This document shows positions 1-64,000 of a stretch of DNA of 64,000 bases, one piece after another. A program made the position numbers and the translations under genes. Origin of the DNA: Eledone cirrhosa (taxonomy: Eukaryota); contig CAXHJY010000713.1 of assembly GCA_964016885.1 (NCBI GenBank), positions 1 to 64,000 on the forward strand. Reading direction: 5' to 3'. Every line of letters begins with the position of its first letter. Position 1 is the first letter of the stretch. The notes under the pieces are model-generated. The model was not told where the DNA came from and did no database searches. It saw only the letters and a program-made list of their open reading frames with translations.

Positions 1-3000
1 TGAGGGAGTGGATAGGGTGTGTGTTTAGGGGAGTGGATAGGGTGTGTGTTGAGGGGAGTGGATAGGGTGTGTGTTGAGGGAGTGGATAGGGTGCTGTGTT
101 AGGGGAGTGGATAGGGTGTGTGTTGAGGGAGTGGATAGGGTGTGTGTTTAGGGGAGTGGATAGGGTGTGTGTTGAGGGGAGTGGATAGGGTGTGTGTTGA
201 GGGGAGTGGATAGGTGTGTGTTGAGGGGAGTGGATAAGGGTGTGTGTTGAGGGGAGTGGATAGGGTGTGTGTTGAGGGGAGTGGATAGGGTGTGTGTTGA
301 GGGGAGTGGATAGGGTGTGTGTTGAGGGGAGTGGATAGGGTGTGTGTTGAGGGGAGTGGATAGGGTGTGTGTTTAGGGGAGTGGATAGGGTGTGTGTTGA
401 GGGGAGTGGATAGGGTGTGTGTTTAGGGGAGTGGATAGGGTGTGTGTTGAGGGGAGTGGATAGGGTGTGTGTTGAGGGGAGTGGATAGGGTGTGTGTTTA
501 GGGGAGTGGATAGGGTGTGTGTTGAGGGGAGTGGATAGGGTGTGTGTTTAGGGGAGTGGATAGGGTGTGTGTTGAGGGGAGTGGATAGGGTGTGTGTTTA
601 GGGGAGTGGATAGGGTGTGTGTTGAGGGGAGTGGATAGGGTGTGTGTTTAGGGGAGTGGATAGGTGTGTGTTGAGGGGAGTGGATAGGGTGTGTGTTTAG
701 GGGAGTGGATAGGGTGTGTGTTGAGGGGAGTGGATAGGGTGTGTGTTGAGGGGAGTGGATAGGGTGTGTGTTTAGGGGAGTGGATAGGGTGTGTGTTGAG
801 GGGAGTGGATAGGGTGTGTGTTTAGGGGAGTGGATAGGGTGTGTTGAGGGGAGTGGATAGGGTGTGTGTTTAGGGGAGTGGATAGGGTGTGTGTTGAGGG
901 GAGTGGATAGGGTGTGTGTTTAGGGGAGTGGATAGGGTGTGTGTTGAGGGGAGTGGATAGGGTGTGTGTTTAGGGGAGTGGATAGGGTGTGTGTTTAGGG
1001 GAGTGGATAGGGTGTGTGTTGAGGGGAGTGGATAGGGTGTGTGTTTAGGGGAGTGGATAGGGTGTGTGTTGAGGGGAGTGGATAGGGTGTGTGTTTAGGG
1101 GAGTGGATAGGGTGTGTGTTGAGGGAGTGGATAGGGTGTGTGTTTAGGGGAGTGGATAGGGTGTGTGTTTAGGGGAGTGGATAGGGTGTGTGTTGAGGGG
1201 AGTGGATAGGGTGTGTGTTTAGGGGAGTGGATAGGGTGTGTGTTGAGGGGAGTGGATAGGGTGTGTGTTTAGGGGAGTGGATAGGGTGTGTGTTGAGGGG
1301 AGTGGATAGGGTGTGTGTTTAGGGGAGTGGATAGGGTGTGTGTTGAGGGGAGTGGATAGGGTGTGTGTTGAGGGGAGTGGATAGGGTGTGTGTTTAGGGG
1401 AGTGGATAGGGTGTGTGTTGAGGGGAGTGGATAGGGTGTGTGTTTAGGGGAGTGGATAGGGTGTGTTGAGGGGAGTGGATAGGGTGTGTGTTTAGGGGAG
1501 TGGATAGGGTGTGTGTTGAGGGGAGTGGATAGGGTGTGTGTTGAGGGGAGTGGATAGGGTGTGTGTTTAGGGGAGTGGATAGGGTGTGTGTTGAGGGGAG
1601 TGGATAGGGTGTGTGTTGAGGGGAGTGGATAGGGTGTGTGTTGAGGGGAGTGGATAGGGTGTGTGTTTAGGGGAGTGGATAGGGTGTGTGTTGAGGGGAG
1701 TGGATAGGGTGTGTGTTGAGGGGAGTGGATAGGGTGTGTGTTTAGGGGAGTGGATAGGGTGTGTGTTGAGGGGAGTGGATAGGGTGTGTGTTTAGGGGAG
1801 TGGATAGGGTGTGTGTTTAGGGGAGTGGATAGGGTGTGTGTTTAGGGGAGTGGATAGGGTGTGTGTTGAGGGGAGTGGATAGGGTGTGTGTTGAGGGGAG
1901 TGGATAGGGTGTGTGTTGAGGGGAGTGGATAGGGTGTGTGTTTAGGGGAGTGGATAGGGTGTGTGTTGAGGGGAGTGGATAGGGTGTGTGTTTAGGGGAG
2001 TGGATAGGGTGTGTGTTGAGGGGAGTGGATAGGGTGTGTGTTTAGGGGAGTGGATAGGGTGTGTGTTTAGGGGAGTGGATAGGGTGTGTGTTGAGGGGAG
2101 TGGATAGGGTGTGTGTTAGGGGAGTGGATAGGGTGTGTGTTGAGGGGAGTGGATAGGGTGTGTGTTTAGGGGAGTGGATAGGGTGTGTGTTGAGGGGAGT
2201 GGATAGGGTGTGTGTTTAGGGGAGTGGATAGGGTGTGTGTTGAGGGGAGTGGATAGGGTGTGTGTTTAGGGGAGTGGATAGGGTGTGTGTTTAGGGAGTG
2301 GATAGGGTGTGTGTTGAGGGGAGTGGATAGGGTGTGTGTTTAGGGGAGTGGATAGGGTGTGTGTTGAGGGGAGTGGATAGGGTGTGTGTTTAGGGGAGTG
2401 GATAGGGTGTGTGTTGAGGGGAGTGGATAGGGTGTGTGTTTAGGGGAGTGGATAGGGTGTGTGTTGAGGGGAGTGGATAGGGTGTGTGTTGAGGGGAGTG
2501 GATAGGGTGTGTGTTGAGGGGAGTGGATAGGGTGTGTGTTGAGGGGAGTGGATAGGGTGTGTGTTGAGGGGAGTGGATAGGGTGTGTGTTTAGGGGAGTG
2601 GATAGGGTGTGTGTTGAGGGGAGTGGATAGGGTGTGTGTTTAGGGGAGTGGATAGGGTGTGTGTTGAGGGGAGTGGATAGGGTGTGTGTTTAGGGGAGTG
2701 GATAGGGTGTGTGTTTAGGGGAGTGGATAGGGTGTGTGTTGAGGGGAGTGGATAGGGTGTGTGTTTAGGGGAGTGGATAGGGTGTGTGTTGAGGGGAGTG
2801 GATAGGGTGTGTGTTGAGGGGAGTGGATAGGGTGTGTGTTTAGGGGAGTGGATAGGGTGTGTGTTGAGGGGAGTGGATAGGGTGTGTGTTTAGGGGAGTG
2901 GATAGGGTGTGTGTTGAGGGGAGTGGATAGGGTGTGTGTTTAGGGGAGTGGATAGGGTGTGTGTTTAGGGGAGTGGATAGGGTGTGTGTTTAGGGGAGTG

Positions 3001-6000
3001 GATAGGGTGTGTGTTTAGGGGAGTGGATAGGGTGTGTGTTTAGGGGAGTGGATAGGGTGTGTGTTGAGGGGAGTGGATAGGGTGTGTGTTGAGGGGAGTG
3101 GATAGGGTGTGTGTTTAGGGGAGTGGATAGGGTGTGTGTTGAGGGGAGTGGATAGGGTGTGTGTTTAGGGGAGTGGATAGGGTGTGTGTTGAGGGGAGTG
3201 GATAGGGTGTGTGTTTAGGGGAGTGGATAGGGTGTGTGTTTAGGGGAGTGGATAGGGTGTGTGTTGAGGGGAGTGGATAGGGTGTGTGTTTAGGGGAGTG
3301 GATAGGGTGTGTGTTGAGGGGAGTGGATAGGGTGTGTGTTTAGGGGAGTGGATAGGGTGTGTGTTGAGGGGAGGGATAGGGTGTGTGTTGAGGGGAGTGG
3401 ATAGGGTGTGTGTTTAGGGGAGTGGATAGGGTGTGTGTTTAGGGGAGTGGATAGGGTGTGTGTTTAGGGGAGTGGATAGGGTGTGTGTTGAGGGGAGTGG
3501 ATAGGGTGTGTGTTGAGGGGAGTGGATAGGGTGTGTGTTTAGGGGAGTGGATAGGGTGTGTGTTGAGGGGAGTGGATAGGGTGTGTGTTGAGGGGAGTGG
3601 ATAGGGTGTGTGTTGAGGGGAGTGGATAGGGTGTGTGTTTAGGGGAGTGGATAGGGTGTGTGTTTAGGGGAGTGGATAGGGTGTGTGTTTAGGGGAGTGG
3701 ATAGGGTGTGTGTTTAGGGGAGTGGATAGGGTGTGTGTTGAGGGGAGTGGATAGGGTGTGTGTTGAGGGGAGTGGATAGGGTGTGTGTTTAGGGGAGTGG
3801 ATAGGGTGTGTGTTTAGGGGAGTGGATAGGGTGTGTGTTTAGGGGAGTGGATAGGGTGTGTGTTTAGGGGAGTGGATAGGGTGTGTGTTTAGGGGAGTGG
3901 ATAGGGTGTGTGTTTAGGGGAGTGGATAGGGTGTGTGTTTAGGGGAGTGGATAGGGTGTGTGTTTAGGGGAGTGGATAGGGTGTGTGTTTAGGGGAGTGG
4001 ATAGGGTGTGTGTTTAGGGGAGTGGATAGGGTGTGTGTTTAGGGGAGTGGATAGGGTGTGTGTTTAGGGGAGTGGATAGGGTGTGTGTTGAGGGGAGTGG
4101 ATAGGGTGTGTGTTTAGGGGAGTGGATAGGGTGTGTGTTGAGGGGAGTGGATAGGGTGTGTGTTTAGGGGAGTGGATAGGGTGTGTGTTTAGGGGAGTGG
4201 ATAGGGTGTGTGTTGAGGGGAGTGGATAGGGTGTGTGTTTAGGGGAGTGGATAGGGTGTGTGTTGAGGGGAGTGGATAGGGTGTGTGTTGAGGGAGTGGA
4301 TAGGGTGTGTGTTTAGGGGAGTGGATAGGGTGTGTGTTTAGGGGAGTGGATAGGGTGTGTGTTTAGGGGAGTGGATAGGGTGTGTGTTGAGGGGAGTGGA
4401 TAGGGTGTGTGTTTAGGGGAGTGGATAGGGTGTGTGTTTAGGGGAGTGGATAGGGTGTGTGTTGAGGGGAGTGGATAGGGTGTGTGTTGAGGGGAGTGGA
4501 TAGGGTGTGTGTTTAGGGGAGTGGATAGGGTGTGTGTTTAGGGGAGTGGATAGGGTGTGTGTTTAGGGGAGTGGATAGGGTGTGTGTTTAGGGGAGTGGA
4601 TAGGGTGTGTGTTTAGGGGAGTGGATAGGGTGTGTGTTTAGGGGAGGGATAGGGTGTGTGTTTAGGGGAGTGGATAGGGTGTGTGTTTAGGGGAGTGGAT
4701 AGGGTGTGTGTTGAGGGGAGTGGATAGGGTGTGTGTTTAGGGGAGTGGATAGGGTGTGTGTTTAGGGGAGGGATAGGGTGTGTGTTTAGGGGAGTGGATA
4801 GGGTGTGTGTTTAGGGGAGTGGATAGGGTGTGTGTTGAGGGGAGTGGATAGGGTGTGTGTTTAGGGGAGTGGATAGGGTGTGTGTTTAGGGGAGTGGATA
4901 GGGTGTGTGTTTAGGGGAGTGGATAGGGTGTGTGTTTAGGGGAGTGGATAGGGTGTGTGTTGAGGGGGGGGAGTGGATAGGGTGTGTGTTTAGGGGAGTG
5001 GATAGGGTGTGTGTTTAGGGGAGTGGATAGGGTGTGTGTTTAGGGGAGTGGATAGGGTGTGTGTTTAGGGGAGTGGATAGGGTGTGTGTTTAGGGGAGTG
5101 GATAGGGTGTGTGTTTAGGGGAGGGATAGGGTGTGTGTTTAGGGGAGTGGATAGGGTGTGTGTTTAGGGGAGTGGATAGGGTGTGTGTTTAGGGGAGTGG
5201 ATAGGGTGTGTGTTTAGGGGAGTGGATAGGGTGTGTGTTTAGGGGAGTGGATAGGGTGTGTGTTTAGGGGAGGGATAGGGTGTGTGTTTAGGGGAGTGGA
5301 TAGGGTGTGTGTTTAGGGGATGGATAGGGTGTGTGTTTAGGGGAGTGGATAGGGTGTGTGTTTAGGGGAGTGGATAGGGTGTGTGTTTAGGGGAGTGGAT
5401 AGGGTGTGTGTTGAGGGGAGTGGATAGGGTGTGTGTTTAGGGGAGGGATAGGGTGTGTGTTTAGGGGAGTGGATAGGGTGTGTGTTTAGGGGAGTGGATA
5501 GGGTGTGTGTTTAGGGGAGTGGATAGGGTGTGTGTTTAGGGGAGTGGATAGGGTGTGTGTTTAGGGGAGGGATAGGGTGTGTGTTTAGGGGAGTGGATAG
5601 GGTGTGTGTTTAGGGGAGTGGATAGGGTGTGTGTTTAGGGGAGGGATAGGGTGTGTGTTTAGGGGAGTGGATAGGGTGTGTGTTTAGGGGAGTGGATAGG
5701 GTGTGTGTTGAGGGGAGTGGATAGGGTGTGTGTTGAGGGGAGTGGATAGGGTGTGTGTTTAGGGGAGTGGATAGGGTGTGTGTTTAGGGGAGGGATAGGG
5801 TGTGTGTTTAGGGGAGTGGATAGGGTGTGTGTTTAGGGGAGTGGATAGGGTGTGTGTTTAGGGGAGTGGATAGGGTGTGTGTTTAGGGGAGTGGATAGGG
5901 TGTGTGTTGAGGGGAGTGGATAGGGTGTGTGTTTAGGGGAGTGGATAGGGTGTGTGTTTAGGGGAGTGGATAGGGTGTGTGTTGAGGGGAGTGGATAGGG

Positions 6001-9000
6001 TGTGTGTTGAGGGGAGTGGATAGGGTGTGTGTTTAGGGGAGTGGATAGGGTGTGTGTTGAGGGGAGTGGATAGGGTGTGTGTTTAGGGGAGTGGATAGGG
6101 TGTGTGTTGAGGGGAGTGGATAGGGTGTGTGTTGAGGGGAGTGGATAGGGTGTGTGTTTAGGGGAGTGGATAGGGTGTGTGTTTAGGGGAGTGGATAGGG
6201 TGTGTGTTGAGGGGAGTGGATAGGGTGTGTGTTGAGGGGAGTGGATAGGGTGTGTGTTTAGGGGAGTGGATAGGGTGTGTGTTGAGGGGAGTGGATAGGG
6301 TGTGTGTTTAGGGGAGTGGATAGGGTGTGTGTTGAGGGGAGTGGATAGGGTGTGTGTTTAGGGGAGTGGATAGGGTGTGTGTTTAGGGGAGTGGATAGGG
6401 TGTGTGTTTAGGGGAGTGGATAGGGTGTGTGTTGAGGGGAGTGGATAGGGTGTGTGTTGAGGGGAGTGGATAGGGTGTGTGTTTAGGGGAGTGGATAGGG
6501 TGTGTGTTGAGGGGAGTGGATAGGGTGTGTGTTTAGGGGAGTGGATAGGGTGTGTGTTGAGGGGAGTGGATAGGGTGTGTGTTGAGGGGAGTGGATAGGG
6601 TGTGTGTTTAGGGGAGGGATAGGGTGTGTGTTTAGGGGAGTGGATAGGGTGTGTGTTTAGGGGAGTGGATAGGGTGTGTGTTTAGGGGAGTGGATAGGGT
6701 GTGTGTTTAGGGGAGTGGATAGGGTGTGTGTTTAGGGGAGGGATAGGGTGTGTGTTTAGGGGAGTGGATAGGGTGTGTGTTGAGGGGAGTGGATAGGGTG
6801 TGTGTTTAGGGGAGGGATAGGGTGTGTGTTTAGGGGAGGGATAGGGTGTGTGTTTAGGGGAGTGGATAGGGTGTGTGTTGAGGGGAGTGGATAGGGTGTG
6901 TGTTTAGGGGAGTGGATAGGGTGTGTGTTTAGGGGAGTGGATAGGGTGTGTGTTGAGGGGAGTGGATAGGGTGTGTGTTTAGGGGAGTGGATAGGGTGTG
7001 TGTTGAGGGGAGTGGATAGGGTGTGTGTTGAGGGGAGTGGATAGGGTGTGTGTTTAGGGGAGTGGATAGGGTGTGTGTTTAGGGGAGTGGATAGGGTGTG
7101 TGTTGAGGGGAGTGGATAGGGTGTGTGTTGAGGGGAGTGGATAGGGTGTGTGTTTAGGGGAGTGGATAGGGTGTGTGTTTAGGGGAGTGGATAGGGTGTG
7201 TGTTTAGGGGAGTGGATAGGGTGTGTGTTGAGGGGAGTGGATAGGGTGTGTGTTTAGGGGAGTGGATAGGGTGTGTGTTTAGGGGAGTGGATAGGGTGTG
7301 TGTTTAGGGGAGTGGATAGGGTGTGTGTTTAGGGGAGTGGATAGGGTGTGTGTTGAGGGGAGTGGATAGGGTGTGTGTTTAGGGGAGGGATAGGGTGTGT
7401 GTTTAGGGGAGTGGATAGGGTGTGTGTTTAGGGGAGTGGATAGGGTGTGTGTTGAGGGGAGTGGATAGGGTGTGTGTTTAGGGGAGTGGATAGGGTGTGT
7501 GTTTAGGGGAGGGATAGGGTGTGTGTTTAGGGGAGTGGATAGGGTGTGTGTTTAGGGGAGTGGATAGGGTGTGTGTTTAGGGGAGTGGATAGGGTGTGTG
7601 TTTAGGGGAGGGATAGGGTGTGTGTTTAGGGGAGTGGATAGGGTGTGTGTTTAGGGGAGTGGATAGGGTGTGTGTTTAGGGGAGTGGATAGGGTGTGTGT
7701 TTAGGGGAGTGGATAGGGTGTGTGTTTAGGGGAGTGGATAGGGTGTGTGTTTAGGGGAGTGGATAGGGTGTGTGTTTAGGGGAGTGGATAGGGTGTGTGT
7801 TTAGGGGAGTGGATAGGGTGTGTGTTTAGGGGAGTGGATAGGGTGTGTGTTTAGGGGAGTGGATAGGGTGTGTGTTTAGGGGAGTGGATAGGGTGTGTGT
7901 TTAGGGGAGTGGATAGGGTGTGTGTTTAGGGGAGTGGATAGGGTGTGTGTTTAGGGGAGTGGATAGGGTGTGTGTTTAGGGGAGTGGATAGGGTGTGTGT
8001 TTAGGGGAGTGGATAGGGTGTGTGTTTAGGGGAGTGGATAGGGTGTGTGTTTAGGGGAGTGGATAGGGTGTGTGTTTAGGGGAGTGGATAGGGTGTGTGT
8101 TTAGGGGAGTGGATAGGGTGTGTGTTTAGGGGAGGGATAGGGTGTGTGTTTAGGGGAGTGGATAGGGTGTGTGTTTAGGGGAGTGGATAGGGTGTGTGTT
8201 GAGGGGAGTGGATAGGGTGTGTGTTTAGGGGAGTGGATAGGGTGTGTGTTGAGGGGAGTGGATAGGGTGTGTGTTTAGGGGAGTGGATAGGGTGTGTGTT
8301 TAGGGGAGGGATAGGGTGTGTGTTTAGGGGAGGGATAGGGTGTGTGTTTAGGGGAGTGGATAGGGTGTGTGTTTAGGGGAGTGGATAGGGTGTGTGTTTA
8401 GGGGAGTGGATAGGGTGTGTGTTTAGGGGAGGGATAGGGTGTGTGTTTAGGGGAGTGGATAGGGTGTGTGTTTATGGGAGTGGATAGGGTGTGTGTTTAG
8501 GGAGGGATAGGGTGTGTGTTTAGGGGAGTGGATAGGGTGTGTGTTTAGGGGAGTGGATAGGGTGTGTGTTGAGGGGAGTGGATAGGGTGTGTGTTGAGGG
8601 GAGTGGATAGGGTGTGTGTTTAGGGGAGTGGATAGGGTGTGTGTTTAGGGGAGGGATAGGGTGTGTGTTTATGGGAGTGGATAGGGTGTGTGTTTAGGGG
8701 AGTGGATAGGGTGTGTGTTTAGGGGAGTGGATAGGGTGTGTGTTTAGGGGAGTGGATAGGGTGTGTGTTGAGGGGAGTGGATAGGGTGTGTGTTTAGGGG
8801 AGTGGATAGGGTGTGTGTTTAGGGGAGTGGATAGGGTGTGTGTTGAGGGGAGTGGATAGGGTGTGTGTTGAGGGGAGTGGATAGGGTGTGTGTTTAGGGG
8901 AGTGGATAGGGTGTGTGTTGAGGGGAGTGGATAGGGTGTGTGTTTAGGGGAGTGGATAGGGTGTGTGTTGAGGGGAGTGGATAGGGTGTGTGTTGAGGGG

Positions 9001-12000
9001 AGTGGATAGGGTGTGTGTTTAGGGGAGTGGATAGGGTGTGTGTTTAGGGGAGTGGATAGGGTGTGTGTTGAGGGGAGTGGATAGGGTGTGTGTTGAGGGG
9101 AGTGGATAGGGTGTGTGTTTAGGGGAGTGGATAGGGTGTGTGTTGAGGGGAGTGGATAGGGTGTGTGTTTAGGGGAGTGGATAGGGTGTGTGTTGAGGGG
9201 AGTGGATAGGGTGTGTGTTTAGGGGAGGGATAGGGTGTGTGTTTAGGGGAGGGATAGGGTGTGTGTTTAGGGGAGTGGATAGGGTGTGTGTTGAGGGGAG
9301 TGGATAGGGTGTGTGTTGAGGGGAGTGGATAGGGTGTGTGTTTAGGGGAGTGGATAGGGTGTGTGTTGAGGGGAGTGGATAGGGTGTGTGTTTAGGGGAG
9401 TGGATAGGGTGTGTGTTGAGGGGAGTGGATAGGGTGTGTGTTGAGGGGAGTGGATAGGGTGTGTGTTTAGGGGAGGGATAGGGTGTGTGTTTAGGGGAGG
9501 GATAGGGTGTGTGTTTAGGGGAGGGATAGGGTGTGTGTTTAGGGGAGTGGATAGGGTGTGTGTTTAGGGGAGTGGATAGGGTGTGTGTTTAGGGGAGGGA
9601 TAGGGTGTGTGTTTAGGGGAGTGGATAGGGTGTGTGTTGAGGGGAGTGGATAGGGTGTGTGTTTAGGGGAGGGATAGGGTGTGTGTTTAGGGGAGGGATA
9701 GGGTGTGTGTTTAGGGGAGTGGATAGGGTGTGTGTTGAGGGGAGTGGATAGGGTGTGTGTTGAGGGGAGTGGATAGGGTGTGTGTTTAGGGGAGTGGATA
9801 GGGTGTGTGTTGAGGGGAGTGGATAGGGTGTGTGTTTAGGGGAGTGGATAGGGTGTGTGTTGAGGGGAGTGGATAGGGTGTGTGTTGAGGGGAGTGGATA
9901 GGGTGTGTGTTTAGGGGAGTGGATAGGGTGTGTGTTTAGGGGAGTGGATAGGGTGTGTGTTGAGGGGAGTGGATAGGGTGTGTGTTTAGGGGAGTGGATA
10001 GGGTGTGTGTTTAGGGGAGTGGATAGGGTGTGTGTTGAGGGGAGTGGATAGGGTGTGTGTTTAGGGGAGTGGATAGGGTGTGTGTTGAGGGGAGTGGATA
10101 GGGTGTGTGTTTAGGGGAGGGATAGGGTGTGTGTTTAGGGGAGGGATAGGGTGTGTGTTTAGGGGAGTGGATAGGGTGTGTGTTGAGGGGAGTGGATAGG
10201 GTGTGTGTTGAGGGGAGTGGATAGGGTGTGTGTTGAGGGGAGTGGATAGGGTGTGTGTTTAGGGGAGTGGATAGGGTGTGTGTTTAGGGGAGGGATAGGG
10301 TGTGTGTTTAGGGGAGGGATAGGGTGTGTGTTTAGGGGAGTGGATAGGGTGTGTGTTTAGGGGAGTGGATAGGGTGTGTGTTTATGGGAGTGGATAGGGT
10401 GTGTGTTTAGGGGAGGGATAGGGTGTGTGTTTAGGGGAGTGGATAGGGTGTGTGTTTAGGGGAGTGGATAGGGTGTGTGTTTAGGGGAGGGATAGGGTGT
10501 GTGTTTAGGGGAGTGGATAGGGTGTGTGTTGAGGGGAGTGGATAGGGTGTGTGTTGAGGGGAGTGGATAGGGTGTGTGTTGAGGGGAGTGGATAGGGTGT
10601 GTGTTTAGGGGAGTGGATAGGGTGTGTGTTTAGGGGAGGGATAGGGTGTGTGTTTAGGGGAGTGGATAGGGTGTGTGTTTAGGGGAGTGGATAGGGTGTG
10701 TGTTTAGGGGAGGGATAGGGTGTGTGTTTAGGGGAGTGGATAGGGTGTGTGTTTAGGGGAGGGATAGGGTGTGTGTTTAGGGGAGTGGATAGGGTGTGTG
10801 TTGAGGGGAGTGGATAGGGTGTGTGTTTAGGGGAGTGGATAGGGTGTGTGTTTAGGGGAGTGGATAGGGTGTGTGTTTAGGGGAGTGGATAGGGTGTGTG
10901 TTGAGGGGAGTGGATAGGGTGTGTGTTGAGGGGAGTGGATAGGGTGTGTGTTTAGGGGAGTGGATAGGGTGTGTGTTTAGGGGAGGGATAGGGTGTGTGT
11001 TTAGGGGAGTGGATAGGGTGTGTGTTTAGGGGAGGGATAGGGTGTGTGTTTAGGGGAGTGGATAGGGTGTGTGTTTAGGGGAGTGGATAGGGTGTGTGTT
11101 TAGGGGAGTGGATAGGGTGTGTGTTTGGGGGAGTGGATAGGGTGTGTGTTTAGGGGGGTGGATAGGGTGTGTGTTTAGGGGAGGGATAGGGTGTGTGTTT
11201 AGGGGAGTGGATAGGGTGTGTGTTTAGGGGAGGGATAGGGTGTGTGTTTAGGGGAGTGGATAGGGTGTGTGTTTAGGGGAGTGGATAGGGTGTGTGTTTA
11301 GGGGAGTGGATAGGGTGTGTGTTTAGGGGAGTGGATAGGGTGTGTGTTTGGGGGAGTGGATAGGGTGTGTGTTTAGGGGGGTGGATAGGGTGTGTGTTTA
11401 GGGGAGGGATAGGGTGTGTGTTTAGGGGAGTGGATAGGGTGTGTGTTTAGGGGAGGGATAGGGTGTGTGTTTAGGGGAGTGGATAGGGTGTGTGTTTAGG
11501 GGAGTGGATAGGGTGTGTGTTTAGGGGAGTGGATAGGGTGTGTGTTTAGGGGAGTGGATAGGGTGTGTGTTTGGGGGAGTGGATAGGGTGTGTGTTTAGG
11601 GGGGTGGATAGGGTGTGTGTTTAGGGGAGGGATAGGGTGTGTGTTTAGGGGAGTGGATAGGGTGTGTGTTTAGGGGAGGGATAGGGTGTGTGTTTAGGGG
11701 AGTGGATAGGGTGTGTGTTTAGGGGAGTGGATAGGGTGTGTGTTTAGGGGAGGGATAGGGTGTGTGTTTAGGGGAGTGGATAGGGTGTGTGTTTAGGGGA
11801 GGGATAGGGTGTGTGTTTAGGGGAGTGGATAGGGTGTGTGTTTAGGGGAGGGATAGGGTGTGTGTTTAGGGGAGTGGATAGGGTGTGTGTTTAGGGGAGT
11901 GGATAGGGTGTGTGTTGAGGGGAGTGGATAGGGTGTGTGTTTAGGGGAGTGGATAGGGTGTGTGTTTAGGGGAGTGGATAGGGTGTGTGTTTAGGGGAGT

Positions 12001-12525
12001 GGATAGGGTGTGTGTTGAGGGGAGTGGATAGGGTGTGTGTTTAGGGGAGTGGATAGGGTGTGTGTTTGGGGGAGTGGATAGGGTGTGTGTTTAGGGGGGT
12101 GGATAGGGTGTGTGTTTAGGGGGGTGGATAGGGTGTGTGTTTGGGGGAGTGGATAGGGTGTGTGTTTAGGGGAGTGGATAGGGTGTGTGTTTAGGGGAGT
12201 GGATAGGGTGTGTGTTTGGGGGAGTGGATAGGGTGTGTGTTTAGGGGGGTGGATAGGGTGTGTGTTTAGGGGAGTGGATAGGGTGTGTGTTTGGGGGAGT
12301 GGATAGGGTGTGTGTTTAGGGGAGTGGATAGGGTGTGTGTTTAGGGGAGTGGATAGGGTGTGTGTTGAGGGGAGTGGATAGGGTGTGTGTTTAGGGGAGT
12401 GGATAGGGTGTGTGTTTAGGGGAGTGGATAGGGTGTGTGTTTGGGGGAGTGGATAGGGTGTGTGTTTAGGGGGGTGGATAGGGTGTGTGTTTAGGGGGGT
12501 GGATAGGGTGTGTGTTTGGGGGAGT
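1..12525. repeat. 25-bp G-rich tandem satellite (GGGGAGTGGATAGGGTGTGTGTT[T/G]A), about 500 copies, open at the left window edge
   Basis: Directly visible 25-nt period with TTTA/TTGA variants, a 24-nt GAGGGAT deletion variant, and TTTG / all-G (A>G) variants near the right edge. It decays at ~12525. Confidence 0.98.
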
Positions 12526-12659
12526 AGATGGGGTGGAATGAATTCACAGAAGAACATTAGGTGTGGTTCCTAAATTGACAGACAGCCAAACAACAGGAAA
12601 GAAAGAACTGTGTAGGGTTTATCTGTTGAAGTGTTGACTGTCGGTTCTGTGATGAGCGG

Positions 12660-12660
<1 letters not shown>

Positions 12661-12742
<82 letters not shown>

Positions 12743-12853
12743 GTGCATACGTTCGTACGTACATATATTCATAAATATATACATATATACATACATACAT
12801 ACATATATACATACATATATGCACATATATGCATACATATATGTGTATGTGTG

Positions 12854-12895
<42 letters not shown>
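12661..12895. repeat. Compound (AC)n/(AT)n microsatellite
   Basis: Visible dinucleotide runs. Confidence 0.95.
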
Positions 12896-12899
<4 letters not shown>

Positions 12900-13085
12900 T
12901 ACAGTGGTGTAATGCTCCAGAGAAGAAATGGAAGTTTATGTAAGCTTGTCAGAGGGAATATGAGATTGAGAGTCAAGTAAACAGGAAACAACAACAACAA
13001 TAACAAGAACAATAATGACATCAACAACAACAATAATAACGACAACAATAACAACTATAATGGCAGTAATAACAATAATAATAAT

Positions 13086-13272
13086 TGTTTCTACTTTTGG
13101 CACAAGGCCAGCAATTACCCAGTGCATTACTGGTACTTTATTTTATCGACCCCGTAAGGGTGAAAGGCAAAGTTGACCTCGGCGGGATTTGAACTCAGAA
13201 TGGCAAGGGCCGTAACTCTATGTGTCAAAGCATGGCGTCCGACCCTCTACCGATACTGCCAATCCACCGCCC
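13086..13272 (-). mobile_element. tRNA-derived SINE (family A), embedded in AAC/AAT-rich simple repeats
   Basis: The minus strand reads GGGCGGTGGATTGGCAG...GAGTTCAAATCCC (B-box-like)...AACTTTGCCTTTCA...GTCGATAAAATAAAGTACC. Clearly homologous to the TSD-flanked copy at 26740-26925. Confidence 0.8.
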
Positions 13273-13550
13273 CAACAATAATAACGACATCAACAATAAC
13301 TATAACAACAACACAACAATATCGACAGCAATAATAAGGACAACAACAACAATACCAACAACAACATTGACAACAACAACCATAAAAACAATACCGATAA
13401 CAACAACAACAACAATAGCAATGATAACAGCAACAGCAACAACAATAACAACAATAACAGCAACAACAACAACACCACCAACAATAGCAACAACACTAAA
13501 GACAAAAATCTCAACCGCGACAAGAAGGAAAACAGCAACAACAACGACAG
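13273..13550. repeat. Degenerate (AAC)n trinucleotide repeat
   Basis: Visible AAC/AAT/AGC runs; source of the poly-T/V/L ORFs. Confidence 0.9.
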
Positions 13551-13651
13551 TAAATAAGGTACTCAATACGTTAGTAAAGTGTATACAACAAATTTAATAT
13601 AGAAATGGCTTCTACAGGACTAGAACTGTTTCATTCGAAGGATATATATAT

Positions 13652-13780
13652 AAGTAGTAACATAACAGTTAGTTCACCATAGCGTCTCGGTATGGTGAAC
13701 TAACTGTTGTGTTACTACTTCTACCAAACTCGTCCCATGGACTGAGTGCTCTATCACTACCGATATTACCTTCCAATGTT

Positions 13781-13785
<5 letters not shown>
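13652..13785 (+). mobile_element. Short retrocopy with 5' fold-back, homologous to the sequence 3' of the 16359-16408 hammerhead
   Basis: 13685-13775 is a diverged reverse complement of ~16280-16369. 13652-13681 and 13691-13720 form a 30-bp inverted repeat. It is flanked by (TA)n and (CT)n(TA)n. Confidence 0.7.
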
Positions 13786-13872
<87 letters not shown>

Positions 13873-14416
13873 TAATAGCCGTACTTGGTCTCACACAGGT
13901 TGCCTGAAGCTAAATATGAATTCACTATATTTTGGATAAATTGTTTTTTAAAAAGTTGTTGACAATCTTTAGTTGGACCAGACATTTTAATCCACTCAGT
14001 GTTGTTAGATCTCAAATATCCAGAAGATGGCTCAAGTTGAGCTTCAGAAAAATGCGAGAAATATACATATATATGAAACATAAAATAAATTGTGATATTT
14101 ATATCTTTATTTATTTTCTTGCATTTTCCCCCGAAAAAAATTCTGAACTGAATTACATAAATTAATTTTCTTCTAATCAGTAAAATTTTCCAGTGACTGC
14201 TGTAATGCTCGGGGGCGATACAATGATTTTTTCAGTTTTTTTTTTAAAGTTAAGATGAAAAGATTGCAGTAAAATATCACGTAACATATGTATGATCTCT
14301 TTTGGAAAAGTGTGACAGTGTAATATTTCAGCTACCTTGGTGTAAAGCTAGCGTACAACTTGGAACATATATATATATATAAGACATATAACATGCATTC
14401 ACTACTATATAATTGT

Positions 14417-14456
<40 letters not shown>

Positions 14457-14835
14457 TAGATAGATAGATAATAGACAGATATAGATAGATAGATAGATAG
14501 ATATATAGATGATATAGGTAGATAATATAAAAACATAGATAGCTAGATAGATAAGAATAAGTATGCATCTTTGTGTGTATGGATAAATATTTGTGCGTGT
14601 GTATGAATGCATGTGTATGATTGTATGCACATTACTATATATATATATATATATACCCACACAAACACATACAACAGACACACACAAACACACACACACA
14701 CAACCCTATATATACATAAAATACTGTCTTTCTGTACACTGCTGTCTCGATGGTGTTAAGTACCGAGGTTCTGCTACGCCCATTTCTGTAGACAGCAGCA
14801 GAAACAACCAGGTATGGCGGAGTGATCATATATAT

Positions 14836-14939
<104 letters not shown>

Positions 14940-15210
14940 CTATGGTTTGAGGGCATACATTTTACTATATATGGAATTGATTTTACCATAATCTCGCACT
15001 AATCCAGATGCCTTATATTTATTTCATATTTTCATTTAAATTTTCTTTCTACGTATTTATATATATGTATATGGTTATATATATATCTTTACATGTTTAT
15101 ATATTTGTGTATTTATCCATTTTTGTCGATTTTTTCATGTGTCGAGACAGGCGTGAAAAATGAAACGTTTGCGAGAGTGTTTTAAAAATAGGTGTATTAA
15201 AAAAATGGTT

Positions 15211-15985
<775 letters not shown>

Positions 15986-16089
15986 ACATTTGTGTGTGTA
16001 CGTATGTTTACATAATCCTCTGTATGAATCTTTATGTCTGTTTTAAGTCGCTGTACTGTCTATCTCTATCTCTCTACTGACTTCTATAT

Positions 16090-16137
<48 letters not shown>

Positions 16138-16358
16138 TTCTCCCCCCTCTCTCTCTCAGTATGTTTGCCTGTCTGGTTGCTTTTGTGGAACGTGTGTGTA
16201 TATACAGATATATTTATTGCCTGTTATCTACAATTCATTTATATCTATAATATATATATATATATAGTGGTGGAACACTGGAAGGTAATATCCGTAGTAG
16301 TAGAGCACTCAGTCCAAGGGACAAGTTAGGTAGAAGTAGTTACACAACAGTTAGTTCA

Positions 16359-16408
16359 CCATACCGAGAACAATTGTTTCACCTGAGCGGTTCCTCAGCT
16401 CGGAATGG
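16359..16408 (-). ncRNA. Minimal type I hammerhead ribozyme (Penelope pLTR / retrozyme type)
   Basis: Minus strand CCATTCCGAG-CTGAGGA-ACC GCTCA GGT-GAAA-CAATTG-TT-CTCGGTATGG. This gives a CUGANGA core, 3-bp stem II, GAAA, palindromic minimal stem III, GUU triplet and stem I CCAT.CCGAG/CTCGG.ATGG. Confidence 0.8.
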
Positions 16409-16494
16409 GCATGGTTATAGGAACAGGAAGGACAACCGTACGAACGCGCATGCGCAGAAACTCGGTCACTTCACAGAGGCAATACTAGACTGCG

Positions 16495-16707
16495 TGCAAT
16501 AGGTGTTTGGCGACGTGTGGACAACGTGTGAAAAATTCACTCCTCGTGTTTAGGCAATCACTATTGCGAAATATCTTTAGAATAGTTATTCGTTCGTCAA
16601 TACATAAGCCACACGTCGGATTTCCCCTTGCGTATGGCTTGGACTTACTAAGTCACGAGAAGTGCATTTTTCACACGTTGTCCACACGTCGCCAAACACC
16701 TATTGCA
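16495..16707. mobile_element. MITE-like fold-back element with 42-bp perfect terminal inverted repeats
   Basis: 16495-16536 is the exact reverse complement of 16666-16707, extending to ~54 bp with 2 mismatches. No clear TSD. Confidence 0.7.
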
Positions 16708-16859
16708 TAACTACAATTGTGTACACATATTGTGTACGCTTCTTATCTTACTTTATTTACACTTCCTAAGTTCCTTACTATCTGAATACATTTGCTTTTA
16801 CTTCCTATTATTTTGCTTGTTTCAAATTTCATTGAAATCCCTGACTACATCCTCAAGGA

Positions 16860-17320
16860 TCCGGCTGGATCCTCAAACGAGAGCAACCGAGCTAAATGGA
16901 TGTTATCTAACCATCTTACGCCTAGTCTACATCTGGCTGACTTGCCGTTTGGTTTTGACCGTAAAATTCGTCCGTAGTATCGGAGCTATAATTCGCAGAA
17001 GGAACGGCATATTTCCAGGTCAAACTAGTGTCGTCGTCGTCGTCGTCGTCGTCGACGACGGCGGCGGCGGCGGCGGCGACATCCTCTTATTCTTGAGAGA
17101 GTCATGGAGGAAGAGTCTTCAAACAACCCTTCTAACGGGTCCTGTCAGAAGCAACTATCTCCAATTGATTCGGTTGGATCCCCAAGCAAGACCAACCGAG
17201 CTCATAGATGTTATCTAACTATCTAACGCATGCTCTACATCTGGGTGACCGTAAAATTTATCCAGCGATTTTTCCTGAGACATTCTAACCACATGTCCGT
17301 AGTATCAGAGCTGTGATCTC
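16860..17320 (+). pseudogene. Two decayed tandem fragments resembling the post-RT region of an RTE-type LINE
   Basis: ~16862-16995 and ~17171-17320 are diverged duplicates. The translation LNGCYLTILR...IGAIIRRRNGIFPGQ resembles RTE LDGCYTRMLR...IRxRRLxFAGH (recalled from memory). A (GTC)n(GGC)n tract separates them. Confidence 0.45.
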
Positions 17321-17429
17321 TCAACTCGCAGAGGTTTCGGCTCTACCTAAAGCGACTCCCTGGTCTCCTAGCCTAAACTTTTAAAAGTTTTCTTGCACAA
17401 TCTTTGCTCTGTAGAATGGGTAACAATCA

Positions 17430-19859
17430 TGCATGAAAGGCACGGACTCCCTACTTCACACTGAAGGACCACAAATCCGACTTCGACCGCAAATCATCCA
17501 TTAAGCTTATAAACCCAATGAAGTCGGACATAGGGAGAATCAGTAAAAAGATCCTAGACCAAGTTATACCAAAAGTTAAGCAAAACGTGAGGCTTAGCCT
17601 ATGGGTCAGCACCCAGGAAGTAATCTCATGGTTCAGGAATATGGAGGACAAACGAGACACAAAATTCATCCAGTTTGACATAGAGAGTTACTATGCATCT
17701 ATTACCTTACCGCTCCTTACGGCCGCCTTGGAGTTTGCCGAAACACTCACACCCATCACTGAGCAGGAAAGAAATATCATTCTCCACGCCAGGAAGACAG
17801 TCCTACTTTTCGACAACTCTAAGTGGATAAAGAGAGCTCCCGACTCCCCCTTCGACGTCAGTATGGGCGCGACGGATTCGGCCGAGGTCACAGATCTTAT
17901 AGGATTATTCCTACTATTTAAACTCACCGAAATGTTTCCTGCATTCGGCGGTGGATTGTACCGGGATAATGGGCTCCTCACCCTCAAAGGGTACAACCCC
18001 AGTAGTACAGACCGGGTCCGTAAACAATTAATCAACTTCTTCAGGGACAGGGGATTTAAAATCACCCTACAAACCTCCCTAACCCGAGTCAATTTCCTGG
18101 ACGTTACCCTTAACCTCGAAAATGATCTGTACTACCCATACAGAAAACCAAACGTAACCTGCACTACATCCACCGCCGCTCTAACCATCCTAGAAACATC
18201 ACCAATAACCTGGTTAAAAACATCTCCCTCCGCATATCTCGTTTGTCCGCTAATGAGCAGATATTCGACGAACACGCGCCTCATTACAACCAGGCCCTCA
18301 AGCGGAGTGGCTTCCGGGAGGAAATATCCTTTTATCCAGCTTCCCTTAGCGGATCCAACAGGCGACACCGCCGCTCACGCAATGTAACGTGGTTCAATCC
18401 TCCCCATAATGCCGAGGTGGCAACACCCATCGGGAAAATCTTCTTTAGACTCCTCGAAAAACACTTCCCACTACAACACCGTTACCACAACATAATCAAC
18501 AAAAACACCATCAAACTATTCTATAGCACCACACCTAACTTCACACAAAACATCGTCTCCACAAACAACAAAAAACTCAACCCTTATGGAAGAAATAACC
18601 TAGACATCAGTGGAGAGCTGACCAGGAGGTGTAACTGCCCTGATAGATCTACGTTCCCCCTCAACAACAAATGCCGAGAACGTAACGTGATCTACCAGTG
18701 AAACATGAGGACGGACACCTCCAACAAAGCTTATATAGGATTAACCGCGTGTGACTTGAAGACCCGGCTCTACCAACACCGACATACTTTCCGAAACCCG
18801 GTCCGGCGACATGCCACTACACTTTCGGGCCACATCTGGGACCTCCAAGATAATAATATAATCTACAATCTCACTTGGAGCTTACTGTCCAAAGCTAACT
18901 CTTACACGGGAGGACGCCGTCCGTATAATTTATGCTCGGAGGAAACATTGCAAACGCTGTTTTCGAAGGACCAACTCCTAAACAAGAAAGAGGAACTGGT
19001 ATCCGCATGTAAACACAGATTGCGTAGGACTTACATCGCCCCCAAACCCCATAACGACCCGGGTGAGTAGACAAGGACTGATATCTCCCTACTTGCCGAA
19101 TAAGTTAGGGGAAACCCCAGCTTACTTAGGTAGATGTATCTCTTTTCTTTTCTTTTCTTTTCCTCTTTGTCTTCTTCTTCCCCCTGTTTCTTTCCACCCT
19201 CTATTTTCTTCCTCGTCTGCTTTTCCCCTTCGCCTACCCCGATGCAGCCCATCGGGCCTCTGTAGCATCAGTTCCCCCTCCTCTGTAATTTTAAGATAGA
19301 ATTGGCCGAATATGTCTTACTAACCACTTATAGCAGACGTGTTAAACCACTTTAATTCTGTATCACTTCTGGTACTACTCACTATCTACAAGTTTTTTCT
19401 ATTCTCAACTTATTAACCTGTAATTGTAAGATAGCATTGTGATTTTTTTTATTCATTTCTCACTATCTAATTTTATATATTTTTTTATTTCTTTCTATTA
19501 TCTTTCATTGTCTCCTACTCTCATTCGATTTACCTATTCTATAACCTCCCTCCTCCACGTCATACACTAGCCTTAGAATCTGCTGTATACATATCACTTT
19601 CAACGCTTGACCGCTCCACTCACTCCCCTATTGTTCTACAGGCAAGTTCAGCCACCCCTACCTCCCACCAAATACCATGATAGACTTATTTGTGTATACA
19701 ACAAATTTTAACCAATCCTCTTGACAACTACAATCTTCCCATATAAAGAAGTACCCCCTTGACAAGTTCGGCTATTTATTCACCAGGCTAAAAATTCTAA
19801 TTTAGTCCAGAAATAGCCGTCGAAACGGCTTGAGCTCTGCCGTCGGGGTCATACATTTT

Positions 19860-19860
<1 letters not shown>
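17430..19860 (+). mobile_element. 5'-truncated, decayed Penelope-like retroelement (Naiad-like) with RT and C-terminal GIY-YIG endonuclease
   Basis: Motifs TLKDHK...LINPxKSDIG, FIQFDIESYY, SMGA, LYRDNG (DD>DN), NFLDVTL, SNHP, WFNPP, CNC, IYQ*...AYIGLT...RLYQH. Frameshift at ~18155, TGA at 18699-18701, stop at 19070. The 3' UTR ends at (TA)n. Confidence 0.9.
19753..19849 (+). ncRNA. Degenerate type I hammerhead at the 3' end of the Penelope-like element
   Basis: CCCC-TTGACAA (decayed CUGANGA)-G..CGGCTATTT...AAATAGCCG..C-GAAA-CGGC loop GCCG-TC-GGGG. All three stems and the GUC triplet are present; the core is mutated. Confidence 0.65.
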
Positions 19861-19912
<52 letters not shown>

Positions 19913-20204
19913 TTAGTATATTTAGTATTATTTAGTATAATTTGTAATATTTTTACATAGATCTATATGATATACATACCAACACACATATACATCCTAG
20001 AAACGATCGTAAAATGATGACTTTTTTAATATAAGGAACTTGTTCTTTGTTTTATTTCATTGTTTTTATTAATTTATCTTGACTCTGTTTTCCTATGATT
20101 TTCATCGAAAATTTTTGAATGCATCTTCTCTTTTCATGATATTTGGATTACATTGAGTTCTTCATACGGATTGGACACTACCGTATATTTTGGTAGATTT
20201 ATCT

Positions 20205-20245
<41 letters not shown>

Positions 20246-20273
20246 CAAATGTTCAAGACCCCGACTCAGAGCT

Positions 20274-20363
<90 letters not shown>

Positions 20364-20462
20364 TATATATGTGTGTGCATGTGTATTCATGAATGTATAT
20401 ATATATATATATATATACACACGTATATACATATAACATACTTAAATATTTACATACGTTAG

Positions 20463-20494
<32 letters not shown>

Positions 20495-20507
20495 CATGTG
20501 TATGTAT

Positions 20508-20555
<48 letters not shown>

Positions 20556-20631
20556 GTATAACATACATACATACGTTCGTATATATACATTTATATATAT
20601 ATACATATATGGTGGCTGCCAACTCGTTTTC

Positions 20632-21387
<756 letters not shown>

Positions 21388-21589
21388 TGTGTCTGTGTAT
21401 TTGTGTGTGCGTGTGCGTGTTCTAGATTATATAATCCTCCCACCAGAGCAATTAGGAATATTTCCAGAAGATTACAAACACTAATATAGATTCCTTTTCA
21501 TGTCTTCTCTATTCTTCAAATCCTGAGTGTTTTCTTTCATGGTGAGGAGTGAGGATTTCTGAGCCTGTATTAGTATAGACATAGTCGGT

Positions 21590-21900
21590 TTTCTATCACA
21601 ACTGGAGCCTACCAGCCTTGACTGTCTTGACCGTAAGCACCCTGACGGATTCATTCCTTTACCATTTGTGGAGGGGTAAATCTTTAATCTGGAACACCAC
21701 ATACTTTAACATATTTTACATTACCGACCCAGGCACTGCAGCCAGTAACGTAGATGAGCAAAAGATATCTGAATACGGGGATTTGTCCACCCGTTTCTTT
21801 TTTGAGCTGGTCAACGTCAAAACCCCTTGTGTCCTTCCCGTCCGGATTGGCACAAAGAAGTGGAAGATAACCAAATGCCAGGATTTGACCGACCACTTCT
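21590..21900 (+). pseudogene. Decayed restriction-like endonuclease domain of a CRE/NeSL-type non-LTR element
   Basis: Across a frameshift: LEP...RKHPDG...WRGKSLIWNTT...GTAA...EQKISEYGDL...F...VKT, matching the KRPDG/W..GK.L.WD.T/AA..E..K..KY/ET pattern. Confidence 0.55.
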
Positions 21901-22337
21901 TTTTGTGCCGGTTGCCGTTGAGATTTCCAGTGTCCTCGGACCCCGGACTTCAATTTCCTTCCTCAAAATCAGGGGGAATGTGCCACACTTAGAGAATAAG
22001 TCATGCTCTGGAATGGCTGATGTAGCGGATATCGCTGGCTTTTTTCCGTGGCAATGTTTTCTATACTGCCTTCATTCTACTCCTCTTTTAATTATTTAAT
22101 TTATTTCTTATCCTTCTCCACCATTTTGTCTTATTCGCCCTTCCTATTTATTATTCCAATCCTGTTTTTTTTACTGTTTTTTTTTGTGTGTGCCTTTGTT
22201 GGTAGTGGGTGTCAAATTCTCTCATCATTGTATGTTTTTGAACAACAAAAAATTCAATAAATCTTCCTAATCCCCCCTTTAACTGCTGAGCTGTTTATTT
22301 CTGTTTTGGAATACCTTAATATTAAGGTATGTGTGCC

Positions 22338-22435
<98 letters not shown>

Positions 22436-22486
22436 AGTGTGTGAGTGCATGCGCCTCTACATACATATAAAGTTATAAGTTTATAC

Positions 22487-22797
22487 CAGTGGTTCCCAAT
22501 CTTTTGTGTACCATGCCCCACCTCAACATCTAAAACATTGTTATGTCCCCACCCTTGATATGAAAATAGCGACGATCAACTGCAAAGTATAAACAAATTT
22601 GTGTATAAGTTGTGCTATATTCACAATAACATGTGTGGAGTAGGTGAGACAGGAGGTTCTAACAGAAATGTGTTCCAAAGTCGCCTTGGTGTAAAAGTAA
22701 CCTTAAGTTTGTTCCCATTAACATCATTTTCAAATGGACCCCTTAAATATTTAAATTGCTCCCCTGTGGGATGTGCGGCCTACCTTGGAAACCACTG
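22487..22797. mobile_element. hAT (Charlie-like) MITE, 311 bp
   Basis: TIRs CAGTGGTTCCCAA / TTGGAAACCACTG and a perfect 8-bp TSD GTTTATAC (22479-22486, 22798-22805). Confidence 0.88.
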
Positions 22798-23139
22798 GTT
22801 TATACAAATGTTACTGCGTATCAAGGCGGTCAATTTTGCAAGATAGTGAGTTTGATATTTGTTCCGGGTGTCAGCGTTCTGAGTGCAAATCCGTCCCAGG
22901 TTGACATTGCCTCTAATTCTTTCAGGGTCGAAAAAAAGTAGCAGCCCAGTGGCGGTGCAGTCCCATCTCTCCTTACTGCTTTCACTCCATGGATATTTCA
23001 CTGGATAAAGGGAGGAGGGAGGCTGGAGAGGGTGTCAGTGTCTATTTGCGAATGTATGAGTTCCTAGAGCCATTAGCGATTTCACAGTACATACCACCAA
23101 GCCATATTCGATTGCGTGTGACGGCTCCAGTACTACGAA

Positions 23140-23471
23140 TAAAAGGATATGTAGCGGTACTCCGTCGGTTGCAATGACGAGTGTTCCAGTTAATATGATC
23201 ACCAGAACAGCTTGGTCATGGAATTAAAGTGGCTGAGTATTCCACAAACACGTATACCCTTAAAGTAGTTCTCAAGGAGATTCAGCATGACACAGAATAT
23301 GACAAGATTGGCCCTTAGAATTATAGGTGTAACACATTCTTGCCAGCTGAGTGGATTGGAGCAAGTGAAATAAACTGTTTTGCTCACGAACACAGCGTGC
23401 CGCCGGGAATCGAACTTACGACCTTACGATCACGAGCCGAATATTCTAACCACAAAGTCACGCATCTTCAC
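23140..23471 (-). mobile_element. tRNA-derived CORE-like SINE (family B)
   Basis: The minus strand has a tRNA-like head (GTGGTTAGAA...GTTCGATTCCC) followed by GAGCAAAACAGTTTATTTCAC. Related sequences lie at 29760-29890 and ~24460-24740. Confidence 0.65.
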
Positions 23472-24304
23472 GAAAAAAGATATGTACCTCTATTACAAAG
23501 GCAAGTGTAATTTATATATACCGTTTGGGGCATTTAAGTGTGAACCTTTATAAAAACTCATATTCTTTTTATATGTTGACAAAACCTAACTCAATTTTTA
23601 CAGAATAAAGATATACAGCTAAAGTAGGTTTTTTTAAAAATTTTATTAATTGTTATTACATTTTTATCTCATTTATATCAACATGTTTTGCCTTTTTACC
23701 GAGAAAATAGTCCATAGTAGGGGTTTTGAACAAACATCTACAAAAGTAAAGAGAATAATGTCAAAGAAAAATAAACTCAGGACAAAAGATGTAAACATTG
23801 ACAAGAAAACCAATAAATCGTTGCTTTGAGATGAAAACCTTAGTGATATTTGTTTCGCCCCTAGTTGCACATTGTACATTCAGTGAAGCACTCATTGATT
23901 CGTTGGAATACTGTAACTATTGATACTATTATTCCTTAAATGCGATGAAAAATATAAATAAATATAAATACCAGAATTAATAAGTCGAATAACTGTCTCC
24001 CTTTAACTAGAGATATACATAACTCGTCATATTGCTAAAGATAGATATTCACAGCCCAACTATATTATGAACAATAAAAAATTCAAAGTCACTGAGCTCC
24101 CATGTTATACCATGGGCGCTTATCTTCTGGTGAAATTGTAGGTAAGTTGGTATGACAGCGTATTCTAGGCTTTTAAATTAAACTTGGCAGATCCCACCCC
24201 TTTGCAGGTTTAGACAGAGCCGATTTCTTACAAAGAGAGAGGGGAAAGGAAGATAAGGTAAGTAAGAAAGAGATATAGAGGAAAAATCGACTTAGTAATG
24301 GAAT

Positions 24305-24430
24305 GGTTACTTTATCGATCTCGAGAGTATGAAAAGTAAATTTGATCTCAGCGGGATTTGAACTCGGATTGCAGAAGGCCGAATCAAATAACGTAAAGTA
24401 TTCCATTTGACGTTCTAATGAATTCATTTA
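24305..24430 (-). mobile_element. Decayed SINE family A fragment
   Basis: TACTTTATCGAT...TGAAAAGTAAATTTGATCTCAGCGGGATTTGAACTC, similar to 13086-13272. Confidence 0.55.
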
Positions 24431-24459
24431 TACTTAGAGGTATTAGATCGAAATTGTGG

Positions 24460-24740
24460 ACGCAGCTTGGCCGAATTAAGAAGTTCACTTCGCTATCATT
24501 AGGTTTCGGGTTCGATCCGATTGCATGGGATCTTGAGCATTTACCAAAACCTTGAGTTGACCCATACTTTGAGAGTGAAGTTTGGTAGATCGAAATTGTT
24601 TAGAAGCCCGTCGTATGGACTGTACTTGTATTTCAGACAGCCAATCTTGTCACACACCGTGTCAGTTTAAATCTTCTCGAGAATTACATTATGGGTACAC
24701 GTGTCTGTGACATTCTCAGCCACTTACACGTTAATTTGAG
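24460..24740 (+). mobile_element. Decayed tRNA-derived SINE
   Basis: TGGCCG...GGTTCGATCCG head; the 3' part is similar to the body of the 23140-23471 element. Confidence 0.5.
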
Positions 24741-25099
24741 TGAGCATCTGTAACACTTATTTCCGAAAACGACGGAGATCCATTCCATTCCAGATAGAAA
24801 CTCCAAGAATATCATGCAATAGTTTTGTTTTTGAAGTGTGATTTGAAGGAGATTTAGCTGCTATTATTAGCCTCTTTAACTGAACTGTGAGTGATTTTAG
24901 CGACACAGTGGGCAATAAAGCACAACAATGTTTCAATATAAAAATCAAACAACAAAATTTTTATTTCCTGGTTCCTGTCTTTAAGTGGTTAATAGAATTG
25001 ATTGTGAGACTGTGGTGATTGTTGCTGTCAATGTTCTCACCCATTCACAGAATTTCAATCAGATTTCCTGCTCATTGTTTCCTGGATTCATCTTCAACT

Positions 25100-25520
25100 A
25101 ATGAACAACAACATGGACGACGATAATGACAATAGCGACTTCAACAACAACTACAACACATAAACTAATAATATGCAACAACGACAATAACATCTACAAA
25201 ATTAATGACTACAACAACAACAGCAACGACGAAAACAACAACTATGACAACTACTACAACAACAACAACTACAACGATAGCAACAACAACAAAGTCAACA
25301 ACATCAACACCTACTACTAAAAACAACAACAACAACGTCAAGAACTACAACACAAAAACCAATGGAACAACAACAATACTGACAACAACGTTGACGAGAT
25401 GAACACATACTGACTAATGAACAACAATGACAACACAAACCAATGAAAAGACTACAACGTCAACAAAAACAACAACACACAAAATACTGAACTAACAATA
25501 ACATCAACATCAACACCGTA
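25100..25520. repeat. Degenerate (AAC)n low-complexity tract
   Basis: Visible AAC/GAC/TAC triplets. Confidence 0.85.
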
Positions 25521-25633
25521 TAAAGCAATGAAACAGCAATAGTCTAAGAAGCCATTTAGTACAAAATATATTTGCTGTTGAGCTGGAATGATAAGGGAGA
25601 TAATTCATAGAATCAGTTGTGAATGAATGTGAT

Positions 25634-25697
25634 TATATCTAACAGTATATCTAACAGTATATCTAACAGTATATCTAACAGTATGTCTAACAGTATA
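25634..25697. repeat. 12-bp minisatellite (TATATCTAACAG) x5
   Basis: Directly visible. Confidence 0.9.
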
Positions 25698-26739
25698 TAA
25701 AATAATTGAAATATAGGGAGTTTCAATAAATTTTATATCAATGGCCTTTTCCCAGGATTGTCACATTAAAATATACTAGCAGAAAGGGGTGGTTCTTCTG
25801 CTAGCATGTGTAGTGTGCATATTGATATTATACGCAAATGTATATGCATGTAGATATGATGCGTCAAAGAAAATCGTAATTGACAATATGTATAGAAATT
25901 GAAGAGAGACTGTATTACACTCTGTAATCAGTAAAGTAACCCATGATACATTTAAAAAAGATGATATTATATATAAACTGCATTACGGTGAAATGTTATG
26001 AAAACTAAAAAGGAGAAAATTAGCGACGGAAATATAAACGTTATGATGCAAATATATGAATGTTTATATAAGCGGTGTGATATAGTGTCGTGTTATATGA
26101 GTTATGATATAACAGAAAGAAGTGAATCTTAAAATAAGCATTACATGATAAATAAGAATATTTATGTCTAATCAAGAGCTACGAAATTTAGTAGATAAGT
26201 TACATAATATTCATTCAGGATTTATTCAAAGTAATCCAACTTATTTTAATAACGTGTTCAGAAAAATATCCCGGACACAGTCCCGCAGTCCTGCAGTCAT
26301 TATATATTAGATATTGTGAATTAGTGTTATAATGTTGACACATTTTGAGGAATAAATCTTATGATGCTCAGCATTAAATCTGCTCAGTCTTATTGGCCCA
26401 GACTTTTTAGTTTCTGAGATATTTACATCTGAAATTATATCAATTTTTTTAAACACCCTGTATAACAGTTGTGTATTTAATTCTTGCAGTGGTGCAATGA
26501 AATCAAAGATCCTACAGTTTAAAATATGTGAATTGCTCAAAACAAGAAGTGTCAAACATTAGGTTTGTCAACAATGTATGTGTACGTGTAAGTGCGGTAA
26601 GTAAACACTAGGTCAAAACACAAAGGAACCAATACATAACACTAGTTCAAACACAAGGTCAAAACACAAAGGAACCAAACTCCCACTGTCATTGCCTCCG
26701 TTTTTCCTGCTCTCTCCATCTCTCATTATTTTGAGCAAA

Positions 26740-26925
26740 GGGCGGTGAATTGGCAGTATCAGTAGAGGGTCAGACGCCATACTTTCCAGCAGAGTTACGT
26801 CCCTTTAAGGTCTGAGTTCAAATCCCATCGAGGTTAACTTTGCCTTTCATCCATTACGAGGGCGATAAAATAAAGTACCGGTAATGTACTGGGTAATTGC
26901 TGGCCTTGTACCAAAAGTAGATACA
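26740..26925 (+). mobile_element. Full-length tRNA-derived SINE (family A) with 15-bp TSD
   Basis: TSD ATTATTTTGAGCAAA at 26725-26739 and 26926-26940. A-box-like TGGCAGTATCAG and B-box-like GAGTTCAAATCC. Confidence 0.88.
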
Positions 26926-27668
26926 ATTATTTTGAGCAAATGGGTGCGCACGCGCTGGTCGCCCCGCGGCCCCGGTGGACAGAATAGAGAAGGTGTTCAC
27001 CCGGAGGATGGTGAGGGAGACGCGTTGGCTTTAACTTCCATCCATTCACACTTCCCACTGCTTTCTATCCCCCCTTCCTTCGCCTTTCATTCACAGGAAC
27101 ATTCTTGAACCCCAAACAGGCAGCAGGCATTTAAAAAAAATGGCCATTGACATCGTTGCGGCGAGGAAGTGGCGTGACGCGCACGTCAAAGACAATGAAA
27201 CACCACTCCATTCATAGTTTTCTCAAAGGAACGTTTGAACACATCAAGCAAACAGAAGTCATTTCAAAGATGGCTGTTGTTTCGTTTGCTCAAGAGAGCA
27301 CACGGTAGATGTTAGTACAGGTAATGTGAGTCCTATTTATCTAGTCACCCACACCTGACTGAGTCCTCCCTTGCTTCTCTTTAAGAAGAAAGTATCATCG
27401 GTGCTTAAGAATCGACCGTACCTAGACACGAGTTGGTTGTGTGTGTTTAAATATGAAACTTCGAAGTAAATAGCAATTGTATATATATATATGTATATAT
27501 ATATGTGTGTAGCTTTCTTACAATTTCGTTCTCGCTCTATCTCTCTTACTATATATATCATCATCATCATCATCATCATCATCAGGTTTAGCGTCCGTGT
27601 TCCACGCTTGCATGGGTTTGGACGGGGGTTTTCCCACTTGAGGCAAGAGTGGTTGTCTTGCTCGCATA

Positions 27669-27900
27669 GGACTGTCTGGCGGGTTTTCTACAGTTGGATG
27701 CCCTTCCTAACACCAACCACATTTACAATGTGGGGCTGGGAGGTTTTTACCGTGTTGCCTACACGGCCACATTACAGCGTGGACTGTCTGGCGGGTTTTC
27801 TACAGCTGGATGCCCTTCCTAACACCAACCACATTTACAGTGTGGGGCTGGGAGGTTTTTACCGTGTTGCCTACACGGCCACATTTACAGCGTGGACTGT
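27669..27900. repeat. 112/113-bp tandem duplication in the LINE 3' UTR
   Basis: 27669-27780 and 27781-27893 are nearly identical, followed by GGACTGT microhomology. Confidence 0.9.
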
Positions 27901-28069
27901 GTGTTTTTTTGTCGTGACACCTACACGATCTCATTTGTTTCGGCCTGGATGTTGTGGGACCAACATAACTTTACATTGAAAGGGGCGGTGTGGATGGGGT
28001 GGAGGTGGTGGGACCGGGGGGTGTTTTGATAGAGATGCCTACTGACTGTAGTAGGTTTTTACTTTGTAT

Positions 28070-29623
28070 TTAGGTAAGGCGGGTCTTCTCTATTACTGAG
28101 TACCGCCAAAGGTCTCGGTCCAGTGACATTGTCTTGGAGAGGTGTAAGCGTGTGAGGTCGGAATTTATCAGCTCGTCCCATGTTTTTCTAGGTCTGCCTA
28201 CTCCGTGGCTACCGTCTATCTTTATTGCCCTGCACTTTGTTATACAGCTGTCGTCTTCCATGCGCATCACGTGACCGTACCAACGTAGCCTTCTCTCGAG
28301 TAAACAACATCTGATCCCTCTTATTTCTAATTTTTTCCTTAGTTCGTTTATGCTTTGCCGTTCACGTATATTACTATTGCACATCCAGCGGAGCATGCAA
28401 GCTTCGTTCCTCTCTAGTCTGCGTATATCCTCTGCACACAATGCCCAGGTCTCACTGCCATGCAGCATTGCTGTTCGTATGCAGGCATCGTATAACCTGC
28501 CTTTCATTTTTAGGGAGAACCCTCTAGCGGCTAATAGTGGTATAAGCTCTCTGAACTTTTTCCATCCAGTTCTGACTCTAGCTACTGTACTTTCAGAGCA
28601 CCCTCCCCCACTGCTGATTTTGTCACCCAGGTAACGGAAGCTGTCCACTATTTCTATAGAACCCTCTGCGCAGTTGAAGGAGCTAGTATTTTGTGGGCAC
28701 TTGCTGCTACTTATTGCACCAGAGCACCGGCCACATGTAAAATCTATGGTCTTAGTTAGCTTACCTGTGATCCCACTACATCTTTTATGCACCCATACTT
28801 TGCATTTGGGACATAAAATGGAGTTTCTACCTACGCCTTTCCTACACACTGAGCATGGCCATTTCCCAGATGGGACTGCCGCCTTATTTTCTTTCCTACA
28901 AACTAGAACTTTAGTCTTAGCCAGGTTAATTTTAAGGCCTTTTGATTCTAGGCCGTGCTTCCATGTTTGGAATTTCTTCTCTAGTTCGGTCATTGATTCA
29001 GCTATGAGCGTTAGATCATCTGCGTATAGGAGTTCCCATGGGCAGCCGGTCTTGAACTCCTCTGTTATAGCCTGAAGGGCAATAATAAATAGTAGGGGGC
29101 TAAGAACAGAGCCCTGATGGACACCAACTTTTACGCTAAACTCTTCACTATATTCGTTGTTAATTCTAACCTTACTGACTGTTTCTTTATACATGGCTTG
29201 TATAGCTCTCACAAGCCATTCGTCAACACCTAGTTTTCTAAGAGACCACCAGATAATGGAACGGGGGACTCTGTCGAAGGCTTTCTCCAAGTCGACGAAA
29301 GCTAAGTATAGGGGTTTACTTTTAGTTAGGTACTTCTCCTGTAGTTGTCGTACAATGAAAAGAGCGTCTGTGGTACTTTTGCCTGACACAAATCCGAACT
29401 GCATTTCATCTAGATCAATTCTCTCTCTGATTAGTTGCGCTATTACTTTTTCCGTGACCTTCATGACCTGGTCGATTAATTTAATGCCTCTATAGTTACT
29501 CCTATCTAGGGCATCTCCTTTTCCCTTATAGCAGTTAACGATGATGCTGCTACGCCAGTCCTTCGGAACAACCCCATTCTGTACGACTTGGTTAACTATC
29601 CGGGTGACCATGGTGTGTCCCAC
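28070..29623 (-). CDS. LINE (RTE) reverse transcriptase, C-terminal 517 aa with PHD finger (5'-truncated, no stops)
   Basis: NYRGIKL, QFGF, FVDLEKAFD, GVHQGSVLSP, LLYADD, FRYLG, RLRWYGHV, GRPRKTW, plus a C4HC3 motif CSVC..CPKC..HKRC..CGRC. Confidence 0.9.
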   Translation of the reverse strand: MGHTMVTRIVNQVVQNGVVPKDWRSSIIVNCYKGKGDALDRSNYRGIKLIDQVMKVTEKVIAQLIRERIDLDEMQFGFVSGKSTTDALFIVRQLQEKYLTKSKPLYLAFVDLEKAFDRVPRSIIWWSLRKLGVDEWLVRAIQAMYKETVSKVRINNEYSEEFSVKVGVHQGSVLSPLLFIIALQAITEEFKTGCPWELLYADDLTLIAESMTELEKKFQTWKHGLESKGLKINLAKTKVLVCRKENKAAVPSGKWPCSVCRKGVGRNSILCPKCKVWVHKRCSGITGKLTKTIDFTCGRCSGAISSSKCPQNTSSFNCAEGSIEIVDSFRYLGDKISSGGGCSESTVARVRTGWKKFRELIPLLAARGFSLKMKGRLYDACIRTAMLHGSETWALCAEDIRRLERNEACMLRWMCNSNIRERQSINELRKKLEIRGIRCCLLERRLRWYGHVMRMEDDSCITKCRAIKIDGSHGVGRPRKTWDELINSDLTRLHLSKTMSLDRDLWRYSVIEKTRLT

Positions 29624-29629
29624 CGAACC

Positions 29630-29672
<43 letters not shown>

Positions 29673-29759
29673 AACGATCAACTTTCGTCAAATCGGACCG
29701 AGGGAACAATGTTTCCGTTGGTCTTTCCAATTGCTAATACTATCTATCGGTCGCAACTC

Positions 29760-29890
29760 CAGGTAGAAGGAGCAACGTGAAATAAAGTGTCTTGCTCAAG
29801 GACATAACGCATCGCCTGGTCCAGGAATCGAACTCACAACCTTACGATTGCGAATCTAATTCTCTAACCACTCAGCCACACGCCTTCACT
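29760..29890 (-). mobile_element. SINE family B head and CORE-like segment
   Basis: Minus strand TGGCTGAGTGGTTAGA...GAGTTCGATTCCT...TTGAGCAAGACACTTTATTTCAC. Confidence 0.7.
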
Positions 29891-30151
29891 ATTATATATA
29901 TATATGTATATAACTTTCTTACACTTTCGTTCTCTCTCTCCCCCTCACTACACACACACAAATATATATATATATAGGAGGAATTTGTAGTTTACTGCAT
30001 ATATCCATTTGTCTGTGAAAAACCTTTTTACACTGAAGCATACAATTGCTATTTAAGCAGACAACCATATCACCAAACAAGCGGAAGAACGAAAAGCGGC
30101 GTAGAATATGTAAAGAGAAATAAAAAAAAAATAAAGAAGAAAAAAAAACGT

Positions 30152-30264
30152 TGTCAGAGGTGGGATTCGAACCCACGTCCACATTAGTGGACCAGAATAC
30201 TCAATGTTCTGGTTAAGGTATAAAACCTTGAGTCTGGCGCCTTAGACCGCTCGGCCACCCTGAC
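30152..30264 (-). tRNA. trnL-CAA: tRNA-Leu(CAA), intron-containing, G7:C66 variant
   Basis: 38-nt exon, 29-nt intron, 46-nt exon. All stems pair and a T-run terminator follows. Confidence 0.92.
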
Positions 30265-30693
30265 AGCTAGTGCACTGCGTACTGTTTTAAACTAATGACT
30301 AATGAGTCGAGTAAAACATTTGATTTGATTTTAAAACGCTTATAATATTGTAATGAAAAGAAAACAATAGAAAAAAAAAGCTTATGGGGGTGGGAATGTG
30401 GTGGGGGGAAGACTCTAAACATTTGGCTGGATGGTATATATATAGAGAGAGAGGGGGAGAGGGAGAGAGAGCTGGGAGAGGGAAGGGAAGAGGCGGGGAA
30501 AGGGGGAGGGGGAGGATGGGAGAGAGAGTCATCCTAACGATCACTCTGAATCATAGTTTAAAAAATACTTCCTAAGTCAACTTTACCCGGTGTTTCAAAG
30601 TTTATTTATAGCGGTCAGTTATTATTATAGTCATCTCCGCTGAGACGATTACATTTCAAATATTTGCAACATATATATGTATATATATAAATA

Positions 30694-30739
<46 letters not shown>

Positions 30740-31332
30740 TAATTATATACATATATATGTTATATACATATATATGTTGCATATATAATATATATATATA
30801 GAGAGAGATAAATATACATGGGTGTGTATGATTGTGTATAGAAGACACCAGGGCTATTTCCTCTGGGGAAATGCTCTGCTCCCGATTAGGCGTAAAAAAA
30901 CGGCAGTACTCCAGTAACCGAGGACACTGGAAGTCTCAATGAAAACTTCTCGTTGATAAATATATACAAATGTAGAGGACGTGTGTATGGACCCGTGAAT
31001 CCTGCTGAAGTTGTCAAAACACCGTAGTGACATACGGTGCTTCATGGCTATTCTTTAAACCTGGCGGTGTCCATCCCTCTCCAAGACCAAATACAGCCGA
31101 TTCCTTCCAGGGAAGAAGAGATAGTGATAGATATACTGAACTGGTATTTTTTTTTTAATCAACCTCTATATGATGAAAGCAAAGTTGACATCGGCGACAG
31201 TTCAGCTCAGAAGATAAGCCAGACTGAACACCGCAACGCATTCTATCCGACGTTCTAACAAGCCTTCCAATTCGCAGCCTTATAGATGTATGATGGAGAA
31301 AAATATGTAGAGAGAAATAAAAATAACATTTT

Positions 31333-31420
31333 TGTTAGAAACGTGATTCGAACGCACAGTTAGTGGACGGTTAGTGAACCAGAAATTTAAATGTGTTGGT
31401 TAAAGTAATAGACCTGTGAC
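31333..31420 (-). pseudogene. Highly decayed tRNA-Leu fragment
   Basis: Minus strand ...TTCTGGTTCACTAA...GTTCGAATCACGTTTCTAACA with intron remnant. Confidence 0.55.
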
Positions 31421-31481
31421 TTTCCTTGGAGAGAGTTTTTTTTTTTTTTTTTTTAATGATTGACAGACAATAGTATCGCCT

Positions 31482-31620
31482 AGGCGGCGAATTGCTGGAG
31501 TCGGATAGAATTCTTTATGGTATTCGTTCCGGGGCTCTGAGTTCAAATCCCACCAACGTCAACTTTGCCTTTCATCCTTTCGAGGTCGATAAAAAGAGTA
31601 CCAGTTTAGTACTGAAGTCG
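31482..31620 (+). mobile_element. SINE family A copy
   Basis: GGCGGCGAATTG...GAGTTCAAATCCC...AACTTTGCCTTTCATCC...GTCGATAAA..GTACCAG. Confidence 0.7.
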
Positions 31621-32123
31621 ATTCTTCCTCTATATCTCTTTCTCATTTCCTCTCTCTCACTTTCAAACTTTCTCTGGTAAAAGTCTGCTGTTCTGGGCTC
31701 CGCCAGGCTTAAAATGCACAAGAAACACTGTATGTCAATACGGCAGCTCTACGACTATATCAGGAGTTATGGAACCACACATACAGTAACGCCTAACACC
31801 TACAGTCTATGCAAAAAGGACATTATACTGAATGGTGTAGAATACATAAAGATTAAATTATTGACTTCCACCTTGGACTTGGTGTCGATGTTCTTTTGTT
31901 GTAGACGACAATCACCAATCGATAGTTATATTTTGAATACAAATTTATATATTTTGTTGCTTTATCTTATTTCTATCACATTTCTCTCATATACATTTGT
32001 GGTTTATATATTTATTAGCGTGAAAGTCAGTCTTAGTTTAAACTATTATATATTGTTTTACAAACTGCCAGTGGTTGATGTTTATGCCATTAAGTCTTTG
32101 AAATATATCATTATATATCTGCA

Positions 32124-32236
32124 GTCAGGATGGCCGAGCGGTCTAAGGCGCCAGACTCAAGGTGTAATACCTTAACCAGATCATTGAGTATTCTGGTCCA
32201 CTAATGTGGGCGTGGGTTCGAATCCCACTTCTGACA
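32124..32236 (+). tRNA. trnL-CAA: tRNA-Leu(CAA), intron 32162-32190
   Basis: GTCAGGATGGCCGAGCGGTCTAAGGCGCCAGACTCAAG-intron-TTCTGGTCCACTAATGTGGGCGTGGGTTCGAATCCCACTTCTGACA, matching metazoan tRNA-Leu(CAA). Confidence 0.95.
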
Positions 32237-32707
32237 ATTTGTTTTATGTAATTCCTATATTTTTCTCAACATATTTTACCTCTGAAATATATACATTACT
32301 AGCTTATTTATTTAACCCAATCGCAATAGCAGCGAGTTTTGAATATGTAAAGAGGAATAAATTGGTCTCATACAGGTAAGTTTAAACTAAGACAATGAGA
32401 GCTAAGAACCCAGATGTTGATGACTGAAATGTCTTAAGATACCTAATACTGGTCAGTCATTGCTATAACTAACACGTCTTAAGATACCTAATGCTGTTCA
32501 GTCTTTACTATAACCAAGACGTATTAAAACACATATTAGTGGTCAGCGCTTACTATAACCAATACATCTTAACACACTAAGCTGAAGGGTAAACCTATAA
32601 TTTATTTTATATGTATTCTACACCATACAGTATAATGTCCATTTTACACACTGCCAGTAGTTGATGTTTATGTTCATGTCTTTGAAATAATTCGTTATTC
32701 AACTGTT

Positions 32708-32819
32708 GTCGGATGGCCGAGCGGTCCAAGGCGCCAGACTCAAGGAGTAATACCTTATCCAGAACATTGAGTATTCTGGTCCACTAATGTGGGCGTGGGT
32801 TCGAATCCTACTTCTGACA
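32708..32819 (+). pseudogene. tRNA-Leu(CAA) probable pseudogene
   Basis: 1-nt deletion in the acceptor stem (GTCGGA) and a T-stem substitution. Confidence 0.75.
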
Positions 32820-32982
32820 AATTTGTTTTTGTTTTATGTAATTCCTATATTTTTCTCAACATATTTTACCTCTCAAATATATACATTACTAGCTTATTTA
32901 TTTAACTCAATCTCAATAGCAGCGAGTTTACAATATGTAAAGAGGAATAAACGAATTAAAGACAAAATACAGGTAAAAATAT

Positions 32983-33098
32983 TGTCAGAATTGGGATTCG
33001 AAACCACAACCACGTTTCTGGAGCAGAAAACAAATTCGTTGCTCTGGGAAAGTACTCGCACACTCAGTCTGGGCCTTAGACCGATCGGCCATCCTGAC
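32983..33098 (-). pseudogene. tRNA-Leu pseudogene
   Basis: 5' half retained; anticodon arm, intron and variable arm are degenerate. Confidence 0.8.
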
Positions 33099-33540
33099 AG
33101 TCAGCTTACTGAAAATAATTTTGCAAGAATCATTAGTGACTACGATACTATTGATACTTCACTTGTCATTAGTAATCGATTGCGACTTGGTAGCATGTGT
33201 TATGATTTTGCCAAGAGTTTATGTATTTAGGCTGCGTCAAACCAACACAGACACCCTCCAGACCTATTCTTCCTAGATCTATGAGAACATCCAGGATGTG
33301 ACTGCTGGAAAAAGAGAGGACGGCAAAAGCACAAGGCCGGTACATTCTAAAACACTAGGCCTGTACATTATTTGAGGCAAAATTGACATCGTTGGGATTC
33401 GTGATAAGAAGACAGAAACCTTAAACAAATATTCTGATCTAACGTCTGCCAAATCGGTCTACTGAAATATATGATAGAAACATAAACTAAGTTGAGAGAA
33501 ATAATTGAAAGAGAGAGAGAGAGAAAAAAAAAAGAAACGT

Positions 33541-33653
33541 TGTCAGAAGTGGGATTCGAACCCACGCCCACATTAGTGGACCAGAATACTCACTGTTCTG
33601 ATTAAGGCATTACACCTTGAGTCTGGCGCCTTAGACCGCTCGGCCATCCTGAC
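33541..33653 (-). tRNA. trnL-CAA: tRNA-Leu(CAA), intron-containing
   Basis: Exons identical to the 32124 copy; long T-run downstream. Confidence 0.93.
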
Positions 33654-33734
33654 AACTTATGTAAATCGAGCTAATTCAAAGACTTATGAACATAAACATC
33701 AACTACTGGCAGTGTATAAAATTGACAATAAAAT

Positions 33735-33840
33735 TGACCGAGTGGTTTAAGGCGCCAGACTCAAGGTGTAATACCTTAACCAGAACATTGAGTATTCTGG
33801 TCCACTAATGTGGGCGCGGGTTCGAATCCCAGTTCAGACA
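33735..33840 (+). pseudogene. 5'-truncated tRNA-Leu(CAA) pseudogene
   Basis: Lacks the 5' acceptor strand; mutated 3' end CCCAGTTCAGACA. Confidence 0.8.
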
Positions 33841-34505
33841 AACTTTTGTTTTATGTAATTTCTCTCAACATATTTTACCTCTCAAATATATACGTTACTT
33901 ATTTATATATTTATCAGAGTGAAATTCAGTCTTACTTTAAATAATTCTGTACAAAAACATGTAGTATCTGTTGTATATATGATATGTATGATGTATGATA
34001 TTTAGCAACGCTGCAGATACCTCGCATTGGGGCCCGAACCCAAGTCCTCAGGATTGCCAACAGAATTTCTTAACCAATTCTTAACCATTTCTTTCATACA
34101 CTTAAGGTGACCAATTTGGCAGTCATTTGAGTGTTGGATATTTATTCAAGTTTTCTGTCTTCTAATCACAAACCCGAAGAGTTAACCTTAAAGAATATAC
34201 CAACCTTTTGTTTTAAGTAATATCTATATTTTTCTCAACATATACGTTTCTGAGAATGTGTTTTAATTGGTCTCATTGTGTATTTTAACTAAGATAAGCT
34301 TCACTAAGACACCTAATGCTGAAGACCAAGATATTTCATGACACCCACTGCTGGTCAGTCCTTACTAAGACACCAGGATCAAAATGTAAACTTAGAATTT
34401 AATTTACATGTATTATACACTATACAGTATATTCTCAATAATACACACTACCAATAGTTGATGTTTATGTTCTAAGTCTTTGAAATACACAGTGGTACAA
34501 TGGTT

Positions 34506-34618
34506 GTCAGGTTGGCCGAATGGTCTACGGCGCCCGAGTCAAGGTGTAATGCTTTAATCAGAACTTTAAGTATTCTGGTGCACTAATATGGGCGTGGGTT
34601 CGAATCCCAGTTCAGACA
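34506..34618 (+). pseudogene. tRNA-Leu(CAA) pseudogene
   Basis: Full length but with multiple stem mismatches (CCCGAGTCAAG, GTTCAGACA). Confidence 0.8.
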
Positions 34619-35295
34619 ACCGTATGTTTTTGTTTTTTCTTCTCATTCAATTATTTCTCTCTGCATAGCTTATGTTTCTATCACACAATTAAGGCGACGG
34701 ATTTGGCATTCATTAGAGTTTACTTTAAGGAATACACCAGCCTAGTCCTTCTGTAGTCCTTTCTTTTACGAGATATCACATACTAGATGTTCTCATAGAT
34801 CAAGTAAGAATGGTTCGAGAGAGTGTCTATGTTGGCTTACGACAGCATAGGCGCATAAGACCCTTGGCGAAATCATACCACATACTACCAAGTAATAATC
34901 GATTATTAGTGACATTTGTAGTAGTAATAGTATTATAGTAATTCTATTCTTCATTTTATGTACAGATAACTTGCAACGAACGACGTTCCTGATGTCTTAG
35001 ATCTCATTCAAAAAGAAAAACATTAAGTTTAATTAATAAAACACACTTCTAAAACTTCTATAACGCTTTTGCCAAATATTTTATTCACACAGAGAATGAA
35101 TGTTTGTATTGGTCTCCGGCTGGTGTGTTTTAAGACAAGGGTGCTAAGACACCTAATGCTGGTCAGTCCTTAGCAGTCTTAAACACAAGGCTGGTGGTGC
35201 AAACCTATAATCTATTTTATATGTATTCTACACCATACATTAAATTATCAATTTTACACACTTCTAGTAGTTGATGTTTATGTTTATAAGGCTTT

Positions 35296-35408
35296 GTCAG
35301 GATGGCCGAATGGTCTAAGGCGCCAGACTCAAGGTGTAATACCTTAACAAGAGCATTGAGTATTCTGGTCCACTAATGAGGGCTTGGATTCGAATCCCAC
35401 TTCTGACA
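35296..35408 (+). pseudogene. tRNA-Leu(CAA) probable pseudogene
   Basis: T-stem/B box altered (CTTGGATTCGAA) and a variable-arm mismatch. Confidence 0.75.
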
Positions 35409-35688
35409 AACTTTTATTTTGTTTCATGTAATTCTTATATTTCTCTCAAAATATTTTACCTCTCAAATATATAAATTCTTGTTTATATATTTATCAACGT
35501 GAAATCCAGTCTTAGTTTAAAATATTATATGCAAAAACATGTGGTATATATAAAACATGTCGTATATATAATAACTTGTTTTATGTATTAAAATATTTTA
35601 TACACAGATGTCGCTGGGGTATATTTCAGCCAGTTGGATATTGAGCTATCATACACACATGACATGTTGTAGTTGGTGTATATTTAGC

Positions 35689-35740
<52 letters not shown>

Positions 35741-36189
35741 GTGTATAGTGGTATCTATGGTGCTTCCATAGGTGGTATGCCAAAATTAGCACTCGATATT
35801 CATCAGAGTAGAGTGTAGATATTATAAAGAAAACGAAAAATCAGTGATGCATCTGGACTTAGTTTATTTCGTGTTACAAATGTTTCACTGGCATGTATCT
35901 CGAGTCATGGTTCTTGTATGGATCTGGCTGATTCTACTTCTGCGGGTTCTTTCAGACACGGGTGTTACGTCCGGAGCAAATTTTATCACTGGAGTGTTAT
36001 CATAAAAAAACATCCTCAAAAAACCCTATTTCCACTCTTGACATGCCATTGGCTGTTTTTTCTCCACGTCATCACAAGTTCTGGTCAGTATCTGCTGCCA
36101 CACGGTTCACCAACCATTTTCCGTCCGACACATTTCAATGGAGTCATGCTGGGTTCAGTACGTCTGCTCACACTTCAGAGTAATCACCC

Positions 36190-37068
36190 ACACATAATAA
36201 AATACACACATAACAACACATACACATGCAGACACATACCCATCTATGCATACACACACGTACGCCTACATGCGCAGACCCCCCCCACATACATGGAAGT
36301 ATATATACTCACACACCGTCTCTCCCTCACTTACACGGGCCCATTCACACCCACTTGTTGATACATACCGCCACGAGCCTTCTGACAGCTGTTTACTTCG
36401 AGCTCTGTATCACTTGGGATAAGCATATCCTACTCAAACATACACATATATACATACATCCGCGCGCACATATACATACACACAACCTTCTATACATTTA
36501 AATATCTCTATCTATCTATATATATATACACATTCATACACACACATATATACATACATACATACATACATATAAACACACATGTGTATACACACATATA
36601 TATATATATACACATATACATACATACACACACATACATATATAAATATAAATGTATACTCACACATGTCCACACATACATACGAATACACATACGTACA
36701 TAAACATTACCTACACACGTACATACACACACACATATATATATATTTATATACATATATATACATATATACACACAAAGGAAAAGCGACAACTTAACAT
36801 GCGTACGCACATCCACACATATACATACAATACCCACGCATATGCCGAAATACATACATTTACACATGCATACGCATACGTGTTGCCACATGCATACACC
36901 TGCACGCATGCATATCTGCCTACACACACATGTGCTACCACATATACATATATAAACACACCTGTAAGTGAACAGTTAAAACTACATTATGCAATAAACA
37001 ATATACCACAAAATAACGGTAAATTACCGTAACATAAAAAAATATGCAATGTAATATAATATGCAATA

Positions 37069-37157
<89 letters not shown>

Positions 37158-37545
37158 CCTATTATATATATATACATATATATACACATATATATATACA
37201 CACACACGTACACAGACTCATACATACATATACGGATATATATGGATATATATAGAGGATATGTGATAAAATAATACAACAAGAATAATAGTAATAATAA
37301 AAAAAACATATATAGTCCATATATAATCATCCGCACACATTCCCATGAGATGCACATAAACACATACTTGTATGCACAAATACATATACACACATATAGA
37401 GGCCCGCATATGCATGCACCTGCACCCACCTACACATCCACATATATACACACATACACACACACTAATATATACGTACACTTACCCACCCACACACACA
37501 CACACCTTCTCAAACGTGGCTATACGTACAAACTCACACATACAT

Positions 37546-37585
<40 letters not shown>

Positions 37586-38070
37586 ATAATAATAAATTTG
37601 AAGACTAAAATCCAAAGAGGGCTCGATAAGGATAAATATATATCAAATATATAAGAACCGTATATATGACGTATTATCATCGTTTTTTCCGTTCATTGCC
37701 AGAGAACGTCTCTATGAACCACCTAAGAGAACATTAGTTTACGACTTCTTTTATACCATAAACGTGGTTCTGTCTTTGCGTGTAATTGTTTTTCACCGCT
37801 CCTATTAATGACGTATTATATTCGTTTTTTCCCGTTCTTCGCCAGGCAACGTTTCCACGAACCAAAGTATCGTCTTCCTGTCTTCCTCCGGTTGCAACGT
37901 TTTTTGAAATATCCACTTCTGCGTTTACAGATTGACTTTGTTAGTTTCAAAAGACCCCGTTAAGGGTGAAAGCAGCGATTCTTTGCTTAAACTTTAATCT
38001 GTTATTTTAATATATATATATATATATATTTCGTTTCTGAATTATTGGCAACATGACCCTCCCAAAGTAT

Positions 38071-38154
<84 letters not shown>

Positions 38155-38292
38155 GATATTAATAAATGGAAACTATATTTATAAAACTATATTTATTTCA
38201 TTATACATATCTACTCCCAAAACTTGTCGAGTGCTTTATATCAGTTATAAAATATTTACTTGTTGTATCCCAACAATTTTAAATAGAACTTT

Positions 38293-38327
<35 letters not shown>

Positions 38328-38560
38328 TCATACATAGACACACATGTACACATACCCACGTACACATACACCCACATTCCGCCACATATGTATATATATG
38401 CACATGTCTGCACATACAGGCACGTATAAGCTCGTGCACACACGCACCCATGCCCATACACACACCCCAGCACCCACCCACGTATATATATGCATACATA
38501 CACATCTACTCATACACACAGGCACATATACCCACACACATGTCCACACATAAAAACATG
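36190..38560. repeat. Extended degenerate (CA)/(TA) low-complexity region
   Basis: Visible; interspersed with short unique segments. Confidence 0.85.
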
Positions 38561-38789
38561 TGAACATAAACATAATATGATAATAAAATAAAATAAATAA
38601 ATAAATTGACAATATTTTAGGGTACATTAAAATCTGTATGTAACTGCATAAATAGGTACAAGAAAAGAAGGGGTAAAATAAAGGAACAGGTAAAATAAAA
38701 ATAAAAACGGGGGGGGGGGGGTAGAGGAGAAGGTGCGTGCGTCCATGCGAAATACTACACACAGGTATTATGAGATGCAAACTTGTGTC

Positions 38790-39720
38790 CGTGTATAGAA
38801 CAGGTAACAGTAACAGAACAATGATAGAACAATAATGATATTAATAATCACTGTTCCAAAGTGGAACAGGCGGAGAGTACATAGTCACGATTCAAGGTGT
38901 ACACATTCAATGTGACGCCCGTCACGGTCGCCATGGGACATGGCACCGTGGCTGGGGTCTTCTGTTCTATACGTTTATTGCACAGGACCGGGTGGCAGTG
39001 GGCCCCGTGTCAGCCGGTCCCGGCCCATGCGGTGTATCTTCCAATGTTGTGTGCCCGGTCACGTGCGCACCCGGTTTACATATGATTGCCCCTCGGGTCG
39101 GACACCGTCAGCATGGCATGGTGTCAGGTCCCCTAATCCCGCCGGGCTAATCGGGTCTGTGCGTACTCATTCCCATGCCCCCTTCCTGCGTCAAACGGCG
39201 GGTTCCATGCTGCAAATGTGCATCTTCTCTGGTGTCTGCATGTCATGATAATTTCAGACTTCAGGTTGACGGCGTCATCCTTCAGTCTGACTATCTCTAT
39301 GGCCTCGTGTAGGCACAATCGGCACTTTCTACATCCGGCCGAATATGCCCTCGTGTGGCGAACGATACTCCATTCCAGGGCGTATGGAGTGCCGTGGTCA
39401 TTCATGTCCCACACAAAGTCCGCTAACCTAGTGGAGTGCATTTTGATACGGTCCCTGAAGGAATTCGTGTGATTATACATCCGCGATTTAAAGGTCGTGG
39501 ATGTTGCGCCGATATAGGTCCGATGCGCCCTTTGGGTTGTAACCACACACTTGTATATTAAGTCTTTCATTAAGCATTTTCCCTGTAGTGGGCACTGGGT
39601 GCCAGCTCTACAGTTGCAAGTTCTGCTGTCATTTCCTGTGCGTCCTATGTCTGGGCCCCGATCTGATATGGCCCTCTCAACGTTCTCAGGGTGTTGCACC
39701 GCCGACACATTTGTCACCCC
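38790..39720 (-). mobile_element. 3' fragment of a second Naiad-like Penelope element (GIY-YIG domain and GC-rich 3' region)
   Basis: ORF 39133-39717: CNCRAGTQCPL (CxCx5C), LIYKC...TYIGAT...RMYNH, CRLC..E, CRH. Confidence 0.85.
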
Positions 39721-40016
39721 CCCATGCCACTATATATCTATATACATGGGTGCTATGATACAGAGGACTTGTAGCTGATGTATATAAAAGACCAGTTGTA
39801 TTTTATGCTGATCTACATGCTGGACATATAGTGAGTGGTACATATACCACATGTAGTAGTATATATAAAACTGCTATATAAATACAGGACATGTGGTTGT
39901 TGGTGTATATTATAACCGGTTGTTTATCAGTTTATAGTTATTGTCAATTTTACACACTGACAGTAATTGGATGTTTATATTTATAAGTCTTTGAAATATT
40001 TCGATATATATCTGTT

Positions 40017-40123
40017 GTCCGGATGGACGAGTGGGCTAAGGCGCCAGTCTCAATGTATAAAATCTTAACTAGAACAATGAATATTCTGGTCAAATAATGT
40101 GGGTTCGATTCCAACTGCTGGCA
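40017..40123 (+). pseudogene. Decayed tRNA-Leu pseudogene (edge unit)
   Basis: Many substitutions and the same 6-nt GTGGGC deletion as the array pseudogenes. Confidence 0.8.
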
Positions 40124-40339
40124 ATCTTTATTGTGCCATTAAGCCTTTATTTTGTTTGTGCAATTAAGAGTCATTTAAAACAAAACATTAAGTTTAATTA
40201 ATAAACGCTGCTTTTAAAATGAACATATCGCATTTCCAAAACATTTTATTCAAACTAAGGTGTAATCTTTGAATTGGTCTCATACTGGTGAGTTTTAACT
40301 AAGACAATGAGAGCTAAAACACCTCATGCTGATGACTGA

Positions 40340-40965
40340 AATGTCTTAATATACCTAATACTGGTCAGTCCTTGCTATAACCAAGACTCACTGAAACACA
40401 TAATACTGGGTAGTCCTTGCTATTCCTAAGACGTCTTAAGACACCTAATGTTGGTCAGTCTTTACTATAACCAAGACGTATTAAAACACACAATAATAGT
40501 CAGTCCTTGCTATAACTAAGACGTCTTAAGACACCTAATGCTGGTCAGTCATTACTATAACCAAGACGTATTAAAACACATAATACTGGTTAGTCCTTGC
40601 TATAACTAAGACACATAATGCTCGTTAGTCTTTACTATAACCAAGACGTATTAAAACACACAATACTGGCCAGTCCTTGCTATAACTAACACGTCTTAAG
40701 ACAACTAATGTTGGTCAGTCTTTACTATACAAGACGCATTAAAACACATAATAGTGGTTAGTCCTTGCTATAACTAAGACACCTAATGCTGGTTAGTCTT
40801 TACTATAAACAAAACGTATTAAAACACACAATACTGGTCAGTCCTTGCTATAATTAACACGTCTTAAGACACCTAATGCTAGTCAGTCTTTACTATAACC
40901 AAGATGTATTAAAACACATACTACTGATCAGCGCTTACTATAACCAATTCATCTTAACACATTAG
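40340..40965. repeat. 45-bp A/B minisatellite (GGTCAGTCCTTGCTATAACTAAGACGTCTTAAGACACCTAATGCT), expanded in the edge unit
   Basis: About 14 copies here versus roughly half that in later units; 33-bp deletion variants occur. Confidence 0.85.
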
Positions 40966-41093
40966 GCTCAAGGTGTAAACCTATAATTTATTTTATATAT
41001 ATTCTACACCATACAGTATATTGTCCATTTTACACACTGCCAGTAGTTGATGTTTATGTTCATATCTTTGAAATAATTCGTTATACCGCAGTT

Positions 41094-41206
41094 GTCAGGA
41101 TGGCCGAGCGGTCCAAGGCGCCAGACTCAAGGTGTAATACCTTAACCAGAACATTGAGTATTCTGGTCCACTAATGTGGGCGTGGGTTCGAATCCCACTT
41201 CTGACA
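41094..41206 (+). tRNA. trnL-CAA: tRNA-Leu(CAA), intron-containing (array unit 1)
   Basis: Intact 113-nt gene, TTTTT terminator. Confidence 0.93.
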
Positions 41207-42012
41207 AATTTTTGTTTTATGTAATTCTTATATTTCTCTCAACATATTTTACCTCTCAAATATATACGTTTCTTGTTTATGTATTTATCAGAGTGATATT
41301 CAGTCTTACTTTAAATAATTATATACAGAAACATGTGGTATCAGTTGTATATATGATAATTGGTTTTATATATGAAAACATTATATACACACAACATATA
41401 TCTATATACATGGGTGATATGATACAGAGGACTTGTAGCTTATGTATATAAAAGCACCAGTTGTATTTTATGCTGTTCTACATGCTGGACATGTAGTGTG
41501 TGGTACATATACCACATGTAAGAGTATATATAAAACTGCTATATATACAGGACATATGGTTGTTGGTGTATATTATAACTGTTTATAGTTATCAATTATA
41601 TTCATACAAATCAATTATTCATTACAACAAATTACAATATATTTTAATCATTATCAACCATAATTAATTATTAATATTCTCTCTCACTAATAAATCATTC
41701 TAAATTATCATATACTAAATACCTGTAGATACCTGGATAAGACATAATCTGATTTCCCATGTATGTTGTAATCTTTTTCTCTGCCGATGAGCAAGACGTC
41801 TTAAATACCTAATTCTGAAGACAAAGGTGTCTTAAAACATGTAACTCTGGTCAATTCTTACTAAGACAAAGATGTTGTAAGACCTCAAGGTGTAAATCTA
41901 TAATATAATTGATATGTATTCTACACCATCAGTATATTGTAATTTTTACACACTGACAGTAATTGGATGTTTATGTTTATAAGTCTTTGAAATATTTCAT
42001 CATACATCGGTT

Positions 42013-42118
42013 GTCAGGATGGCCGAGTGGTCTAAGGCGCAAACCACAGGTGTAACACTTTGACCAGAACATTGAGTTTTCTGGTCCACTAATGTGGTTT
42101 CGAATGCAGCTTCTGACA
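42013..42118 (+). pseudogene. tRNA-Leu pseudogene (unit 1)
   Basis: 106 nt; disrupted anticodon arm, 6-nt deletion at the T-stem. Confidence 0.85.
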
Positions 42119-42782
42119 ATTTTTTTGCGTCCATTAAGCCTTTATTTTGCTTGTGCAATTAAGAGTCATTTAAAACAAGACATTAACTTTAATTAATAAA
42201 CGCTGCTTTTAAAATGAACATATCGCATTTCCAAACATTTTATTCAAACTAATGTGCAATCTTTGAATTGGTCTCATACTGGTGTGTTTTAACTAAGTCA
42301 ATGAGAGATAAAACACCTCATGCTGATGACTAAAATGTCTTAATATACCTAATACTTGTCAGTTCTTGCTATAACTAAGACGTCTTAAGACACTTAATGT
42401 TGGTCAGTCTTTACTATACAAGACGGATTAAAACACATAATATTGGTTAGTCCTTGCTATAACTAAGACACCTAATGTTGGTTAGTCTTTACTATAAACA
42501 AGACGCATTAAAACACACAATATTGGTCAGTCCTTGCTATAACTAACACGTCTTAAGACACCTAATGATAGTCAGTCTTTACTATAACCAAGATGTATTA
42601 AAACACATACTACTGATCAGCGCTTACTATAACCAATACATCTTAACACACTAAGATGAAGGTGTAAATCTATAATTTATTTTATATGTATTCTACACCA
42701 TACAGTATATTGTCCATTTTACACACTGTCAGTAGTTGATGTTTATGTTCATATCTTTGAAATAATTCGTTATACCGCAGTT

Positions 42783-42895
42783 GTCAGGATGGCCGAGCGG
42801 TCCAAGGCGCCAGACTCAAGGTGTAGTACCTTATTCAGAACATTGAGTATTCTGGTCCACTAATGTGGGCGTGGGTTCGAATCCCACTTCTGACA
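42783..42895 (+). tRNA. trnL-CAA: tRNA-Leu(CAA) (unit 2)
   Basis: Intact exons; changes confined to the intron. Confidence 0.93.
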
Positions 42896-43701
42896 AATTT
42901 TTGTTTTATGTAATTCTTATATTTCTCTCAACATATTTTACCTCTCAAATATATACGTTTCTTGTTTATGTATTTATCAGAGTGATATTCAGTCTTACTT
43001 TAAATAATTATATACAGAAACATGTGGTATCAGTTGTATATATGATAATTGGTTTTATATATGAAAACATTATATACACACAACATATATCTATATACAT
43101 GGGTGATATGATACAGAGGAATTGTAGTTGATGTATATAAAAGCACCAGTTGTATTTTATGCTGTTCTACATGCTGGACATGTAGTGAGTGGTACATATA
43201 CCACATGTTGTAGTAGATATAAAACTGCTATATATACAGGACATGTGGTTGTTGGTGTATATTATAACTGTTTATACTGATCAATTATATTCATACAAAT
43301 CAATTATTCATTACAACAAATTACAATATATTTTAATCATTATCAACCATAATTAATTATTAATATGCTCTCTTACTAATAAGTCATTCTAAATTATCAT
43401 ATACTAAATACCTGTAGATACCTGGATAAGACATAATCTGATTTCCCATGTATGTGGTAATCTTTTTCTCTGCCGATGAGCAAGATGTCTTAAATACCTA
43501 ATTCTGAAGACAAAGGTGTCTTAAAACATGTAACTCTGGTCAATGCTTACTAAGACAAAGATGTTGTAAGACCCCAAGGTGTAAATCTATAATATAATTG
43601 ATATGAATTCTACACCATCAGTATATCGTAATTTTTACACACTGACAGTAATTGCATGTTTATGTTTATAAGTCTTTGAAATATTTCGTCATACATCGGT
43701 T

Positions 43702-43807
43702 GTCAGGATTGTCGAGTGGTCTAAGGCGCAAACCATAGGTGTTATACCTTGACCAGAACATTGAGTTTTCTGGTCCACTAATGTGGTTTCGAATGCAGCT
43801 TCTGACA
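43702..43807 (+). pseudogene. tRNA-Leu pseudogene (unit 2)
   Basis: Same lesions as unit 1. Confidence 0.85.
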
Positions 43808-44473
43808 ATTGTTTTGCGTCCATTAAGCCTTTATTTTGTTTGTGCAATTAAGAGTCATTTAAAACAAAACATTATGCTTAATTAATAAACGCTGCTTTTA
43901 AAATGAACATATCGCATTTCCAAACATTTTATTCAAACTAAGGTGCAATCTTTGAATTGGTCTCATACTGGTGAGTTTTAACTAAGTCAATGAGAGATAA
44001 AACACCTCATGCTGATGACTGAAATGTCTTAATATACCTAATACTTGTCAGTTCTTGCTATAAATGAGACGTCTTAAGACACTTAATGTTGGTCAGTCTT
44101 TACTATAACCAAGACGGATTAAAATACATAATACTGGTTAGTCCTTGCTATAACTAAGACACCTAATGTTGGTTAGTCTTTACTATAAACAAGACGTATT
44201 AAAACACACAATATTGGTTAGTCCTTGCTATAACTAACACGTCTTAAGACACCTAATGCTAGTCAGTCTTTACTATAACCAAGATGTATTAAAACACATA
44301 CTACTGATCAGCGCTTACTATAACCAATACATCTTAACACACTAAGCTGAAGGTGTAAACCTATAATTTATTTTATATGTATTCTACACCATACAGTATA
44401 TTGTCCATTTTACACACTGCCAGTAGTTGATGTTTATGTTCATGTCTTTGAAATAATTCGATGTACAGCAGTT

Positions 44474-44586
44474 GTCAGGATGGCCGAGCGGTCCAAGGCG
44501 CCAGACTCAAGGTGTAGTACCTTAACCAGAACATTGAGTATTCTGGTCCACTAATGTGGGCGTGGGTTCGAATCCCACTTCTGACA
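44474..44586 (+). tRNA. trnL-CAA: tRNA-Leu(CAA) (unit 3)
   Basis: Intact exons. Confidence 0.93.
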
Positions 44587-45391
44587 AATTTTTGTTTTAT
44601 GTAATTCTTATATTTCTCTCAACATATTTTACCTCTCAAATATATACGTTTCTTGTTTATGTATTTATCAGAGTGAAATTCAGGCTTACTTTAAATAATT
44701 ATATACAGAAACATGTGGTATCAGTTGTATATATGATAATTGGTTTTATATATGAAAACATTATATACACACACCATATATCTATATACATAGGTGATAT
44801 GATACAGAGGACATGTAGCAGATGTATATAAAAGCACCAGTTGTATGTTATGCTGTTCTACATACTGGACATGTAGTGAGTGGTACATATACCACATGTA
44901 GTAGTATATATAAAACTGCTATATATACAGGACATGTGGTTGTTGGTGTATATTATAACTGTTTATAGTTATCAATTATATTCATACAAATCAATTATTC
45001 ATTACAACAAATTACAATATATTTTAATCATTATCAACCATAATTAATTATTAATATTCGCTCTTACTAATAAATCATTCTAAATTATCATATACTAAAT
45101 ACCTGTAGATACCTGGAAAAGACATAATCTGATTTCCCATGTATGTTGTAATGTTTTTCTCTGCCGATGAGCAAGACGTCTTAAATACCTAATTCTGAAG
45201 ACAAAGGTGTCTTAAAACATGTAACTCTGGTCAATTCTTACTAAGACACAGATGTTGTAAGACCTCAAGGTGTAAATCTATAATATAATTGATATGTATT
45301 CTACACCATCAGTATATTGTCAATTTTACACACTGACAGTATTGGATGTTTATGTTTATAAGTCTTTGAAATATTTCGTCATACATCGGTT

Positions 45392-45479
45392 GTCAGGATA
45401 GCCGAGTCGTCTAAGGCGCCAACCACAGAACATTGAATATTCTTGTCCACTAATGTGGTTTCGAATCCACCCTCTGACA
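45392..45479 (+). pseudogene. tRNA-Leu pseudogene (unit 3) with an extra 18-nt deletion
   Basis: Deletion between CAG microhomologies. Confidence 0.85.
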
Positions 45480-46144
45480 ATTTTTTCGTGCCATTAAGCC
45501 TTTACTTTGTTTCTGCAATTAAGGGTCATTTAAAACAAAACATTAAGTTTAATTAATAAACGCTGCTTTTAAAATGAACATATCGCATTTCCAAACATTT
45601 TATTCAAACTAAGGTGCAATCTTTGAATTGGTCTCATACTGGTGAGTTTTAACTAAGACAATGAGAGATAAAACACCTCATGCTGATGACTGAAATGTTT
45701 TAATATACCTAATACTTGTCAGTTCTTGCTATAACTAAGACGTCTTAAGACACTTAATGTTGGTCAGTCTTTACTATAACCAAGACGCATTAAAACACAT
45801 AATACTAGTTAGTCCTTGCTATAACTAAGACACCTAATGCTGGTTAGTCTTTACTATAAACAAGACGTATTAAAACACACAATACTGGTCAGTCCTTGCT
45901 ACAACTGACACGTCTTAAGACACCTAATGATAGTCAGTCTTTACTATAACCAAGATATATTAAAACACATACTACTGATCAGCGCTTACTATAACCAATA
46001 CATCTTAACACACTAAGCTGAAGGTGTAAACCTATAATTTATTTTATATGTATTCTACACCATACAGTATATTGTCCATTTTACACACTGCCAGTAGTTG
46101 GTGTTTATGTTCATATCTTTGAAATAATTCGTTATACCGCAGTT

Positions 46145-46257
46145 GTCAGGATGGCCGAGCGGTCCAAGGCGCCAGACTCAAGGTGTAGTACCTTATCCAG
46201 AACATTGAGTATTCTGGTCCACTAATGTGGGCGTGGGTTCGAATCCCACTTCTGACA
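46145..46257 (+). tRNA. trnL-CAA: tRNA-Leu(CAA) (unit 4)
   Basis: Intact exons. Confidence 0.93.
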
Positions 46258-47061
46258 AATTTTTGTTTTATGTAATTCTTATATTTCTCTCAACATATTT
46301 TACCTCTCAAATATATACGTTTCTTGTTTATGTATTTATCAGAGTGAAATTCAGTCTTACTTTAAATAATTATATACAGAAACATGTGGTATCAGTTATA
46401 AATATGATAATTGGTTTTATATGTGAAAACATTATATACACACAACATATATCTATATACATGGGTGATATGATACAGAGGACTTGTAGCTGATGTATAT
46501 AAAAGCACCAGTTGTATTTTATGCTGTTCTACATGCTGGACATGTAGTGAGTGGTACATATACCACATGTAGTAGTATATATAAAACTTCTATATATACA
46601 GGACATGTGGTTGTTGGTGTATATTATAACTGTTTATAGTTATCAATTATATTCATACAAATCAATTATTCATTACAACAAATTACAATATATTTTAATC
46701 ATTATCAACCATAATTAATTATTAATATTCTCTCTTACTAATAAATCATTCTAAATTATCATATACTAAATACCTGTAGATACCTGGATAAGCCATAATG
46801 TTATGTCCCATGTATGTTGTAATGTTTTTCTCCGCCGACGAGCAAGACATCTTAAATACCTATTTCTGAAGACAAAGGTGTCTTAAAACATGTAACTGGT
46901 CAGTTCTTACTAAGACACAGATGTTGTAAGACCTCAAGGTGTAAATCTATAATATAATTGATATGAATTCTACACCATCAGTATATTGTAATTTTTACAC
47001 ACTGACAGTAATTGGATGTTTATGTTTATAAGTCTTTGAAATATTTCATCATACATCGGTT

Positions 47062-47167
47062 GTCAGGATGGCCGAGTCGTCTAAGGCGCCAACCACAGGT
47101 GTTATACCTTGACCAGAACATTGAGTTTTCTGGTCCACTAATGTGGTTTCGAATACTGCTTCTGACA
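47062..47167 (+). pseudogene. tRNA-Leu pseudogene (unit 4)
   Basis: Shared lesions; type Y. Confidence 0.85.
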
Positions 47168-47807
47168 ATTGTTTTGGGTCCATTAAGCCTTTATTTTGTT
47201 TGTGCAATTAAGAGTCATTTAAAACAAGACATTATGTTTAATTAATAAACGCTGCTTTTAAAATGAACATATCGCATTTCCAAACATTTTATTCAAACTA
47301 AGGTGCAACCTTTGAATTTGTCTCATACTGGTGTGTTTTAACTAAGACAATGAGAGATAAAACACCTCATACTGATGACTAAAATGTCATAATATACCTA
47401 ATACTGGTCTGTTCTTGCTATAACTAAGACGTCTTAAGACACTTAAGACGCATTAAAACACATAATACTGGGTAGACCTTGCTATAACTAAGACACCTAA
47501 TGTTGGTTAGTCTTTACTATAAACAAGACGTATTAAAACACACAATATTGGTCAGTCCTTGCTATAATTAACACGTCTTAAGACACCTAATGATAGTCAG
47601 TCTTTACTATAACCAAGATGTATTAAAACACATACTACTGATCAGCGCTTACTATAACCAATACATCTTAACACACTAAGCTGAAGGTGTAAACCTATAA
47701 TTTATTTTATATGTATTCTACACCATACAGTATAATGTCCATTTTACACACTGCCAGTAGTTGATGTTTATGTTCATGTCTTTGAAATAATTCGTTATAC
47801 CGCAGTT

Positions 47808-47920
47808 GTCGGGATGGCCGAGCGGTCCAAGGCGCCAGACTCAAGGTGTAGTACCTTAACCAGAACATTGAGTATTCTGGTCCACTAATGTGGGCGTGGG
47901 TTCGAATCCCACTTCTGACA
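47808..47920 (+). tRNA. trnL-CAA: tRNA-Leu(CAA) (unit 5), A4G variant
   Basis: GTCGGGA gives a G.U pair in the acceptor stem. Confidence 0.85.
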
Positions 47921-48726
47921 AATTTTTGTTTTATGTAATTCTTATATTTCTCTCAACATATTTTACCTCTCAAATATATACGTTTCTTGTTTATGTATTT
48001 ATCAGAGTGATATTCAGTCTTACTTTAAATACTTATATACAGAAACATGTGGTATCAGTTGTATATATGATAATTGGTTTTATATATGAAAACATTATAT
48101 ACACACAACATATATCTATATACATGGGTGATATGATACAGAGGACTTGTAGCTGATGTATATAAAAGCATCAGTTGTATTTTATGCTGTTCTACATGCT
48201 GGACATGTAGTGAGTGGTACATATACCACATGTAGTAGTATATATAAAACTGCTATATATACAGGACATGTGGTTGTTGGTGTATATTATAACTGTTTAT
48301 AGTTATCAATTATATTCATACAAATCAATTATTCATTACAACAAATTACAATATATTTTAATCATTATCAACCATAATTAATTATTAATATTCTCTCTTA
48401 CTAATAAATCATTCTAAATTATCATATACTAAATACCTGTAGATACCTGGATAAGACATAATCTGATTTCCCATGTATGTTGTAATGTTTTTCTCTGCCG
48501 ATGAGCAAGACGTCTTAAATACCTAATTCTGAAGACAAAGGTGTCTTAAAACATGTAACTCTGGTCAGTTCTTACTAAGACACAGATGTTGTAAGACCTC
48601 AAGATGTAAATCTATAATATAATTGATATGTATTCTACACCATCAGTATATTGTCAATTTTACACACTGACAGTAATTGGATGTTTATGTTTATAAGTCT
48701 TTGAAATATTTCGTCATACATCGGTT

Positions 48727-48832
48727 GTCAGGAATGTCGAGTGGTCTAAGGCGCAAACCACAGGTGTAATACTTTGACCAGAACATTGAGTTTTCTGGTC
48801 CACTAATGTGGTTTCGAATGCAGCTTCTGACA
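48727..48832 (+). pseudogene. tRNA-Leu pseudogene (unit 5)
   Basis: Shared lesions; type X. Confidence 0.85.
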
Positions 48833-49472
48833 ATTTTTTTGCGTCCATTAAGACTTTATTTTGCTTGTGCAATTAAGAGTCATTTAAAACAAAACATTAA
48901 CTTTAATTAATAAACGCTGCTTTTAAAATGAACATATCGCATTTCCAAACAATTTATTCAAATTAAGGCGCAATCTTTGAATTGGTCTCATACTGGTGAG
49001 TTTTAACTAAGACAATGAGAGCTAAAACACCTCATGCTGATGACTGAAATGTCTTAATATACCTAATATTGTTCTGTTCTTGCTATAACTAAGACGTCTT
49101 AAGACACTTAAGACGCATTAAAACACATAATACTGGGTAGACCTTGCTATAACTAAGACACCTAATGCTGGTTAGTCTTTACTATAAACAAGACGTATTA
49201 AAACACACAATACTGGTCAGTCCTTACTATAATTAACACGTCTAAAGACACCTAATGATAGTCAGTCTTTACTATAACCAAGATGTATTAAAACACATAC
49301 TACTGATCAGCGCTTACTATAACCAATACATCTTAACACACTAAGCTGAAGGTGTAAACCTATAATTTATTTTATATGTATTCTACACCATACAGTATAT
49401 TGTCCATTTTACACACTGCCTGTAGTTGATGTTTATGTTCATGTCTTTGAAATAATTCGTTATACCGCAGTT

Positions 49473-49585
49473 GTCAGGATGGCCGAGCGGTCCAAGGCGC
49501 CAGACTCAAGGTGTAATACCTTAACCAGAACATTGAGTATTCTGGTCCACTAATGTGGGCGTGGGTTCGAATCCCACTTCTGACA
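49473..49585 (+). tRNA. trnL-CAA: tRNA-Leu(CAA) (unit 6)
   Basis: Intact exons. Confidence 0.93.
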
Positions 49586-50389
49586 AATTTTTGTTTTATG
49601 TAATTCTTATATTTCTCTCAACATATTTTACCTCTCAAATATATACGTTTCTTGTTTATGTATTTATCAGAGTGATATTCAGTCTTACTTTAAATAATTA
49701 TATACAGAAACATGTGGTATCAGTTGTATATATGATAATTGGTTTTATATATGAAAACATTATATACACACAACATATATCTATATACATGGGTGATATG
49801 ATACAGAGGACTTGTAGCTGATGTATATAAAAGCACCAGTTGTATTTTATGCTGTTCTACATGCTGGACATGTAGTGAGTGGTACATATACCACATGTAG
49901 TAGTATATAAAAAACTGCTATATATACAGGACATGTGGTTGTTGGTGTATATTATAACTGTTTATAGTTAGCAATTATATTCATACAAATCAATTATTCA
50001 TTACAACAAATTACAATATATTTTAATCATTATCAACCATAATTAATTATTAATATTCTCTCTTACTAATAAATCATTCTAAATTATCATATACTAAATA
50101 CCTGTAGATACCTGGATAAGCCATAATGTTATGTCCCATGTATGTTGTAATGTTTTTCTCCGCCGACGAGCAAGACATCTTAAATACCTATTTCTGAAGA
50201 CAAAGGTGTCTTAAAACATGTAACTGGTCAGTTCTTACTAAGACACAGATGTTGTAAGACCTCAAGGTGTAAATCTATAATATAATTGATATGAATTCTA
50301 CACCATCAGTATATTGTAATTTTTACACACTGACAGTAATTGGATGTTTATGTTTATAAGTCTTTGAAATATTTCATCATACATCGGTT

Positions 50390-50495
50390 GTCAGGATGGC
50401 CGAGTCGTCTAAGGCGCCAACCACAGGTGTTATACCTTGACCAGAACATTGAGTTTTCTGGTCCACTAATGTGGTTTCGAATACTGCTTCTGACA
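50390..50495 (+). pseudogene. tRNA-Leu pseudogene (unit 6)
   Basis: Type Y. Confidence 0.85.
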
Positions 50496-51135
50496 ATTGT
50501 TTTGGGTCCATTAAGCCTTTATTTTGTTTGTGCAATTAAGAGTCATTTAAAACAAGACATTATGTTTAATTAATAAACGCTGCTTTTAAAATGAACATAT
50601 CGCATTTCCAAACATTTTATTCAAACTAAGGTGCGACCTTTGAATTTGTCTCATACTGGTGTGTTTTAACTAAGACAATGAGAGATAAAACACCTCATAC
50701 TGATGACTAAAATGTCATAATATACCTAATACTGGTCTGTTCTTGCTATAACTAAGACGTCTTAAGACACTTAAGACGCATTAAAACACATAATACTGGG
50801 TAGACCTTGCTATAACTAAGACACCTAATGTTGGTTAGTCTTTACTATAAACAAGACGTATTAAAACACACAATATTGGTCAGTCCTTGCTATAATTAAC
50901 ACGTCTTAAGACACCTAATGATAGTCAGTCTTTACTATAACCAAGATGTATTAAAACACATACTACTGATCAGCGCTTACTATAACCAATACATCTTAAC
51001 ACACTAAGCTGAAGGTGTAAACCTATAATTTATTTTATATGTATTCTACACCATACAGTATAATGTCCATTTTACACACTGCCAGTAGTTGATGTTTATG
51101 TTCATGTCTTTGAAATAATTCGTTATACCGCAGTT

Positions 51136-51248
51136 GTCAGGATGGCCGAGCGGTCCAAGGCGCCAGACTCAAGGTGTAGTACCTTAACCAGAACATTGAG
51201 TATTCTGGTCCACTAATGTGGGCGTGGGTTCGAATCCCACTTCTGACA
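51136..51248 (+). tRNA. trnL-CAA: tRNA-Leu(CAA) (unit 7)
   Basis: Intact exons. Confidence 0.93.
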
Positions 51249-52054
51249 AATTTTTGTTTTATGTAATTCTTATATTTCTCTCAACATATTTTACCTCTCA
51301 AATATATACGTTTCTTGTTTATGTATTTATCAGAGTGATATTCAGTCTTACTTTAAATAATTATATACAGAAACATGTGGTATCAGTTGTATATATGATA
51401 ATTGGTTTTATATATGAAAACATTATATACACACAACATATATCTATATACATGGGTGATATGATACAGAGGACTTGTAGCTGATGTATATAAAAGCATC
51501 AGTTGTATTTTATGCTGTTCTACATGCTGGACATGTAGTGAGTTGTACATATACCACATGTAGTAGTATATATAAAACTGCTATATATACAGGACATGTG
51601 GTTGTTGGTGTATATTATAACTGTTTATAGTTATCAATTATATTCATACAAATCAATTATTCATTACAACAAATTACAATATATTTTAATCATTATCAAC
51701 CATAATTAATTATTAATATTCTCTCTTACTAATAAATCATTCTAAATTATCATATACTAAATACCTGTAGATACCTGGATAAGACATAATCTGATTTCCC
51801 ATGTATGTTGTAATCTTTTTCTCTGCCGATGAGCAAGACGTCTTAAATACCTAATTCTGAAGACAAAGGTGTCTTAAAACATGTAACTCTGGTCAGTTCT
51901 TACTAAGACACAGATGTTGTAAGACCTCAAGATGTAAATCTATAATATAATTGATATGTATTCTACACCATCAGTATATTGTCAATTTTACACACTGACA
52001 GTAATTGGATGTTTATGTTTATAAGTCTTTGAAATATTTCGTCATACATCGGTT

Positions 52055-52160
52055 GTCAGGAATGTCGAGTGGTCTAAGGCGCAAACCACAGGTGTAATAC
52101 TTTGACCAGAACATTGAGTTTTCTGGTCCACTAATGTGGTTTCGAATGCAGCTTCTGACA
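52055..52160 (+). pseudogene. tRNA-Leu pseudogene (unit 7)
   Basis: Type X. Confidence 0.85.
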
Positions 52161-52800
52161 ATTTTTTTGCGTCCATTAAGACTTTATTTTGCTTGTGCAA
52201 TTAAGAGTCATTTAAAACAAAACATTAACTTTAATTAATAAACGCTGCTTTTAAAATGAACATATCGCATTTCCAAACAATTTATTCAAATTAAGGCGCA
52301 ATCTTTGAATTGGTCTCAAACTGGTGAGTTTTAACTAAGACAATGAGAGCTAAAACACCTCATGCTGATGACTGAAATGTCTTAATATACCTAATATTGT
52401 TCTGTTCTTGCTATAACTAAGACGTCTTAAGACACTTAAGACGCATTAAAACACATAATACTGGGTAGACCTTGCTATAACTAAGACACCTAATGCTGGT
52501 TAGTCTTTACTATAAACAAGACGTATTAAAACACACAATACTGGTCAGTCCTTACTATAATTAACACGTCTAAAGACACCTAATGATAGTCAGTCTTTAC
52601 TATAACCAAGATGTATTAAAACACATACTACTGATCAGCGCTTACTATAACCAATACATCTTAACACACTAAGCTGAAGGTGTAAACCTATAATTTATTT
52701 TATATGTATTCTACACCATACAGTATATTGTCCATTTTACACACTGCCAGTAGTTGATGTTTATGTTCATGTCTTTGAAATAATTCGTTATACCGCAGTT

Positions 52801-52913
52801 GTCAGGATGGCCGAGCGGTCTAAGGCGCCAGACTCAAGGTGTAGTACCTTAACCAGAACATTGAGTATTCTGGTCCACTAATGTGGGCGTGGGTTCGAAT
52901 CCCACTTCTGACA
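52801..52913 (+). tRNA. trnL-CAA: tRNA-Leu(CAA) (unit 8)
   Basis: Intact; D-loop GGTCTAAG variant. Confidence 0.93.
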
Positions 52914-53716
52914 ATTTGTTTTATGTAATTCTTATATTTCTCTCAACATATTTTACCTCTTAAATATATACGTTTCTTGTTTATGTATTTATCAGAGTGA
53001 TATTCAGTCTTACTTTAAATAATTATATACAGAAACATGTGGTATCAGTTGTATATATGATAATTGGTTTTATATATGAAAACATTATATACACACAACA
53101 TATATCTATATACATGGGTGATATGATACAGAGGACTTGTAGCTGATGTATATAAAAGCACCAGTTGTATTTTATGCTGTTCTACATGCTGGACATGTAG
53201 TGAGTGGTACATATACTACATGTAGTAGTATATATAAAACTGCTATATATACAGGACATGTGGTTGTTGGTGTATATTATAACTGTTTATAGTTATCAAT
53301 TATATTCATACAAATCAATTATTCATTACAACAAATTACAATATATTTTAATCATTATCAACCATAATTAATTATTAATATTCTCTCTTACTAATAAATC
53401 ATTCTAAATTATCATATACTAAATACCTGTAGATACCTGGATAAGACATAATCTGATTTCCCATGTATGTTGTAATGTTTTTCTCTGCCGATGAGCAAGA
53501 CGTCTTAAATACCTAATTCTGAAGACAAAGGTCTTTTAAAACATGTAACTCTGGTCAGTTCTTACTAAGACACAGATGTTGTAAGACCTCAAGGTGTAAA
53601 TCTATAATATAATTGATATGAATTCTACACCATCAGTATATTGTAATTTTTACACACTGACAGTAATTGGATGTTTATGTTTATAAGTCTTTGAAATATT
53701 TCGTCATACATCGGTT

Positions 53717-53822
53717 GTCAGGATTGTCGAGTGGTCTAAGGCGCCAACCACAGGTGTAATACCTTGACCAGATCATTGAGTTTTCTGGTCCACTAATGTG
53801 GTTTCGAATGCAGCTTCTGACA
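53717..53822 (+). pseudogene. tRNA-Leu pseudogene (unit 8)
   Basis: Type Z. Confidence 0.85.
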
Positions 53823-54462
53823 ATTGTTTTGGGTCCATCAAGCCTTTATTTTGCTTGTGCAATTAAGAGTCATTTAAAACTAAACATTATGTTTAATTAA
53901 TAAACGCTGCTTTTAAAATGAACATATCGCACTTCGAAACAATTTATTCAAACTAAGGTGCAACCTTTGAATTTGTCTCATACTGGTGTGTTTTAACTAA
54001 GACAATGAGAGATAAAACACCTCATACTGATAACTAAAATGTCATAATATACCTAATACTGGTCTGTTCTTGCTATAACTAAGACGTCTTAAGACACTTA
54101 AGACGCATTAAAACACATAATACTGGGTAGACCTTGCTATAACTAAGACACCTAATGTTGGTTAGTCTTTACTATAAACAAGACGTATTAAAACACACAC
54201 TATTGGTCAGTCCTTGCTATAATTAACACGTCTTAAGACACCTAATGATAGTCAGTCTTTACTATAACCAAGATGTATTAAAACACATACTACTGATCAG
54301 CGCTTACTATAACCAATACATCTTAACACACTAAGCTGAAGGTGTAAACCTATAATTTATTTTATATGTATTCTCCACCATACAGTATAATGTCCATTTT
54401 ACACAATGCCAGTAGTTGATGTTTATGTTCATGTCTTTGAAATAATTCGTTATACCGCAGTT

Positions 54463-54575
54463 GTCAGGATGGCCGAGCGGTCCAAGGCGCCAGACTCAAG
54501 GTGTAATACCTTAACCAGAACATTGAGTGTTCTGGTCCACTAATGTGGGCGTGGGTTCGAATCCCACTACTGACA
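54463..54575 (+). tRNA. trnL-CAA: tRNA-Leu(CAA) (unit 9), acceptor-stem mismatch
   Basis: 3' end CCCACTACTGACA gives a G.A mismatch; may be impaired. Confidence 0.75.
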
Positions 54576-55381
54576 AATTTTTGTTTTATGTAATTCTTAT
54601 ATTTCTCTCAACATATTTTACCTCTCAAATATATACGTTTCTTGTTTATGTATTTATCAGAGTGATATTCAGTCTTACTTTAAATACTTATATACAGAAA
54701 CATGTGGTATCAGTTGTATATATGATAATTGGTTTTATATATGAAAACATTATATACACACAACATATATCTATATACATGGGTGATATGATACAGAGGA
54801 CTTGTAGCTGATGTATATAAAAGCACCAGTTGTATTTTATGCTGTTCTACATGCTGGACATGTAGTGAGTGGTACATATACCACATGTAGTAGTATATAA
54901 AAAACTGCTATATATACAGGACATGTGGTTGTTGGTGTATATTATAACTGTTTATAGTTATCAATTATATTCATACAAATCAATTATTCATTACAACAAA
55001 TTACAATATATTTTAATCATTATCAACCATAATTAATTATTAATATTCTCTCTTACTAATAAATCATTCTAAATTATCATATACTAAATACCTGTAGATA
55101 CCTGGATAAGACATAATCTGATTTCCCATGTATGTTGTAATGTTTTTCTCTGCCGATGAGCAAGACGTCTTAAATACCTAATTCTGAAGACAAAGGTGTC
55201 TTAAAACATGTAACTCTGGTCAGTTCTTACTAAGACACAGATGTTGTAAGACCTCAAGATGTAAATCTATAATATAATTGATATGTATTCTACACCATCA
55301 GTATATTGTCAATTTTACACACTGACAGTAATTGGATGTTTATGTTTATAAGTCTTTGAAATATTTCGTCATACATCGGTT

Positions 55382-55487
55382 GTCAGGAATGTCGAGTGGT
55401 CTAAGGCGCAAACCACAGGTGTAATACTTTGACCAGAACATTGAGTTTTCTGGTCCACTAATGTGGTTTCGAATGCAGCTTCTGACA
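55382..55487 (+). pseudogene. tRNA-Leu pseudogene (unit 9)
   Basis: Type X. Confidence 0.85.
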
Positions 55488-56127
55488 ATTTTTTTGCGTC
55501 CATTAAGACTTTATTTTGCTTGTGCAATTAAGAGTCATTTAAAACAAAACATTAACTTTAATTAATAAACGCTGCTTTTAAAATGAACATATCGCATTTC
55601 CAAACAATTTATTCAAATTAAGGCGCAATCTTTGAATTGGTCTCAAACTGGTGAGTTTTAACTAAGACAATGAGAGCTAAAACACCTCATGCTGATGACT
55701 GAAATGTCTTAATATACCTAATATTGTTCTGTTCTTGCTATAACTAAGACGTCTTAAGACACTTAAGACGCATTAAAACACATAATACTGGGTAGACCTT
55801 GCTATAACTAAGACACCTAATGCTGGTTAGTCTTTACTATAAACAAGACGTATTAAAACACACAATACTGGTCAGTCCTTACTATAATTAACACGTCTAA
55901 AGACACCTAATGATAGTCAGTCTTTACTATAACCAAGATGTATTAAAACACATACTACTGATCAGCGCTTACTATAACCAATACATCTTAACACACTAAG
56001 CTGAAGGTGTAAACCTATAATTTATTTTATATCTATTCTACACCATACAGTATATTGTCCATTTTACACACTGCCAGTAGTTGATGTTTATGTTCATGTC
56101 TTTGAAATAATTCGTTATACCGCAGTT

Positions 56128-56240
56128 GTCAGGATGGCCGAGCGGTCCAAGGCGCCAGACTCAAGGTGTAGTACCTTATCCAGAACATTGAGTATTCTGG
56201 TCCACTAATGTGGGCGTGGGTTCGAATCCCACTTCTGACA
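56128..56240 (+). tRNA. trnL-CAA: tRNA-Leu(CAA) (unit 10)
   Basis: Intact exons. Confidence 0.93.
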
Positions 56241-57046
56241 AATTTTTGTTTTATGTAATTCTTATATTTCTCTCAACATATTTTACCTCTCAAATATATA
56301 CGTTTCTTGTTTATGTATTTATCAGAGTGATATTCAGTCTTACTTTAAATAATTATATACAGAAACATGTGGTATCAGTTGTATATATGATAATTGGTTT
56401 TATATATGAAAACATTATATACACACAACATATATCTATATACATGGGTGATATGATACAGAGGACTTGTAGCTTATGTATATAAAAGCACCAGTTGTAT
56501 TTTATGCTGTTCTACATGCTGGACATGTAGTGAGTGGTACATATACCACATGTAGTAGTATATATAAAACTGCTATATATACAGGACATGTGGTTGTTGG
56601 TGTATATTATAACTGTTTATAGTTATCAATTATATTCATACAAATCAATTATTCATTACAACAAATTACAATATATTTTAATCATTATCAACCATAATTA
56701 ATTATTAATATTCTCTCTTACTAATAAATCATTCTAAATTATCATATACTAAATACCTGTAGATACCTGGATAAGACATAATCTGATTTCCCATGTATGT
56801 TGTAATGTTTTTCTCTGCCGATGAGCAAGACGTCTTAAATACCTAATTCTGAAGACAAAGGTCTTTTAAAACATGTAACTCTGGTCAGTTCTTACTAAGA
56901 CACAGATGTTGTAAGACCTCAAGGTGTAAATCTATAATATAATTGATATGAATTCTACACCATCAGTATATTGTAATTTTTACACACTGACAGTAATTGG
57001 ATGTTTATGTTTATAAGTCTTTGAAATATTTCGTCATACATCGGTT

Positions 57047-57152
57047 GTCAGGATTGTCGAGTGGTCTAAGGCGCCAACCACAGGTGTAATACCTTGACCA
57101 GATCATTGAGTTTTCTGGTCCACTAATGTGGTTTCGAATGCAGCTTCTGACA
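57047..57152 (+). pseudogene. tRNA-Leu pseudogene (unit 10)
   Basis: Type Z. Confidence 0.85.
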
Positions 57153-57792
57153 ATTTTTTTGGGTCCATCAAGCCTTTATTTTGCTTGTGCAATTAAGAGT
57201 CATTTAAAACTAAACATTATGTTTAATTAATAAACGCTGCTTTTAAAATGAACATATCGCACTTCGAAACAATTTATTCAAACTAAGGTGCAACCTTTGA
57301 ATTTGTCTCATACTGGTGTGTTTTAACTAAGACAATGAGAGATAAAACACCTCATACTGATGACTAAAATGTCATAATATACCTAATACTGGTCTGTTCT
57401 TGCTATAACTAAGACGTCTTAAGACACTTAAGACGCATTAAAACACATAAGACTGGGTAGACCTTGCTATAACTAAGACACCTAATGTTGGTTAGTCTTT
57501 ACTATAAACAAAACGTATTAAAACACACAATATTGGTCAGTCCTTGCTATAATTAACACGTCTTAAGACACCTAATGATAGTCAGTCTTTACTATAACCA
57601 AGATGTATTAAAACACATACTACTGATCAGCGCTTACTATAACCAATACATCTTAACACACTAAGCTGAAGGTTTAAACCTATAATTTATTTTATATGTA
57701 TTCTACACCATACAGTATATTGTCCATTTTACACACTGCCAGTAGTTGATGTTTATGTTCATGTCTTTGAAATAATTCGTTATACCGCAGTT

Positions 57793-57905
57793 GTCAGGAT
57801 GGCCGAGCGGTCTAAGGCGCCAGACTCAAGGTGTAGTACCTTAACCAGAACATTGAGTATTCTGGTCCACTAATGTGGGCGTGGGTTCGAATCCCACTTC
57901 TGACA
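57793..57905 (+). tRNA. trnL-CAA: tRNA-Leu(CAA) (unit 11)
   Basis: Intact; GGTCTAAG variant. Confidence 0.93.
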
Positions 57906-58708
57906 ATTTGTTTTATGTAATTCTTATATTTCTCTCAACATATTTTACCTCTCAAATATATACGTTTCTTGTTTATGTATTTATCAGAGTGATATTCAGT
58001 CTTACTTTAAATAATTATATACAGAAACATGTGGTATCAGTTGTATATATGATAATTGGTTTTATATATGAAAACATTATATACACACAACATATATCTA
58101 TATACATGGGTGATATGATACAGAGGACTTGTAGCTGATGTATATAAAAGCACCAGTTGTATTTTATGCTGTTCTACATGCTGGACATGTAGTGAGTGGT
58201 ACATATACCACATGTAGTAGTATATAAAAAACTGCTATATATACAGGACATGTGGTTGTTGGTGTATATTATAACTGTTTATAGTTAGCAATTATATTCA
58301 TACAAATCAATTATTCATTACAACAAATTACAATATATTTTAATCATTATCAACCATAATTAATTATTAATATTCTCTCTTACTAATAAATCATTCTAAA
58401 TTATCATATACTAAATACCTGTAGATACCTGGATAAGACATAATCTGATTTCCCATGTATGTTGTAATGTTTTTCTCTGCCGATGAGCAAGACGTCTTAA
58501 ATACCTAATTCTGAAGACAAAGGTGTCTTAAAACATGTAACTCTGGTCAGTTCTTACTAAGACACAGATGTTGTAAGACCTCAAGATGTAAATCTATAAT
58601 ATAATTGATATGTATTCTACACCATCAGTATATTGTCAATTTTACACACTGACAGTAATTGGATGTTTATGTTTATAAGTCTTTGAAATATTTCGTCATA
58701 CATCGGTT

Positions 58709-58814
58709 GTCAGGAATGTCGAGTGGTCTAAGGCGCAAACCACAGGTGTAATACTTTGACCAGAACATTGAGTTTTCTGGTCCACTAATGTGGTTTCGAA
58801 TGCAGCTTCTGACA
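58709..58814 (+). pseudogene. tRNA-Leu pseudogene (unit 11)
   Basis: Type X. Confidence 0.85.
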
Positions 58815-59454
58815 ATTTTTTTGAGTCCATTAAGACTTTATTTTGCTTGTGCAATTAAGAGTCATTTAAAACAAAACATTAACTTTAATTAATAAACGCT
58901 GCTTTTAAAATGAACATATCGCATTTCCAAACAATTTATTCAAATTAAGGCGCAATCTTTGAATTGGTCTCAAACTGGTGAGTTTTAACTAAGACAATGA
59001 GAGCTAAAACACCTCATGCTGATGACTGAAATGTCTTAATATACCTAATATTGTTCTGTTCTTGCTATAACTAAGACGTCTTAAGACACTTAAGACGCAT
59101 TAAAACACATAATACTGGGTAGACCTTGCTATAACTAAGACACCTAATGCTGGTTAGTCTTTACTATAAACAAGACGTATTAAAACACACAATACTGGTC
59201 AGTCCTTACTATAATTAACACGTCTAAAGACACCTAATGATAGTCAGTCTTTACTATAACCAAGATGTATTAAAACACATACTACTGATCAGCGCTTACT
59301 ATAACCAATACATCTTAACACACTAAGCTGAAGGTGTAAACCTATAATTTATTTTATATGTATTCTACACCATACAGTATATTGTCCATTTTACACACTG
59401 CCAGTAGTTGATGTTTATGTTCATGTCTTTGAAATAATTCGTTATACCGCAGTT

Positions 59455-59567
59455 GTCAGGATGGCCGAGCGGTCCAAGGCGCCAGACTCAAGGTGTAGTA
59501 CCTTATCCAGAACATTGAGTATTCTGGTCCACTAATGTGGGCGTGGGTTCGAATCCCACTTCTGACA
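59455..59567 (+). tRNA. trnL-CAA: tRNA-Leu(CAA) (unit 12)
   Basis: Intact exons. Confidence 0.93.
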
Positions 59568-60373
59568 AATTTTTGTTTTATGTAATTCTTATATTTCTCT
59601 CAACATATTTTACCTCTCAAATATATACGTTTCTTGTTTATGTATTTATCAGAGTGATATTCAGTCTTACTTTAAATAATTATATACAGAAACATGTGGT
59701 ATCAGTTGTATATATGATAATTGGTTTTATATATGAAAACATTATATACACACAACATATATCTATATACATGGGTGATATGATACAGAGGACTTGTAGC
59801 TTATGTATATAAAAGCACCAGTTGTATTTTATGCTGTTCTACATGCTGGACATGTAGTGAGTGGTACATATACCACATGTAGTAGTATATATAAAACTGC
59901 TATATATACAGGACATGTGGTTGTTGGTGTATATTATAACTGTTTATAGTTATCAATTATATTCATACAAATCAATTATTCATTACAACAAATTACAATA
60001 TATTTTAATCATTATCAACCATAATTAATTATTAATATTCTCTCTTACTAATAAATCATTCTAAATTATCATATACTAAATACCTGTAGATACCTGGATA
60101 AGACATAATCTGATTTCCCATGTATGTTGTAATGTTTTTCTCTGCCGATGAGCAAGACGTCTTAAATACCTAATTCTGAAGACAAAGGTCTTTTAAAACA
60201 TGTAACTCTGGTCAGTTCTTACTAAGACACAGATGTTGTAAGACCTCAAGGTGTAAATCTATAATATAATTGATATGAATTCTACACCATCAGTATATTG
60301 TAATTTTTACACACTGACAGTAATTGGATGTTTATGTTTATAAGTCTTTGAAATATTTCGTCATACATCGGTT

Positions 60374-60479
60374 GTCAGGATTGTCGAGTGGTCTAAGGCG
60401 CCAACCACAGGTGTAATACCTTGACCAGATCATTGAGTTTTCTGGTCCACTAATGTGGTTTCGAATGCAGCTTCTGACA
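60374..60479 (+). pseudogene. tRNA-Leu pseudogene (unit 12)
   Basis: Type Z. Confidence 0.85.
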
Positions 60480-61119
60480 ATTTTTTTGGGTCCATCAAGC
60501 CTTTATTTTGCTTGTGCAATTAAGAGTCATTTAAAACTAAACATTATGTTTAATTAATAAACGCTGCTTTTAAAATGAACATATCGCACTTCGAAACAAT
60601 TTATTCAAACTAAGGTGCAACCTTTGAATTTGTCTCATACTGGTGTGTTTTAACTAAGACAATGAGAGATAAAACACCTCATACTGATGACTAAAATGTC
60701 ATAATATACCTAATACTGGTCTGTTCTTGCTATAACTAAGACGTCTTAAGACACTTAAGACGCATTAAAACACATAAGACTGGGTAGACCTTGCTATAAC
60801 TAAGACACCTAATGTTGGTTAGTCTTTACTATAAACAAAACGTATTAAAACACACAATATTGGTCAGTCCTTGCTATAATTAACACGTCTTAAGACACCT
60901 AATGATAGTCAGTCTTTACTATAACCAAGATGTATTAAAACACATACTACTGATCAGCGCTTACTATAACCAATACATCTTAACACACTAAGCTGAAGGT
61001 TTAAACCTATAATTTATTTTATATGTATTCTACACCATACAGTATATTGTCCATTTTACACACTGCCAGTAGTTGATGTTTATGTTCATGTCTTTGAAAT
61101 AATTCGTTATACCGCAGTT

Positions 61120-61232
61120 GTCAGGATGGCCGAGCGGTCTAAGGCGCCAGACTCAAGGTGTAGTACCTTAACCAGAACATTGAGTATTCTGGTCCACTAA
61201 TGTGGGCGTGGGTTCGAATCCCACTTCTGACA
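61120..61232 (+). tRNA. trnL-CAA: tRNA-Leu(CAA) (unit 13)
   Basis: Intact; GGTCTAAG variant. Confidence 0.93.
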
Positions 61233-62035
61233 ATTTGTTTTATGTAATTCTTATATTTCTCTCAACATATTTTACCTCTCAAATATATACGTTTCTTGTT
61301 TATGTATTTATCAGAGTGATATTCAGTCTTACTTTAAATAATTATATACAGAAACATGTGGTATCAGTTGTATATATGATAATTGGTTTTATATATGAAA
61401 ACATTATATACACACAACATATATCTATATACATGGGTGATATGATACAGAGGACTTGTAGCTGATGTATATAAAAGCACCAGTTGTATTTTATGCTGTT
61501 CTACATGCTGGACATGTAGTGAGTGGTACATATACCACATGTAGTAGTATATAAAAAACTGCTATATATACAGGACATGTGGTTGTTGGTGTATATTATA
61601 ACTGTTTATAGTTAGCAATTATATTCATACAAATCAATTATTCATTACAACAAATTACAATATATTTTAATCATTATCAACCATAATTAATTATTAATAT
61701 TCTCTCTTACTAATAAATCATTCTAAATTATCATATACTAAATACCTGTAGATACCTGGATAAGACATAATCTGATTTCCCATGTATGTTGTAATGTTTT
61801 TCTCTGCCGATGAGCAAGACGTCTTAAATACCTAATTCTGAAGACAAAGGTGTCTTAAAACATGTAACTCTGGTCAGTTCTTACTAAGACACAGATGTTG
61901 TAAGACCTCAAGATGTAAATCTATAATATAATTGATATGTATTCTACACCATCAGTATATTGTCAATTTTACACACTGACAGTAATTGGATGTTTATGTT
62001 TATAAGTCTTTGAAATATTTCGTCATACATCGGTT

Positions 62036-62141
62036 GTCAGGAATGTCGAGTGGTCTAAGGCGCAAACCACAGGTGTAATACTTTGACCAGAACATTGAGT
62101 TTTCTGGTCCACTAATGTGGTTTCGAATGCAGCTTCTGACA
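62036..62141 (+). pseudogene. tRNA-Leu pseudogene (unit 13)
   Basis: Type X. Confidence 0.85.
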
Positions 62142-62781
62142 ATTTTTTTGAGTCCATTAAGACTTTATTTTGCTTGTGCAATTAAGAGTCATTTAAAACA
62201 AAACATTAACTTTAATTAATAAACGCTGCTTTTAAAATGAACATATCGCATTTCCAAACAATTTATTCAAATTAAGGCGCAATCTTTGAATTGGTCTCAA
62301 ACTGGTGAGTTTTAACTAAGACAATGAGAGCTAAAACACCTCATGCTGATGACTGAAATGTCTTAATATACCTAATATTGTTCTGTTCTTGCTATAACTA
62401 AGACGTCTTAAGACACTTAAGACGCATTAAAACACATAATACTGGGTAGACCTTGCTATAACTAAGACACCTAATGCTGGTTAGTCTTTACTATAAACAA
62501 GAAGTATTAAAACACACAATACTGGTCAGTCCTTACTATAATTAACACGTCTAAAGACACCTAATGATAGTCAGTCTTTACTATAACCAAGATGTATTAA
62601 AACACATACTACTGATCAGCGCTTACTATAACCAATACATCTTAACACACTAAGCTGAAGGTGTAAACCTATAATTTATTTTATATCTATTCTACACCAT
62701 ACAGTATATTGTCCATTTTACACACTGCCAGTAGTTGATGTTTATGTTCATGTCTTTGAAATAATTCGTTATACCGCAGTT

Positions 62782-62894
62782 GTCAGGATGGCCGAGCGGT
62801 CCAAGGCGCCAGACTCAAGGTGTAGTACCTTATCCAGAACATTGAGTATTCTGGTCCACTAATGTGGGCGTGGGTTCGAATCCCACTTCTGACA
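62782..62894 (+). tRNA. trnL-CAA: tRNA-Leu(CAA) (unit 14)
   Basis: Intact exons. Confidence 0.93.
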
Positions 62895-63700
62895 AATTTT
62901 TGTTTTATGTAATTCTTATATTTCTCTCAACATATTTTACCTCTCAAATATATACGTTTCTTGTTTATGTATTTATCAGAGTGATATTCAGTCTTACTTT
63001 AAATAATTATATACAGAAACATGTGGTATCAGTTGTATATATGATAATTGGTTTTATATATGAAAACATTATATACACACAACATATATCTATATACATG
63101 GGTGATATGATACAGAGGACTTGTAGCTGATGTATATAAAAGCACCCGTTGTATTTTATGCTGTTCTACATGCTGGACATGTAGTGAGTGGTACATATAC
63201 CACATGTAGTAGTATATATAAAACTGCTATATATACAGGACATGTGGTTGTTGGTGTATATTATAACTGTTTATAGTTATCAATTATATTCATACAAATC
63301 AATTATTCATTACAACAAATTACAATATATTTTAATCATTATCAACCATAATTAATTATTAATATTCTCTCTTACTAATAAATCATTCTAAATTATCATA
63401 TACTAAATACCTGTAGATACCTGGATAAGACATAATCTGATTTCCCATGTATGTTGTAATGTTTTTCTCTGCCGATGAGCAAGACGTCTTAAATACCTAA
63501 TTCTGAAGACAAAGGTGTCTTAAAACATGTAACTCTGGTCAGTTCTTACTAAGACACAGATGTTGTAAGACCTCAAGATGTAAATCTATAATATAATTGA
63601 TATGTATTCTACACCATCAGTATATTGTCAATTTTACACACTGACAGTAATTGGATGTTTATGTTTATAAGTCTTTGAAATATTTCGTCATACATCGGTT

Positions 63701-63806
63701 GTCAGGAATGTCGAGTGGTCTAAGGCGCAAACCACAGGTGTAATACTTTGACCAGAACATTGAGTTTTCTGGTCCACTAATGTGGTTGCGAATGCAGCTT
63801 CTGACA
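63701..63806 (+). pseudogene. tRNA-Leu pseudogene (unit 14)
   Basis: Type X with a further B-box change. Confidence 0.85.
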
Positions 63807-64000
63807 ATTTTTTTGCGTCCATTAAGACTTTATTTTGCTTGTGCAATTAAGAGTCATTTAAAACAAAACATTAACTTTAATTAATAAACGCTGCTTTTAA
63901 AATGAACATATCGCATTTCCAAACAATTTATTCAAATTAAGGCGCAATCTTTGAATTGGTCTCAAACTGGCGAGTTTTAACTAAGACAATGAGAGCTAAA

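What the first reader, a model, noticed from the sequence alone, without database searches (positions are those of the whole stretch)
39731..64000. Single-isoacceptor tRNA macrosatellite: obligate gene-plus-pseudogene pair amplified at least 14 times
Seen: each ~1.66-kb unit has an intact intron-containing tRNA-Leu(CAA), with variation concentrated in the intron and one D-loop site. About 0.92 kb downstream is a same-strand copy with fixed lesions (scrambled anticodon arm, 6-nt deletion) that keeps A-box-like and GGTTTCGAAT B-box-like sequence, the upstream flank and a T-run. A short-repeat block separates them. Known: tRNA tandem arrays with internal short repeats exist (e.g. Entamoeba), and tDNAs can act as TFIIIC insulators. 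Inference: dosage amplification of the UUG decoder, or a structural Pol III/TFIIIC domain in which the pseudogene may give a tRNA-like ncRNA or extra TFIIIC site.
Basis: partly seen in the sequence, partly recalled or inferred. Interest (0 to 1): 0.7.

Follow-up and report, generated by a model that had tools for sequence, protein, structure and literature searches.

The report
tRNA array carrying a passenger pseudogene
A leucine tRNA gene and a broken copy of it were duplicated together 33 times in a row; the broken copy is likely a passenger that is still decaying, and other leucine tRNA genes of this genome are stacked the same way, so this looks like an ordinary tRNA gene array.

Summary
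The array is real. It holds 34 intron-containing tRNA-Leu(CAA) genes (14 in the window) in 33 units of about 1,665 bp, with non-array DNA on both sides (contig 39.7-96.4 kb). Read depth roughly fits that size.

The gene exons are conserved: 1 of 84 bases differs from a second Leu(CAA) cluster, against about 15% in the flanks.

The pseudogene is not conserved. It varies at 21 of 106 sites against 4 of 84 in the exons (p=0.002). 33 of 34 copies fail the B-box core, and it differs from the gene as much as their duplicated 5' flanks do.

The pair is not obligate. A second Leu(CAA) array carries different pseudogenes, a Leu(CAG) array carries other broken copies, and a Leu(TAG)+Leu(AAG) array has two intact genes per unit. 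Amplification is therefore not UUG-specific.

Best reading: a two-gene piece of an older cluster, one gene already dead, was multiplied by unequal crossing-over and the pseudogene hitch-hiked. Precedents: Arabidopsis Tyr-Tyr-Ser, human 1q23.3 and Hydractinia tRNA arrays; amphibian 5S gene-plus-pseudogene repeats. No RNA or chromatin data were available. My look-ups in the scan's earlier notes found no such array on other DNA.

The parts
39732..64000 (+). In-window part of the tandem array (partial first unit from 39732; continues to contig position 96,391; 33 full units of 1,662-1,863 bp)
39732..41093 (+). Degenerate left-edge unit: spacer remnant, pseudogene 40017-40123 (6-nt deletion, B-box core still intact), long short-repeat block 40339-40947
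41094..41206 (+). tRNA-Leu(CAA) gene, unit 1 (exon 1 41094-41131, intron 41132-41160, exon 2 41161-41206), followed by a T5 run; further copies start at 42783, 44474, 46145, 47808, 49473, 51136, 52801, 54463, 56128, 57793, 59455, 61120, 62782
42013..42118 (+). Pseudogene, unit 1 (6-nt deletion, 1-nt deletion and substitutions in the anticodon arm, G53T, C61G); further copies start at 43702, 45392 (extra 18-nt deletion), 47062, 48727, 50390, 52055, 53717, 55382, 57047, 58709, 60374, 62036, 63701
56128..57792 (+). One representative unit (1,665 bp): gene 1-113, AT-rich spacer, pseudogene 920-1025, spacer, 45-bp short-repeat block about 1238-1530, 5' flank of the next gene
57365..57657 (+). Short-repeat block of 35/45/90-bp subunits in the representative unit (coordinates carried over from an aligned unit of the same length)
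56918..57046 (+). 5' flank of the pseudogene, a duplicate of the gene's 5' flank (16-19 differences in 127 aligned bases)
30152..35408 (.). Older irregular cluster of 9 Leu(CAA) genes and relics on both strands, sharing flanks and short-repeat remnants with the array unit: likely the kind of substrate from which the unit was captured

Best explanation
This is a 33-unit tandem array of a tRNA-Leu(CAA) gene in which every unit also carries a broken older duplicate that is likely a neutral passenger, multiplied with the gene by what was likely unequal crossing-over. SHOWN: the unit is itself an old two-gene duplication (shared 5' flank and short-repeat remnant); one half has lost 6 nt between two GTGG repeats plus anticodon-arm and promoter bases; units at the edges are the most diverged, and groups of central units are identical; gene and pseudogene alleles recombine; the exons, not the pseudogene, are conserved. 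INFERRED order: (1) local duplications built an irregular Leu(CAA) cluster like the one at 30-35 kb; (2) one copy died by a slippage-type deletion and kept decaying; (3) a 1.66-kb gene+relic segment became the register for unequal exchange and expanded recently; (4) selection acts on the pool of working genes only, and the relic persists because whole units are copied. The intact genes are predicted to be Pol III-transcribed and spliced into the UUG-decoding tRNA; which copies are active is untested.
For: Pseudogene 21 of 106 sites segregating vs exons 4 of 84 (Fisher p=0.002) and non-repeat spacer 118 of 1,153 (p=0.005, pseudogene MORE variable) over 33 units. Gene vs pseudogene 16-17 of 106 differences, their 5' flanks 16-19 of 127. 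B-box core GWTCRANNC (recalled motif) present in 1 of 34 pseudogene copies; an A-box pattern (recalled) in 5 of 34. The lost bases G53 and C61 are among those listed as crucial for tauB binding in PMC11724288 (passage); consensus GGTTCGANTCC from PMC3395662 (passages). Array gene vs 14 intact genes of the C1 cluster: exons 1 of 84 different in all 14, 5' flanks 18-20 of 118, 3' flanks 14-18 of 115-120. All four gene-allele x pseudogene-type combinations occur (13/9/3/3). Edge units U01-U03 and U33 differ from the other units by 42-71 bases, while 8 central units are identical. The C1:325.60-325.66 Mb Leu(CAA) cluster has a 3.74-kb unit with 2 intact and 2 differently broken copies, and none of its 43 listed copies has the 6-nt deletion. 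The Leu(CAG) array has about 4-kb units with 2 intact and up to 3 decayed copies; the C4 array has about 24 units of Leu(TAG)+Leu(AAG). Arabidopsis precedent: unit conserved during neutral unequal crossing-over, with pseudogenes and divergent ends (PMC2886086 abstract and section 22).
Against: No RNA, ChIP or methylation data were available, so the pseudogene's silence and the genes' activity are both inferred. The pseudogene still matches 9 of 11 B-box consensus positions and keeps C56-G57-A58 in all 34 copies. No unit has lost its pseudogene (33 of 33). Within the young array the exon constraint is weak: exons vs non-repeat spacer p=0.13 over 33 units and p=1.0 over the 27 central units; p=0.02 only after adjusting for base composition and counting the repeat block as spacer. 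Sites are not independent in these tests. Exon identity between clusters could partly reflect gene conversion, not selection. In the 27 central units the pseudogene-vs-exon contrast is not significant (12 of 106 vs 4 of 84, p=0.12). The pseudogene is more variable than a neutral spacer average would predict (21 observed, 12.5 expected, p=0.018), although no more than the 212 bp right behind it; this is unexplained.
Confidence: 0.82

Rival explanations
1. Selected dosage amplification of the UUG decoder: the array was expanded and is kept long because the animal needs more tRNA-Leu(CAA).
For: 33 of the 64 exact Leu(CAA) 17-mer matches in the genome lie in this array. 64 is more than the roughly 25-30 copies seen for each other Leu isoacceptor in the stretches I fetched. 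30 of 34 genes have intact stems.
Against: All three other Leu anticodon types examined are amplified the same way. The counts for them are lower bounds: 45 of 145 matches were not listed and only parts of the clusters were fetched. 31 further Leu(CAA)-type loci exist outside the array. No link of copy number to codon use was found in Arabidopsis (PMC2886086 section 22) or Entamoeba (PMC2652664 passage). Codon usage was not tested here.
Confidence: 0.08
2. Structural Pol III/TFIIIC domain: the pseudogene is kept as an extra TFIIIC site, or as the source of a tRNA-like RNA, and the array acts as a boundary or insulator.
For: Present in 33 of 33 units; keeps 9 of 11 B-box positions including C56, the 5' flank and a T-run. 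A tRNA VNTR has been proposed as a boundary element in human (PMC4041453 abstract), there through a CTCF motif.
Against: G53 is lost in 33 of 33 units and C61 in 31 of 33; 3 of the 12 B-box-region sites segregate, including T54G in 4 units. Yeast ETC sites have a conserved, extended B box (PMC3395662 passages), the opposite of what is seen. Two units have lost a further 18 nt. The type-B pseudogene folds with no cloverleaf. Other arrays carry unrelated relics.
Confidence: 0.05
3. Wholly neutral, silent satellite that happens to contain tRNA sequence; the genes look intact only because the expansion is recent.
For: Exons are not significantly less variable than spacer among the 27 central units (p=1.0). 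4 of 34 genes already carry structural damage, one such variant in two units.
Against: Unit subtypes differ by 33-59 bases, yet 29 of 34 mature sequences fall in two haplotypes that differ at one D-loop base. Exons differ from the C1 cluster at 1 of 84 bases while flanks differ by about 15%. All 5 CpGs of the gene are kept in the reference unit.
Confidence: 0.04
4. Assembly artefact: a few copies were over-expanded, or the contig is a duplicate haplotype of the C1 cluster.
For: Unplaced 119-kb contig; several units are base-for-base identical.
Against: Contig depth of the conserved spacer is about 35-44 times that of adjacent flank contigs in 3 runs of one sample. The right flank has no near-identical second locus among the 40 scored matches. 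No long colinear match to the C1 region. Units form a structured set of haplotypes.
Confidence: 0.01

Closest known systems
Arabidopsis chromosome 1 tRNA Ser-Tyr-Tyr array, 27 triplet units (Kane, Freeling, Lyons 2010; PMC2886086; abstract and section 22 read)
   Same: Multi-gene tRNA unit copied whole about 30 times; unequal crossing-over and concerted evolution; non-functional members carried; most divergent units at the ends; copy number read as neutral.
   Different: There the unit has three genes of two isotypes and pseudogenes are scattered, mostly at the ends; here one slot of every unit was already dead before expansion.
Amphibian 5S rDNA gene-plus-pseudogene repeats: newt Notophthalmus (PMC2111863, abstract passage) and Xenopus laevis oocyte 5S DNA, the first pseudogene described (named in PMC3352212, passages; the unit layout with an AT-rich short-repeat spacer is recalled, the original paper was not read)
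   Same: Pol III gene followed by a same-strand pseudogene inside each tandem unit, amplified together.
   Different: 5S rRNA with a type 1 promoter rather than a tRNA with A/B boxes; the pseudogene lies close behind the gene (36 bp long and immediately downstream in the newt) rather than 0.8 kb away; recalled copy numbers in Xenopus are far higher.
Human 1q23.3 tRNA VNTR (Darrow and Chadwick 2014; PMC4041453, abstract read)
   Same: Macrosatellite of tRNA genes of similar copy number (9-43 units); only the genes are conserved over time.
   Different: 7.3-kb GC-rich unit with several tRNA genes and a conserved CTCF motif; here a 1.66-kb AT-rich unit with one gene and one relic. Copy-number variation is shown there and untested here.
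Hydractinia and Nematostella ncRNA tandem arrays (PMC11067881, passages)
   Same: Invertebrate genome in which tRNA genes sit in evenly spaced arrays of tens of near-identical copies with long, near-identical spacers.
   Different: Reported for all 20 amino acids there; here only leucine tRNAs were examined. Pseudogene passengers are not mentioned in the passages seen.
Entamoeba tRNA arrays (PMC2652664, start of abstract and passages)
   Same: tRNA genes in tandem units with short tandem repeats between them.
   Different: Those arrays make up over 10% of the genome and show no clear pseudogenes; this one is 57 kb of a 3.0-Gb genome with a relic in every unit.

Membership tests
Eukaryotic intron-containing tRNA-Leu(CAA) gene | Cloverleaf with CAA anticodon and long variable arm after removal of an intron 3' of position 37 | tested here: met
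   Rfam RF00005 45-48 bits for 14 of 14 in-window genes; fold of the spliced form; 30 of 34 with all tested stems paired; intron-less copy at C17 confirms the junction
Eukaryotic intron-containing tRNA-Leu(CAA) gene | Internal A and B boxes and a downstream T-run | tested here: met
   GGTTCGAATCC in 34 of 34 mature sequences; a run of at least 4 T within 12 bp in 34 of 34
Eukaryotic intron-containing tRNA-Leu(CAA) gene | Transcribed, spliced and charged | not testable with these tools
   No RNA holder was listed
Tandem tRNA gene array under concerted evolution (Arabidopsis / 1q23.3 type) | Head-to-tail near-identical units with long spacers, homogeneous centre and divergent ends, recombinant units | tested here: met
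Tandem tRNA gene array under concerted evolution (Arabidopsis / 1q23.3 type) | Genes conserved while spacers diverge | tested here: met
   Between clusters 1 of 84 vs 14-20 of 115-120; within the array only weakly so
Tandem tRNA gene array under concerted evolution (Arabidopsis / 1q23.3 type) | Copy number varies between individuals | tested here: inconclusive
   RAD-seq runs of 3 other samples hold reads on the unit (49-144 reads each) but cannot give copy number
Extra-TFIIIC (ETC) site | Intact and conserved (extended) B box | tested here: not met
   Core present in 1 of 34 pseudogene copies; G53 and C61 lost; 3 of 12 sites segregate
Extra-TFIIIC (ETC) site | TFIIIC bound without Pol III | not testable with these tools
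   Needs ChIP
Entamoeba-type STR-containing tRNA array | Short tandem repeats between genes in the unit | tested here: met
   35/45/90-bp repeat block in each unit
Entamoeba-type STR-containing tRNA array | Arrays make up a large part of the genome and lack pseudogenes | tested here: not met
   57 kb of 3.0 Gb; a pseudogene in 33 of 33 units
5S-type gene-plus-pseudogene Pol III repeat (works-like comparison) | Same-strand pseudogene of the unit's own gene in every repeat | tested here: met
   the gene is a tRNA, so this is an analogue and not a member

The most novel reading that the evidence does not exclude
The decayed copy is still loaded by Pol III machinery through its residual A/B boxes. 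Its excess variability would then be transcription-associated mutagenesis without selection, and the array would release a deletion-marked tRNA-like RNA or act as a TFIIIC sink whose size scales with a single, copy-variable locus that holds half of the animal's UUG-decoding genes.
Probability: 0.06. Interest if true: 0.55.

Novelty: new member of a known kind. Interest (0 to 1): 0.2.

Why it matters
As it stands it is a clean, bounded example of a dead gene copy frozen into a repeat unit and carried along by concerted evolution, with an internal control (gene, relic and spacer in the same unit). It also shows that leucine tRNA genes of this probably octopod genome are largely held in tandem arrays, which my one cephalopod search (listing only) did not show described. 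Because about half of the Leu(CAA)-type loci sit in one array, variation in tRNA gene dosage between individuals is easy to test. None of this needs new biology.

Tried and rejected
tRNA-Met(CAT) identity: ARAGORN's label comes from a different intron placement; rejected on the fold, the Rfam alignment and the intron-less C17 copy. ARAGORN without introns found 0 genes. Pseudogene as a recoded tRNA: at a relaxed threshold only the unit-1 copy was called (Ser), plus the edge copy (Ile); the type-B copy has no cloverleaf; rejected. Collapsed giant satellite: array bounded on both sides and depth ratio about 35-44; rejected. Haplotype duplicate of the C1 cluster: rejected. Expression: no RNA holder listed; this is no evidence either way. 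Copy number in other individuals: RAD-seq reads are few, and 72-86% of them run on unlike the unit; not usable. Transcription-associated mutagenesis at the gene's 5' flank: 4 segregating sites in the 20 bp before the gene vs 1 before the pseudogene, all four singletons; too few to use. Methylation from CpG content: unit o/e 0.54, gene 5 CpGs, pseudogene 3; uninformative. The genome-wide Rfam tRNA search scored only 63 of 552,091 candidates and gave no census. TTG codon usage and orthologous loci in other species were not tested (no annotation and no relatives held). Papers: mouse-strain tRNA paper PMC13169703, PMC2888827, PMC5340908 and PMC3342222 were seen as passages and added little; PMC13010820 abstract only; the NSUN2 search was seen as a listing only. 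Supplements were not consulted. Scan look-ups by place, words and sequence returned no eukaryotic full-gene array of this kind.


Full report
WHAT IS THERE. The window is the first 64 kb of an unplaced 118,860-bp contig (C740) of a 3.0-Gb animal assembly. It is probably an octopod: this is my inference from genome size and microsatellite load, echoed by other scan notes, and was not tested. Rfam finds 19 tRNA genes in the window: 14 in the array and 5 in an irregular cluster at 30.1-35.4 kb. BLAST adds the pseudogenes. With the rest of the contig the array resolves to 34 genes (41,094-96,391) and 33 full units of 1,662-1,863 bp, 21 of them exactly 1,665. It starts with a partial unit at 39,732 and ends in non-array DNA. 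The spacer query finds 33 near-identical copies, all on this contig; the other listed matches are partial, 79-86% alike, and lie in the C1 cluster.

SIZE CHECK. In three runs of one sample, which may be the assembly's own source, contigs of the conserved spacer have depth 234, 461-491 and 298-300, against 6.0-7.3, 10.7-11.7 and 7.3-7.8 for flank contigs: about 35, 41-44 and 39-40 fold. The tool warns that such depth is not a copy number, and a heterozygous flank would halve the estimate; it does argue against a large collapse or over-expansion. The right flank has no near-identical second locus among 40 scored matches. RAD-seq reads of three other samples fall on the unit, and two of them show both pseudogene subtypes at very low depth.

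THE GENE. It is tRNA-Leu(CAA) with a 29-nt intron after G37. The spliced form folds into a cloverleaf with a long variable arm. The intron contains TTGAG, complementary to the anticodon loop, and its 5 variable sites lie outside that stretch. An intron-less truncated copy on C17 confirms the junction. Of 34 mature sequences, 22 and 7 belong to two haplotypes that differ at one D-loop base, 1 has a G-U wobble change, 3 have an acceptor-stem mismatch, and the last copy has two changes including C32G. Against 14 intact genes of a second cluster on C1, exons differ at 1 of 84 bases in every case, introns at 1-4 of 29, and flanks at 14-20 of 115-120. The exons are thus constrained over time, or converted. 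Within the young array alone the signal is weak: p=0.13 over all units, p=1.0 over the central 27, p=0.02 after composition adjustment.

THE PSEUDOGENE. The unit is an old two-gene duplication: positions 791-1032 match the next gene with its 5' flank at 81.6% over 250 bp. The dead half lost 6 nt between two GTGG repeats, removing the 5' strand of the T stem, and then kept changing. The edge copy at 40017 still has the B-box core. Units 3 and 33 have G53T and an extra 18-nt deletion. Units 4 and 6 have C61A, and the other 29 have C61G. Over 33 units 21 of 106 sites segregate, against 4 of 84 in exons (p=0.002) and 118 of 1,153 in non-repeat spacer (p=0.005); among the 27 central units the contrast with exons is 12 vs 4 (p=0.12). 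Gene and pseudogene differ at 16-17 of 106 bases, their flanks at 16-19 of 127. The B-box core (recalled pattern GWTCRANNC) is present in 1 of 34 copies and an A-box pattern (recalled) in 5 of 34. PMC3395662 gives the consensus GGTTCGANTCC and describes ETC sites as conserved extended B boxes (passages). PMC11724288 lists G53 and the template guanines at 56, 61 and 62 as crucial (passage). Against my reading: 9 of 11 consensus positions and C56 are kept, no unit has lost the relic, and its variability exceeds the composition-adjusted spacer expectation (21 vs 12.5, p=0.018), though it equals that of the 212 bp behind it (37 sites).

THE PAIR IS NOT OBLIGATE. Within the array all four combinations of gene-intron allele and main pseudogene type occur (13, 9, 3, 3), so exchange happens between the two. 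At C1:325.60-325.66 Mb a second Leu(CAA) cluster has 43 listed copies, 22 called by ARAGORN, with a 3.74-kb unit of two intact and two differently broken copies; none has the 6-nt deletion. At C1:153.75 Mb a Leu(CAG) array repeats about 4-kb units with two intact and up to three decayed copies. At C4:285.85 Mb about 24 units of 2.15 kb hold Leu(TAG)+Leu(AAG), both intact, with 5-6 more at C4:306.84 Mb. Whatever lay inside the duplicated segment was carried along, dead or alive. Of 64 exact matches to the Leu(CAA) 17-mer in the genome, 33 are in this array, 6 just upstream, 19 in the C1 cluster and 6 dispersed. The counts for other isoacceptors are partial: I fetched only parts of their clusters, and 45 of 145 matches were not listed.

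HOW IT MOST LIKELY AROSE AND WORKS. Shown: divergent edge units (42-71 differences from other units), two main subtypes about 41 bases apart that alternate at the left and give way to runs, eight identical central units, and the same rare pseudogene deletion near both ends (units 3 and 33). Inferred: repeated unequal crossing-over, with the centre expanded most recently, as modelled for the Arabidopsis array (PMC2886086, abstract and section 22). The genes are predicted to supply UUG-decoding tRNA; how many are active is unknown, as no RNA run was listed.

COMPARISON AND VERDICT. Tandem tRNA arrays are known from Arabidopsis, human 1q23.3 (PMC4041453 abstract), Hydractinia and Nematostella (PMC11067881 passages) and Entamoeba (PMC2652664 passages). 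A Pol III gene amplified with its own pseudogene is the amphibian 5S arrangement (PMC2111863 abstract passage; PMC3352212 passages; details of the Xenopus unit recalled). I did not see a cephalopod tRNA array, or a tRNA array with a dead slot in every unit, in the listings; these were three word searches and do not establish absence. New member of a known kind; interest 0.2.

Noticed in passing
window 4-12535: A 12.5-kb satellite of about 504 copies of a 25-bp unit with all its G on the + strand and 331 TTAGGG words. The G-rich strand reads inward from the contig start, the opposite of a terminal telomere; it may form G-quadruplexes.
   Followed up: no
window 39133-39729 (-): 198-aa open frame with a weak GIY-YIG match (Pfam PF01541, E=0.008, below the cut-off), likely the end of a Penelope-like retroelement. 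It ends 2 bp before the array's first partial unit and may have truncated that unit.
   Followed up: partly
window 30152-35408: Irregular cluster of 9 Leu(CAA) genes and relics in both orientations, with short-repeat remnants at 32431-32572.
   Followed up: partly
L028-L032 (C1:153.75-153.80 Mb): Leu(CAG) array whose unit includes copies with the anticodon changed to TAG (and one to CGT) on a Leu(CAG) body with stem mismatches: anticodon-shifted relics amplified with the unit.
   Followed up: partly
L019-L027 (C4:285.85-285.91 Mb and 306.84-306.85 Mb): Two arrays of a 2.15-kb Leu(TAG)+Leu(AAG) unit, 97.7-100% identical among the 15 units compared; the two genes differ by a compensatory acceptor-stem pair.
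   Followed up: partly
L036 (C17:24,374,712): Intron-less, 3'-truncated Leu(CAA) copy beside a (TG)/(TA) microsatellite: likely a retro-copy of spliced tRNA.
   Followed up: partly
L004:2886-3145 and window about 31470-31620: Very high-copy short element (summed contig depth about 2 million vs about 7 for the flank), by eye a tRNA-derived SINE; the window stretch looks similar but was not aligned.
   Followed up: no
window 57047-57364 and the same part of each unit: Variation between units is concentrated from the pseudogene to the repeat block (0.17-0.20 sites per base) and low behind the gene (0.05-0.09); exchanges seem to fall near the gene. Unexplained.
   Followed up: partly
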